Virus record (IMG/VR): IMGVR_UViG_3300045988_012380
Coordinates: 1-29,198 of that record
DNA: 29,198 bases
Source of the DNA: a virus
Reading direction: 5' to 3' (one strand)
How positions within the stretch are numbered: the first letter of the stretch is position 1; each line of letters starts with the position of its first letter. The position numbers and the translations under genes were made by a program. The notes beneath the pieces are model-generated. The model searched no databases and was not told the DNA's origin. It worked only from the letters and a program-made list of their open reading frames with translations. Below are positions 1 through 29,198 of this stretch, in pieces.

Positions 1-28
1 TTCTTGTTTCCTCCTGTGTACTTTAAGT

Positions 29-80
29 ACATATATAGTATAACATACACGTATATACTTGTAAAGAACTTTTAAAGAAA
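29..80 (-). promoter_or_regulatory. Sigma-A-type promoter, copy 1 of a duplicated element (TTTACA-17 nt-TATACT) with a near-palindromic operator-like spacer
   Basis: On the minus strand, -35 TTTACA lies at 65-60 and -10 TATACT at 42-37, with a 17-nt spacer. The spacer contains the near-palindrome ACAAGTATATACGTGT (47-62). A 39-nt core is identical to 1457-1495. An AGGAGG SD follows at 9-14 for a gene that starts beyond the left edge. Confidence 0.5.
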
Positions 81-103
81 ACAGACTATTTTTTTTTAGT
101 CTG
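70..103 (-). terminator. Rho-independent terminator after CDS 86..268
   Basis: Minus-strand hairpin CAGACTA-A8-TAGTCTG (103-82) is followed by TTTTCTTT. Confidence 0.55.
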
Positions 104-268
104 CATATCTTTTCTGATTAATTCTTTGATATATCCCATTTTAGAATCAACCTCATCCAATTTCTTTATGATGTCTGCGTCCGTATTGTAACTTAAACGA
201 ACGCAAATCATCGTTGTATTATTCTTATTTGATTTATTGTTAGCTCTAATCTTCGCTTCTGACGCCAT
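86..268 (-). CDS. Small hypothetical protein, possibly ribbon-helix-helix-like DNA binding
   Basis: The track ORF is 86..277. The start was moved to ATG 268, which lies 9 nt after GAGGA and forms a TAATG overlap with the upstream stop. The segment ICVRLSYNTDADIIKKLDEV..GYIKELIRKD has a beta-helix-helix flavour. This is a weak call. Confidence 0.4.
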   Translation of the reverse strand: MASEAKIRANNKSNKNNTTMICVRLSYNTDADIIKKLDEVDSKMGYIKELIRKDMQTKKK

Positions 269-600
269 TAAATCCATTCCTCAATATCTTTAATTGTATA
301 TGATTCCATATCAAATACCTTTTCTTCTTCGTCCCAACCTTCAACACAAATTTCACATGGCACTTCAATTGTGTCAACATATCCGTAAATATGATGTACT
401 TCAATTATGATACATCCTTCTAAATATCCTACATCACCTTTCCATTCAATCAAATCTAAGCAATCATTAATATCTGTAGTTCTAATTCCGTTCTCATCAT
501 AATAATATAAATCTCTGCTAGTATTTAATTCATCTGCTTTCTTCACAAAGTCTGTGTGTTCTCCAAATTCTTTGAAGTTCATCAATTGTTCTTTTGTCAT
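268..600 (-). CDS. Hypothetical protein (110 aa)
   Basis: ORF with SD AGGAGG followed by ATG. No recognisable motif. Confidence 0.5.
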   Translation of the reverse strand: MTKEQLMNFKEFGEHTDFVKKADELNTSRDLYYYDENGIRTTDINDCLDLIEWKGDVGYLEGCIIIEVHHIYGYVDTIEVPCEICVEGWDEEEKVFDMESYTIKDIEEWI

Positions 601-617
601 TTCTGCTTCCTCCTAAA

Positions 618-863
618 TTAATCAATTGTGATTTTCTTTCCGAAAATATCATTGTATCTATTACTACTAGAATACCACTTATCGCTAAACATATCATATT
701 GTTTCACGATTAAAGGATTCTTTTTTCCTGTAACAATATGAACATAATCCATATTGCTTGGCATAGAATGGACATATTCGTCCATTCTATTTTTAAGACT
801 TGTCAATGAGTTACTTTTATCAACGACTTCTCCTTGCATTACTGCATAATATTTAAATGTCAT
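618..863 (-). CDS. Hypothetical protein (81 aa)
   Basis: ORF with SD AGAGGG followed by ATG. Confidence 0.5.
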   Translation of the reverse strand: MTFKYYAVMQGEVVDKSNSLTSLKNRMDEYVHSMPSNMDYVHIVTGKKNPLIVKQYDMFSDKWYSSSNRYNDIFGKKITID

Positions 864-865
864 TT

Positions 866-1138
866 CTAGTGCCCTCTTTTTAATTGTCTCAATTCGTGTA
901 ATTCACATATCATATCCCAGTTTTTTTGGAATTGTTTCATGTAGGATGATATATTGTGAAAAACGATTCCTTGCGGTAATTCAAATTTATCAACTATGTT
1001 GTCTTTTTCAATTTCAAATATTGTCTTACTCACATATTGCTTTATTATCTTTCCGTTAAATCCATTATCGTTGAACCATTTAATAACATATTTTTCTTCT
1101 TTTGAGAAGTCCCATTTTGCATTAGTAGTATCTATCAT
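866..1138 (-). CDS. Hypothetical protein (90 aa)
   Basis: ORF with SD AAGGAGG, a 7-nt spacer and ATG. Confidence 0.5.
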   Translation of the reverse strand: MIDTTNAKWDFSKEEKYVIKWFNDNGFNGKIIKQYVSKTIFEIEKDNIVDKFELPQGIVFHNISSYMKQFQKNWDMICELHELRQLKRGH

Positions 1139-1159
1139 TTCTTGCGTCCTCCTTATATA

Positions 1160-1249
1160 TTACTTAACAAACCAAACAACCAATAACGCAATTAATAATA
1201 AAATTACAATTACATCTAAAATCATTTTGATTTTTTGCAATCTTTCCAT
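1160..1249 (-). CDS. Micro-ORF, 29-aa single-pass membrane peptide
   Basis: Not in the track (too short). AAAAGGAG is followed by 8 nt and ATG. The peptide is MERLQKIKMILDVIVILLLIALLVVWFVK, with one hydrophobic helix. Confidence 0.35.
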   Translation of the reverse strand: MERLQKIKMILDVIVILLLIALLVVWFVK

Positions 1250-1295
1250 TTCTTGTTTCTCCTTTTATGTGATACAATCAAGGTGATCTAGGGAA

Positions 1296-1415
1296 TCAAT
1301 TCCCTAAGCTCTTAATGAAAGTTATTGTTAGTACTATAATCTCAATAACATTCTTAGCAATCTCTAAGTAGATGTTTACCCGTTCTGCTTTGTGATTGCT
1401 TTTTTTGTGGTTCAT
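1296..1415 (-). CDS. Micro-ORF, 39 aa, basic N-terminus and hydrophobic C-terminus
   Basis: Not in the track. AAAGGAG is followed by 7 nt and ATG. The peptide is MNHKKSNHKAERVNIYLEIAKNVIEIIVLTITFIKSLGN. It is the first ORF after promoter copy 2. Confidence 0.35.
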   Translation of the reverse strand: MNHKKSNHKAERVNIYLEIAKNVIEIIVLTITFIKSLGN

Positions 1416-1456
1416 TGTTTAACTCCTTTCTTTTAATTCCTTGTCTTTAACTGACC

Positions 1457-1508
1457 ACATATATAGTATAACATACACGTATATACTTGTAAAGAGTTTT
1501 TAAAGAAA
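1457..1508 (-). promoter_or_regulatory. Sigma-A-type promoter, copy 2 of the duplicated element
   Basis: On the minus strand, -35 TTTACA lies at 1493-1488 and -10 TATACT at 1470-1465, with a 17-nt spacer. The core 1457-1495 is identical to 29-67, and the similarity continues into the T-rich flank. Confidence 0.55.
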
Positions 1509-1537
1509 AATAAAAAAAGCCCTGTATAAACAGAGCT
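1505..1537 (-). terminator. Rho-independent terminator closing the lysis operon
   Basis: Minus-strand hairpin AGCTCTG-TTTATA-CAGGGCT (1537-1518) is followed by TTTTTTTATTTTT. Confidence 0.7.
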
Positions 1538-1589
1538 ACCATAGATTAACATCAAAATGAATATTAACCTCAAACCTATTCAATTATAA

Positions 1590-1623
1590 CATATATAAAG
1601 AGCCTATGCATTACACATAGGCT
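1590..1623 (-). terminator. Hairpin immediately after the endolysin stop (weak terminator)
   Basis: An 8-bp stem AGCCTATG/CATAGGCT (1623-1601) is followed by CTTTATATAT, which is only moderately U-rich. Confidence 0.35.
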
Positions 1624-1629
1624 TTAGTA

Positions 1630-3090
1630 TTATTTAAATAGTTTCGACACCTTTTTTAATATTTTTAAAATCAAAGCAATAATCTGATTGATTCCATTTA
1701 CATTAATTTTATCGTTTTTTGAATCATTACTTGAATCATCTTTTTTAATTTCTTCTTTTTTTGGATTTGACTTATAAAAATCAATATCGTGATATATCAC
1801 ATTCTTATCCAATGGATTTGATGTATATTGATAAATCACTGCTTTGTCTGAATGGTCAAACTGAAGCGTTCCGTCATTAGAGCCATATTGCGCAATCCAT
1901 AATGGATATTCTGTATCCACATAAGTTCCAATCCATGAAGTAGATGTATACACACCTGTGTAGTATCCTTGTTCCTTAAAATAGTCGCAGAACACTTTAC
2001 AAACCATCGAACAATGTTCTTTAGTAAGTAATCCATTCTTTTCTTTCCATCCTTTTTCGCCTTGCTTAACACTTGAATCTTCCATATCCATCCAAACACC
2101 TAATTGAATATTCTTTCCTTTGATTAATTCATGTGTATATTTAGCTTGCTCTAATGCAGTTTGCTTGCTATCACAATAATCATAACAATACACGCCATAT
2201 GGAATGCCTTTATCTTCTAACATCTTAGAGAATTCGTCGAATTTTTTATCTTTAGTTGTCCACCAATTTGCACGAATAATTGCAAAGTCTACATTGCTTA
2301 AATCTACATTGCTATTGTACTCCGAAAGGTCGATTCCGTATCCTTTGACATTCTTTGTATAATCAACTTTTTCAATCGGTTTTTCTACTGGTTTAGTTTC
2401 TTCTTTAACTTCTGAGAATGTTGCCCACAATTCTTTACCTTGAATTTCAGAATTTGAAATAGCCATAAATTGAGTCTTATCTTTATTTACTACCCATCTA
2501 TGCCCATTTGCAACAACTTTATAGTAATACTCAAATTGAAAGCCTGTATTTACACGTTTGATAACTGCTCCGTTTGGTGAGCTTTGTCTAATTGCTACTG
2601 CGTCAACTGTAAGTGTAGCTAATGCGTGCTCTGATACCAATTTATTGACATCATATGTAGTGTTAGATGTTTGATTCACTAAACATTTAGGTCTAAATCC
2701 TGTATCGTATGTGGCACTGTATGGGAATTTACATAGATTAAATGCTCCTCCTACGCCACCTTGATTTTGACCTAGAAACCAACCATATTTTCCATCAATA
2801 TCAGAATCAAAAATAGCAATATGCGAATATGGTGTAACATTTGGCACTTCTTTGAATACGACAATATCACCGGGTTGATATACAGATACTTCAATACTGT
2901 TTTGTAAGATTCCATTTGTCTTTCTATATATCCAAATATCTTTTGCGTATCCGCTTACTGTACAACTAATTCTTTTGTATCCTAGTTTCTCATACCAATA
3001 CATTGCACCGTCCCAACATTGAGCACTATAATATCCATCAATGTCGAAAGCTTTGCCTAATACGGCTTTTTTAAAATCTTGATAATTTAT
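1630..3090 (-). CDS. Endolysin with CHAP, SH3b-like and GH25 muramidase domains
   Basis: The track ORF is 1630..3144. CHAP motifs are present (YYSAQCWDG Cys and SHIAIFD His). A central SH3b-like stretch is followed by a GH25-like region (GIDLSEYN, AIIRA, LWIAQYG). The start is placed at in-frame ATA 3090-3088, 9 nt after AAGGAGG (3106-3100). The 18 upstream codons carry a TGCTATAAT box and the SD and look non-coding. ATG 3144 is the canonical alternative. Confidence 0.85.
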   Translation of the reverse strand: MNYQDFKKAVLGKAFDIDGYYSAQCWDGAMYWYEKLGYKRISCTVSGYAKDIWIYRKTNGILQNSIEVSVYQPGDIVVFKEVPNVTPYSHIAIFDSDIDGKYGWFLGQNQGGVGGAFNLCKFPYSATYDTGFRPKCLVNQTSNTTYDVNKLVSEHALATLTVDAVAIRQSSPNGAVIKRVNTGFQFEYYYKVVANGHRWVVNKDKTQFMAISNSEIQGKELWATFSEVKEETKPVEKPIEKVDYTKNVKGYGIDLSEYNSNVDLSNVDFAIIRANWWTTKDKKFDEFSKMLEDKGIPYGVYCYDYCDSKQTALEQAKYTHELIKGKNIQLGVWMDMEDSSVKQGEKGWKEKNGLLTKEHCSMVCKVFCDYFKEQGYYTGVYTSTSWIGTYVDTEYPLWIAQYGSNDGTLQFDHSDKAVIYQYTSNPLDKNVIYHDIDFYKSNPKKEEIKKDDSSNDSKNDKINVNGINQIIALILKILKKVSKLFK

Positions 3091-3114
3091 TAAAAAAATC
3101 CTCCTTATATGCCG

Positions 3115-3123
3115 ATTATAGCA
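3115..3123 (-). promoter_or_regulatory. Extended -10 box TGCTATAAT upstream of the endolysin SD
   Basis: The minus strand reads TGC-TATAAT at 3123-3115. There is no good -35. Confidence 0.35.
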
Positions 3124-3140
3124 CATAAAGAGGATATTTA

Positions 3141-3578
3141 TCATTGATATACTGAAAACATTTCTCTTAACTTATCTCTTACCATTTCTCTTTCTTCTTG
3201 AAAGTCGCTAGACGTTTTCATTTCTTCTAAGATTCCATACATAGCACTAAGAAATGCTTCTAATTCACGAATTGAATTTTGTTTATCAATTTCATTGTTA
3301 TCTTTTCGATATTCTTTTTTAGCTTCTATGTATTTCCTAAAATGGCTATTCATCAATGCGATATTATCATCAATTTCCGTTCCTTCAATATCTGTATCAT
3401 TTGTTTTTAATGCATTTATAGCAGTTCTTCCATCACTCATAGCTAGTATTGTATCAATGTCTTTGATATTGTCTAAAGCTTGGCTCATAACTTTAAAATC
3501 TAAATCATTGTATCCTTTTTCTAGTCCTCTCATTGCTTCGGTTAAGAGGTCTAGATTCCTTTTTCTAACCTCTTGCAT
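3141..3578 (-). CDS. Hypothetical all-alpha/coiled-coil protein (145 aa)
   Basis: ORF with ATG start. Its stop overlaps ATG 3144. No recognisable family. Confidence 0.5.
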   Translation of the reverse strand: MQEVRKRNLDLLTEAMRGLEKGYNDLDFKVMSQALDNIKDIDTILAMSDGRTAINALKTNDTDIEGTEIDDNIALMNSHFRKYIEAKKEYRKDNNEIDKQNSIRELEAFLSAMYGILEEMKTSSDFQEEREMVRDKLREMFSVYQ

Positions 3579-3585
3579 GATACAC

Positions 3586-4005
3586 CTACGCTAATTTCTT
3601 AATGATGATATTTGCATTTTGAACAGATAAATCTAAGCCACTGTTATTACCTAAGGTGATTGTGTAAGAAGCTCCACAAGGTACTTGAATCAATGTAGCT
3701 CCACTAACATTTCCATATGCACTTGCGGTAGCTACATTATATAAAGATTGTGTTCCTCCTACTGCTTCTCCATTCTGTTCTAATTCTAAAGAAGCAACTC
3801 CTACTGTTGCACTTGTGATATCTGCCGTATATTCTACTTCATAAATTCCTTGTTTCGTCAACGTAAATAGTCCACTTCCCACATCATGAGCAAGCCAACC
3901 TTTACAAGCACATTGGCATGATTTCGTTCTTACTCTATCCGTTGGAAATAATACATTTTGTCCGTTTGCTACTGTCTGTACTGCCGTTGCTATACTATTA
4001 ATCAT
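3586..4005 (-). CDS. C1q/TNF-like beta-sandwich protein resembling the BclA exosporium C-terminal domain (tentative)
   Basis: SD AGGAGG followed by ATG. The motif order ANGQNVLF..GSGLFTL..GIYEVEY..LELEQNGEAVGG..GATLIQV..ITLGN..ANIIIKKL matches my recollection of BclA-CTD-type domains. No collagen GXX repeats are present. Confidence 0.45.
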   Translation of the reverse strand: MINSIATAVQTVANGQNVLFPTDRVRTKSCQCACKGWLAHDVGSGLFTLTKQGIYEVEYTADITSATVGVASLELEQNGEAVGGTQSLYNVATASAYGNVSGATLIQVPCGASYTITLGNNSGLDLSVQNANIIIKKLA

Positions 4006-4021
4006 TTTTCTTTTCCTCCTA

Positions 4022-4053
4022 TTTAAAATAAATGGGTAGCCTTTCGACTACCC
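4022..4053 (-). terminator. Rho-independent terminator after CDS 4089..4700
   Basis: Minus-strand stem GGGTAGTC/GGCTACCC with a GAAA loop (4053-4034) is followed by ATTTATTTT. Confidence 0.65.
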
Positions 4054-4088
4054 TATAATCCAAAGGCTATTGCCTAATCTCTTTCGAG

Positions 4089-4700
4089 CTAGATTTGGTT
4101 ACATCCACAACCTGTCATATTATACGCATAATAAGGTGAGCAAGTAAGATATGCAGGTTTTGGCGTTGGTTGCAATGTGTTAATGATATTTGCAGATTGC
4201 GCCTGTTGACTTAATTGGAAATTAGCCGTCAATAAATCTCTATCTCTATCTGCTAATTTATCACGTAATTCTTGCATTGTGTTAGCATTAATCAATGCTC
4301 TTGTTGCTTCGCCTTCTGCGTGGATTGCAGTGGTAATATCACACGTGTTTTTAAAGCTCTGTGTATTTACACCATCAATCGCTCTTTGCGTTGCACAACA
4401 ACATTCTTGATTCTGTTGTCCTAGATTCTGCAAACCTAATTGAGTTGTGTATCGGCTTTCTAAAATGTCTCTTGAATTTTGATAGCCTTGGCTAGATACA
4501 TTCTGATTTGTGTTGAATAAATCACGCTTAATAAATTCTTGATTCATTAATTCATCATTCTGTAGGTTGCCATTGTTACCCCAATTTCCACCAAATAATA
4601 AGAATAACAGGATAATCCAAATCCAATATCCTCCACCAAATTCATTGTTGTTTCTGTCTGCTAAATCGTACATTGGTTGAATACCATTCATGCTTTCCAT
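4089..4700 (-). CDS. Membrane-anchored Gln/Asn-rich, Cys-cluster protein (203 aa), unknown function
   Basis: SD AAGGAGG followed by ATG. There is one TM-like segment (GGGYWIWIILLFLLFGGNWG). Cys clusters occur at ECCCATQ and at the C-terminal CSPYYAYNMTGCGCNQI. Confidence 0.55.
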   Translation of the reverse strand: MESMNGIQPMYDLADRNNNEFGGGYWIWIILLFLLFGGNWGNNGNLQNDELMNQEFIKRDLFNTNQNVSSQGYQNSRDILESRYTTQLGLQNLGQQNQECCCATQRAIDGVNTQSFKNTCDITTAIHAEGEATRALINANTMQELRDKLADRDRDLLTANFQLSQQAQSANIINTLQPTPKPAYLTCSPYYAYNMTGCGCNQI

Positions 4701-4724
4701 TTATATTTCCTCCTTTCAACGCAA

Positions 4725-4934
4725 TTAGCGTTTTAGCCAATATTGACTAGCCACTGATTCAAATTGTTGTTTCTGTTGTGGCGTTAACTGCCCCATCATA
4801 TTATTCAATAATACTTGGGGATTTTGCCCACTCTGCATTAATTGTTGTAATTGATTAAATGCTTGTGGGTTTCTTTGTTGCAACATACCCATCAACATTT
4901 GTTGAGGGTTCATCATATTCATTAAAGGATTCAC
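4725..4934 (-). CDS. Small Gln/Met/Asn-rich low-complexity protein (69 aa)
   Basis: GTG start sits 8 nt after AAAGGAG and forms a GTGA overlap with the upstream stop. Composition is MNPLMNMMNPQQMLMGMLQQRNPQ... Confidence 0.45.
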   Translation of the reverse strand: MNPLMNMMNPQQMLMGMLQQRNPQAFNQLQQLMQSGQNPQVLLNNMMGQLTPQQKQQFESVASQYWLKR

Positions 4935-5356
4935 GCTTTAAGCTCCTTTCTAGGCGTTTCTTTCTCTACCCTTGTATTTATATTACTTCCGTTTTTTAGA
5001 CCTAATATCATAGCTTCTAGCTTGTCTAAGCGTTGTTCTATGTTGTCTTTCTTTGGTTCTGTCTCTTCTTGGAATCTGTATTTCTTGAAACTGCCGTCTA
5101 ATGATTTCATGTAGAACACTGAATCATTTCTATCTAGCATAATACTAGGCAAACCATTCACCATCATATTCCTTGCTTCTTGTTCATTATTGACCCATTT
5201 TCCATTAAAATCATTTAATCCCATGTTAGGCGTGATTTGGTTGTTAATATTAATAGGTGGAATATTTGCTAGTTGTTGAATGTTCTGTAATTGCGATTCA
5301 ATCATCTGCTTTTGATTCATTAAATTATTGATTCTGTCATTAATTGGATTATACAT
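4931..5356 (-). CDS. Gln/Asn-rich hypothetical protein (141 aa)
   Basis: The track ORF is 4931..5365 with a GTG start. The ATG at 5356 lies 6 nt after AGAGGTG and is preferred. Confidence 0.5.
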   Translation of the reverse strand: MYNPINDRINNLMNQKQMIESQLQNIQQLANIPPININNQITPNMGLNDFNGKWVNNEQEARNMMVNGLPSIMLDRNDSVFYMKSLDGSFKKYRFQEETEPKKDNIEQRLDKLEAMILGLKNGSNINTRVEKETPRKELKA

Positions 5357-5432
5357 TTTGCTCACCTCTTTACACTCCTAATTATATTCATGTGCAATCT
5401 CAATTTGTTTCCACATTAATGTCAAATAAATG

Positions 5433-5460
5433 TCAAAAAAAAGAGGTTTTTCAACCTCTT
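5433..5460 (-). terminator. Strong rho-independent terminator after the sigma-like gene
   Basis: Minus-strand hairpin AGAGGTT-GAAA-AACCTCT (5460-5441) is followed by T8. Confidence 0.75.
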
Positions 5461-5725
5461 AATTATCATCTAAAAACGTTTCTTTTTCACTGCTTTTTCT
5501 TGGTGGTAGGACTGCGCTATACTTCTCTACTGTATCATACTTATTCTTAATCTTTTTGATAATTCGATTCACACTAGAAACACTCATGTTTAATCTATCG
5601 GCTTGTTCTCTAACTGTCCATCCGTATATTCTTGTTCTTAAAATCATTTCTTCATCTTTAGTTAATAAAGCTAGATTAATAAATTCTTCAAGAATAATCT
5701 TATTCCAAGGTACTTGATTCGTCAT
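5459..5725 (-). CDS. Small sigma-70 region-4-like / HTH transcription regulator
   Basis: The track ORF is 5459..5746 with a TTG start. ATG 5725 is preferred, but the start is uncertain. The segment LTKDEEMILRTRIYGWTVREQADRLNMSVSSVNRIIKKIKNK looks like a sigma region 4 / LuxR-type HTH. The gene overlaps the 3' end of the holin gene. Confidence 0.5.
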   Translation of the reverse strand: MTNQVPWNKIILEEFINLALLTKDEEMILRTRIYGWTVREQADRLNMSVSSVNRIIKKIKNKYDTVEKYSAVLPPRKSSEKETFLDDN

Positions 5726-6206
5726 TGTCTTGTTCTTCGTTAACAAGTTTATCTGCTACTTCCAAACCTTTAGTTAATGCTTTTGGTACTTTGTAGCCAC
5801 ATTGTAATAAATTCTCCATAACGCTACGAGATTCATTAATACATAGCGAAGCTAACACAAACCAACCTAGCAATGTAGATACATGGAAATTAAGTCCTAG
5901 AATTTCTCCAACTTCTACCAAAAAAGCACTGAACGTGAACGCAACGACAATCATAATCCAATAGCCTAGCTTTTTAAGCACTCCAATCCATCCTTTATTA
6001 CTATTGATTTTATGAGCAATAGCCGACTTCATGCACCCCGTAATGTAGTCAACTACATTCATAAATAAGAAGAATGCGAATAAATACCAATGTTCACCTA
6101 ATACGTATGTTAATACGGCAACGGCTACTCCACCCATTGCATTCATCTTGTCTAGAAAATACATACTTCTTGTTATTTGTTTAAATCCTCCATTGTTCTT
6201 TTCTAT
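5700..6206 (-). CDS. Holin, TcdE/phage_holin_4_1-like
   Basis: The track ORF is 5700..6215. It has about 3-4 TM segments and sits directly after the tail genes. GTG 6215 abuts the SD with no spacer. ATA 6206-6204 lies 8 nt after AAGGAG. A second SD (GGAGG) followed by 10 nt and ATA occurs at 6176-6174. Confidence 0.75.
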   Translation of the reverse strand: MEKNNGGFKQITRSMYFLDKMNAMGGVAVAVLTYVLGEHWYLFAFFLFMNVVDYITGCMKSAIAHKINSNKGWIGVLKKLGYWIMIVVAFTFSAFLVEVGEILGLNFHVSTLLGWFVLASLCINESRSVMENLLQCGYKVPKALTKGLEVADKLVNEEQDNDESSTLE

Positions 6207-6218
6207 TAAATTCACTCC

Positions 6219-7229
6219 TTACATGATTTTTAAATTATCAACCTCTAATTCTAAGGTTCTATATCCACTCTTTCTAACTTCATAAACATTCTTAATTCTA
6301 GCAGTCATTACCAAATTAATTTCTGATATGATTACATCCACTTTATCACCTAAATCGAAATCAACCATATATTCGTATGAATCTGTATTAAGATTGAAAT
6401 TCACATTTTCTTCAATTTGACACTCCGCTAGTTTTTCAATTCCTTTTTGAATCAATACCTTTTTATACTCTTCAAGCGTTGTACCTTCTCCCATACGCTC
6501 AGAGCGTGCGTCTACATACAATTTCTTGATTCTTTCATTCTTATCTTTTCTAGCGTCATATTCAACATAAATACGCTCTTCACCTTGTCCCTCACCACAA
6601 ACGATTACATAATTCTTGTATTTGCTAGAATCAATCATAACGTCCGGTTCTTCAACATTTCCAAATTCGGTTGAGAATGTGACGAAGTTGTTTCCGTCTG
6701 TATTGTTTTGAGTTAAATCACGACCTCGATACAACACAAATGTGAACGTACTTGACACATAGTCATATTCTATGCGAAAAGATAGTTCTAACGGATATAA
6801 CAATTCATAAAGTTTTTTATCAAGGTATGCTCCTGTTTCTTGAAAGTCTACTCTATCAGTTATGGATTCATCATATCTATATTCCATTTTCCATGAACAA
6901 TACTTGTCTAATAACTTCTTGACTACATCAACGATTTTCCCACTACTAGAGAATGTAGGATAAATACAATCATCTGCTAGAATCTTTTCAAAGAATGAGC
7001 CTTTCAACAACATTTGTTTCGTGTTATTTGAAGCCGAATAATGTGGTATATCTACGATTCCTAACTCTTTATCATCAGTAGAATAAATGTATTTAATATT
7101 GCTTGAATACTGTTCTATATCAATATAAATCTCGAAATCTCCTGTCTCATAATATTTCCTGTTCCATTGCACGTTGTAAGGCTCTAAATGTGTAATGATG
7201 TTGAAATCTTTATCTAATCCATAATACAT
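6219..7229 (-). CDS. Tail-associated / baseplate hub protein (Tal N-terminal-like, siphovirus Gp37-like)
   Basis: It follows Dit directly. The assignment rests on size, position and an N-terminus (MYYGLDKDFNIITHLEPY..GDFEIYID) typical of this position. Family assignment is from memory. Confidence 0.6.
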   Translation of the reverse strand: MYYGLDKDFNIITHLEPYNVQWNRKYYETGDFEIYIDIEQYSSNIKYIYSTDDKELGIVDIPHYSASNNTKQMLLKGSFFEKILADDCIYPTFSSSGKIVDVVKKLLDKYCSWKMEYRYDESITDRVDFQETGAYLDKKLYELLYPLELSFRIEYDYVSSTFTFVLYRGRDLTQNNTDGNNFVTFSTEFGNVEEPDVMIDSSKYKNYVIVCGEGQGEERIYVEYDARKDKNERIKKLYVDARSERMGEGTTLEEYKKVLIQKGIEKLAECQIEENVNFNLNTDSYEYMVDFDLGDKVDVIISEINLVMTARIKNVYEVRKSGYRTLELEVDNLKIM

Positions 7230-7230
7230 A

Positions 7231-8100
7231 CTATAAACCTAAATACCTTTCATTGTAGTAAACGGTGCAAGATAAATTTGTATCTCCTGTATCTGCTCCA
7301 TATCCGATAGTGTTCTGACCTACATCAATGACCAAATTATTAAATGATGAGGTTCTATCTACTTTATTAATGCAATTTACACCATTCTTACGAATCTTAA
7401 TAGGTTTTGAGACTAAATCAATTTCTAATTTGTCGCCTTTATGCAATGTATCAATTACTCTTACATATTTGTCTTTATTAAATAGCTTTGGATTCTCAAC
7501 ATCTCCATACGCTTCAATAATTGCTCTACAATATGTTTCAGTATCGCCTTTATTCTCAATCTTAACTTCTCTAGCGAAGCTAAATGTTCCGAATTCAACA
7601 CCTTTAGAAGTAATCTCTACATTGAATTGCAAACCACCTTCGATTTGTGCAATATTCTTTGCATAATCATTATATGAAAGCAATAAAGGTTGCGTACATA
7701 AAATTGTGAAGTTTAGCTCTAAATCTCTGTAAATATTGCTTGTAGGAAGGCTATACGCATACAACCTTCCTTGGCAATATTTCTTTTCTCCCATGTACTC
7801 AACAATTACATCAAATAAATGAGAATAGTTGAAGAAACATCTAAGCACTTCTCTTTCATGTGATTTCTCTTCTAGTGTACCTTTAAAGATAGCTTTCACG
7901 CTTCTTTCCTTTGTAGGTATTCTAACACTCATAACTCTAGCACCATTTCCAAATGCGTTATCTTGAGTTGTGTATGAAGGCTCAATGTAATCAAATCCAT
8001 CTAAACCATCACTAGATGGAATTCTCCATCTTTTGTTGTCGATTTCAAATGTTTCACCATCATCCCTACGAACAATGATTCTAACTTTGTTTAAATCTAT
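7231..8100 (-). CDS. Distal tail protein (Dit)
   Basis: The track ORF is 7231..7932. The frame is open and protein-like for 56 more codons upstream with no ATG, GTG or TTG. ATA 8100-8098 lies 9 nt after GGAGG (8114-8110) and overlaps the TMP stop as ATAG. Confidence 0.7.
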   Translation of the reverse strand: MDLNKVRIIVRRDDGETFEIDNKRWRIPSSDGLDGFDYIEPSYTTQDNAFGNGARVMSVRIPTKERSVKAIFKGTLEEKSHEREVLRCFFNYSHLFDVIVEYMGEKKYCQGRLYAYSLPTSNIYRDLELNFTILCTQPLLLSYNDYAKNIAQIEGGLQFNVEITSKGVEFGTFSFAREVKIENKGDTETYCRAIIEAYGDVENPKLFNKDKYVRVIDTLHKGDKLEIDLVSKPIKIRKNGVNCINKVDRTSSFNNLVIDVGQNTIGYGADTGDTNLSCTVYYNERYLGL

Positions 8101-10676
8101 TGAATTGCACCTCCATATCCATATCTTGCTTGTATTCTTAACATCCTAGCGATTTCGTCCGGACTAGATGTTTTAGAATAGAAGTTAATTGTCTGTCCAT
8201 TGTTATTTGTGGTTACACTAGGCATGATTTGAACCATATCTTTAGCTACGGCACGAACCCATGCTTTATTTCTTTCTAATGGTACGACGGCTTCTGCTCC
8301 ATTACCTTCTAACAAACCAATTTGTCCACGCTTCAATACACCACCACGTTCTAGTCTTGGAATCCTTCCAATGTGAACTCCGGGAATCTTATTGATGATA
8401 CTGATAGCACCATTAATACCACCGATAACACCATTAACCATTCCTTTTACACTTCCAACCAATGAACTAACTGCTCCTTCAATTCCACTGAATACACCAC
8501 CTACAAACCCTCTCAGACCGCTCCATGCATTCTGTATTCCTTGTAAAACATTTGAAATCTTACTTCCTACCTTGTCCATCACGCCTTGAACCTTTGACCA
8601 AATGCCGTTGAATACATCTGTAACTGTAGATTTGATATTATTGAAATATTTATTAATATCATCAATAACACCTTTTACCTTATCTCCTACTTTACCCATG
8701 ACTTCTTGAATCTTGCTCCAAATCTTGTTGATAATATCAGAGATTGACTTAAATAAATTTGTTACAAATTCAATGATTGCAGTTACTACTTCACTGACTT
8801 TGCTCCAAATATTCGTTGCTACCGTTAATATTACAGACCAAATATTCGCTACAATTGTAGATATGATTTCTACAATAGGCATAATAAATCCTAGTATAGT
8901 TGCAATAGCCGTTCCAACATATGTGACTACCATACTTATAAACGAAATAATCCCACTTACAACACTTCCTACAACTGTTAGAATAGATGTTATTACAGGA
9001 ATCATTTCAGTTACCACTGAGATTATCTTCTGAATAATTGCTAGAATCGGTGGTCCTACTACTGTTAGAATCTTTTGTGCTTGATTCACAATATTTTGAA
9101 TAACTTCAATAATCTTGCTTAATATATCTTTTGCGATAGGTTCAAGTGCAACTTTCATTTGTTCAATCGCACCTTTTACCTTATCAAAAGCAGGAGCTAA
9201 CACATCAGAAACTTGGCTTGTCAATTTTGTAATTCCACTTGTATCAATCTTACTTAATACACTTGAAATTACATCACCAACTTTAGCAAACCCTTGTTGA
9301 ATACCTTGTATTGCTACTGTAATCAATCCAATGATACCTGCAAGAATAGGGGTAATAAGTTCGCCTATTGGAGTAAATGAATCAAGAAACGCACGTCCTA
9401 AACCACTTAAAGCGTTTTTTAAGCCACCGTTTGCAATTTCTTTTACTTTATCCATTGCACCTTCTACATCTTTATATTTATTCCCTACTGTTGTTAAGGA
9501 CTGAATGAATCCGGCGTTGAAATCTTCTCCCATTGTACCGAAAGCCGTTGCCGTTTTATTCAACTTTTCTTGTTGATTTGTAGTTCTTGAAATATCTTCT
9601 ACAATCGCATTCACAACATCTTTCTGAGTTTTTCTTCCTTCTTGCCATGCCTTGAATACATCTTGCGTCTTTGTATCGAAACTATCTAAAGCTCCTTCGA
9701 TATTTCCATCAACTAACCTTGTGGTAACTTCATTGATTGCGTCGTTAACTTTATCAAGGTTATAAGCTCCACCATCTAAACCATTCTGCATTAATTGGAA
9801 ATATTCATCTGCCGAATATCCTGCTTGTTTGAATTTACCTGCGTATTCTGAAATGTTATCGCCTAATTCATCCGACTTATTCAAGCCATTCTGAGCACCT
9901 GTAGCCATAAGGTCAAACGCTTCTTTAGAAGTAATTCCGAACTGCTTCATTAATTGTTGAGCACCTCTAAGAGTTTCGTTCTCGTCCATGCCGAATGTGT
10001 CTCTTAATGTCAATAAATCCTCAGTAACATTCTTTAGGTCAACATCACTTATGCCTTGCATTTGTTGTTTAACACGTGCCATCATATCGGCAACATCTGA
10101 AATATCTTCGCCAAAATTATTAGACCAAACATCACGAGCAATGTTTTTAAATTTGCTCATTTCATTACTTGAAGCACCTGTCTGAGCTTGAAATTTAGCC
10201 ATAGCGTCATCTAATTCAGTAGCTTGGTTAACACCGGTCTTAATTGCCAGTGCCATTCCACCAACTGCTCCTGCTACGGCAGTGACACCAACGACACCTC
10301 CAACGCCTAAGCCTGTTAATGTTTCTGTGATTGCAGTAGCTTCCGGACTAATGTTCTGAATCTTTCCTAATAGTCCATCAAATCCACCTTGAATTGACTC
10401 TAATGCACTACTTCCAATTTGCTTAAATACATCAAATTTTGAACCTGTTTCTTGCGTTTCTGTTTGTGTATTCTTTTGCTCTTCGTTTAAATCTTTAAGT
10501 TTTTCTTTAATTTTTGGCGGTGCTTTTGAACCATCAGAACCTAACTTGTCGATTGCTTTTGAAGTGTCTTTGATAGCATTTGTTGCTTCACTTGATACAA
10601 CTTTTACCGATTTAATACCATTCTCTAGACCACTTGTGTCTATCTTTGTATCAAACTTTAATGTTCCATCTGATAT
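8097..10676 (-). CDS. Tail tape measure protein
   Basis: The track ORF is 8097..10256. Another 140 in-frame codons upstream (KFDTKIDTSGLENGIKS.., Gly-rich TM-like GVGGVVGVTAVAGAVGG) contain no ATG, GTG or TTG. I checked this triplet by triplet. The first sense codon after the in-frame TGA is ATA 10676-10674, 11 nt after GGAGG (10692-10688). Confidence 0.85.
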   Translation of the reverse strand: MSDGTLKFDTKIDTSGLENGIKSVKVVSSEATNAIKDTSKAIDKLGSDGSKAPPKIKEKLKDLNEEQKNTQTETQETGSKFDVFKQIGSSALESIQGGFDGLLGKIQNISPEATAITETLTGLGVGGVVGVTAVAGAVGGMALAIKTGVNQATELDDAMAKFQAQTGASSNEMSKFKNIARDVWSNNFGEDISDVADMMARVKQQMQGISDVDLKNVTEDLLTLRDTFGMDENETLRGAQQLMKQFGITSKEAFDLMATGAQNGLNKSDELGDNISEYAGKFKQAGYSADEYFQLMQNGLDGGAYNLDKVNDAINEVTTRLVDGNIEGALDSFDTKTQDVFKAWQEGRKTQKDVVNAIVEDISRTTNQQEKLNKTATAFGTMGEDFNAGFIQSLTTVGNKYKDVEGAMDKVKEIANGGLKNALSGLGRAFLDSFTPIGELITPILAGIIGLITVAIQGIQQGFAKVGDVISSVLSKIDTSGITKLTSQVSDVLAPAFDKVKGAIEQMKVALEPIAKDILSKIIEVIQNIVNQAQKILTVVGPPILAIIQKIISVVTEMIPVITSILTVVGSVVSGIISFISMVVTYVGTAIATILGFIMPIVEIISTIVANIWSVILTVATNIWSKVSEVVTAIIEFVTNLFKSISDIINKIWSKIQEVMGKVGDKVKGVIDDINKYFNNIKSTVTDVFNGIWSKVQGVMDKVGSKISNVLQGIQNAWSGLRGFVGGVFSGIEGAVSSLVGSVKGMVNGVIGGINGAISIINKIPGVHIGRIPRLERGGVLKRGQIGLLEGNGAEAVVPLERNKAWVRAVAKDMVQIMPSVTTNNNGQTINFYSKTSSPDEIARMLRIQARYGYGGAIQ

Positions 10677-10696
10677 TCAATTTGCCACCTCCTTTT

Positions 10697-11260
10697 CTAA
10701 ACATCAAAATATGAATCGAATTCATCCTTCATTTCTTGTTCTTCTATTGTTAACTCGATTGGGAAAGACCACGCTTCTTTTGCTCTTTGATATGCTTTAT
10801 CTTGTGTATCATTCTTTGAAGGTTTTTCGTAACCTCTTACGCTCTTTGCATATCCCCATAAAGTTGAATCACCGACAACATTATTTGCTAGTGCTAAGAA
10901 CTTATGCCAATGCATATCACATTCCGTTAAATCAATGCCGTAAAGTTGCATAAAAGCCGAATAAATATATTCCCCATCTTGCACATAATCTAATGTTTTA
11001 ACCCCTGTAGAATCACTTCTAGGCGTACTAGAAGGGTTATATAAGAATTGCTCTAACTCTTTTAAAATATGCCAGTCTATGATAGGTGGTTCATCTACGA
11101 ATAAATAAGAGCAATCTATTTCATCAACAACATGATTGTTGAATCGTTCTAATTCTTCATAGAATCGAATCCACAATCGAAAATCTGTATTTAATAAAAT
11201 AGGCTCGCCATCTAGCGATTGTATGCTATTTGGCAAGCCTTTTATGCGTAAATCAATCAT
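10697..11260 (-). CDS. Tail assembly protein, phage Gp15-like
   Basis: It lies between the chaperone and the TMP. Motifs DFRLWIRF.. and YGIDL..HWHKF.. resemble the Gp15 family as I recall it. ATG start with an ATGA overlap. Confidence 0.6.
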   Translation of the reverse strand: MIDLRIKGLPNSIQSLDGEPILLNTDFRLWIRFYEELERFNNHVVDEIDCSYLFVDEPPIIDWHILKELEQFLYNPSSTPRSDSTGVKTLDYVQDGEYIYSAFMQLYGIDLTECDMHWHKFLALANNVVGDSTLWGYAKSVRGYEKPSKNDTQDKAYQRAKEAWSFPIELTIEEQEMKDEFDSYFDV

Positions 11261-11619
11261 TTCTTCACCGAAATGCTAGAAACAGTCTTGCTTGCGTCAA
11301 GAAATTGTTTCATTCCATTTGTTCCAAATGTTGTTTTTAATTTCTTTTCTAACTGTTCAACCGTTTTCTTTGAATATTCATCATCAATCAAATTGACAAT
11401 ATACAATACTTCCATCAAATCAACTTGTTCAAAATCTGCACTTCCTAACATGCTTTCAATTTGTTCATCTGTTAATACTGCTTTCAGATAGTCGAATTTA
11501 GCTCGATATGCTTCTTCATGCGTTGCGTGAAATGCGTTACAAGCGTCCTCTGCTTTTAAAACTTCAATTGTTTTAGGTGGGATTTCATACTGTTTCCCTT
11601 CATACGTGATTCTATTCAT
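11257..11619 (-). CDS. Tail assembly chaperone-like protein
   Basis: It lies between the tube and Gp15-like genes. It is a small acidic protein with AGAGG followed by ATG. Confidence 0.5.
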   Translation of the reverse strand: MNRITYEGKQYEIPPKTIEVLKAEDACNAFHATHEEAYRAKFDYLKAVLTDEQIESMLGSADFEQVDLMEVLYIVNLIDDEYSKKTVEQLEKKLKTTFGTNGMKQFLDASKTVSSISVKK

Positions 11620-11637
11620 GATTTACCTCTTCTTTCT

Positions 11638-12141
11638 TTATACTTCTGATGTGCCTTCTGTAAATGTTACTGTTCCATCTGTAACCTTTGCAATACCTAC
11701 ACGAATGTCGCTCGCAAAGTTAATGTTGAAGTTGATTTTTGAATCAACACCACTCAATGTATCGAAAATCAATTTAGCGTCAACTTCCCACGCTTTATAT
11801 CCTTTTGTTTTATCTCCGTCAAACATGAATACAAGTAAAGCTTTTGTGTTTACTTCTTCATTGTCCGGAACGGATTTCATCATCTTTTCATAAATGTATT
11901 CGAAATCATCTTCACCTTTAATCATTGTCAAATCTTGCGCAATTTGAGGTGAATAGCTCTTTAACGATTCTGTAGGATTCTTATCTGCGATAAAGTCATA
12001 TGTTTCAGTTTCACTGTTAAATGCAATATCCAAAGTTGTAGACTTCTTGATACGCTTATAACCTGTTCCCATTTCCAAGAACAATCCAATCATATACTTC
12101 TTGACTGTTTGTCCTACGCTTACTTCTGTTCCTTGTGTTAT
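11638..12141 (-). CDS. Major tail (tube) protein
   Basis: The track ORF is 11638..12093. The frame is open for 16 more codons. ATA 12141-12139 lies 8 nt after AAAGGAG and overlaps the upstream TAA as TAATA. ATG 12093 has no convincing SD. Confidence 0.65.
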   Translation of the reverse strand: MTQGTEVSVGQTVKKYMIGLFLEMGTGYKRIKKSTTLDIAFNSETETYDFIADKNPTESLKSYSPQIAQDLTMIKGEDDFEYIYEKMMKSVPDNEEVNTKALLVFMFDGDKTKGYKAWEVDAKLIFDTLSGVDSKINFNINFASDIRVGIAKVTDGTVTFTEGTSEV

Positions 12142-12560
12142 TAATTAAGCTCCTTTCTGTATTTAATTTGAATAGTCAATGCATATACTGCTTGACTATC
12201 CTCATTTGTGTATAAATATAAACCACTTGAAACGGAAACGTCATCACAATATTTGTTTCCGTCTAGTTGTGGTAATTCTCCTTTTAAATTCTTTTCGTCA
12301 ATCCATTCTCCTAATTCTTCTAAGAAGGAGTTGTTATCTTGCCTTTCGGCTTCGATTTGTGTATTCCTACGTGCTAGAAACGTGTAGTATTCAGTACGCA
12401 TTTGAGAGCCGTCAATGTATGTATCTACAATTGCGTTAGGCTCTTTATACAACGCATAAGAGATAGCTTGTTGCGCTAAAACATCCGTTTCAATACGTTC
12501 ATCTATCTGTATATTTCCATAGCCATATAACCATTGAATCAATGCTTTTGATACTGTCAT
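12141..12560 (-). CDS. Tail terminator / head-tail joining protein
   Basis: Called by position in the connector block. GGAGG is followed by 6 nt and ATG, with an ATGA overlap. Confidence 0.5.
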   Translation of the reverse strand: MTVSKALIQWLYGYGNIQIDERIETDVLAQQAISYALYKEPNAIVDTYIDGSQMRTEYYTFLARRNTQIEAERQDNNSFLEELGEWIDEKNLKGELPQLDGNKYCDDVSVSSGLYLYTNEDSQAVYALTIQIKYRKELN

Positions 12561-12919
12561 TCACTACCTCCTATCATTTGTTGTGCTTTCTTCAAGATTG
12601 TTTCTGCTCCGCCATTTCGCATAGCTTTTTCAAACCAATGGTCTGTTTTGCCACCAACGAAATGAGCATTCTCTTTGTTGTAATACCAACGCCGAGCATA
12701 TGGAGCACTTGGTCCACCTTGCTTTACTAATCCACTGCCAATTTGAGTGTTTCTTGTAGCCGAGTTGATTAATGCTCCTGTGTCTCTAGGCGTATAAGGG
12801 GACATAAGCCTAATGACTTCAGAATCAATCATTTGTTGAACTCGTCCACGTTCTTCAAGTCCTCTTGATTGTTTAATTTGGGGAATTGATTCAACATCAA
12901 GTTTGACTTTCATTCCTAT
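12557..12919 (-). CDS. HK97 gp10-like tail completion protein
   Basis: The track ORF is 12557..12991, and its N-terminal 24 aa overlap the upstream gene. The motif PYTPRDTGALINS is typical of the gp10 family. ATA 12919-12917 lies 10 nt after GGGAGG and overlaps the upstream TAG as ATAG. ATG 12913, two codons later, is the canonical alternative. Confidence 0.6.
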   Translation of the reverse strand: MGMKVKLDVESIPQIKQSRGLEERGRVQQMIDSEVIRLMSPYTPRDTGALINSATRNTQIGSGLVKQGGPSAPYARRWYYNKENAHFVGGKTDHWFEKAMRNGGAETILKKAQQMIGGSE

Positions 12920-13335
12920 TGACCGACAACCTCCCAATGTTTCAACATATCGACATTCGTACAATCTGTTACGCTTTGAATCGTTGTCCATTTGTATTTC
13001 TTTTTAGCTTCATTGATTGCCTTGATGTTAGATAAATCTTCTTCGACTTCTCCAAAGAATACGAAATCGGTTTTATCTGTATTTAATGTGAAGTGCTTTT
13101 GTTTTTCATCATTTGAAAGCTTTGCATATGCGTAAGGTTCAACATATCCTTCACGATATAGAATAGTAATATTTGTGGATGTGGCTATGCTCAGAATATT
13201 ACCGTTTGCAGTTCTAACAGTTGATTGTCTCCACATACATTTATCAAGGATAGAAGCTTGAAACCTATCTTCTCTCGTTAATGTGTCATAGTAGTGATTT
13301 ACAAGTGTAATTGAATCTTCAAAGAATCCTATCAT
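12916..13335 (-). CDS. Head-tail adaptor / head closure protein
   Basis: The track ORF is 12916..13380. The start was moved to ATG 13335, which forms an ATGA overlap with the upstream stop. Confidence 0.5.
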   Translation of the reverse strand: MIGFFEDSITLVNHYYDTLTREDRFQASILDKCMWRQSTVRTANGNILSIATSTNITILYREGYVEPYAYAKLSNDEKQKHFTLNTDKTDFVFFGEVEEDLSNIKAINEAKKKYKWTTIQSVTDCTNVDMLKHWEVVGQ

Positions 13336-13679
13336 AATGCAATCCATCTTTCTTTCATTAAATCTGTATCGCCTAACCAAAAGGCTATAATATCCTCAAG
13401 CGTGTTTCTTCTATCTGAGTGTGTGGTGTTTATAAAGCTTTTGGAATATCCACCATTTGAAATACTTGATACACCATCAATTGAATCTTGAAAGATTACA
13501 TTGTTTAAGACATCACAGATACAATCTTTTAAAGTATCTTCGTTCTGTTCGTTAATAGAATCAACATTTACATACTTCAATACCATTGCTTCTGCTTTGT
13601 AAGAATACTGATTGAATTGATTTTCATCAAATTTTGGAAAATGGGAATTGTAATATTCCCAATCTAAAATATTGTTCAT
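13332..13679 (-). CDS. Head-tail connector protein (gp6-like)
   Basis: Called by position after the capsid gene and by size. AGGGGG is followed by ATG. Confidence 0.5.
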   Translation of the reverse strand: MNNILDWEYYNSHFPKFDENQFNQYSYKAEAMVLKYVNVDSINEQNEDTLKDCICDVLNNVIFQDSIDGVSSISNGGYSKSFINTTHSDRRNTLEDIIAFWLGDTDLMKERWIAL

Positions 13680-13698
13680 TTTACAACCCCCTTTTTAG

Positions 13699-13800
13699 CT
13701 ATTTTTCATTTTGAGGTTTAGCTTCCTCTTTTGTTTTAGGTTTTCCTTTTTTAGGTTTTTCAACTTTAGAAGGATAACCCCAACCGATTTCCGTTGCCAT
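13699..13800 (-). CDS. Micro-ORF, 33-aa Lys/Pro-rich peptide
   Basis: Not in the track. Its ATG 13800 overlaps the capsid stop as TAATG. The peptide is MATEIGWGYPSKVEKPKKGKPKTKEEAKPQNEK. There is no clear SD. Confidence 0.3.
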   Translation of the reverse strand: MATEIGWGYPSKVEKPKKGKPKTKEEAKPQNEK

Positions 13801-14669
13801 TACTTAGCACTAGCAGATAAGTAAATACCTGCTACCTTATTTGCGTATACATCAACGATTCCATACTTACGATATTTCAATACATCTGAATCTGATTCAA
13901 TGTTATTGCTTGCAGGAATTACATTTGAAACGGTGTGTTTATCCCATTTCATTACGGCAGGTTTATGAACAATCAAGAAGTTGATTACGTGTCCATCTTC
14001 TGCCTTTTCGTATCCGCCATCTAACTCTGTATCTTTTCCACTCAACAATTTGATTTTTGTATAGAAACGACTAGCAGGTACAGGAACAACTTTTGCGAAT
14101 CCTTGTAAAGCTTCACGAGATTTGTATGTATCTAATGCCTTAACGCCATTTAATAATGTAGGTGTAGCATACAAGATACGTTGTTCGCTAGGAACTTCAT
14201 CTTCATCCATTTTAGTAGTTGCCGTTAATAATGCGCTCAAGAACTCTTCTGAATTTGTATAATCTTCGGCAACTGTTGTGATTCCTGTTGTTCCGGCAAT
14301 TTTAGCAAATGTATAAGCGTCTGCTTCCGGTGCTACCTTTGTACGCATTAATTCTGCTCCTGCCATACCGAACGCAATATTCATTGATTCGGCATTGTCT
14401 TGTGTATCAACTGAGATTTTAGTTCCTCTATCATAGTCGAATGTAGCAGTTTTCCATTCTAACTTAACTGAGTTACCTGTATAACCACTATTTCTATCAT
14501 AGTTTCCTAAACCTTTGACTGAAATTTGTGGATAGATGATTTCTTTTGCGTTTGCTCCTGCTCGTACCATTGTAGCGTCTGCGTTTAAATCACCTGTTAC
14601 TGAAGCTAACTTATACACCTCATCTAGATTTGAGACATACGTTTTAGCTAATGCAATTTGATTTGGTAT
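13800..14669 (-). CDS. Major capsid protein
   Basis: The track ORF is 13800..14618 with a GTG start and no SD. It follows the scaffold gene. The frame is open for 17 more codons (IPNQIALAKTYVSNLDEV..). ATA 14669-14667 lies 9 nt after AAGGAGG (14685-14679) and is the second sense codon after the in-frame TAA. Confidence 0.85.
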   Translation of the reverse strand: MPNQIALAKTYVSNLDEVYKLASVTGDLNADATMVRAGANAKEIIYPQISVKGLGNYDRNSGYTGNSVKLEWKTATFDYDRGTKISVDTQDNAESMNIAFGMAGAELMRTKVAPEADAYTFAKIAGTTGITTVAEDYTNSEEFLSALLTATTKMDEDEVPSEQRILYATPTLLNGVKALDTYKSREALQGFAKVVPVPASRFYTKIKLLSGKDTELDGGYEKAEDGHVINFLIVHKPAVMKWDKHTVSNVIPASNNIESDSDVLKYRKYGIVDVYANKVAGIYLSASAK

Positions 14670-14683
14670 TAATTAAATCCTCC

Positions 14684-15268
14684 TTATTTCTTTTCTGTAG
14701 TTAAACCCATTACTTGTCTTAATAATAAATCTTCGGCATTTGGGTTTTCTCCTTGCCCACTGTTTCCAACAATATTGCCTTTAACACTAGGCTCATTTTG
14801 TTCTTTTTCAAATAAGATTGGCTTATTCTCTTTCAAAGTCTTGAAAGCTTTGTCAATATCATTTGTTTGGTCTTTTGAATTCAGTAAATCATCATAATTG
14901 AATTGTGATTTTGCTAAATCGAAATCTTTACATCCGTATTCTTTGGCTTTTGCACTTAATACAGAATCAAGATTCATTTTGCTAATCTGAGCTTCATATG
15001 TAGTCTTTTGAGTGTCAATATCATTCGTCAATGTATTGATTTTTTTTCTTAACTCTTCTACATCAACTCCATCATAGCTTTCCTTGAATTTATCAAACTT
15101 TGTTTGAATATCCTTTGCGTTGCTCTCTGCTAAAGATAGCTTTTCTTTTTGCTTGTCGAACTCTGCAATCGTCTTATAGTTGTCATTTACTAGCTTTGTA
15201 ACTGATTCCTCTTGCTCTTTGGTTAATTCAATGTTTGATTCTTTTAAAATTTCAATAATGTTTTTCAT
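14684..15268 (-). CDS. Capsid scaffolding protein (phage GP20-like)
   Basis: An acidic coiled-coil protein of 194 aa directly upstream of the capsid gene. AGGAGGG is followed by ATG. Confidence 0.7.
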   Translation of the reverse strand: MKNIIEILKESNIELTKEQEESVTKLVNDNYKTIAEFDKQKEKLSLAESNAKDIQTKFDKFKESYDGVDVEELRKKINTLTNDIDTQKTTYEAQISKMNLDSVLSAKAKEYGCKDFDLAKSQFNYDDLLNSKDQTNDIDKAFKTLKENKPILFEKEQNEPSVKGNIVGNSGQGENPNAEDLLLRQVMGLTTEKK

Positions 15269-15345
15269 TTGCCCTCCTAAAGTTATTTATAAACCGAATC
15301 TTCTCCGGTATGGTTTTGGCTAACTATATTTTAGCTTGAATAATA

Positions 15346-15360
15346 GCTCACATTGTGAGC
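15346..15360 (-). terminator. Palindrome GCTCACAATGTGAGC after the minor head gene (weak terminator or protein-binding site)
   Basis: A perfect 7-bp-arm palindrome lies 3 nt after the stop and is followed by TATTATT. The same core occurs at 25947-25963. Confidence 0.3.
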
Positions 15361-15363
15361 GTT

Positions 15364-16545
15364 TTAGCCAATTCTAAGCCTATCGTTGTGAACTCTATCT
15401 CCCATTTCGGAACTGAAAGCTTTATATACTGCATTTGCGTGTTTTAGCTTGATTTTGGCTTCTGTACTACCTAATCCTTGATTGTCCAATAAGATTACTT
15501 CCCTTTTTAATGCTCTGATGTTTCTTTCTAATTCTCTTTGATACTGCCTAGCTTCATATCCTTCATATTTTTTCCCTTGGAATGTGAAAGGCTTTGTATC
15601 AATATTCTTTAACTGCTCTTTTGTGTAGGCATAAGGCATATCAATATCCCATACAGGTTGTGCAAAGTGCCTACATCCGTAATCTTTTTCTTCTCCATGT
15701 GTTAACTGAAACAAGCTAGGATATAGTTTCCCTTGCGTGTCGTAGCGTTTACCTTGCCACTTCTTATGAGTAGGTCTTGCATTTGCGTGAGCGTCAAACT
15801 CAAATACAGTAACTCCCATATCTTTTGCACATTTATTGTTAATTTCTTGTGATGATTCCTTTTCTGCGTACTGCATTTGTTGTCTTACCCATACATCTAC
15901 ATTTCTTTTTACTCCTGTATCATATTCAACGATTTTTACGCCACTATTTGCTAACTTTGAAATAGCTTTTCTACAAGAATCATCAATTGTGGATTTACCA
16001 CCTACTACATTCTTAACTTCTTCTTGAACTATCTTGGTAAAGAATACAGGTAGTTTATCTTTACCGATTGCATATGTATTTGCGTTTGATTTTATGTACT
16101 TCTTACAACGCTTTTCAGTGTCCTTCTGTGGACTAATATATAAATCCATTTTGAGCTTCTTTTTAATAGGCTTTCCACTTGCTACTTCGATTAAATCAAG
16201 TGTCCCTTGTTTATTTTCTTCAAAATCCTTTTTAGATTCCTTGATTACATCTTTTTTTAGGCTTTTTGATTCTTTTTTCGTAAATTTACGCAAATCTACT
16301 AGTGATTTTGCTAATATCTCATTAAATTTCGCGTTTTCTTCGGTGCTTTTTTCTAAAGCTTCACGAATTTTATTAGAAATGAATATCATCATCCCTAATT
16401 CAAATACACTAGCACGCTTTACGCTTTTTCTTTCTCTTTCTTCAAGCTTTCTTCTTTTCTCTATTTGCTTTTGTAGGTGTTCTTGTTTCCTTTCTTCTTG
16501 CCTTTTTTTACGTTCTTGTTCCCTTTGTTCTTCTTCGCTTAACAT
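15364..16545 (-). CDS. Minor head protein (SPP1 gp7 / Mu F-like)
   Basis: Called by position in the head module, a charged N-terminus and a C-terminal region (HANARPTHKKWQGKRYD...GCRHFAQP) typical of the family. GGAGGG is followed by ATG. Confidence 0.7.
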   Translation of the reverse strand: MLSEEEQREQERKKRQEERKQEHLQKQIEKRRKLEERERKSVKRASVFELGMMIFISNKIREALEKSTEENAKFNEILAKSLVDLRKFTKKESKSLKKDVIKESKKDFEENKQGTLDLIEVASGKPIKKKLKMDLYISPQKDTEKRCKKYIKSNANTYAIGKDKLPVFFTKIVQEEVKNVVGGKSTIDDSCRKAISKLANSGVKIVEYDTGVKRNVDVWVRQQMQYAEKESSQEINNKCAKDMGVTVFEFDAHANARPTHKKWQGKRYDTQGKLYPSLFQLTHGEEKDYGCRHFAQPVWDIDMPYAYTKEQLKNIDTKPFTFQGKKYEGYEARQYQRELERNIRALKREVILLDNQGLGSTEAKIKLKHANAVYKAFSSEMGDRVHNDRLRIG

Positions 16546-16563
16546 TTATATACCCTCCTACAG

Positions 16564-16585
16564 AAAAAGGGCTTAAATGCCCTTT
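16564..16585 (-). terminator. Rho-independent terminator after the SGNH gene, inside the head operon
   Basis: Minus-strand hairpin AAAGGGC-ATTTAA-GCCCTTT is followed by TT(C)T. Confidence 0.55.
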
Positions 16586-16619
16586 AAAACGCTTTTAAAC
16601 TTAATTCTTATTCAGTCAA

Positions 16620-18137
16620 CTAATCCCAATATCCTAACGCTACACCTCTACTATATATACAATTTGCCATTGCGATATAGCCATAGTCATTCAAGTGCAC
16701 ACCGTCTGTTTTTAATTGTGGTGGTATTGCTCCTATTGACATAGCTTCATTATCTTCTTGTGTAGGTGTTAGATTACTATCTAATAATCCATATTTAGAT
16801 ATATATTCTCTTGCGTTCACAAAATGGTTAGAAAACCTTGACGCTAATATGATTTCTTCGACATTTTTATCATTTGCATTACCTGTTGGTATTCCGACAA
16901 CAATATATCTTTCAGAACCATTATGCTCAACCATCCTTTGAATGATATCAGCTAACGCTTCCGGTCTGCTCGTTTGTGCTGCCCAACCGTTTTGCCCTAT
17001 GCAAATAATAGCCACATGACCTACTCCTTCTCCCTCTGCGAAAGCAATAGTTGGTCTGCTATATTCTTTGCCTAAAAGTGAACCATCTGCACAAACTAAA
17101 TTCAAAGAACCGCCGTCACCTCTTCTAAACATCCACTTATCTCTTCCGTTTAGATAAACATTACCATTCCCATGATATTTGCCCGAATACGACATTGTTT
17201 CTAATGACGCACCATTAATACTTTTTATTGTTACTTTATTATAGTCACTAGCATTTGCACCCGCTGTAAACGGAAGCACAATAGCCCCCATGCCACCTTG
17301 CCGGAAAGCTATTACTTCTGCGGTTTCAGAACCTTGCCCGTAGTTATTAACAACAAATTGTTCTCCAATTAACTCCTGGAGTTTTTTTGGATACGGATAA
17401 TTTGTTGCACCTGCACCTTGCGTTAATGAATCCCCCCAACAATCTATAATTGTATAATTCGTTGATGCTCGTTCAATTTTTCCTTTCACATCATTTGACA
17501 AATTATCCCATGTTATCGCTTCTGGTTTTATTTCGATTTTTGATATAAAGTTTGTTTGTTCTTCTGATTCAACTAATACTTTTATATCGTCACTGGTCTG
17601 AGCAACAAATAATTTTATGCACTGGCAATTAAATGTATTTGTTTCAGGTATTTGATTATTGAAATATAATTGCACACCAACTTTTCCGCTTTTTTCAGCT
17701 ATAAAATTATAACATATTGAGAATTCACTATTATTTTTTATAGCTCTTAAAGGAGCACTCTTCCAACCGCCTGCATCCACAGCATATATCATTCTTGCAT
17801 ATACATAACCTTGAACCCAGTTTATTAAATTTGTGATTTTAAATTTCACATAGATGAAATATGGTTTTCCTTCTTCGACATCAATATAATTTTCATTTAC
17901 ATAAACAGTACCATTACCATTATTAATATTCACATCTTGAATATTCGTATTGATATTAAACAAATTCGTGTATTTTGTTCTTATATCATTTAAATCTTCC
18001 TTCAGTTGACCAACTCCTAGTGCTTCATCTAACTGTTGAACAGTACCTTTTTTAGTTCCGCTTGTATCTTCTATAATCATTATATCTTCTTTTTTTATGC
18101 CGTTTGAACTAGGCAATTCTTCTATCTTTAATCCTAT
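16620..18137 (-). CDS. Fibre/spike-type protein with a C-terminal SGNH (GDSL) esterase domain
   Basis: The track ORF is 16620..18116 with a TTG start. It has a GDSL block (IIDCWGDSLTQGAG) and a C-terminal DGVHLN (DxxH) block. ATA 18137-18135 lies 7 nt after GGAGG (18149-18145) and is the second codon after the upstream TAG. Confidence 0.7.
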   Translation of the reverse strand: MGLKIEELPSSNGIKKEDIMIIEDTSGTKKGTVQQLDEALGVGQLKEDLNDIRTKYTNLFNINTNIQDVNINNGNGTVYVNENYIDVEEGKPYFIYVKFKITNLINWVQGYVYARMIYAVDAGGWKSAPLRAIKNNSEFSICYNFIAEKSGKVGVQLYFNNQIPETNTFNCQCIKLFVAQTSDDIKVLVESEEQTNFISKIEIKPEAITWDNLSNDVKGKIERASTNYTIIDCWGDSLTQGAGATNYPYPKKLQELIGEQFVVNNYGQGSETAEVIAFRQGGMGAIVLPFTAGANASDYNKVTIKSINGASLETMSYSGKYHGNGNVYLNGRDKWMFRRGDGGSLNLVCADGSLLGKEYSRPTIAFAEGEGVGHVAIICIGQNGWAAQTSRPEALADIIQRMVEHNGSERYIVVGIPTGNANDKNVEEIILASRFSNHFVNAREYISKYGLLDSNLTPTQEDNEAMSIGAIPPQLKTDGVHLNDYGYIAMANCIYSRGVALGYWD

Positions 18138-18140
18138 TTG

Positions 18141-19529
18141 CTAACCTCCATAATTGATATTTACTTTAATATCATTTCCATTATTGAAATATATCTTCTT
18201 AACTTTTTTTATAAAGCCGTTATCGTTGTACCATACTTTTGCTTGACTTAATTTTTTTGTATCATGAATTATTTTTGCTAACAGAACATTCCCTTTTTTA
18301 TCTGTTATTTCAAACCCATCCTTATTTAAGATAGCTTCTTGATAATCAATACGATGATATGCTATCTTTGCTTGGTCTGCAGGCGTTACAAATCCCACAC
18401 TTGCATAATCTGAAGAAGTACCAAAATCGTCTACAATTCTAATATAGAATGTATATCTAGTTTCCGGTGCTAAATCATCCACAACTAACTTTGTCTGTGT
18501 TTGTAAATCCTTCCAAATTCTTCCATCATATGAATACTGATAATAATATGATGTTGCTCCTTCTTTAACTTCGAACCCACTCCAAGTAAATGTAGCACCG
18601 AAAGGATTCAAATCTGTATAAGTTACAGTTCCTTTGGTAGGTTTATCCGGTTTATTAGTTTTAAAAACTACTTTTACTGAATCAGAAGGTGTGCTAAAGT
18701 TATCAACGATTCTTACATAATATGTATATTCGGTATTAGGACTTAATCTTGATACTTCAAATCCTGTCCCTTTTGACCTATCTATCCAATTATTATCATC
18801 AGTAGATGATTGATAATAATAATCTGTTGCACCTTCTTGAATGCTAAATCCACTCCATAAAATATAAGCAGATTTATAAGTAATATTAGAAGCTTCTACC
18901 TTTCCTGCTTTTGGCTTGTTTGGTTTCTGAGTCTTTATAAATTTGCTAACAGGATTTTCTAAAAGTACACTTGCATCTCCTCGGTATCTTACATAGCAAT
19001 TTACCTCGTATTCTTTGTTTGGGGTTAATCCCTCAAATTTTCCTTCAGTGCCGATTTTAGAAGTCTTATCCAAAGTTGCTTTAATTGTGTAAAAACTGTA
19101 AGGATTTGATTCCAAAGTAGCTTTATAACTTACAGAATTATAAGTACTGCTTAATTCAATATCTTTGATTTTCGGTATAGATATAGTAGCTGATTCAGTT
19201 TGCGAACCACTTGCAGAAATATTTCCGAAGCTAGTACTAAAATGTATATTTCTAGAATCTTTTCTATTATTCGTCGCAAATGTATATTCTAGCGTTCCAC
19301 TAGCTAATGCCCACGTTCCTGCTCCACCCACATTTATATTTACGCTATGGCTATTATAACCAAAGTTAAGAATGGCTCCATTGTACTGCGTTGAGTTTGC
19401 AGAATAAGCGTGTTGCAAATAAATTGTATATGAAACTTTATGTTTAATATTAGGATATGTTCCTTCTATGTAATTGCTACAATCTACACGAAAGCTAATT
19501 CCATGTATACTTGTATAATAAGTAGCCAT
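18141..19529 (-). CDS. Structural protein with three fibronectin type III-like repeats
   Basis: AGAGGTG is followed by ATG. Residues about 119-201, 202-291 and 292-382 each end with a Y.Y.VR/IRIVD-type FN3 signature. Repeats 2 and 3 are clearly paralogous. Confidence 0.7.
   Translation of the reverse strand: MATYYTSIHGISFRVDCSNYIEGTYPNIKHKVSYTIYLQHAYSANSTQYNGAILNFGYNSHSVNINVGGAGTWALASGTLEYTFATNNRKDSRNIHFSTSFGNISASGSQTESATISIPKIKDIELSSTYNSVSYKATLESNPYSFYTIKATLDKTSKIGTEGKFEGLTPNKEYEVNCYVRYRGDASVLLENPVSKFIKTQKPNKPKAGKVEASNITYKSAYILWSGFSIQEGATDYYYQSSTDDNNWIDRSKGTGFEVSRLSPNTEYTYYVRIVDNFSTPSDSVKVVFKTNKPDKPTKGTVTYTDLNPFGATFTWSGFEVKEGATSYYYQYSYDGRIWKDLQTQTKLVVDDLAPETRYTFYIRIVDDFGTSSDYASVGFVTPADQAKIAYHRIDYQEAILNKDGFEITDKKGNVLLAKIIHDTKKLSQAKVWYNDNGFIKKVKKIYFNNGNDIKVNINYGG
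18384..18926 (-). repeat. Tandem coding repeat of about 270 bp (FN3 units 2 and 3)
   Basis: The peptides KPNKPKAGKV..WSGFSIQEGATDYYYQ..YYVRIVDNFSTPSDSVKVVFKT and NKPDKPTKGTV..WSGFEVKEGATSYYYQ..FYIRIVDDFGTSSDYASVGFVT are clearly paralogous. Confidence 0.7.
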
Positions 19530-19532
19530 AAA

Positions 19533-20294
19533 CTACACCTCTAACTGAAAGTAGAAATATCCGGCAGGACAAGTTTCTAAAGTTGGTACATCTGTACCTA
19601 TCTTGTATTTAATTTCCTGCTTTGCTTTTAGCTCTGATTGTTCTTTTTCCAAATCTTGAATCATTAAAAGAAGCTTTCCTCCTTCTCCTTCTCCAAGAAC
19701 ATCTTTAACAACTGCGAACCAATCATCCCATGCCTTTTGATTCTCTTGTATAGCTTTCGCATATTCTTTTTTCGCTTCTGCGATTGCTTCTGCAAATTGA
19801 TTAAAGAATTGTGTTGTATCTATTTGCTTGATTGCATTTGTAACAACTCCACATCTACTTGAATCTAATCTCGTATCAGTAATATCTGAGCCTTTAATTT
19901 CTGTTGAGTTACCTTGTGCCTTTACAGTTGCTAGAACTAAATCATATATAGAATCTGTTCTAGTGATTGATTCACTAGCTACTACACTAATATTTCTATA
20001 AGAGTCATTGTCGTTTAATCTCAATACAATGTTATAAGTCTTTGTGGAGCTAGAGCTTGATAATGTGATGGTTTCGTCATCTTTCTGCCAATAGAAAGCA
20101 CCATTAATATTTGCTCTTCCTGCTTTTACTGTAAGCGTTAATCCTTGAGCTTTCTCAACTCTCAAATGGTCTGAACTAGAATCATCTACGAACACGCCAT
20201 TTGTAAAGTAGCTTGAGAATAATCTTCTGAAAGCGTCATATAATACTAATCTATCACCATTTCTTGAGACGAATGGAAAATATGTAGTTGCTAT
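19533..20294 (-). CDS. Fibre/receptor-binding-type structural protein (conserved N-terminal ..DR..LYDAF..F..YFTNGVF motif)
   Basis: The track ORF is 19533..20195 with a GTG start. The frame is open for 33 more codons with no ATG, GTG or TTG, and it encodes the motif-bearing N-terminus. ATA 20294-20292 lies 10 nt after AGGAGG (20310-20305) and overlaps the portal TAG as ATAG. Confidence 0.55.
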   Translation of the reverse strand: MATTYFPFVSRNGDRLVLYDAFRRLFSSYFTNGVFVDDSSSDHLRVEKAQGLTLTVKAGRANINGAFYWQKDDETITLSSSSSTKTYNIVLRLNDNDSYRNISVVASESITRTDSIYDLVLATVKAQGNSTEIKGSDITDTRLDSSRCGVVTNAIKQIDTTQFFNQFAEAIAEAKKEYAKAIQENQKAWDDWFAVVKDVLGEGEGGKLLLMIQDLEKEQSELKAKQEIKYKIGTDVPTLETCPAGYFYFQLEV

Positions 20295-21694
20295 TCTTCT
20301 TCATCCTCCTCTCCATCATCTTGAATTTCTTCATTTAATAACTCCGTAGCTTCTTCTTCAGTGAATCCGTATTGTTTCATGAAGTACATAATCTTTAATC
20401 TTGGAATATCAAATGTTAATGCGTCATTTCTTAACGCTTGTGCCGTGCTTTGCTTATCCTCGATATATGTATCATCATAATCAATTGCGATGTCTAATGA
20501 ATTGATATTAAGCTTTCTGCCTTGCGTTAATTCATAGAAGTATGCTATTGCTTGAATAATATCTTGAATATATGCAGTAGACTCTTTACGTTGTGAATTT
20601 ACTTCCTTCATAGCGTCTTGATTCTCACCGATATATTCTGTTGCCGTTACGATTCTTCCACTTTCAAATGTGTATTTCTTTGTACCGAATCCAAACATCA
20701 TAGATAAGATACTTAATGCGGTTTCTAGTGATTGCACAACTTCTGCCATTCTAACTGTTGGATTGTATTCCTGCCATAAAGCTTTTTCTTCCGGTAATTT
20801 GTCTCTACCTAATTGCACGAAAATATTCTTTAATTGTGGATTCTGTTTAACTTTTCCATCTTTGTCTTTTTGCATTAATGCTTCATTCACAAGAACGATT
20901 TTGTCAGATTTCAACAAATCTCGATTCCACATTGTCATTGTTAGGTCAATTGTTTTTAGTGGAGCAATTGCACTCCAAATCTTCGGTAATCCGTACCCTT
21001 GCATTTGCAAGTTGTTGACCTTTGCATTTCTCATAATTGCAAATGGCTTAACCACATCTAATTGAACAATTTGAGCACGGTCTTTTATCTCTTCGCCTGT
21101 TTCTTTAAAGTAATGTGTTTCTGCAATATATCTTTCGTCTTGTCCTTTTAAGAACATTACCATCACATATACTTTTTTTAGTTTCTCGTAATTTACTCCA
21201 ACGAATGCCACTTCCACAATTTCATCATTAATAACAGTTAGTGGAAGGATATTCATGGAATCACAATAGTTGATTCTGATTTCTCCTCCACTGAATGTAC
21301 CATCTTCATAAATCTCGGCATTCGATACCGTTACATAAGCACCTACAGTACCATTTGCAGACATTTGCTCAACCTGTTTCCTGTACATAACATCAAATCT
21401 ATTCTTTGTTAGAATATCTGAAATAATGTCATTTGTGACGCTATCCTCTGTAGCGTTTATATCTAGGATTTCAATAAGGTTTGCGTCATCCTCACATAAA
21501 CGCTTAGCAAAGTCTGTTTTATCAAGCGTGTATTCCTCATTGTTCAAGGTGTATGCCGTATGAAATTCTGTTTCGGTATTTGTATACCATTTGTTGCACA
21601 ATTCAATAATCTCAATTGCGTTTGTGTCAACATAATACCCTCTATCGTTTAGGTAATTCTGAAACCACGGTCTGCGTGTGTTAGATGTTTCTAT
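20291..21694 (-). CDS. Portal protein (SPP1 Gp6-like)
   Basis: The track ORF is 20291..21601 with a TTG start and no SD. It follows TerL and has an acidic C-terminus. The frame is open for 31 more codons (..RRPWFQNYLNDRGYYVDTNAIEIIEL..) with no canonical start. ATA 21694-21692 lies 6 nt after AAGGAGG (21707-21701). Confidence 0.85.
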   Translation of the reverse strand: METSNTRRPWFQNYLNDRGYYVDTNAIEIIELCNKWYTNTETEFHTAYTLNNEEYTLDKTDFAKRLCEDDANLIEILDINATEDSVTNDIISDILTKNRFDVMYRKQVEQMSANGTVGAYVTVSNAEIYEDGTFSGGEIRINYCDSMNILPLTVINDEIVEVAFVGVNYEKLKKVYVMVMFLKGQDERYIAETHYFKETGEEIKDRAQIVQLDVVKPFAIMRNAKVNNLQMQGYGLPKIWSAIAPLKTIDLTMTMWNRDLLKSDKIVLVNEALMQKDKDGKVKQNPQLKNIFVQLGRDKLPEEKALWQEYNPTVRMAEVVQSLETALSILSMMFGFGTKKYTFESGRIVTATEYIGENQDAMKEVNSQRKESTAYIQDIIQAIAYFYELTQGRKLNINSLDIAIDYDDTYIEDKQSTAQALRNDALTFDIPRLKIMYFMKQYGFTEEEATELLNEEIQDDGEEDEEE

Positions 21695-21697
21695 TTC

Positions 21698-23035
21698 TTA
21701 CCTCCTTAAATCTATATATCCACTATGGGTTATAAATGTATAGCAGAACGAATCCCAATCATCATTAATATTGTTTACGTTCTCATCTTTTGGGATGTCT
21801 TCCTTTTCATCCCATACTAATTCGCTCAATGCGTTTATCAAATTCTTACAATGTTCTTCTATCTTTAGCCTTCCTGTAACAAGTAAGCTATCAACTGTTA
21901 TAGGACGGTCTGTAAGCTCATTCTTTTTGACCGGTGCAATTATACTTCCGTCTAATCCTTCGGCGTAAAAATAAGCTCTAAGCGTGTTTATCAACGTATT
22001 AGAAGCACTGTCCGGAAATATCCACTCGATATATCCATAGCTTTCAATACAACGCTTATAGAACCTTACAAATGCTTTGCAAAACTTTGTTGCGTCTATT
22101 GCATTTGACTTTGCCATATCTCCTTCATCGAGCACCCACATATAATCCCAATCATTTGTAAATCCTGTTAAGTGCCACGAATATTTCGAGCCATTGTCTC
22201 CAAAGTCAACGCCTATGATTAAATGACTGAACCTTTTTCCTTGCTCCTTCATCTTCTCTTTTAAACGTTGATATTTGAATAGGTAAGGTTTGCAGTCATT
22301 AGCGAAATAAGGGAACACAAGTCCTTCAGCAACCATTCTTTCACCTAGAATATCTCTCTTGTACCATACAGAGTTTCTATCATATTTACTTTGAATTTCT
22401 TCGATTCTTTCTTGGCTCATTGTGGCATTGTCAAATATATTGAAATGCTCATACCTATACCAATCAAATCCCATGAATTTATCTATGTAATTCTTATAGA
22501 TGTCTGCATTTGGGTTTGATGGGTTTAAATCCCATAATGTAAATGGATGTGCGCTTGCAATCTGTCTTGCCATAGCTACCTTGATAAAGCTTGTTCTAGA
22601 ATCCTCACAATCGTAATGCTCATTTATTTCGGTAGCTATCCATCCACCATATGAGTTACCTAATATGCTCTTATATGAATCAGACTTTCCACCACCTGTA
22701 AATATCACTATCTTTTCGCCTGTCTTTGTTTGAACAAATAGTGCTTCGTTTGATTTGTATTTACCCCAACGACACCGCCCACGAAAGATATGCTCTAAGC
22801 CGAAACCATTGCAATCGCCTATATTTAATTTCGCATTCGGTAAGCTTGACCCACTCGCTAAATGTATTTTATCTTCACATGTTTCCAAATACATTGAAAA
22901 GATTATGCAGTGGTCAATCGTCTTGCCACTTCGTACCGCTCCTTCTGCTACACTTTGTTTGTAATTTAGGGCGGTCTTAATATAGTTCTTATGCTTATCT
23001 GAAAATTTCCCCCAAGGAATCGTTCTAGTCATCAT
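21698..23035 (-). CDS. terL: Terminase large subunit
   Basis: Walker A-like GAVRSGKT is present. Size and position fit. ATG start with an ATGA overlap on the TerS stop. Confidence 0.9.
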   Translation of the reverse strand: MMTRTIPWGKFSDKHKNYIKTALNYKQSVAEGAVRSGKTIDHCIIFSMYLETCEDKIHLASGSSLPNAKLNIGDCNGFGLEHIFRGRCRWGKYKSNEALFVQTKTGEKIVIFTGGGKSDSYKSILGNSYGGWIATEINEHYDCEDSRTSFIKVAMARQIASAHPFTLWDLNPSNPNADIYKNYIDKFMGFDWYRYEHFNIFDNATMSQERIEEIQSKYDRNSVWYKRDILGERMVAEGLVFPYFANDCKPYLFKYQRLKEKMKEQGKRFSHLIIGVDFGDNGSKYSWHLTGFTNDWDYMWVLDEGDMAKSNAIDATKFCKAFVRFYKRCIESYGYIEWIFPDSASNTLINTLRAYFYAEGLDGSIIAPVKKNELTDRPITVDSLLVTGRLKIEEHCKNLINALSELVWDEKEDIPKDENVNNINDDWDSFCYTFITHSGYIDLRR

Positions 23036-23373
23036 TTTAATAAATCTGCCAAAGGTGTTAAGTCCTCAATCTCATGTGTCATTGTTTGCTCAACCTTTTC
23101 GGTCTGTCCAAGCATTTGTTTACCTAACCAAATAAGCATGGTCGTATTCCCTTTTGAAGCTTTGTCAAATTGCATACGTCTTAAACTTCTTTTTGAGTGG
23201 CTTATACCTCTTTTATATGTCTGACAAAACTTTTTATTTCTTAATAATGTTCTTACTGAACATCCTAGGAAATCTGCAATTTCTTCTTGAGTACATCCAA
23301 TAGAAGCAAGCTTTTCAACTGCTTCATAATCAATCTTTATTCTTGGACGTCCTCCTGCGTGTTTCTCTGCTAT
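23032..23373 (-). CDS. terS: Terminase small subunit (HTH)
   Basis: The track ORF is 23032..23397. The sequence GGRPRIKIDYEAVEKLASIGCTQEEIADFLGCSVRTL is typical of TerS. ATG 23397 has no SD and overlaps a 49-aa ORF. ATA 23373-23371 lies 7 nt after AGGGGG and 1 nt after that ORF's stop. Confidence 0.75.
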   Translation of the reverse strand: MAEKHAGGRPRIKIDYEAVEKLASIGCTQEEIADFLGCSVRTLLRNKKFCQTYKRGISHSKRSLRRMQFDKASKGNTTMLIWLGKQMLGQTEKVEQTMTHEIEDLTPLADLLK

Positions 23374-23374
23374 T

Positions 23375-23524
23375 TTAATACCCCCTGTAACAATCATATT
23401 GATTCAATTGCTTTTTAAGCCTTTGTAATCTTTTTCTTAAATCTCTTTTTCTGTATTCTGATGTCGTGTTTTGTAGTTCTTCTTCAACGCTTTTCATTTG
23501 GCGTAAATGTTCTTCTCTAGACAT
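23375..23524 (-). CDS. Micro-ORF, 49-aa basic coiled-coil peptide
   Basis: Not in the track. ATG 23524 overlaps the end of the radical-SAM gene. The peptide is MSREEHLRQMKSVEEELQNTTSEYRKRDLRKRLQRLKKQLNQYDCYRGY. Confidence 0.3.
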   Translation of the reverse strand: MSREEHLRQMKSVEEELQNTTSEYRKRDLRKRLQRLKKQLNQYDCYRGY

Positions 23525-24824
23525 GTCTTGCTTCTTCTGTTTCAAGTTCTGTAATCTCCTCTGTTCTTTTTAAGAATGTTACTGAATTATCATATTCATA
23601 AATGATGTCATTATTTTCATCAAATCCTACAGGCTTTAGAACCTTTTCAAAAATCTTATAAGGTGATTGTCCTGCTTTTGGAGAGTTCCATAAATAATGC
23701 AGATAATCTTTCATTGTCATTCCTGCATATTTTGCTCTAGTTTCTGATGTATTCGTATTAAAACCAATTGCTTTGTTACGTTCAAAATCTAAGAAGTACA
23801 TATCCTTTTCAATATCTTTCCAATGTACTCTTCCATGTTTCTTTGCAATTTGTAAAGCTCCACTAAAATTTCCTCTTGAGTAATCCCAATTCTTGTCTAA
23901 TGCGCAACAACAACAATTATTCGAGCATTCTTTAAAGTGTGCGTCTGATACATAGAATCGCATGCCTAATTCATCACATAACTCTTTCATCTTTTGAATG
24001 TATTTAGCCTTTACTTTTCTGTTAAGTCTTAAATATCCACTTCCATTTGAATGTTTTCTATAGAAATCTACAATATCAAATCCTGCACATTCACTAATCA
24101 CATCATAATGCTCCTTAGCTTGTTTAATAGAGCGCATTTCTAAGCAAAAGAACTCTGTAGTAACCGCAGTAGCTCCTGCCTTTTTGGCTTCTCTAATTAA
24201 ATCTAGATAGGTTTTATCTGATACTCCTACAATAAATGGTCGCAACCTTAAAGTTGCACCACCTTTTGATAATTCAGTATATTTTTTCATTGCTTCAAGT
24301 CTTTTTCTTGGACTTGGTACACCTACTTCGATTTTTCTTGCGTCCTCTTCATCTAGTGTGATAATACTAAACTTAACATTCCAATTGTCTGCACCTTTGA
24401 ATAATTCTTGATATTTAGGGTCGTTAAATACCCATGCCGATTTCGTACTAAAACAGATAGGATAGTTAATAGATTTCATATACTTGAGCATTTCATAGGT
24501 TTTACCATATTTCTTTTCATATCCGTCGAATTGGTCTGATAATCCACCATATTGAATAGGGCGTCTGTCTTTAATGTATTTATAGAATTGTGATTTTGTA
24601 TCTTCTCCACTGAAAATCCTTTTGCATTTCTCAACATTGATACATTTCACATCTTTATTAAGATATGCTTCTTTACTTGCACCAATGCCTCTTTGATATT
24701 GGCTAAAACAATAAACACATCCAAATGAGCAGTTGGAATATGTATCAAATGTTACTGGTAATGAGCAATCTGCGATTTCTCCTGTCCATCTTGGTGATTG
24801 ATAAGTCTCACTAATTTTATTCAC
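23517..24824 (-). CDS. Radical SAM protein (possibly SplB/COG1533-like)
   Basis: CxxxCxxC is present at CSFGCVYC near the N-terminus, in a ..Y..C..GC.YCF.. context. An extra Cys cluster occurs at CSNNCCCCALD. GGAGG is followed by 7 nt and GTG. Confidence 0.7.
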   Translation of the reverse strand: MNKISETYQSPRWTGEIADCSLPVTFDTYSNCSFGCVYCFSQYQRGIGASKEAYLNKDVKCINVEKCKRIFSGEDTKSQFYKYIKDRRPIQYGGLSDQFDGYEKKYGKTYEMLKYMKSINYPICFSTKSAWVFNDPKYQELFKGADNWNVKFSIITLDEEDARKIEVGVPSPRKRLEAMKKYTELSKGGATLRLRPFIVGVSDKTYLDLIREAKKAGATAVTTEFFCLEMRSIKQAKEHYDVISECAGFDIVDFYRKHSNGSGYLRLNRKVKAKYIQKMKELCDELGMRFYVSDAHFKECSNNCCCCALDKNWDYSRGNFSGALQIAKKHGRVHWKDIEKDMYFLDFERNKAIGFNTNTSETRAKYAGMTMKDYLHYLWNSPKAGQSPYKIFEKVLKPVGFDENNDIIYEYDNSVTFLKRTEEITELETEEARHV

Positions 24825-24873
24825 CTTATATCCTCCATTTTCTTTTAATAATTAAGCTATTGCATAATAGATG

Positions 24874-25455
24874 TTATTCATGCATTAATTCCTTGATGTC
24901 GTAGCACACTTTTAATTCAGTTACCTGCAATAGTTTCTCTAAGAATAGTTGTTCTTCCTCTGTTTCATATGTAATGATTACACGTTGTTTTTTTAGCATT
25001 TCTTCTGAATGTTCGCTAAATGTGTCAATAAGCTCGTTGTCATATCCTTCTGCTTCCATATCCTCAGTTAATGCACTAATTTCAAAATCACCGAATCCAA
25101 AATCTCTCATGTCGATTCCGTCAATTTCTTCTAGCTCTTCCATTTCTGTTTTTAATGCGTCTAAATCCCACGAAGCTTTTTCTGCCGTTTTATTATCTGC
25201 AATTCTAAACGCCTTTACTTGCTCATCTGTTAAATCATCTGCAACCACGCAAGGAACAGTTTCTAAACCTAATTCTTGACTAGCTTTATATCGTGTATGA
25301 CCTGCAACAATCACTCCATTTTTATCAATAACAATAGGCACTTTGAAACCGAATTCCTCAATAGAATTTTTAACAAATTTCACTGCTCCATCATTGATTC
25401 TAGGGTTATTCTCATAAGGTTTTAGCTCATTTAATCTTTTTTCAACAATATTCAT
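24874..25455 (-). CDS. ParB-like nuclease (ParB/Srx N-terminal) domain protein
   Basis: The track ORF is 24874..25479. ATG 25455 follows AAAGGAGGG. The sequence is LKPYENNPRIND..IEEFGFKVPIVIDKNGVIVAGHTRYKA.. Confidence 0.75.
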   Translation of the reverse strand: MNIVEKRLNELKPYENNPRINDGAVKFVKNSIEEFGFKVPIVIDKNGVIVAGHTRYKASQELGLETVPCVVADDLTDEQVKAFRIADNKTAEKASWDLDALKTEMEELEEIDGIDMRDFGFGDFEISALTEDMEAEGYDNELIDTFSEHSEEMLKKQRVIITYETEEEQLFLEKLLQVTELKVCYDIKELMHE

Positions 25456-25475
25456 TGTTTTCCCTCCTTTTAAGC

Positions 25476-25721
25476 TCATAGAGCGTCATTTACATTTAGA
25501 CAAGTATTTGTATTCTTGATGTATTCATCAACGTATAATTCCTTTTTATCGCCGTTATACGTTACCTCATAATAATTGGGTGAATGATGTACACCAATTA
25601 ATGCTTTATTGTTCTGCAGCGTTTTACACATCCATACAACGAACATTTCACTTACCTCAATATTTTGGTTTACTTGCAACACTGCATTAATTGCTAAATC
25701 ATGAAATTTTCTTGAATCCAT
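25476..25721 (-). CDS. Hypothetical protein (81 aa)
   Basis: The track ORF is 25476..25775. ATG 25721 follows AAGGAGG, and the upstream part of the track ORF is occupied by a terminator hairpin. Confidence 0.5.
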   Translation of the reverse strand: MDSRKFHDLAINAVLQVNQNIEVSEMFVVWMCKTLQNNKALIGVHHSPNYYEVTYNGDKKELYVDEYIKNTNTCLNVNDAL

Positions 25722-25737
25722 ATTCTCCTCCTTATTA

Positions 25738-25764
25738 TTAAAAGAACCGAGACAAATGCTCGGT
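25738..25764 (-). terminator. Rho-independent terminator downstream of the tRNA-like gene
   Basis: Minus-strand hairpin ACCGAG-CATTTGT-CTCGGT (25764-25746) is followed by TCTTTT. Confidence 0.6.
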
Positions 25765-25847
25765 AATATATTCAAAGTCTATCGATATGCCATTGTTGGT
25801 ATTTAATATCTAATTTGGGAAGGACTTACTGATAAACTTTGTAAACA

Positions 25848-25923
25848 TGGTTGCAGGAGAAGGATTTGCACCATTCGACCTTCGGCTAATAAGACCGACG
25901 AGCTACTACTGCTCTATCCTGCT
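25848..25923 (-). tRNA. Initiator-like tRNA with anticodon UAU (non-canonical; Ile-AUA by anticodon)
   Basis: The minus-strand 76-mer is AGCAGGA TA GAGC AGTAGTA GCTC G TCGGT CTTATTA GCCGA AGGTC GAA(T)GG TGCAAAT CCTTC TCCTGCA A CCA. It folds as a cloverleaf. The acceptor stem has 6 bp plus an A1xA72 mismatch. The D stem has 4 bp with A11:U24. The anticodon stem has 5 bp including G29:C41 and G30:C40. The anticodon TAT lies at 25891-25889. The variable loop is AGGTC. The T stem has 5 bp with one bulged T. A73 and an encoded CCA are present. Deviations from canonical form are: no GG in the D loop, G at position 55, U37 and a U31.G39 pair. Confidence 0.6.
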
Positions 25924-25929
25924 AAAACA

Positions 25930-25938
25930 ATTATCGCA
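25930..25938 (-). promoter_or_regulatory. Extended -10-like box TGCGATAAT positioned to start transcription at tRNA nucleotide 1
   Basis: The minus strand reads TGC-GATAAT (25938-25930), then 6 nt (TGTTTT), then A1 of the tRNA at 25923. The -35 is poor. Confidence 0.35.
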
Positions 25939-25940
25939 TG

Positions 25941-25963
25941 AAAAAATGCTCACATTGTGAGCA
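25941..25963 (-). terminator. Rho-independent terminator overlapping the stop of CDS 25950..26276
   Basis: Minus-strand hairpin TGCTCACA-A-TGTGAGCA (25963-25947) is followed by T6. Confidence 0.65.
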
Positions 25964-26276
25964 CTTTCTTTAAATTCTTGTTTATCTTTCTTGGGATTTC
26001 TTCTCGTGCATAACCTACAATATTAGATGTTTTTTCTGCACTGAATCCCTTTATATATCTATACTCAATCATTGTTCGAGTTGTATCATCAAGTTGGCTT
26101 AATTTGTCTTTTACATAATTCATTCTTCTTGCATAATCTGCATGAGCCAAGAATAGCTCGGATTTTAATGGATAAATAGCTTCATCCCTTTGTAGCTCTG
26201 CTATCTTTTGCTCATAATAAGTGTATGATTGGCATTCACATAAGAAGTGTCTCTTAATATCTTCATATGTACTCAT
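25950..26276 (-). CDS. Sigma region-4-like / ArpU-type transcriptional regulator
   Basis: 108 aa. The C-terminal segment MIEYRYIKGFSAEKTSNIVGYAREEIPRKINKNLKKV is HTH-like. Family assignment is tentative. Confidence 0.45.
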   Translation of the reverse strand: MSTYEDIKRHFLCECQSYTYYEQKIAELQRDEAIYPLKSELFLAHADYARRMNYVKDKLSQLDDTTRTMIEYRYIKGFSAEKTSNIVGYAREEIPRKINKNLKKVLTM

Positions 26277-26461
26277 GATGTATACATCCTCATTAATTTA
26301 TCTTCTAATTCGCCAACTTTATTCTTTAATTTATTAATTTCATATGTTTGATTATGAATTGTTTCGTTTTTTTCTTTTAAAGTCTGATTAAGCTTAATAT
26401 TTGTCCTTCCTAATTTATTATTCTTTGAAATTAACTCTTTAATCCTTTCTTCATAATTCAT
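26273..26461 (-). CDS. Small coiled-coil protein
   Basis: The track ORF is 26273..26497 and overlaps the SSB end. ATG 26461 is preferred, but the start is uncertain. Confidence 0.4.
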   Translation of the reverse strand: MNYEERIKELISKNNKLGRTNIKLNQTLKEKNETIHNQTYEINKLKNKVGELEDKLMRMYTS

Positions 26462-26480
26462 TTCTATTAATATTCCCCCT

Positions 26481-26960
26481 CTAGAACGGTAAATCATCTG
26501 AAGCGATATTTAATCCGCTTTCAGTATATTCTTGTTGTGCGATTTGTTGTGTCAAACTTGGTTGCACATACGTGTTTTGCGTGCCGTAAGTGTTGCTATT
26601 TGCTTGATTTGGATATTGATATGCATTTACATTGGAACTATAATTCTGCCCATTAGAAGCGTTTTTAGGCGGTAATTGTACGTTACTAGCTACCACTTCA
26701 GTGATATAAATTCTTTGCCCTTGTTGATTCTCATAATTTCTAACACTAATTCTTCCTTCTACTGTAACTAAATCGCCTTTCTTGCAATACATATTTACAA
26801 TATCCGCTAATTTATTCCATGCTACGCAATTAATAAAATCTGTAGTGTTATTATATCCGTTTACTGCTACCGTAAATTTTGCTACGCTATTTCCATTTTG
26901 TGTTTTTGATAGTTCAACATCTTTAGTTAAGTTCCCTGCTATTACTGCTACATTAATCAT
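26481..26960 (-). CDS. ssb: Single-stranded DNA-binding protein
   Basis: OB-fold N-terminus (MINVAVIAGNLTKDVELSKTQNGNSVAKFTVAV), a Gln/Asn/Tyr-rich linker and the C-terminal acidic tip DDLPF. Confidence 0.9.
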   Translation of the reverse strand: MINVAVIAGNLTKDVELSKTQNGNSVAKFTVAVNGYNNTTDFINCVAWNKLADIVNMYCKKGDLVTVEGRISVRNYENQQGQRIYITEVVASNVQLPPKNASNGQNYSSNVNAYQYPNQANSNTYGTQNTYVQPSLTQQIAQQEYTESGLNIASDDLPF

Positions 26961-27534
26961 TTTCTTTCTCCTCTACAATCTTTCTCCCACAATTTGGACA
27001 ATACTTAGGTCTGTAATCGTAAAAGAACCTTTCTCCATCATCTTCATCAATTTCAATTTGTTGATACTCACTCAATACAATTCCACAATTAGAACATTCA
27101 AATTCATCAATTGAATCAAATTCTGATAAATTAGTACAAGTCTTTTCATCTAGCCATCCTAATTCCTCTGCTTGCTTGTCAATAGCTTTTAATAAAGCGT
27201 TATTTATCGTATAAGCTTCATGGTCATCATACAATTCAACTTCTTTTTCTGTTAAATCAAATGTGATTTCAAAACAATGAAATGTTCCTTTTAGTGCTTT
27301 GGTATATATTAATTTTTTTGAATCTAATTTTCTTGTAAATTCTAGCTTTTCAAATATTCCACTAGCAGTCATTTCTTCGTGTTTTGAATCTGCTTTATTA
27401 GCTAAATCTTTTAACAAATCCATAGATTTGGACATTTCTTCCATTGTTGGTAAATATCCATCTTCTCTTTCTTCTCCACACATTAAGTGAAGCAATGTAT
27501 CTATTACTTCAATGGCATTTTGATATTTATTCAT
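26953..27534 (-). CDS. Hypothetical protein with a C-terminal zinc ribbon
   Basis: CSNCG...CPNCG pair at the C-terminus. ATG start with an ATGA overlap. Confidence 0.5.
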   Translation of the reverse strand: MNKYQNAIEVIDTLLHLMCGEEREDGYLPTMEEMSKSMDLLKDLANKADSKHEEMTASGIFEKLEFTRKLDSKKLIYTKALKGTFHCFEITFDLTEKEVELYDDHEAYTINNALLKAIDKQAEELGWLDEKTCTNLSEFDSIDEFECSNCGIVLSEYQQIEIDEDDGERFFYDYRPKYCPNCGRKIVEEKEND

Positions 27535-27757
27535 TTTCTCCTACCTCTAACTCACTAAATTCTGTTTCTATTAAATCTTCGTAATCTTCATAAGGTTCAT
27601 CAGTTTCTTTTCTGTAATAAATATTTGCGCGTCCTGCTTTACCATCACTTTCCAACGTAAGAAACAAATCGTATAAATCTCCGCCATAGTTATTTATTTC
27701 TAACGATAAGTCATCTTCACAATAAATCAATCCATTATAGTAGTATTTTTTATTCAT
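27527..27757 (-). CDS. Small acidic hypothetical protein
   Basis: AGGAGG is followed by ATG. 76 aa. Confidence 0.5.
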   Translation of the reverse strand: MNKKYYYNGLIYCEDDLSLEINNYGGDLYDLFLTLESDGKAGRANIYYRKETDEPYEDYEDLIETEFSELEVGENE

Positions 27758-27820
27758 ATGCCTTTAACCTCCTATGTTTGGGCAAATACAATCCCAGTTA
27801 TAATCATCGAATTCAACTTC

Positions 27821-28216
27821 TTAATCCTTGGTGATTTCTCCATCAATAATTTCAATGATTTGGTTAAAGCACATTCCACATTCAAATGCATGAATTCTCA
27901 TATCAACTCCATATTGCTTACAAGAATTTAATAGTTCTTCTGCACTAATACCCCATGCGAATTCTGCTTCAAGTCCAATTGCGATTTTTCCCTCATCGTT
28001 CCAATCATCAATAAATACATCTAAGTCAAGAATAAATCCTCTGCGAGTTCCTTTAATCCAGCATCTGCTACATTTAACTTCACTATAATCATTCATCTTC
28101 AACGCTTCTAAATCTTCTCCGATATAAGTAACCGGTTGTAATCCTTCTAAAACAAATTTTGTTAAATTCTCTTTTGTCCCTCTTACTCTTAAAGTTCCTG
28201 CACACCAATTAGGCAT
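27821..28216 (-). CDS. Hypothetical protein with an MPNWC N-terminal motif
   Basis: ORF with ATG start. The N-terminus MPNWCAGTLRVRG resembles a recurrent phage/plasmid domain of unknown function, as I recall it. Confidence 0.5.
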   Translation of the reverse strand: MPNWCAGTLRVRGTKENLTKFVLEGLQPVTYIGEDLEALKMNDYSEVKCSRCWIKGTRRGFILDLDVFIDDWNDEGKIAIGLEAEFAWGISAEELLNSCKQYGVDMRIHAFECGMCFNQIIEIIDGEITKD

Positions 28217-28628
28217 TTTTTATTCCCTCCACTTTTCTTTCTCCTGTCTTTGCATATTCTAGTGCTTCAATAAATGATTTAAACATAGAAATTTCAAAAT
28301 TCAGTATTTCTATTTGACCTACGAGACTATTAATATGATGGCTTTCGCCCTTATTTATATAATCAATTATCTTATTTTCATGATGCAAAATTATTTCACG
28401 GTCTTCATCAATCGTTCTCTTATACGTTCCGATTAATCCATCAATTCTTTCTTCAATCATTTGAAGATCATCCTCATTTGAATCGTCATTAATAATGGCG
28501 TTGTATAAGTATTCAATACGTTCTCTGTATTCCTCTTTTGTGATTTCTGATAAAGGCTTTTTAAATCCTGTAGGCAACAATTTAAATCCGAATTCTTTTT
28601 CAAATTCATCTAAATCTTTTTCTGTCAT
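28209..28628 (-). CDS. Hypothetical protein (139 aa)
   Basis: The track ORF is 28209..28643 with a TTG start. ATG 28628 follows GGGAGGTGG and forms an ATGA overlap. Confidence 0.5.
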   Translation of the reverse strand: MTEKDLDEFEKEFGFKLLPTGFKKPLSEITKEEYRERIEYLYNAIINDDSNEDDLQMIEERIDGLIGTYKRTIDEDREIILHHENKIIDYINKGESHHINSLVGQIEILNFEISMFKSFIEALEYAKTGERKVEGIKNA

Positions 28629-28864
28629 ACTTCCACCTCCCAATCTTGTGGCATTTGAAATACTTTAGTGTATAGATATTCTGTTCGCTTTTGAATTTCA
28701 TCTAATACCTTTAAAGCTTTTTCTTTTGTTGAGTACATACCTAAAGAAACGCTAATACTTGTTCTACAATTTAATATAATCACTTCATATTTACCACTGT
28801 GGTCTTCAACTGCGAAAGAGTCGCAATCCATTAAAATATTTCCACCTTGACTTCTAATCCACAT
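28625..28864 (-). CDS. Hypothetical protein (79 aa)
   Basis: AAGGGG is followed by ATG. Confidence 0.5.
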   Translation of the reverse strand: MWIRSQGGNILMDCDSFAVEDHSGKYEVIILNCRTSISVSLGMYSTKEKALKVLDEIQKRTEYLYTKVFQMPQDWEVEV

Positions 28865-28867
28865 AAC

Positions 28868-29080
28868 TTACCCCTTTGAATTTTCTTTTAATTCTTTCAC
28901 AAATCTTTTTAGCTCAAAATAAAGCAAGATTGGGAGTATAATCGGATAAAGGATTGTTGCTAATACAAAATAATCATTTGCTAAATAACTGATACCTTTT
29001 ACGAAATATGCAACCCACATCCCAATCACAAGATAAACTACTAAAAATATTACAATCTCGACCATAATCTCAATATCCAT
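28868..29080 (-). CDS. Small membrane protein (70 aa, 2 TM)
   Basis: The track ORF is 28868..29128. The start was moved to ATG 29080, which forms a TAATG overlap with the upstream stop. There are two hydrophobic helices. Confidence 0.45.
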   Translation of the reverse strand: MDIEIMVEIVIFLVVYLVIGMWVAYFVKGISYLANDYFVLATILYPIILPILLYFELKRFVKELKENSKG

Positions 29081-29198
29081 TAATATCCATTCTCCAATCT
29101 TTGATAGTTGATTTTGTTCTTGTCGCAATAAGCTTCATAAACTTGTTCAACCTCGAAGCCTAAATATTCTGTAATTGCGATAAGTGCTTCAACTCTAC
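29080..29198 (-). CDS. C-terminal fragment of a dimeric dUTPase / MazG-like all-alpha NTP pyrophosphatase (5' end outside the window)
   Basis: The open frame at the right edge reads ..RVEALIAITEYLGFEVEQVYEAYCDKNKINYQRLENGY*. The ..KN.iN..R...GY ending resembles dimeric phage Dut proteins, as I recall them. Confidence 0.4.
   Translation of the reverse strand, partial: RVEALIAITEYLGFEVEQVYEAYCDKNKINYQRLENGY

Follow-up and report, generated by a model that had tools for sequence, protein, structure and literature searches.

The recoding of stop codons has been proposed as a control of late and lysis genes, and phage suppressor tRNAs reportedly bring such recoding about in crAss-like, Lak and other gut phages (Ivanova 2014; Borges 2022). 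In the laboratory, initiator tRNAs with mutated anticodons start translation at the matching codon (PMC11744186), and the engineered initiators include amber tRNAfMet(CUA), the GAU, GAC and AAC mutants and other orthogonal systems (PMC11744186; bioRxiv 10.1101/2021.05.25.445580). Bacterial hosts use AUA or AUU as attenuator starts, at infC in many species and at infC, ccpN and citZ in S. aureus, a Firmicute in which AUA behind an extended Shine–Dalgarno (SD) sequence gives 10–30% of AUG efficiency with no special tRNA (bioRxiv 10.1101/2025.06.19.660503). In mitochondria, AUA initiation is reportedly carried out by tRNAMet with f5C34 (PMC11775629).

The stretch of DNA analysed here (29,198 nucleotides, hereafter the window) makes up some three quarters of a temperate gut siphovirus whose host is probably Holdemanella (Erysipelotrichaceae); that the clade is temperate is seen in a relative with an identical tRNA, which encodes an integrase and a CI-like repressor. 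About 12 of some 43 genes, roughly a quarter, have the start codon ATA instead of ATG. We consider it likely, from the features described below, that the phage makes its own initiator tRNA, derived from tRNAfMet with UAU in place of CAU, and that this tRNA reads the ATA starts. Our search of the literature found no published precedent for a phage initiator tRNA reading ATA starts.

ATA start sites and the preceding base

Ten long reading frames, all on the minus strand like the other features described here, carry a strong SD and an ATA codon at their 5′ edge. Among SD-preceded codons no more than 25 codons from the 5′ boundary of their frame, 16 are ATG, 10 ATA, 1 ATT and none ATC; ATT is the commoner Ile codon, yet it is ATA that is enriched. 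The PHROG matches of the portal, head protein, major capsid protein (MCP), phrog_3099 protein, tape measure protein and distal tail protein (Dit) all begin upstream of the first canonical start. The portal gene (20291..21694, 467 aa) begins at ATA 21694, with the SD AAGGAGG at a spacing of 6; the phrog_533 match covers residues 22–465, and the first canonical start comes only at codon 32. For the head protein (19533..20294, 253 aa; ATA 20294, SD AGGAGG), the phrog_1220 match runs from residue 3 and the first canonical start is codon 34. In the MCP (13800..14669, 289 aa; ATA 14669, SD AAGGAGG), residues 3–288 match phrog_422 positions 3–294, and alignment of its N terminus, IPNQIALAK, with the MPNN or MANN of homologues at 65–69% identity places the ATA column for column at Met1. 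The tail-module phrog_3099 protein (11638..12141, 167 aa; ATA 12141, SD AAGGAG) matches positions 6–169 of its family with residues 11–166, the first ATG being codon 17. The tape measure gene (8097..10676, 859 aa; SD AAGGAGGTG) has its ATA, at 10676, directly after an in-frame TGA, with profile matches from residue 7 and the first ATG 140 codons downstream. Dit (7231..8100, 289 aa; ATA 8100, SD GGAGGTG) matches phrog_33 from residue 25, and its first ATG is codon 57. The gene for a tail fibre or GDSL-like protein (16620..18137, 505 aa; ATA 18137, SD GGAGG, spacing 7) lies in a region that varies, for which few orthologues were obtained. In public clusters the MCP appears in shortened form, at 256–283 aa.

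A canonical alternative nearby is conceivable for 5 of the 12 ATA starts, and we call these probable. In the minor-capsid or head-tail gene (12557..12919, 120 aa; SD GGGAGG), ATA 12919 overlaps the upstream TAG stop as ATAG; L045 and L098 both retain the orthologous ATA, with ATC replacing the downstream ATG in L045 and the ATA coming directly after the stop in L098. The holin gene (5700..6206, 168 aa; ATA 6206, SD AAGGAG, spacing 8), identified by a match to Pfam Phage_holin_4_1, has an upstream GTG that falls within the SD. The CHAP + GH25 endolysin gene (1630..3090, 486 aa; ATA 3090, SD TAAGGAGGA, spacing 9) could instead start at ATG 3144, which lacks an SD and overlaps the upstream gene as ATGA. 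The small terminase gene, TerS (23032..23373; ATA 23373, SD GGGGGT, spacing 6), has an alternative ATG at 23397, likewise without an SD. The remaining case is an early gene downstream of SSB, encoding a coiled-coil protein of 64 aa (26273..26467; ATA 26467, SD AGAGGGGGA, spacing 6); its alternative, ATG 26461, lies at a spacing of 12–14, and the downstream ATG is ACG in L136. An early-region ATG at 26497 was rejected as a start: it is an out-of-frame codon within the SSB gene, and 3 relatives have ACG there.

All 12 ATA starts, including that of the portal, have A at position −1. Within the window, an A precedes 10 of the 10 ATA starts listed originally and 17 of 33 other starts (p=0.007); family-wide, it precedes 75 of 83 ATA start groups, as against 131 of 254 (52%) for ATG (p=3e-11). 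ATG starts do not share this preference, which is peculiar to ATA. In tRNAfMet, position 37 is known from experiment to pair with mRNA position −1 (PMC10018350), and the conserved A is complementary to U37 of the phage tRNA.

An initiator-type tRNA and its co-occurrence with ATA starts

The single tRNA of the window (25848..25923) has the anticodon UAU and an encoded CCA. By structural segment it reads AGCAGGA UA GAGC AGUAGUA GCUC G UCGGU CUUAUUA GCCGA AGGUC GAAuGG UGCAAAU CCUUC UCCUGCA ACCA, giving A1×A72, G2:C71, C3:G70, A11:U24, G29:C41, G30:C40, U31·G39, U37 and A73. It scores 49 bits against the Rfam tRNA model, which flags a non-standard pair at 1:72, and ARAGORN labels it tRNA-Ile with anticodon TAT. 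In E. coli it matches only the four initiator genes, and its best match (77.9% identity) belongs to the metZWV triplet, located between mltA and amiC. In 11 of 11 distinct variants 1:72 is unpaired (A×A or C×A), while the other acceptor pairs are 100% paired; G2:C71, C3:G70, A11:U24 and G30:C40 are invariant, and six pairs of the cloverleaf show compensatory changes among relatives. The original description of this tRNA as initiator-like is borne out by the 1×72 mismatch, A11:U24 and the E. coli matches. Of the three canonical G:C pairs of the initiator anticodon stem, two are kept in the window, and the clade's majority variant has just one (G30:C40). A bulged base and a UGCAAAU loop in the T-arm, together with the absence of GG from the D-loop, also make the tRNA atypical, and it could be impaired.

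The tRNA had been placed in the early region. It lies at the junction of early and late genes and is not embedded in the early operon. An extended −10 element, TGCGATAAT (25930..25938), stands 6 nt upstream of tRNA base 1 and is kept in about 17 distinct upstream variants, reading TGTAATAAT, TGTGATAAT or TGCAATAAT in relatives; we infer that it acts as a promoter. Directly upstream of it is a terminator-like hairpin, GTGCTCACAATGTGAGCA followed by TTTTTT (25941..25964), which overlaps the 3′ end of a sigma-r4-like regulator gene, and 84 nt downstream of the tRNA is a second, ACCGAGCATTTGTCTCGGT followed by TCTTTT (25736..25764). This layout of terminator, extended −10 promoter, tRNA and terminator is that of an autonomous unit, judged by its motifs, so the timing of the tRNA would not be readable from its position.

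Among relatives, ATA is kept at the portal (38/38), head protein (38/38), MCP (33/33), phrog_3099 (31/31) and tape measure (26/26) genes. L045 shares the portal, Dit and holin ATA and L098 the portal ATA, and ATA at portal, MCP and TerS is also seen in deeper lineages that carry other forms of the tRNA (L098, with C1×A72; L090, L107 and L133). TerS of L098 and that of the L002 type start at ATA with no in-frame ATG; a TerS type different from the window's, in a relative with an identical tRNA, has no in-frame ATG at all. Of the 38 related contigs, 35 carry the tRNA, and the remaining 3 end before its site. Outgroups L145–L147 have no tRNA, and L046 and L048 carry in the same slot an elongator-like tRNA(UAU) with G1·U72 and U11:A24; all five use canonical starts only. 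The suggested co-variation is therefore seen: every sufficiently complete relative has both the tRNA and orthologous ATA starts. In other, unrelated contigs, no SD-preceded ATA starts were found within the available ≤15 kb around an initiator-like tRNA(UAU). Between the window and L045, only 1 of 19 orthologous starts has flipped between ATG and ATA (window 4700 vs L045 19911), whereas synonymous third positions with A or G have diverged by 27.7% (p=0.017), and on this comparison the start-codon state is conserved beyond neutral expectation. We regard tRNA-dependent AUA initiation as well supported by inference.

We propose that the 1×72 mismatch would keep the tRNA off EF-Tu and, with G2:C71, C3:G70 and A73, would mark it for formylation and IF2. 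In the 30S P site it would pair perfectly with an AUA 6–10 nt past a strong SD, so that IF3 would accept the complex, and U37 would form a fourth pair with the preceding A, making A-AUA the start signal. Produced from its own small transcription unit, the tRNA would serve the capsid, portal, tape measure, Dit, holin and endolysin genes, plus TerS and at least one early gene; the host initiator alone would translate these poorly, and they would therefore depend on the phage tRNA. The caveat that the amino acid inserted cannot be predicted from sequence stands, and by known synthetase identity rules fIle is more likely than fMet.

Timing and rival explanations

The original prediction was that an early tRNA accumulates and then permits translation of packaging, virion and lysis genes, all SD-preceded ATA starts lying in the TerS-to-endolysin block and the early and post-lysis genes starting canonically. 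The four post-lysis genes, moron-like by position, do all start at ATG, but the early gene at 26467 probably starts at ATA, and the clean partition is not confirmed. What the reading frames suggest is a bias only: 10 of 27 late genes vs 0 of 16 others with the starts first listed (Fisher p=0.007), and 11/27 vs 1/16 with revised starts (p=0.017; p=0.06 against early genes alone). This bias, and the use of ATA by the lysis genes and by the most abundant structural genes, would suit a late timer, as would the retention of start state beyond the neutral rate; in a temperate clade it would also make sense that holin and endolysin could not be translated in the absence of the tRNA. Yet 16 of the 27 late genes, TerL and the scaffold gene among them, start at ATG, GTG or TTG, and packaging and assembly are therefore not gated as a block. 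Close relatives with the same tRNA also have ATA at a replication-initiator gene, a sigma-like regulator, QueT and other pre-terminase genes, some of which lie upstream of the tRNA, and ATA starts are likewise seen in relatives at a 195-aa early gene and at TerS. Finally, the conserved extended −10 right after a terminator suggests transcription by host RNA polymerase from entry, possibly in the lysogen, which would leave little delay. We consider the timer unlikely, whereas the ATA starts behind SDs, the initiator-like tRNA and the link between them hold. ATA looks like a natural phage-private start codon that is enriched in late genes and not restricted to them, and the proposed mechanism, if true, would amount to a phage-private initiation channel operating genome-wide.

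There are other accounts. Host tRNAfMet might read ATA weakly, with strong SDs compensating, and the phage tRNA might be an elongator tRNA-Ile(UAU) that supplies AUA decoding and is unrelated to initiation, which we judge very unlikely. The likely host falls within the Erysipelotrichia, a class akin to the Mollicutes, in which unusual starts are commoner, and the S. aureus AUA starts with extended SDs and 10–30% efficiency are in keeping with weak host reading; the ARAGORN label and the L046 and L048 tRNAs in the same slot fit an elongator. Against an elongator stand the invariant 1×72 mismatch, A11:U24, matches to E. coli initiator genes only and U37 at a position where ANN-codon readers would be expected to have A37/t6A, and against AUA supply the fact that ATA is just 16–22% of the phage's Ile codons. 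Weak host reading is opposed by the lack of ATA starts in phages with the elongator-like version or no tRNA and by the complementarity of A(−1) to U37, and weak starts would be senseless for the most abundant virion proteins. Quite unlikely, too, is that the tRNA is mainly a toxin-resistant substitute for the host initiator, reading AUG by U·G wobble, and that the ATA starts are secondary, a neutral ratchet in an AT-rich genome set going once ATG-to-ATA changes could be tolerated. The site at which VapC toxins cleave tRNAfMet is between positions 38 and 39, and the anticodon-arm differences from tRNAfMet all lie at positions 31, 34, 37 and 39; that C34U, A37U and G31U/C39G confer resistance to a tRNAfMet-cleaving toxin seems to us similarly improbable. 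Phage tRNAs have been proposed to escape anticodon nucleases through anticodon-loop mutations (PMC10264068). The mixture of ATA and ATG starts in all modules and the one flip against L045 accord with drift. However, that flip rate is far below the synonymous one, no toxin or defence context was identified, and the A(−1) preference is confined to ATA starts, which favours a dedicated A-AUA signal over drift. That the ATA starts are artefacts, whether through systematic errors of sequencing or assembly at ATG or through the decay of genes into pseudogenes, is scarcely credible: we found nothing in its support, the same codons recur in dozens of independent assemblies (IMG/VR, ENA, Logan and RefSeq-derived records), internal Met codons stay ATG (155 in late genes), and the reading frames are unbroken and match profiles of protein families over their full length.

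Comparison with known systems

Like bacterial tRNAfMet (E. coli metZWV/metY), to which it is 77.9% identical over its whole length, the phage tRNA has the 1×72 mismatch, G2:C71, C3:G70, A11:U24, A73 and the AGGUC variable loop, and in the window's variant G29:C41 and G30:C40. It differs in being phage-encoded, in its anticodon (UAU instead of the universal CAU), in U37 for A37 and U31·G39 for G31:C39, in A1 for C1 in the window's lineage, in the bulged T-stem, UGCAAAU T-loop and D-loop without GG, and in the single G30:C40 pair kept by the clade's majority variant. With engineered initiators it shares a design principle, an initiator body with a changed anticodon that moves initiation to the complementary codon after an SD, and in those systems the amino acid follows the anticodon-dependent synthetase. 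Unlike them, the phage tRNA is natural, conserved with compensatory changes, and associated with a dozen recoded starts in essential genes and a co-varying contact between −1 and position 37.

As in suppressor-tRNA phages, a phage-borne tRNA would alter the meaning of a codon for phage genes, which would therefore be poorly expressed without the phage factor. Stop-codon recoding, however, acts in elongation and termination at stops inside genes, whereas the phage tRNA would act at initiation on a sense codon; internal AUA remains Ile, there are no in-frame stops, and early and late genes are not cleanly split. Mitochondria also use AUA as a start through full anticodon pairing, but with one tRNA for initiation and elongation, with internal AUA also read as Met, and with an anticodon gene that is still CAU and needs base modification for decoding. 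The host attenuator starts resemble those of the phage in having a conserved AUA start codon behind an extended SD. They serve isolated regulatory genes through inefficient reading by the normal tRNAfMet, whereas the phage has AUA at the start of its most highly expressed virion genes, together with a cognate tRNA of initiator type.

Start codons of the ATA-initiated genes

Ten long ORFs in the window carry an ATA codon at the upstream in-frame stop or a few codons off, and 6-10 nt ahead of this codon stands a strong Shine-Dalgarno sequence (SD; 5 nt or more of AAGGAGGT). The first ATG, GTG or TTG in these ORFs is found 7-140 codons downstream and is not preceded by an SD, and profile matches begin before these canonical codons. 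In the major capsid protein (MCP), residues 3-288 match positions 3-294 of the 297 in phrog_422; the match begins at residue 3 in the head protein and at residue 7 in the tape measure protein (TMP), whose first ATG is codon 141. Aligned to the window MCP (IPNQIALAKTYV...), full-length homologues of 65-69% identity that start MPNN... or MANN... match it column by column. The three closest public MCP clusters are cut to 256-275 aa, as would be expected if gene callers were blind to the ATA start. Among the SD-preceded codons near ORF 5' boundaries in the window are 16 ATG, 10 ATA, one ATT and no ATC. Within genes ATT is 2.6-4 times commoner than ATA, and internal methionine codons are ordinary ATG. 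The predominance of ATA over ATT and ATC after SDs excludes a general relaxed initiation at any AUN, and the recurrence of identical ATA codons in intact ORFs across dozens of independent assemblies excludes a sequencing artefact or pseudogenes. We regard the ATA starts as real.

The accepted set comprises 12 starts (26467, 23373, 21694, 20294, 18137, 14669, 12919, 12141, 10676, 8100, 6206 and 3090), five of which have a conceivable canonical alternative. The small terminase gene (TerS) probably starts at ATA 23373; ATA 23340, with AGGAGG upstream, was rejected as its start, being located past the conserved GGRP motif. ATA 5752 and ATA 29086 are ambiguous, as their SDs are weak or a canonical start is close by; each is preceded by G, in which they differ from all accepted starts. 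In practice, gene callers truncate or miss such genes. For the MCP gene (13800-14669), the inability of callers to use ATA has left a public cluster of 1,224 sequences with annotated lengths of 256-283 aa in place of 289. Truncated entries are found in clusters P0001-P0003 and P0121-P0134 and in RefSeq WP_337526991.1 and WP_288536604.1 from Holdemanella, and the same truncation appears as 60-110 nt 'intergenic gaps' in the related locus L045.

An initiator-type tRNA with a UAU anticodon

ARAGORN calls the window tRNA (25848-25923, minus strand) as tRNA-Ile(TAT), and the Rfam profile confirms a tRNA, with cmscan flagging 1:72 as a non-standard pair. The molecule has A1xA72, G2:C71, C3:G70, A11:U24, G29:C41, G30:C40, U31.G39, A73 and an encoded CCA; its anticodon loop is CUUAUUA, with U37 where tRNAfMet has A37. 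Six cloverleaf pairs show compensatory double changes among 11 distinct variants from related phages. Position 1:72 is unpaired in 11/11 variants (AxA or CxA), with 100% pairing from 2:71 to 7:66. Lack of a Watson-Crick pair at 1:72 excludes EF-Tu and is needed for formylation. The formyltransferase determinants G2:C71 and C3:G70 and the discriminator A73 are likewise invariant in 11/11 variants, as is A11:U24 in the D-stem (GAGC/GCUC), a purine:pyrimidine pair that is the reverse of that in elongators. When compared by blastn (E<=10) with 5,426 E. coli genomes, the tRNA matched a median of 4 loci per genome and no others, the best being the tRNA-Met triplet between mltA and amiC, the initiator genes metZWV (77.9% identity over 99% of the tRNA).

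The departures from a canonical initiator lie elsewhere in the molecule. The loop CUUAUUA, with UAU in place of the CAU anticodon, is invariant in the clade. The three G:C pairs of the anticodon stem (3GC; 29:41, 30:40 and 31:39) are incomplete, with two of three in the window (U31.G39) and one of three (G30:C40 only) in CUAGU/GCUAG, the majority variant of the clade; an incomplete 3GC set also occurs among natural initiators, for example in mycoplasmas. One base of the T-stem is bulged, the T-loop is UGCAAAU and the D-loop is without GG; the sister lineages L064/L133, L090/L107 and L069/L098 have normal T- and D-arms. An elongator would display a paired 1:72 and a pyrimidine 11:purine 24, as an EF-Tu substrate, and A37, the t6A site of readers of ANN codons. 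The window tRNA has none of these, and its U37 is invariant in the clade. ATA makes up 16-22% of Ile codons in the phage (12-17 per 1000 codons). Judged by its sequence, the tRNA is an initiator of the tRNAfMet family except for its anticodon, agreeing with that family in acceptor stem, D-stem and overall similarity and differing from it in CAU and the 3GC set.

A terminator-like hairpin followed by T6 (25964-25941, minus strand) lies directly upstream of the predicted tRNA promoter element, a TGn-extended -10, TGCGATAAT (25938-25930, minus strand), with its end 6 nt short of base 1 of the tRNA. The hairpin and the -10 element are both conserved in ~17 distinct upstream variants, and a second terminator-like hairpin (25764-25746, minus strand) is found downstream of the tRNA. 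As predicted from these elements, the tRNA is its own transcription unit, and we infer that host RNA polymerase can transcribe it without phage late activators. Given the 6-nt spacing, transcription may begin at or beside A1 (25923); such a start would fit the change from C1, the L069/L098 type with a longer leader, to A1 in the window's lineage.

All 12 accepted ATA starts have A at -1 (e.g. 21695, 14670 and 10677). In the first start set, A occupied this position in 10/10 ATA starts versus 17/33 other starts (p=0.007), and family-wide it did so in 75/83 SD-ATA start groups versus 131/254 SD-ATG groups (p=3e-11), counted over orthologue groups that are not fully independent; most of the eight family-wide exceptions look like dubious candidates. 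Using A37 variants of tRNAfMet, Hollerer and Jeschek (2023) demonstrated base pairing between tRNA position 37 and mRNA position -1 (PMC10018350). Since the window tRNA has U37 and the ATA starts have A at -1, the start signal looks like A-AUA, suggesting a four-base signal read by 3'-UUAU-5' (tRNA positions 37-34). The A(-1)/U37 match ties the tRNA to these codons independently of phylogeny.

A generic pattern search also recovered initiator-like tRNA(UAU) in unrelated, often GC-rich, viral or metagenomic contigs and a few bacterial genomes (L127, L120/L138, L094/L143, L051/L113, L061/L139, L052/L067, L005, L102 and L089, the last being Roseobacter insulae NZ_JAHXDN010000003.1). Some are near-perfect tRNAfMet copies with C1xA72, A11:U24 and three or nearly three G:C pairs; L127 combines C1xA72 with a full 3GC set, and that of L120/L138 is near-full. 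These carriers hint that the device has arisen repeatedly. We found no SD-ATA starts within at most 15 kb in L113, L139, L095, L005 and L052, and L094 shows no SD usage. In L138 (ERZ779669 NODE-22, 95.8 kb), ORFs without ATG were rejected as ATA-start genes, the genes being split by in-frame stops and the ORFs being fragments. A tail protein (phrog_5302; plus strand, 4819-5853) is broken up into successive ORFs, and a reverse-transcriptase profile is matched along only part of its length. Beside its initiator-like tRNA(UAU), ARAGORN reports a tRNA with a four-base 'tgaa' anticodon, and L138 looks like a phage with recoded stop codons.

Distribution of ATA starts across modules and relatives

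All window genes lie on the minus strand, at a GC content of ~33%. In transcription order, a replication and regulation region (SSB, several small proteins and a sigma-r4-like regulator) precedes the one tRNA, which is followed by genes for DUF6275, ParB-like and radical-SAM proteins. Then come the small and large terminases (TerS and TerL), portal, head proteins, scaffold, MCP, connectors, tail proteins, TMP, the distal tail protein (Dit), holin and a CHAP+GH25 endolysin, with four small ATG-initiated genes last, past the endolysin. The tRNA-TerS slot holds variable cargo: the DUF6275, ParB-like and 435-aa radical-SAM proteins in the window (23517-25721), and in relatives (L045 780-1238; L015, L030 and L133) a QueT-like queuosine-precursor transporter with an ATA start. 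Two ATG-initiated genes before the TMP gene (10697-11619) stand where the tail-assembly chaperone pair is normally encoded, and a programmed frameshift is possible there; the second matches Phage_Gp15 in relatives. The clade is temperate, since genes for an integrase (phrog_1) and, in divergent orientation, a CI-like repressor are present in L001 (11216-13620), a close relative whose tRNA is identical. Its early region is largely non-homologous to that of the window, and early regions are therefore mosaic. RefSeq assigns members of the MCP cluster to Holdemanella sp. (Erysipelotrichaceae), and several contigs derive from human gut metagenomes. A megablast search of 25 kb against cultured phages gave no matches; judged by MCP, the nearest isolates are too distant for use (Eggerthella phage PMBT5 at 47% and a phage of Ruminococcus gnavus at 42%).

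The original prediction placed all early starts at ATG or GTG, which probably does not hold for one early gene upstream of the tRNA. SSB ends at 26481 with a canonical acidic tail (...DDLPF-TAG), the TAG of which forms part of the SD of the gene that follows (26481-26509). ATG 26497, the start picked by ORF finders for this following gene, lies within the SSB gene in another frame, and three relatives have ACG there; the SSB TAG closes the frame of the following gene in most relatives, four codons before the ATA. The SD (TAGGAGGTG; AGAGGGGGA in the window) is 6-8 nt from ATA 26467 and 12-14 nt from the ATG two codons past it, which is ACG in L136. The SSB overlap, the SD spacing and the ACG in L136 together make ATA 26467 the probable start of this gene, so that ATA is likely to serve one early gene or more. 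In relatives with the same tRNA, SD-ATA is found at two DnaD-like replication-initiator types, a 195-aa early gene, a sigma-like regulator, QueT and a second TerS type. What survives of the proposed partition by module is a late bias, with ATA at 11/27 late versus 1/16 other revised starts (p=0.017; p=0.06 versus early genes alone). As ATA probably also heads early genes and 16 late genes have canonical starts, the partition is a bias, not a rule.

In the 38 IMG/VR contigs whose portal shows 95% identity or more, ATA is retained at the portal (38/38), head protein (38/38), MCP (33/33), the gene starting at 12141 (31/31) and TMP (26/26). The tRNA was found in 35 of them, and the other three are partial, ending between the tRNA site and the portal. 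L045, whose MCP is 84-85% identical, has ATA at the portal, head protein, MCP, TMP, Dit, holin and other genes, including QueT and the gene that starts with ATG in the window (4700); this locus reaches only 1.2 kb upstream of TerS, so that the tRNA site falls outside. In the more distant L098 (MCP ~53% identical), ATA directly follows in-frame stops at TerS, portal and MCP, and a C1xA72 version of the tRNA lies immediately upstream of TerS. Three outgroup lineages with MCPs 65-69% identical use canonical starts only. Outgroup loci L145-L147 have no tRNA within 10 kb, and L046 and L048 carry an elongator-like tRNA(UAU) with G1.U72, U11:A24 and A37 in the same slot upstream of TerS. The ATA starts therefore track the initiator-type body and not the mere UAU anticodon, and none of the relatives compared has ATA starts while demonstrably lacking the tRNA. 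With five sites invariant, these data bear out the expectation that tRNA presence co-varies with ATA at orthologous starts. The L046 and L048 tRNAs (3362-3436 in both) share the odd UGCAAAU T-loop and GG-less D-loop with the window tRNA, and the slot in L047 (~3355-3440) has a different tRNA-like sequence uncalled by ARAGORN.

Proposed mechanism and comparison with known systems

We consider it probable that the tRNA is charged, kept off EF-Tu, formylated and decodes A-AUA in the P site. The 1x72 mismatch would exclude the tRNA from EF-Tu, and like bacterial initiators it would be bound by IF2 and enter the P site directly. It probably carries Ile: C34 is required by MetRS, and an initiator with a switched anticodon receives the amino acid of the new anticodon. 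Only slightly less firmly, we favor a natural orthogonal initiation in which the UAU/U37 phage initiator would make A-AUA after a strong SD a start for a quarter of the genes. With the host initiator alone, AUA reaches ~0.1-1% of AUG in E. coli, and with extended SDs it reaches 10-30% of AUG in S. aureus (bioRxiv 10.1101/2025.06.19.660503). Given the weakness of AUA with the host initiator alone, the phage tRNA would strongly boost the ATA genes.

Why such a system would be selected is a separate matter. A gate in which the early-made tRNA times packaging, virion and lysis genes, as originally formulated, seems unlikely to be the advantage, the tRNA being apparently its own unit open to host RNA polymerase independently of late activators. 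Insulation of prophage genes is another candidate, and the system suggests a possible mechanism making such genes depend on a phage factor. That the tRNA replaces the host initiator as a defence-resistant version, with the ATA starts arising later by drift, is improbable, considering that the start state flips between ATA and ATG in only 1/19 starts versus 27.7% at synonymous A/G sites (p=0.017); the start state is the more conserved, so that ATA and ATG cannot simply stand in for each other as starts. Weak ATA starts read by the host, accompanied by an unrelated elongator tRNA, are about as improbable, as the 1:72, 11:24 and A37 features of an elongator are all absent from the window tRNA.

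If the reading as orthogonal initiation is true, we know of no earlier natural initiator tRNA without CAU in any system; in a literature search of non-exhaustive coverage, neither natural initiator tRNAs with another anticodon than CAU nor ATA start usage by phages turned up. A tRNA that truly initiates at AUA would be a natural exception to the rule that initiators always carry CAU, and phages would recode starts in addition to stops. It would also offer synthetic biology a naturally optimised orthogonal initiator/start pair, UAU and U37 with SD-N6-10-A-AUA, and the incomplete 3GC set and odd elbow would give a new handle on IF3 and P-site checking of initiator identity. Members of the host genus can be cultured, and the predictions lend themselves to direct testing, namely the residue at the N-terminus, dependence on the tRNA and a -1/37 compensatory pair. 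The system can be viewed as an initiation-side analogue of phage stop-codon recoding. Recoding by suppressor tRNAs needs in-frame stops and a suppressor tRNA, whereas the window genes are uninterrupted ORFs under table 11 and the sole tRNA anticodon is UAU, so that the likeness is by analogy only. Functionally, the window system would be the natural counterpart of laboratory anticodon-mutant initiators.

Follow-up and report, generated by a model that had tools for sequence, protein, structure and literature searches.

ATA start codons in the virion and lysis genes of a gut phage family and a phage-encoded initiator-type tRNA that may read them

The phage genome studied here appears to encode an orthogonal (private) translation-initiation system that reads ATA start codons, a reading to which a probability of about 0.75 is given on the comparison of sequences. 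The window, that is, the whole stretch of gut phage DNA that was analysed (IMGVR_UViG_3300045988_012380:1-29198), is 29,198 nt long and carries 42 genes, all of them free of internal stops when translated with table 11. The start codon is ATG in 29 of these genes, ATA in 11 and GTG in two; about a quarter of the phage genes, those for capsid, portal, tail and lysis among them, are ATA-started. The 11 genes encode the small terminase (TerS), the portal, a head protein, an SGNH protein, the capsid, a gp10-like protein, the tail tube, the tape measure protein (TMP), the distal tail protein (Dit), the holin and the endolysin. On the minus strand, at 25848..25923, the window also encodes a tRNA with anticodon UAU and the features of an initiator. 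In its fuller form, which is judged reasonably probable, the proposal is that, in one family of temperate phages infecting gut Erysipelotrichaceae, the starts of key virion and lysis genes have been reassigned to AUA (as AAUA) and are read by a formylatable phage initiator tRNA (UAUU), probably with a (formyl-)isoleucine start, forming a natural orthogonal system whose genes would be translatable only with the phage tRNA.

If true, this would be the first natural dedicated non-AUG initiator tRNA with a matching set of start codons, as far as found: no description of such a natural pair was met in the literature searched. It would represent a reassignment of the genetic code at the initiation end, a counterpart to the recoding of stop codons described earlier in gut phages, and would offer synthetic biology a ready-made orthogonal initiation part. 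It also raises the questions of whether the bacterial ribosome and IF3 tolerate a codon-anticodon pair made up of A and U throughout when U37:A-1 is added, whether Fmt and then deformylase can act on Ile, and whether private start codons act as a virion and lysis lock or as a shield against host attack on tRNAfMet.

ATA start codons behind strong Shine-Dalgarno sequences

The 11 ATA codons, their Shine-Dalgarno (SD) motifs and the spacer lengths reported by the first-pass annotation were found exactly as it gave them, all on the minus strand and each preceded by a strong SD of its own. The association of SD and ATA exceeds chance. Triplets that follow an SD 5-mer by 5-11 nt, stand no more than 30 codons past the preceding in-frame stop and open a frame of at least 100 codons number 14 for ATG, 12 for ATA, two for ATT and none for ATC, and a comparable SD precedes only 4 of the 143 internal in-frame ATA codons (2.8%). 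The same annotation had placed the first in-frame ATG, GTG or TTG 140 codons beyond the ATA in TMP, 56 in Dit and 16 in the tube (an ATG in both), 33 in the head protein, 31 in the portal and 17 in the capsid, with the downstream canonical codons lacking an SD; it had further noted that at most one sense codon separates the in-frame stop from the ATA in portal, SGNH, capsid, tube and TMP, and that two do so in the head protein. All of this agrees with the sequence.

The case for an ATA start is strong in nine genes. The portal gene (20291..21694; ATA 21694-21692) has the SD AAGGAGGT with a spacer of 5-6 nt; its ATA is the second codon past the stop, the 31 codons before the first canonical one encode conserved protein, and the ATA is unchanged in 46 distinct relatives. 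The head protein gene (19533..20294; ATA 20294-20292; SD AGGAGG, spacer 10), earlier described as fibre-like and assigned to phrog_1220, overlaps the portal stop as ATAG, matches its PHROG profile from residue 3 and keeps the ATA in 47 distinct relatives. The gene of the SGNH/GDSL-domain tail protein (16620..18137; ATA 18137-18135; SD GGAGGT, spacer 6-7) has ATA in five distinct relatives and ATG at exactly the same codon in one, L117. For the major capsid protein (13800..14669; ATA 14669-14667; SD AAGGAGG, spacer 9), 'IPNQIALAKTYV' aligns from column 1 with 'MPNNI.LAKNY' of the homologues, which puts the ATA at the position of their Met1; capsid residues 3-288 align with positions 3-294 of the phrog_422 profile, and the ATA is unchanged in 28 distinct relatives. 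The tail tube gene (11638..12141; ATA 12141-12139; SD AAAGGAG, spacer 8), whose ATA overlaps the upstream stop as TAATA, matches phrog_3099 from residue 11 and is unchanged at the ATA in 29 distinct relatives. In the TMP gene (8097..10676; ATA 10676-10674; SD AAGGAGGT, spacer 9-11) the ATA is the first codon past the stop, PHROG tape-measure profiles align from residue 7, and 20 distinct relatives keep the ATA. The Dit gene (7231..8100; ATA 8100-8098; SD GGAGGTG, spacer 7-9) overlaps the TMP stop as ATAG and matches phrog_33 from residue 25. The remaining two strong cases are lysis genes: the holin (5700..6206; ATA 6206-6204; SD AAGGAG, spacer 8), in which residues 31-151 are matched by Phage_holin_4_1, and the CHAP + GH25 endolysin (1630..3090; ATA 3090-3088; SD AAGGAGG, spacer 9), in which the CHAP domain begins at residue 18, phrog_8781 matches from residue 5 and neither upstream ATG (3144, 3126) is preceded by an SD. 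A second SD+ATA is present in the holin gene at 6176.

Two cases are weaker. For TerS (23032..23373; ATA 23373-23371; SD AGGGGG, spacer 7) this is because an ATG without SD lies 8 codons upstream, at 23397; the ATA and the A before it (-1) are unchanged in 22 distinct relatives, L093 likewise shows SD+ATA at its syntenic TerS, and residues 12-103 are covered by a phrog_309 match. For the gp10-like head-tail protein (12557..12919; ATA 12919-12917; SD GGGAGGT, spacer 9-10; ATAG overlap with the upstream stop) it is because an ATG stands two codons downstream, and here again ATA and A(-1) are unchanged in all 29 distinct relatives surveyed.

The relatives retrieved did not reach the holin and endolysin sites; over the sites that they cover, the ATA is unchanged across 20-47 distinct related sequences per site, SGNH excluded. 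ATG starts likewise remain ATG throughout the relatives, whereas an internal ATA of TerS used for comparison varies (ATA in 14, GTA in 8). Phages with portal identities as low as 54-61% start the same genes at ATA; the relatives L093 (an Amedibacillus prophage) and L094 both use ATA for portal, capsid and tube, and L093 does so for TMP as well. Matches of the ATA-started proteins to PHROG profiles begin between residues 3 and 25, and the alignment with homologues that the annotation had proposed as a check finds the N-terminal extensions conserved. The ATAG and TAATA overlaps with upstream stops, which resemble classic ATGA/TAATG coupling, also favour ATA as the start codon. These homologue, profile and conservation comparisons support its view that ATA initiation is probably genuine and goes far beyond sporadic near-cognate use. 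Its description of the genes as late holds in the window, where all 11 are confined to the packaging-to-lysis region, but not throughout the family: genes of the early region in relatives have SD+ATA too (in L001, for example, at 6785 and 1403).

A phage-encoded tRNA of initiator type

What the first-pass annotation, having seen the ATA starts, had missed is the putative cause, the tRNA at 25848..25923 (minus strand), called as tRNA(tat) by ARAGORN and scored at 49.1 bits by the Rfam tRNA model, with pair 1:72 flagged as non-canonical. Its anticodon loop is CUUAUUA, with U37, and it combines A1xA72, G2:C71, C3:G70, A11:U24, A73 and an encoded CCA. In E. coli it is most similar to the metZWV initiator cluster (77.9% over 75 nt), a placement taken from the one match examined in detail; in each of 5,426 E. 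coli genomes the top hit is a tRNA-Met, with a median of 4 such places per genome. A11:U24 (purine 11, pyrimidine 24) is an initiator-specific feature. The 1x72 mismatch, G2:C71 and C3:G70 are among the determinants of Fmt recognition and of initiators (PMC5389676).

Over 10 distinct variants of the tRNA, 99.5% of the cells of the cloverleaf are paired, with compensatory changes in 12 of 20 pairs. The 1x72 mismatch is found in all ten, as AxA in nine and as the canonical CxA in L094, and G2:C71, C3:G70, A11:U24 and G30:C40 are invariant, as are U37 and the anticodon UAU, which all members carry where bacterial initiators have CAU and methionine identity. The three consecutive G:C pairs of the initiator anticodon stem (29:41, 30:40, 31:39) are not kept as such: 29:41 is G:C in four variants and A:U in six, and 31:39 is U.G in nine and C:G in one, the stem thus reading GC/GC/U.G in the window and AU/GC/U.G in the majority variant. 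Natural initiators with an au/GC/gu stem exist, of a G31:U39 type unlike the U31.G39 seen here (PMC5389676). In the window variant the T-arm is atypical, with a bulge in its stem and UGCAAAU as its loop, and the D-loop lacks GG, whereas the arms of the sister variants are canonical. An elongator tRNA-Ile(UAU) would have a Watson-Crick or wobble pair at 1:72, a Y11:R24 and a purine at 37, where this tRNA has AxA, A11:U24 and U37. These comparisons point to an initiator-type tRNA, for which formylation by Fmt, IF2-dependent binding in the P site and exclusion from EF-Tu are predicted.

The tRNA and the ATA starts occur together. The tRNA(UAU) is found in every relative of the window clade with enough upstream DNA, and both elements are present in that clade and in two distant ones (portal 54-61% identical), including L093 and L094; ATA starts are seen in L099-type loci as well. 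Among the Met-start relatives L096-L098 convincing ATA starts are absent, and the initiator-type tRNA is absent from relatives with Met-start capsid genes, a comparison for which the CAU sister-tRNA control is low in power. At the same genomic spot L096, which has no ATA starts, carries instead an elongator-type tRNA-Ile(UAU) with G1.U72, U11:A24 and A37.

The base before the start codon is also distinctive. An A stands at -1 in 62 of 67 SD+ATA contexts and in 106 of 197 SD+ATG contexts (Fisher p = 1.3e-9), counted over related sequences, which are not independent events. Together with the invariant U37, this near-universal A(-1) suggests an AAUA:UAUU quadruplet pairing. Pairing between position 37 and mRNA position -1 has been demonstrated in E. 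coli, the A37U mutant included (PMC10018350), and a fourth base pair is plausible in the phage system.

How the ATA starts may be read

The proposed mechanism would begin with a bacterial initiator tRNA from which the phage tRNA derived, its anticodon changing from CAU to UAU and its position 37 from A to U. Once expressed, the tRNA would be charged by a host synthetase, most likely with isoleucine, since IleRS and MetRS both recognise their tRNAs chiefly by the anticodon and C34 is required by MetRS; charging with methionine is possible. Host Fmt would formylate it through the determinants retained (1x72 mismatch, G2:C71, C3:G70, A11:U24), and it would then be delivered to the 30S P site, which the strong SD sequences would place over the ATA. 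There 5'-U34 A35 U36 U37-3' of the tRNA may form four base pairs with 5'-A(-1) A U A-3' of the mRNA, which would account for both the odd U37 and the A before the ATA starts. The other 31 genes (ATG or GTG) would be served by the host initiator. The payoff might be a timing or lysogeny lock, in which translation of virion and lysis genes depends on something that the phage makes, or freedom from a tRNAfMet that the host may control or attack.

An unlikely alternative, which nevertheless deserves weighing, accepts the ATA starts and has them read near-cognately by host fMet-tRNAfMet(CAU) by means of the strong SDs, so as to tune expression, the phage tRNA being an extra ATA decoder or irrelevant. 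Every ATA site does have a strong SD, ATA is in ordinary internal use in the window (143 codons, 21% of the Ile codons), and in the related phage L096 the corresponding spot is occupied by an elongator-type tRNA-Ile(UAU) of the ordinary kind. The AUA starts of S. aureus infC, ccpN and citZ, with extended SDs, reach about 10-30% of AUG with the normal initiator (PMC13009471), and the host initiator could therefore contribute; in E. coli, however, AUA initiation is at 1-2% of AUG (10.1101/063800), and the host initiator alone reads AUA poorly. Attenuation is, moreover, implausible for capsid, tube and portal, which are needed abundantly. The 1x72 mismatch and A11:U24 are initiator features that disfavour EF-Tu use, and the phage with the elongator-type tRNA is precisely one without ATA starts. 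The co-occurrence of tRNA and ATA starts over three diverged clades, and the covariation of U37 with A(-1) specifically in ATA-start phages, also argue for the dedicated initiator.

Two further possibilities have very little probability. One is termination-reinitiation coupling without a true start codon, in which ribosomes would resume at a nearby ATA whatever the tRNA: several ATAs do overlap the upstream stop (ATAG at 20294, 12919 and 8100, TAATA at 12141), and elsewhere the ATA lies 0-2 codons past an in-frame stop. Against this, the ATAs of endolysin, holin and TerS do not adjoin the stop of an upstream gene, each site has its own strong SD, and strict conservation of ATA, with ATG as the alternative at one site, indicates codon-specific recognition. 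The other possibility, already largely refuted, is that the genes start at the downstream ATG, GTG or TTG and that the frame before it is untranslated. Public automatic calls do begin there: capsids are called with 275 or 256 aa (P0001-P0003) against 289 from the ATA, the calls of the closest relatives being among those shortened, portals are called with 436 (P0121) and 365 aa (P0123) against 467, and the Dit calls of L093 and L094 are cut to 209 aa with a 220-nt gap before each. Yet those codons lack an SD, TMP would lose 140 codons, the stretches skipped are conserved protein that aligns with homologues and PHROG profiles, and homologues from phages with Met starts have their first residue exactly where the ATA lies. 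With ATA as the start, current gene callers systematically shorten these proteins in public databases. It is considered excluded that ATA stands for ATG through an error of sequencing or assembly or through base modification, in which case each site, always within AATA, would have had a G turned into A on the coding strand. Dozens of independently assembled contigs (IMG/VR, ENA, Logan, an NCBI isolate genome) have identical ATAs, and ATG starts are unchanged in all relatives. The window contains 307 AATG where 282 are expected; the motif is thus not depleted, which excludes a motif-specific base-calling error.

Comparison with known systems

With bacterial tRNAfMet (E. coli metZWV/metY) the phage tRNA shares the 1:72 mismatch, G2:C71, C3:G70, A11:U24, an AGGUC variable loop, A73-CCA and the G30:C40 core, with 78% identity to metZ. 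It differs in having UAU rather than CAU, U37 rather than A37, U.G at 31:39 and, in most variants, A:U at 29:41, in being phage-encoded and, probably, in not carrying methionine.

Elongator tRNA-Ile(UAU) is known in Mycoplasma mobile and in a B. subtilis tilS suppressor. It has the same anticodon reading AUA, but with the paired 1:72, Y11:R24 and purine 37 that the tRNA of L096, a phage example, displays. In mitochondria, where AUA is likewise an initiation codon, a single tRNAMet with a modified C34 serves both AUG and AUA, and there is no separate dedicated initiator.

Near-cognate AUA/AUU attenuation (infC; S. aureus ccpN and citZ; PMC13009471) is likewise found in a Bacillota host, with an extended SD ahead of the AUA. 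It concerns, however, a few regulatory genes of low expression, read inefficiently by the normal tRNAfMet, whereas here 11 of 42 genes, including capsid, portal, tube and TMP, are accompanied by a dedicated tRNA. In the quadruplet pairing described for tRNAfMet, position 37 complements the base before the start and an engineered A37U favours the complementary -1 (PMC10018350); in the phages the predicted U37:A(-1) would be naturally fixed together with a new anticodon.

The stop-codon recoding of gut phages (PMC10879173, PMC11210395) offers a parallel, since there too a phage tRNA alters decoding, especially of structural and lysis genes, and gene callers mis-annotate the products. In the present phages a tRNA(UAU) is cognate to ATA starts that are enriched in the structural and lysis region, with few early-gene cases in relatives; what would be reassigned is initiation, the tRNA is of initiator type, and in-frame stops are not involved, none being read as sense in the 42 genes.

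Initiators with changed anticodons were also obtained in the 1990s, as anticodon mutants of tRNAfMet. The engineered non-AUG initiators, such as the amber initiator, i-tRNA-AAC and a phage biocontainment design (10.1101/2024.07.29.605542, 10.64898/2025.12.21.695813, 10.1101/2021.05.25.445580), have in common with the phage system an initiator scaffold, an altered anticodon and a matching non-AUG codon behind an SD, and they show that essential phage genes can be made dependent on such a tRNA. Those are laboratory constructs, whereas the system proposed here would be a natural one, conserved in diverged gut phages and equipped with a matched U37/A(-1).

Start codons of the late genes

The window has a GC content of about 33% and carries every gene on the minus strand. 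Its late region is that of a typical siphovirus, running through TerS, TerL, portal, head proteins, scaffold, major capsid, connectors and tube to the tape measure protein (TMP), Dit, tail proteins, a holin and a CHAP+GH25 endolysin; the early/middle region lies upstream. Homologues of the capsid are found in human-gut phages, and a megablast search with 14 kb of the window as query returned no close relative among 50,697 deposited phage genomes.

The first-pass annotation had proposed that 11 late genes (TerS, portal, a head protein then called fibre-like, an SGNH protein, capsid, gp10-like, tube, TMP, Dit, holin and endolysin) start at ATA behind a strong Shine-Dalgarno (SD) sequence. On rechecking the sequence, each ATA, SD and spacer was found as described, as were the distances from ATA to the first canonical in-frame codon in six of these genes (140, 56, 33, 31, 17 and 16 codons) and the placement of ATA directly behind an in-frame stop. 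Counting the triplets that lie 5-11 nt after an SD 5-mer, no more than 30 codons from the upstream stop, and that open at least 100 codons, the window contains 14 ATG, 12 ATA, 2 ATT and no ATC; an SD of that kind precedes just 4 of 143 ordinary in-frame ATA codons, and the pattern is therefore beyond chance. Nine of the sites are strong, while TerS and gp10-like are weaker, the former because of an SD-less ATG 8 codons upstream and the latter because of an ATG 2 codons downstream. Four of the ATA codons share bases with the upstream stop: the overlap reads ATAG in the head protein (20294), gp10-like (12919) and Dit (8100), and TAATA in the tube (12141). These overlaps, which had gone unmentioned, are exact analogues of the ATGA and TAATG coupling in ordinary phage operons. 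A second SD-led ATA is present inside the holin ORF (6176-6174, minus strand), 10 codons past the proposed start, with GGAGG, a spacer of 10 and a preceding A; the two holin codons could form a dual-start holin/antiholin arrangement.

The ATA-started capsid product, IPNQIALAKTYVSNLDEVYK, aligns from column 1 with homologues of 289-293 aa that start MPNNI.LAKNY...LDEVYK. Full-length homologues of the portal conserve the N-terminus that precedes its first canonical codon (...YLNDRGYYVDTNAIEIIELCNKWYTNTE). In the database, the relatives closest to the capsid are truncated calls (275 or 256 aa), and close relatives of the portal are truncated likewise (436 or 365 aa). Such truncations are explained by gene callers that disallow ATA. 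Alignments to PHROG families start at residue 3 in capsid and head protein, 5 in the endolysin CHAP domain, 7 in TMP, 11 in tube, 22 in portal and 25 in Dit, in all these genes ahead of the first downstream canonical codon. Among public protein clusters, those of capsid and portal from these phages (P0001-P0003, P0121, P0123, P0152 and P0156) are N-terminally truncated; P0001, a capsid cluster, has 1,224 member sequences and P0121, a portal cluster, 1,406.

Conservation was followed in 38 IMG/VR loci with a portal at least 95% identical and in 34 human-gut metagenome contigs. Neither the ATA nor the A ahead of it varies in TerS, portal, head protein, capsid, gp10, tube or TMP (20-47 distinct 153-nt contexts, 75-100% identity), and ATG and GTG starts remain ATG and GTG across the relatives. 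An ordinary ATA 11 codons into TerS (23340), which served as internal control, does vary: these sequences have ATA there in 14 cases and GTA in 8. The SGNH-protein start is ATA in five relatives and ATG at the same codon in one (L117, about position 13348), which still carries the tRNA described below. This is a natural start-codon swap, and it indicates that ATA and ATG are interchangeable at this start. A sequencing error or modification linked to the motif is excluded, since AATG is not depleted and the same ATA sites recur in many independent assemblies. The first-pass interpretation is thus supported, and extended, by homologue alignments, conserved N-termini, ATA conservation and the tRNA. 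Its restriction to late genes is correct for the window and fails in the relatives: in L001, of the same clade, strong SD-led ATA codons open two early-region genes (6785 and 1403, minus strand), encoding an HTH_36 protein and an unknown protein of 195 aa, so that the ATA system is not strictly a late-gene one.

A tRNA(UAU) of initiator type

The sole tRNA of the window, detected by ARAGORN and Rfam, has the anticodon UAU and lies at 25848-25923 on the minus strand, the coding strand, just before the packaging genes; it is also the only Rfam hit in the window. It presents an A x A mismatch at the first acceptor pair, G2:C71, C3:G70, A11:U24 and a gene-encoded A73-CCA, and it resembles tRNAfMet in the variable loop (AGGUC), the D arm and the anticodon arm. 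BLAST against 5,426 complete E. coli genomes gave an annotated tRNA-Met as its best match in every one, with four places per genome as the median. The match examined in detail (77.9% over 75 nt) falls in the metZWV cluster between mltA and amiC, the initiator tRNA operon. To judge from these features, the molecule is no ordinary tRNA-Ile. According to PMC5389676, G2:C71 and C3:G70 are determinants of formylation. The three G:C pairs of the anticodon stem that mark initiators, for which natural au/GC/gu exceptions exist (PMC5389676), are partly present: the window reads GC/GC/U.G and the majority variant AU/GC/U.G.

The gene is found in every relative of the window clade with enough upstream sequence. 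Across ten distinct variants, 99.5% of cells are paired in the cloverleaf, and 12 of the 20 pairs show double changes that compensate each other; the fit exceeds that of all 500 shuffles and all slid controls. The 1x72 mismatch, G2:C71, C3:G70, G10:C25, A11:U24, G30:C40, the loop CUUAUUA and ACCA are invariant in the family. The window variant has an odd T arm, with one bulged stem base (U, C or shifted within the clade), the loop UGCAAAU and a G55; its D-loop, AGUAGUA, lacks the GG pair. The 18/19-55/56 tertiary contacts may have co-changed in this clade. Both arms are canonical in L094 and in variants of the L099 type, and L094 also has the canonical C1 x A72; these oddities are therefore derived rather than defining. 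Terminator-like hairpins flank the gene (25924-25965 and 25746-25764, minus strand), and a GATAAT box stands 6-7 nt ahead of the tRNA 5' end both in the window and in L093, an Amedibacillus locus (7820-7860). The tRNA is thus probably its own transcription unit, and this arrangement suggests an independent transcript starting at or near tRNA position 1; in a promoter scan around the gene nothing was better than shuffles, and the flanking hairpins alone stood out.

Between the tRNA and TerS are a ParB N-terminal domain protein (24874-25455, minus strand; phrog_620) and, adjoining it, a radical SAM protein of 435 aa with a GTG start (23517-24824, minus strand). Relatives of the latter are the PA0069/Rv2578c/'mobile pair protein B' (spore-photoproduct-lyase-like) families, and no PDB sequence matches it. 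The protein was considered as an Elp3-like U34 modifier and rejected on these grounds and on its distribution: the gene is present in 14 relatives and absent from the distant loci L093 and L094, so it is probably accessory and outside the initiation system.

Co-occurrence and a proposed four-base start signal

Two distant relatives carry the tRNA(UAU) immediately upstream of TerS: L094, an ENA scaffold (portal 61% identical), and L093 (portal 54% identical), which is part of an isolate genome, Amedibacillus sp. YH-ame6 (Erysipelotrichaceae; GCA_053848845.1, contig JBSPEZ010000008.1), and whose gene content is consistent with a prophage. SD-led ATA codons open TerS, portal, capsid, tube and TMP in L093, and portal, capsid and tube in L094; the public gene calls of both loci show gaps and truncations exactly at these genes. 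The portal homologue in Amedibacillus is the host clue for this phage group. A scan of genome contigs for initiator-like UAU stem-loops yielded no prophage of the window clade, only unrelated bacterial tRNA genes. L093 also encodes, in its early region (1235-2419), an RtcB RNA ligase with a possible tRNA-repair function, which hints that tRNA damage is relevant in that phage-host pair.

Three loci with Met-start capsid homologues (L096-L098) have contiguous gene calls and no convincing SD-led ATA starts. One of them, L096 (capsid 66% identical), has a tRNA(UAU) at the syntenic spot upstream of TerS (3362-3436), but of the elongator type (tRNA-Ile), with G1.U72, U11:A24 and A37. It is therefore the initiator-type body, and not UAU alone, that accompanies ATA starts; the slot itself appears to be a tRNA-gene hotspot. 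Sister phage tRNAs with anticodon CAU and A37 share the D arm and the UGCAA T-loop and form two groups, one with U1:A72 (L058, L068, L071, L082 and L091) and one with G1 x A72 (L057 and L092); two of these viral contigs are of about 190 kb. They may be initiator or Met tRNAs encoded by phages and akin to the form from which the UAU type arose. No convincing ATA starts were seen in their contigs, where few genes are SD-led and power is low. An fMet-like tRNA(UAU) with A37 is also found in a 62-kb viral contig (L005, 9633-9709), with no clear ATA starts within the 9.7 kb examined, as well as in a Gemmatimonadales MAG, where it adjoins a tRNA-Met (L009, 6399-6472), in Kapaibacterium (L010, 6067-6136) and in an Arsenophonus endosymbiont (L012, 4492-4568). 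These genes may be working AUA initiators or decaying copies.

All 11 ATA starts of the window are preceded by A. Over all loci with the tRNA, A occupies position -1 in 62 of 67 SD-led ATA contexts versus 106 of 197 SD-led ATG contexts (Fisher p = 1.3e-9; contexts collapsed by the first three downstream codons, being related sequences and not independent events), and the remaining five appear to be internal false positives. General A-richness does not account for the signal, since A is less frequent at positions -2 and -3 ahead of ATA than ahead of ATG. Position 37, almost always a purine in tRNAs, is an invariant U in this tRNA(UAU), which makes 5'-U34 A35 U36 U37-3' complementary to 5'-A(-1) A U A-3' of the mRNA. 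In E. coli, work with about 45,000 mRNA variants, in which an A37U initiator was also used, has demonstrated that tRNAfMet position 37 base-pairs with mRNA position -1 (PMC10018350). From the complementarity we infer that a fourth A:U pair would strengthen the weak, all-A/U codon-anticodon helix of the phage system.

Proposed mechanism and comparison with known systems

The best explanation, to which we give a probability of about 0.75, is that a phage-encoded initiator tRNA(UAU) reads the AAUA starts. The tRNA would be aminoacylated, with Ile likelier than Met because MetRS depends on C34; formylated by the host Fmt; placed in the P site by IF2; and paired with AAUA behind the strong SD. The main rival, that the host initiator itself reads AUA behind strong SDs, is improbable. 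With the normal initiator, AUA reaches 1-2% of AUG in E. coli (10.1101/063800) and about 10-30% in S. aureus with extended SDs (PMC13009471). At such efficiencies the host initiator may add a background and is unlikely to be the sole reader for a capsid gene.

As for the purpose of a dedicated tRNA(UAU), it could act as a lock that ties virion and lysis proteins to a product of the phage, a candidate suggested by the fact that holin and endolysin are both ATA-started and that L093 is apparently a prophage. It could also confer freedom from host regulation of, or attack on, tRNAfMet. A third candidate is a neutral ratchet, driven by AT mutation pressure after the tRNA had arisen; that the same genes are stably chosen in different clades argues for selection.

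The component parts of this system are already known: initiator determinants, anticodon-mutant initiators, 37/-1 quadruplet pairing and phage stop-codon recoding. In engineered E. coli, anticodon-mutant initiators start at matching codons, a synthetic phage-biocontainment design included (10.1101/2024.07.29.605542, 10.64898/2025.12.21.695813, 10.1101/2021.05.25.445580), and tRNA-driven stop-codon recoding is known in phages (PMC10879173, PMC11210395). In the openly accessible full texts searched, neither a natural phage initiator tRNA(UAU) nor systematic use of ATA starts by phages is described, nor any natural dedicated non-AUG initiator tRNA with a matching start-codon set.

Follow-up and report, generated by a model that had tools for sequence, protein, structure and literature searches.

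To our knowledge, initiator tRNAs in all three domains of life are taken to carry the anticodon CAU, and this same tRNA reads non-AUG starts through mismatches. In animal mitochondria, where AUA is a true start, initiation depends on a CAU tRNA-Met carrying f5C34; the phage locus described here resembles that system in its apparent use of AUA, but a separate UAU initiator gene would take the place of one modified CAU tRNA. The anticodon UAU is otherwise found in elongators, such as the tRNA-Ile(UAU) of Mycoplasma mobile, which differ from the phage tRNA in their paired 1:72 position, canonical D arm and T loop, and purine at position 37. Stop-codon recoding with phage suppressor tRNAs was reportedly described by Borges et al. 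in 2022 in crAss-like and Lak phages. The locus is alike in that a phage tRNA would alter the meaning of a codon, with enrichment in structural and lysis genes and failure of gene callers, but it would act at the choice of start, in initiation, rather than at stop codons, in elongation and termination. Native AUA starts preceded by extended SDs attain 10-30% of the AUG level in Staphylococcus aureus with no special tRNA involved, so a phage tRNA may boost AUA starts rather than license them. In E. coli the native initiator works at AUA at only 0.02-3% of the AUG level (10.1101/063800), and such poor reading makes the need for a dedicated tRNA plausible. Engineered initiators with a changed anticodon, including i-tRNA(AAC) for GUU and amber initiators, do start at the complementary non-AUG codon (10.1101/2021.05.25.445580); these are man-made, inefficient and charged according to their new anticodon, whereas the phage tRNA is natural, conserved in dozens of phage genomes and appears to serve essential structural genes. 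The full-text literature that we searched, in which subscription journals are thinly covered, contained no description of a natural system of matched non-CAU initiator tRNA and starts, nor of a phage initiator that retargets start choice, as the original prediction had supposed.

Our analysis of the window (the whole 29,198-nucleotide stretch of viral DNA) leads us to regard it as probable that its single tRNA gene encodes a functional phage initiator-type tRNA, with UAU in place of CAU, that reassigns start-codon choice. The gene is 76 nt long and lies on the minus strand (AGCAGGATAGAGCAGTAGTAGCTCGTCGGTCTTATTAGCCGAAGGTCGAATGGTGCAAATCCTTCTCCTGCAACCA). ARAGORN reports it as tRNA-Ile(tat) at exactly 25848-25923 and as the only tRNA in the window, Rfam model RF00005 accepts it at 49.1 bits (E = 8e-8; gathering score 29), and its minimum-free-energy fold is a cloverleaf. 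The majority allele in the clade scores 48.8 bits on RF00005 and is missed by ARAGORN. The cloverleaf originally proposed is thus borne out, on the minus strand, by two of the tRNA searches suggested with it, and the hallmarks then listed are each present: an A1xA72 mismatch, discriminator A73 (followed by an encoded CCA), A11:U24 in a D stem that also holds G10-C25, G12-C23 and C13-G22, and G29:C41 and G30:C40 above a U31.G39 pair. The acceptor stem includes G2:C71 and C3:G70, and the loop CUUAUUA with anticodon UAU reads as predicted. So do the irregularities, namely U37, the U.G at 31:39, a seven-nucleotide D loop (AGUAGUA) without GG, one bulged U in the T stem, and G55 in the T loop UGCAAAU. 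The U37, G55, bulge and GG-less D loop are odd in any working tRNA; the tRNA of one relative (L298) is more canonical, which indicates that the elbow oddities of the window tRNA are derived.

The tRNA is considerably closer to initiators than to elongators. Its global identity to four initiators is 77-81% (Listeria 81%, Staphylococcus 80%, Bacteroidota 78%, E. coli 77%) and to eight elongators 53-66%, with 58% to Listeria tRNA-Ile(GAU) and likewise 58% to a tRNA-Ile2-type CAU gene, so that the alignment to tRNA-fMet and tRNA-Ile2 proposed beforehand favours the former. Across 5,426 E. coli genomes searched by blastn, only initiator genes match it (median 4 matches per genome; 77.9% identity over 75 nt), and the top match listed is the tRNA-Met triplet metZWV, flanked by mltA and amiC. 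The blocks GAGCAG, GTAGCTCGTCGG, CCGAAGGTCG, CAAATCC and GCAACCA, quoted in the original prediction, all occur in the actual E. coli sequence. With the bacterial tRNA-fMet of E. coli (metZWV/metY) and Firmicutes it shares, beyond the unpaired 1:72, the pairs at 2:71, 3:70, 11:24 and 30:40 (in the window allele also 29:41) and A73-CCA, the AGGUC variable region; it departs from them in UAU for CAU, U31.G39 for G31:C39, U37 for A37, A1 for C1, the loss of G18G19, G55 and the bulged T stem, and in being phage-encoded and paired with AUA starts. An unpaired 1:72 position is a determinant for the formylase and an anti-determinant for EF-Tu, and A11:U24, G2:C71 and C3:G70 are secondary formylase determinants established in E. 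coli. An elongator tRNA-Ile(UAU) would be expected to pair 1 with 72, to have a purine (t6A) at 37 and to resemble tRNA-Ile in its body; the window tRNA instead shows A1xA72, U37 and the 58% identity noted above. On these comparisons, the window tRNA has an initiator-like scaffold.

One initiator hallmark is incomplete. In place of three G:C pairs at 29:41, 30:40 and 31:39, the window tRNA has G-C, G-C and U.G, and the clade majority has A-U, G-C and U.G, leaving G30:C40 as the only universal pair. Thus G29:C41, proposed as a retained hallmark, holds for the window's minority allele and fails for the majority, which has A29:U41. In E. coli, G30:C40 alone is both sufficient and essential for initiator function, and natural initiators with au/GC/gu stems exist (PMC5389676). 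Such incomplete-3GC initiators (au/GC/GC, GC/GC/gu and au/GC/gu in mycoplasmas and alpha-proteobacteria) are likewise strict in G30:C40 (PMC5389676), but they keep CAU and a purine:pyrimidine 31:39 pair, whereas the phage tRNA has UAU and a U.G in the pyrimidine:purine orientation.

Conservation shows that this is a real tRNA under selection. It was found in all 31 related viral loci with enough flanking sequence, and it is near-invariant there while the flanks differ by about 10-16%. When tRNA and flanks were aligned, 1 of 76 columns varied within the tRNA against 94 of 578 in the flanks. The nine distinct alleles from these loci all carry A1xA72, and G2:C71, C3:G70, A11:U24, A73 and G30:C40 are likewise invariant. 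Compensatory double changes occur at three anticodon-stem pairs (27:43, 28:42 and 29:41), and in a covariation test 99.4% of cells are paired, compared with 37-57% in slid controls, a score attained by none of 500 shuffles. These observations bear directly on the possibility that the gene is a decaying pseudogene, either a captured copy of a host tRNA-fMet or an integration-site remnant with a C34-to-T change. The odd U37, G55, bulge and missing GG would fit decay, and a genome-wide scan for bacterial initiator-like arms with TAT returned 14 loci that are mostly 3' fragments beside intact tRNA-Met genes or sporadic degenerate copies. None of those 14 loci combines U31.G39 with U37, and they gave no host clue either. 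The phage gene is full length, encodes its CCA, is framed by terminators, changes in its variable stem only by compensation and co-occurs with ATA starts; we therefore reject the decayed-copy alternative allowed for in the original prediction and consider decay extremely improbable.

The surroundings of the gene suggest an independent transcription unit (Table 1). The upstream terminator-like hairpin overlaps the stop of the upstream ORF (25950-26276) and putatively insulates the tRNA from that operon, and together with the downstream hairpin it would frame the tRNA as its own unit. A putative extended -10 element ends 6 nt before A1, such that transcription could begin at or beside the mature 5' end; it was not returned by a two-hexamer scan because it has no -35. 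The next gene downstream encodes DUF6275 and starts at ATG 25721 behind GGAGG. A radical-SAM-like ORF (23517-24824) scored below the Pfam threshold and yielded no link to tRNA modification.

Table 1. Coordinates of the tRNA elements and of candidate ATA-started genes in the window (SD distances in nucleotides upstream of the start).
Feature	Coordinates	Strand	Start codon	SD	Remarks
Anticodon UAU (34-36)	25889-25891	minus			complement of AUA; read from sequence; invariant in 31/31 related loci
Anticodon loop CUUAUUA (C32 U33 U34 A35 U36 U37 A38)	25887-25893	minus			read from sequence
Terminator-like hairpin (25947-25963), then TTTTTT	25941-25963	minus			terminator scan and sequence; putative function
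Putative extended -10 promoter TGcGATAAT	25930-25938	minus			sequence and conservation; relatives TGtAATAAT
Downstream terminator-like hairpin and T-run	25746-25764	minus			terminator scan
Portal, 467 aa	20291-21694	minus	ATA 21694	GGAGG, 6	one codon after in-frame stop
Head protein, 253 aa	19533-20294	minus	ATA 20294	GGAGG, 10	ATA invariant in relatives
GDSL lipase- or tail protein-like, 505 aa	16620-18137	minus	probable ATA 18137	GGAGG, 7	one codon after stop
Major capsid protein, 289 aa	13800-14669	minus	ATA 14669	GGAGG, 9	one codon after stop
Head protein PHROG_556, 120 aa	12557-12919	minus	probable ATA 12919	GGAGG, 10	
Structural-module gene (PHROG_3099), 167 aa	11638-12141	minus	ATA 12141	AGGAG, 8	
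Tape measure, 859 aa	8097-10676	minus	ATA 10676	GGAGG, 11	first codon after stop
Distal tail protein (Dit), 289 aa	7231-8100	minus	ATA 8100	GGAGG, 9	
Holin-family gene (PF05105)	5700-6206	minus	probable ATA 6206	AGGAG, 8	
Endolysin, 486 aa	1630-3090	minus	probable ATA 3090	GGAGG, 9	alternative ATG 3144 without SD

The second line of evidence lies in the genes themselves. The coding strand carries 30 GGAGG motifs. ATG or GTG follows 14 of them, and an in-frame ATA at the head of a long ORF follows 10, a count that includes one site (23340) later rejected: this apparent ATA of TerS, 10 nt behind GGAGG, is GTA in the relative L003 and so is an internal codon, the TerS start being ATG 23397. Judged from SD placement, profile alignments and conservation, the ATA start codons are real, and ATA opens at least six genes of the window and probably ten, about a quarter of the phage's genes, with capsid, portal and tape measure among them. 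In the portal gene, the first canonical codon (TTG 21601) lies 31 codons in and lacks an SD, PHROG_533 aligns from residue 22, the ATA is kept in 70 of 70 locus matches, and the outgroup ATG falls within 6 codons of it. The major capsid gene reaches its first canonical codon (GTG 14618) 17 codons in, and residues 3-288 align to positions 3-294 of the 297 in PHROG_422; its start is ATA in 35 of 35 close relatives and ATG at the homologous codon in 23 distant ones. The 253-residue head protein has GTG 20195 as first canonical codon, 33 codons in, and in six PHROG profiles its residues 2-7 fall on positions 5-8. In the PHROG_3099 gene (first ATG 16 codons in; profile aligned from residue 11) the ATA is invariant although an in-frame 3-nt indel follows it in the relative L006. 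The tape measure gene has no ATG before 10256, 140 codons in (residue 141), aligns to PHROG_58 from residue 7 and keeps its ATA in 58 matches; this start accounts for a 440-nt gap in standard ORF calls. The Dit gene reaches an ATG (7932) 56 codons in; its alignment to PHROG_33 begins at residue 25, and the ATA is invariant in 28 matches. Public gene calls cut the tape measure to 719 aa and also shorten portal, capsid and Dit.

Four further starts are probable. At the start site of the holin-family gene, 24 related loci carry ATA and 3 carry ATG, and the endolysin aligns to its profiles close to the proposed N-terminus (residues 5-139 on 11-143 of PHROG_8781 and 8-102 on 12-104 of PHROG_7887). 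The PHROG_556 ATA immediately follows the stop codon of the gene before it, and homologues in the outgroup have their starts no more than 1 codon away; an ATG 2 codons further on makes this site ambiguous. The 505-residue gene has a TTG 7 codons downstream of its ATA and lies in a mosaic region with only 2 related loci.

ATA is also the top triplet behind orphan SDs, with 6 such sites in the window and 52 over 9 clade loci, compared with essentially none in 14 outgroup loci, and the ATA starts are invariant over the clade except for one that is polymorphic between ATA and ATG. The nearest outgroup has an initiator-type tRNA(CAU) and ATG starts. Over the genomes compared, ATA starts and the UAU initiator-type tRNA co-occur, where absence of the tRNA in outgroups was judged within 10-kb flanks and the portal-based search for loci reached the close clade only. 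ATA makes up 0.19-0.20 of internal Ile codons in the clade, the lowest share, against 0.26-0.41 in outgroups, although the GC content of the clade is also the lowest; this argues that the tRNA is unlike a rare-codon supplement. In the early region of the relative L001, at least two ATA starts are convincing, which weakens a simple or strict late-gene timer model.

These data allow the roles of the tRNA in initiation and elongation to be weighed. As an ordinary elongator, the tRNA would supplement decoding of internal AUA (Ile) in an AT-rich phage, and the ATA starts would be read inefficiently by the host initiator behind strong SDs, independently of it. This would agree with the ARAGORN type, with AUA and AGG being typical of the rare codons that phage tRNAs serve, and with the level of native AUA initiation in S. 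aureus. It sits poorly with the 1:72 mismatch and the greater identity to initiators, with the depletion of internal ATA, and with an ATA start on the most abundant virion protein, which is a misfit with attenuation. Genuine UAU elongators look different, and phages that have them show no ATA starts; we regard this explanation as quite unlikely. A dual role, with initiation at AUA (perhaps also at AUG by U34 wobble) combined with elongation at AUA, we grant a small chance: an unmodified U34 pairs with A and G, and the window has no other tRNA. Extrapolating from the determinants of E. coli tRNA-fMet, the 1:72 mismatch, bulged T stem and likely formylation would disfavour EF-Tu, and the relative depletion of internal ATA also speaks against a part in elongation.

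The reading as a dedicated initiator is also supported by sibling tRNAs. The same scaffold with anticodon CCU, again with A1xA72, occurs in 39 contigs. There AGG leads the triplets behind orphan SDs (22 sites) and ATA has none, although 29 of the 39 also have an elongator-type tRNA-Ile(UAU). Profile alignments of the AGG-started TMP, TerS, major tail and portal genes begin at residues 2-5. With anticodon CUU and C1xA72, the scaffold adjoins an AAG-started portal gene in the locus L359. The pairing of anticodon and start thus is, as far as these genomes tell, replicated with other anticodons (UAU/ATA, CCU/AGG and, for one gene, CUU/AAG), with start triplets that are complementary to the anticodon, SD-defined and homologous to ATG elsewhere; were the tRNA an elongator supplement, the CCU/AGG and CUU/AAG pairings would be coincidence. 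Together with the SD-placed ATA starts, the profile-supported N-termini and the co-occurrence, they lend support to the original proposal that start choice has been retargeted to AUA. In true elongator tRNA-Ile(UAU) genes of phages and giant viruses, 1:72 is paired, the D arm reads TAGCTCAGT...GGTTAGAGC and position 37 is a purine. A looser search pattern (TCGGNCTTATNANCCGAAGG) gave more than 120 matches, mostly such ordinary elongator genes in giant-virus MAGs, three matches to CCGGGTTTATNNNCCGGAGG were hairpins and not tRNAs, and the signature arm with anticodons not ending in U had zero matches. A phage of 62% GC (L005) has a different initiator-like UAU tRNA; the ATA-start pattern is absent from the 9.7 kb available, and we left it out as a replicate. 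Among cultured phages there was no near match to the window, and none carries a UAU or CCU initiator-type tRNA. The source sample of the window phage is a human gut metagenome.

The same pairings bear on an anti-defence role, in which the altered loop would escape or soak up anticodon nucleases that target initiators, for example VapC-type toxins. Phage tRNAs with changed anticodon loops have reportedly been proposed to evade tRNA-targeting defences (PMC10264068), and positions 34 and 37 in the loop of the window tRNA do depart from the host type. Such a decoy or replacement with UAU could not efficiently replace tRNA-fMet at AUG unless it wobbled, and it leaves the anticodon-matched switch to ATA, AGG and AAG starts unexplained, which makes it a very unlikely explanation.

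Returning to the initiator reading, we propose that the tRNA would be made from a small transcription unit of its own, situated between the replication and packaging modules, and then aminoacylated. Anticodon-mutant initiators are known to be charged by those aminoacyl-tRNA synthetases that recognise the anticodon, which makes isoleucine the most likely amino acid, with methionine possible. With the acceptor-stem determinants intact, formylation is probable, and the tRNA would enter the P site directly and pair with AUA starts normally spaced behind strong SDs, thereby initiating the portal, major capsid, tape measure, Dit and probably endolysin genes at AUA. Its U34 could wobble-read AUG as well. 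In this account we infer which amino acid is attached, that the tRNA is formylated and used in the P site, where its promoter lies and what the phage gains. The gain may be a private channel of initiation through which phage protein synthesis is controlled or insulated; alternatively, a neutral ratchet may have operated after the C34-to-U change made ATG-to-ATA mutations tolerable.

A broader reading takes the sibling tRNAs together. G30:C40, U31.G39 and U37, the last very rare elsewhere, are common to the UAU, CCU and CUU family, and the base preceding the ATA, AGG and AAG starts is almost always A. We tentatively suggest, as a possibility to which we give less than even odds, that some gut phages possess a private and orthogonal start code in which these tRNAs would initiate at AUA, AGG and AAG, U37 would pair with the preceding A to give a four-base signal (A-AUA, A-AGG, A-AAG), and proteins would begin with formyl-Ile, -Arg or -Lys rather than Met. 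Expression of capsid, portal, tape measure and lysis functions would then be made dependent on the phage tRNA, which might serve timing, insulation from host shut-off or defence, or silence in the wrong cell.

In practical terms, standard gene callers truncate or miss ATA-started genes, with the false 440-nt gap as a result, and tRNA finders label such tRNAs as tRNA-Ile or tRNA-Arg, or miss them. These tRNAs may offer ready-made, evolution-tested parts for orthogonal translation initiation, and they would open to testing the way in which codon-anticodon complementarity is judged by IF3 and the P site, the minimum of the 3GC motif required, and the range of N-terminal residues tolerated by formyltransferase and deformylase. 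If a natural initiator with another anticodon has indeed co-evolved with the corresponding starts of essential genes, our findings would represent the first natural reassignment of a start codon and the initiation counterpart of stop-codon recoding in gut phages.

The initiator-scaffold tRNA of the window phage, when read in standard numbering, carries all the structural features described in the original prediction. The cloverleaf is its minimum-free-energy fold, with an acceptor stem of A1xA72, G2:C71, C3:G70, A4:U69, G5:C68, G6:C67 and A7:U66, a D stem of G10:C25, A11:U24, G12:C23 and C13:G22 with a 7-nt loop (AGUAGUA), and an anticodon stem of U27:A43, C28:G42, G29:C41, G30:C40 and U31.G39 presenting the loop C32 U33 U34 A35 U36 U37 A38. 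The variable region is AGGUC, the T arm has one bulged U in its stem and the loop UGCAAAU, and A73 is followed by an encoded CCA. The gene is called by ARAGORN, as tRNA-Ile(tat), and accepted by the RF00005 covariance model (49.1 bits, threshold 29); there is no second tRNA in the window. The likeness to tRNA-fMet is real. A blastn search of 5,426 complete E. coli genomes gave a median of 4 matches per genome, as many as there are initiator genes (metY and the three of metZWV), and the top match listed was the tRNA-Met triplet flanked by mltA and amiC (77.9% identity across 75 nt). Identity is 81, 80, 78 and 77% to the Listeria, Staphylococcus, Bacteroidota and E. coli initiators, respectively, versus 58% to both tRNA-Ile(GAU) and the tRNA-Ile2-type CAU gene of the Listeria chromosomal tRNA cluster, from which our reference panel was drawn, and 53-66% to other elongators. 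The annotated tRNA-Met of the cultured, 149-kb Phaeobacter phage MD18 (MT270409.1, 23779-23851) is 81% identical. Its acceptor stem (GCAGGA/TCCTGC) and D arm are those of the window tRNA, it has U1:A72 and the G29-G31 pairs, and it may represent the phage initiator-tRNA family, with the usual CAU anticodon, in a cultured phage.

The window phage, from human gut metagenomes, is siphovirus-like with 33% GC and has every gene on the minus strand, in the order SSB, small regulator, tRNA, DUF6275, ParB-like gene, TerS, TerL, portal, head, tail and lysis genes. We found dozens of related IMG/VR contigs and no close cultured relative. Between the ParB-like gene and TerS lies a 435-aa, GTG-started ORF (23517-24824, minus) with a sub-threshold Radical_SAM match (22 bits, cut-off 29.5), and two large ORFs between head genes (16620-19529, minus; one with an fn3 domain, one GDSL lipase-like) form a mosaic insert found in just 2 of about 70 related locus matches. 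Contrary to an initial suspicion, the tRNA is not a decayed copy. Across six related contigs only 1 of 76 tRNA columns varies, the bulged base, compared with 94 of 578 in the flanks, and the gene is present in all 31 related loci with enough upstream flank. These loci fall into two anticodon-stem alleles, which differ at three pairs where both bases have changed and pairing is fully kept (27:43 U-A to C-G, 28:42 C-G to U-A and 29:41 G-C to A-U). No change is seen in the acceptor stem or the D arm, at G30:C40 or U31.G39, or anywhere in the anticodon loop. Paired cells amount to 99.4%, against 37-57% in slid controls, and the covariation score, with three pairs varying on both sides, was reached by 0 of 500 shuffles. 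The majority allele is accepted by RF00005 (48.8 bits) and missed by ARAGORN. Although both G29:C41 and G30:C40, proposed as initiator hallmarks, occur in the window, the two alleles mean that only G30:C40 is a conserved feature. In E. coli this pair, or even G30 by itself, is reported to be both enough and indispensable for initiator function, and au/GC/gu initiators occur in nature (PMC5389676). The gene encodes a tRNA that is conserved and under structural constraint, and that combines the determinants of an initiator with the anticodon UAU. Separately, six bacterial MAG contigs (L008, L009, L012, L014, L016 and L018) hold 3' fragments of initiator tRNA with C34-to-T beside or near intact tRNA-Met, and these look like integration-site duplicates.

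Many coding-strand frames in the window open with ATA 0-2 codons past an in-frame stop and 6-11 nt past GGAGG, and their first ATG, GTG or TTG lies far inside without a Shine-Dalgarno (SD) motif. Of 30 coding-strand GGAGG motifs in the window, 14 precede ATG or GTG at start spacing, 10 precede ATA in frame with a long ORF, and 6 are internal or unusable; the TerS site at 23340, counted among the ten, was discarded because a relative has GTA there. All triplets were scored as orphan-SD sites, which had to follow an SD, lie no more than 20 codons past a stop, open an ORF of 60 codons or more and have no canonical codon close by. ATA ranked top: the window has 6 such sites, and 9 loci of the clade of this phage and its close relatives have 52. 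The runners-up were merely codons flanking the same sites, and such ATA sites were essentially absent from 14 outgroup loci. PHROG profiles align from the N-termini defined by ATA in six genes (see table). Among 58 IMG/VR loci encoding capsid relatives, the capsid gene opens with ATA (IPNQ/EIALAK...) in 35/35 close relatives (92-100% identity), whereas the homologous codon is ATG (MPNTIALAK..., MANSIAL...) in 23/23 distant ones (46-58% identity), a split that is the clearest single result for ATA starts. These starts are invariant across the clade save at site 6206, which is polymorphic (ATA/ATG). It is exactly the ATA-started genes that public gene calls shorten, and ahead of the tape measure gene 440 nt are left as a gap: in two ENA human gut contigs (L237 and L238), compared with window 7231-21694, the portal is called at 436 aa instead of 467, the capsid at 272 instead of 289, the tape measure at 719 instead of 859 and Dit (distal tail protein) at 233 instead of 289, and the shortened capsid has no Pfam match. 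Genuine ATA starts occur in at least six genes, probably ten, including those of the most abundant virion proteins.

RNA elements, start sites and profile alignments
Feature	Position	Strand	Match or basis	First canonical start
Window tRNA, 76 nt	25848-25923	minus	ARAGORN, Rfam RF00005, fold
Possible extended -10, TGcGATAAT	ends 6 nt before A1
Terminator-like hairpin and T-run	25941-25963		basis for own transcription unit
Putative terminator	25746-25764		basis for own transcription unit
Outgroup tRNA(CAU)	L172:9260-9331 (also L174-L178, L188)		about 670 nt upstream of capsid gene
L359 CUU tRNA	L359:5350-5426
L359 portal gene	L359:7469-8938		AAG directly past stop, 6 nt after AGGTG
Major capsid (ATA)	residues 3-288		profile 3-294 of 297	residue 18
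Head protein (ATA)	residues 2-7		profile 5-8, six families	residue 34
Tape measure (ATA)	from residue 7		profile	residue 141
Portal (ATA)	from residue 22		profile	residue 32
Dit (ATA)	from residue 25		profile	residue 57
PHROG_3099 protein (ATA)	from residue 11		profile	residue 17
Tape measure (AGG)	residues 2-135; 5-499		profile 2-135; 6-522	residue 20
TerS (AGG)	residues 4-108		profile 3-107 of 110	residue 19
Major tail (AGG)	from residue 4		profile	residue 24
Portal (AGG)	from residue 2		profile	residue 13

The tRNA and the ATA starts co-occur. All clade members open to checking carry the tRNA, and some outgroups had no tRNA in the 20 kb examined. The nearest outgroup (capsid 55% identity) has a classical initiator-type tRNA(CAU), with G1xG72, A73, all three G:C pairs and A11:U24, just upstream of its ATG-started capsid gene, and phage-borne initiator tRNAs seem common in this outgroup. 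Some 340 nt upstream of that tRNA is a skipping-rope RNA (L172:8839-8918; RF02924, 60.6 bits). Internal ATA codons are not enriched in the clade, and their share of Ile codons (0.19-0.20) is the lowest of all groups, though its GC is also lowest. Extended SDs raise AUA starts to 10-30% of the AUG level in S. aureus. The native E. coli initiator reads AUA at just 0.02-3% of the AUG level (10.1101/063800). In a 62% GC phage (L005, IMGVR_UViG_3300043595_000031), a different initiator-like tRNA with UAU, G1.U72 and canonical A37 (9633-9709) adjoins another odd tRNA-like gene; the ATA-start pattern was not seen in its 9.7 kb of sequence.

The pairing is replicated with other anticodons. A scan of viral contigs that required the acceptor and D-arm sequence but allowed any anticodon returned a family of tRNAs on this scaffold, many with CAU and usually a C1 mismatch, as well as the UAU clade and a more canonical relative (L298) with a normal T arm and GG in the D loop. 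In 39 contigs (including L241, L272, L292 and L302; e.g., L292:9548 and L302:2739) the anticodon is CCU, and these tRNAs have A1xA72, A29:U41, G30:C40, U31.G39 and U37 in common with the window type. When orphan-SD triplets are ranked on the coding strand of the phages with CCU, AGG comes first with 22 sites and ATA has none; profile alignments of the AGG-started ORFs begin at their first residues. A further tRNA, with anticodon UAU, is present in 29 of the 39. Its paired 1:72, canonical D arm and A37 are those of an ordinary elongator, and ATA starts are absent, so an AUA decoder alone does not bring them; they follow the anticodon that the initiator scaffold carries. One more case came from searching with other anticodons for the signature arm (G30 U31 C32 U33 NNN U37 A38 G39 C40), a 29% GC phage (L359) with CUU and C1xA72, whose portal matches PHROG_533 from residue 6 and has its first ATG at residue 26, 20 residues further in. 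There are therefore three matching anticodon/start-codon pairs: UAU/ATA, CCU/AGG and CUU/AAG.

U37 and U31.G39 occur in all three reassigned types and are lacking in the common CAU members of this tRNA family. The base preceding the start (-1) is A in 32 of 33 distinct ATA contexts (about 10 genes; e.g., window 21694, 14669 and 10676, plus clade loci) versus 34 of 66 ATG starts in the same phages, and in 11 of 16 AGG starts versus 13 of 36 ATG starts. This bias is compatible with a U37:A(-1) pair, though we acknowledge this is speculation, and together with the rare U37 it is suggestive of a start signal of four bases. The bulged T stem, G55 and the D loop without GG, also flagged as signs of decay, are conserved in the 31 loci; as L298 has none of them, they were derived within the UAU clade.

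We propose that the tRNA would be expressed as its own transcription unit and charged, probably with Ile (Met is possible), since engineered anticodon-mutant initiators are charged by synthetases that read the anticodon (10.1101/2021.05.25.445580). It is probably formylated, given the 1:72 mismatch and intact G2:C71, C3:G70 and A11:U24, and in the P site it would bind AUA through three Watson-Crick pairs, an arrangement that should be acceptable to IF3. Engineered orthogonal initiator tRNAs are known, but these are man-made. No natural phage system in which the initiator anticodon is reassigned was found in the full-text literature searched, with most subscription journals outside its scope, and INPHARED contains no cultured phage with such a tRNA. 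A pure late-gene switch does not fit, because a relative (L001) has convincing ATA starts in its early region (reverse-complement coordinates 7867 and 13249), in a replication organiser-like gene and in a 195-aa gene that the window lacks, and ATA starts are thus not confined to late genes. These phages may gain an initiation channel of their own that serves control or insulation; alternatively, the system could reflect a neutral ratchet after C34-to-U.
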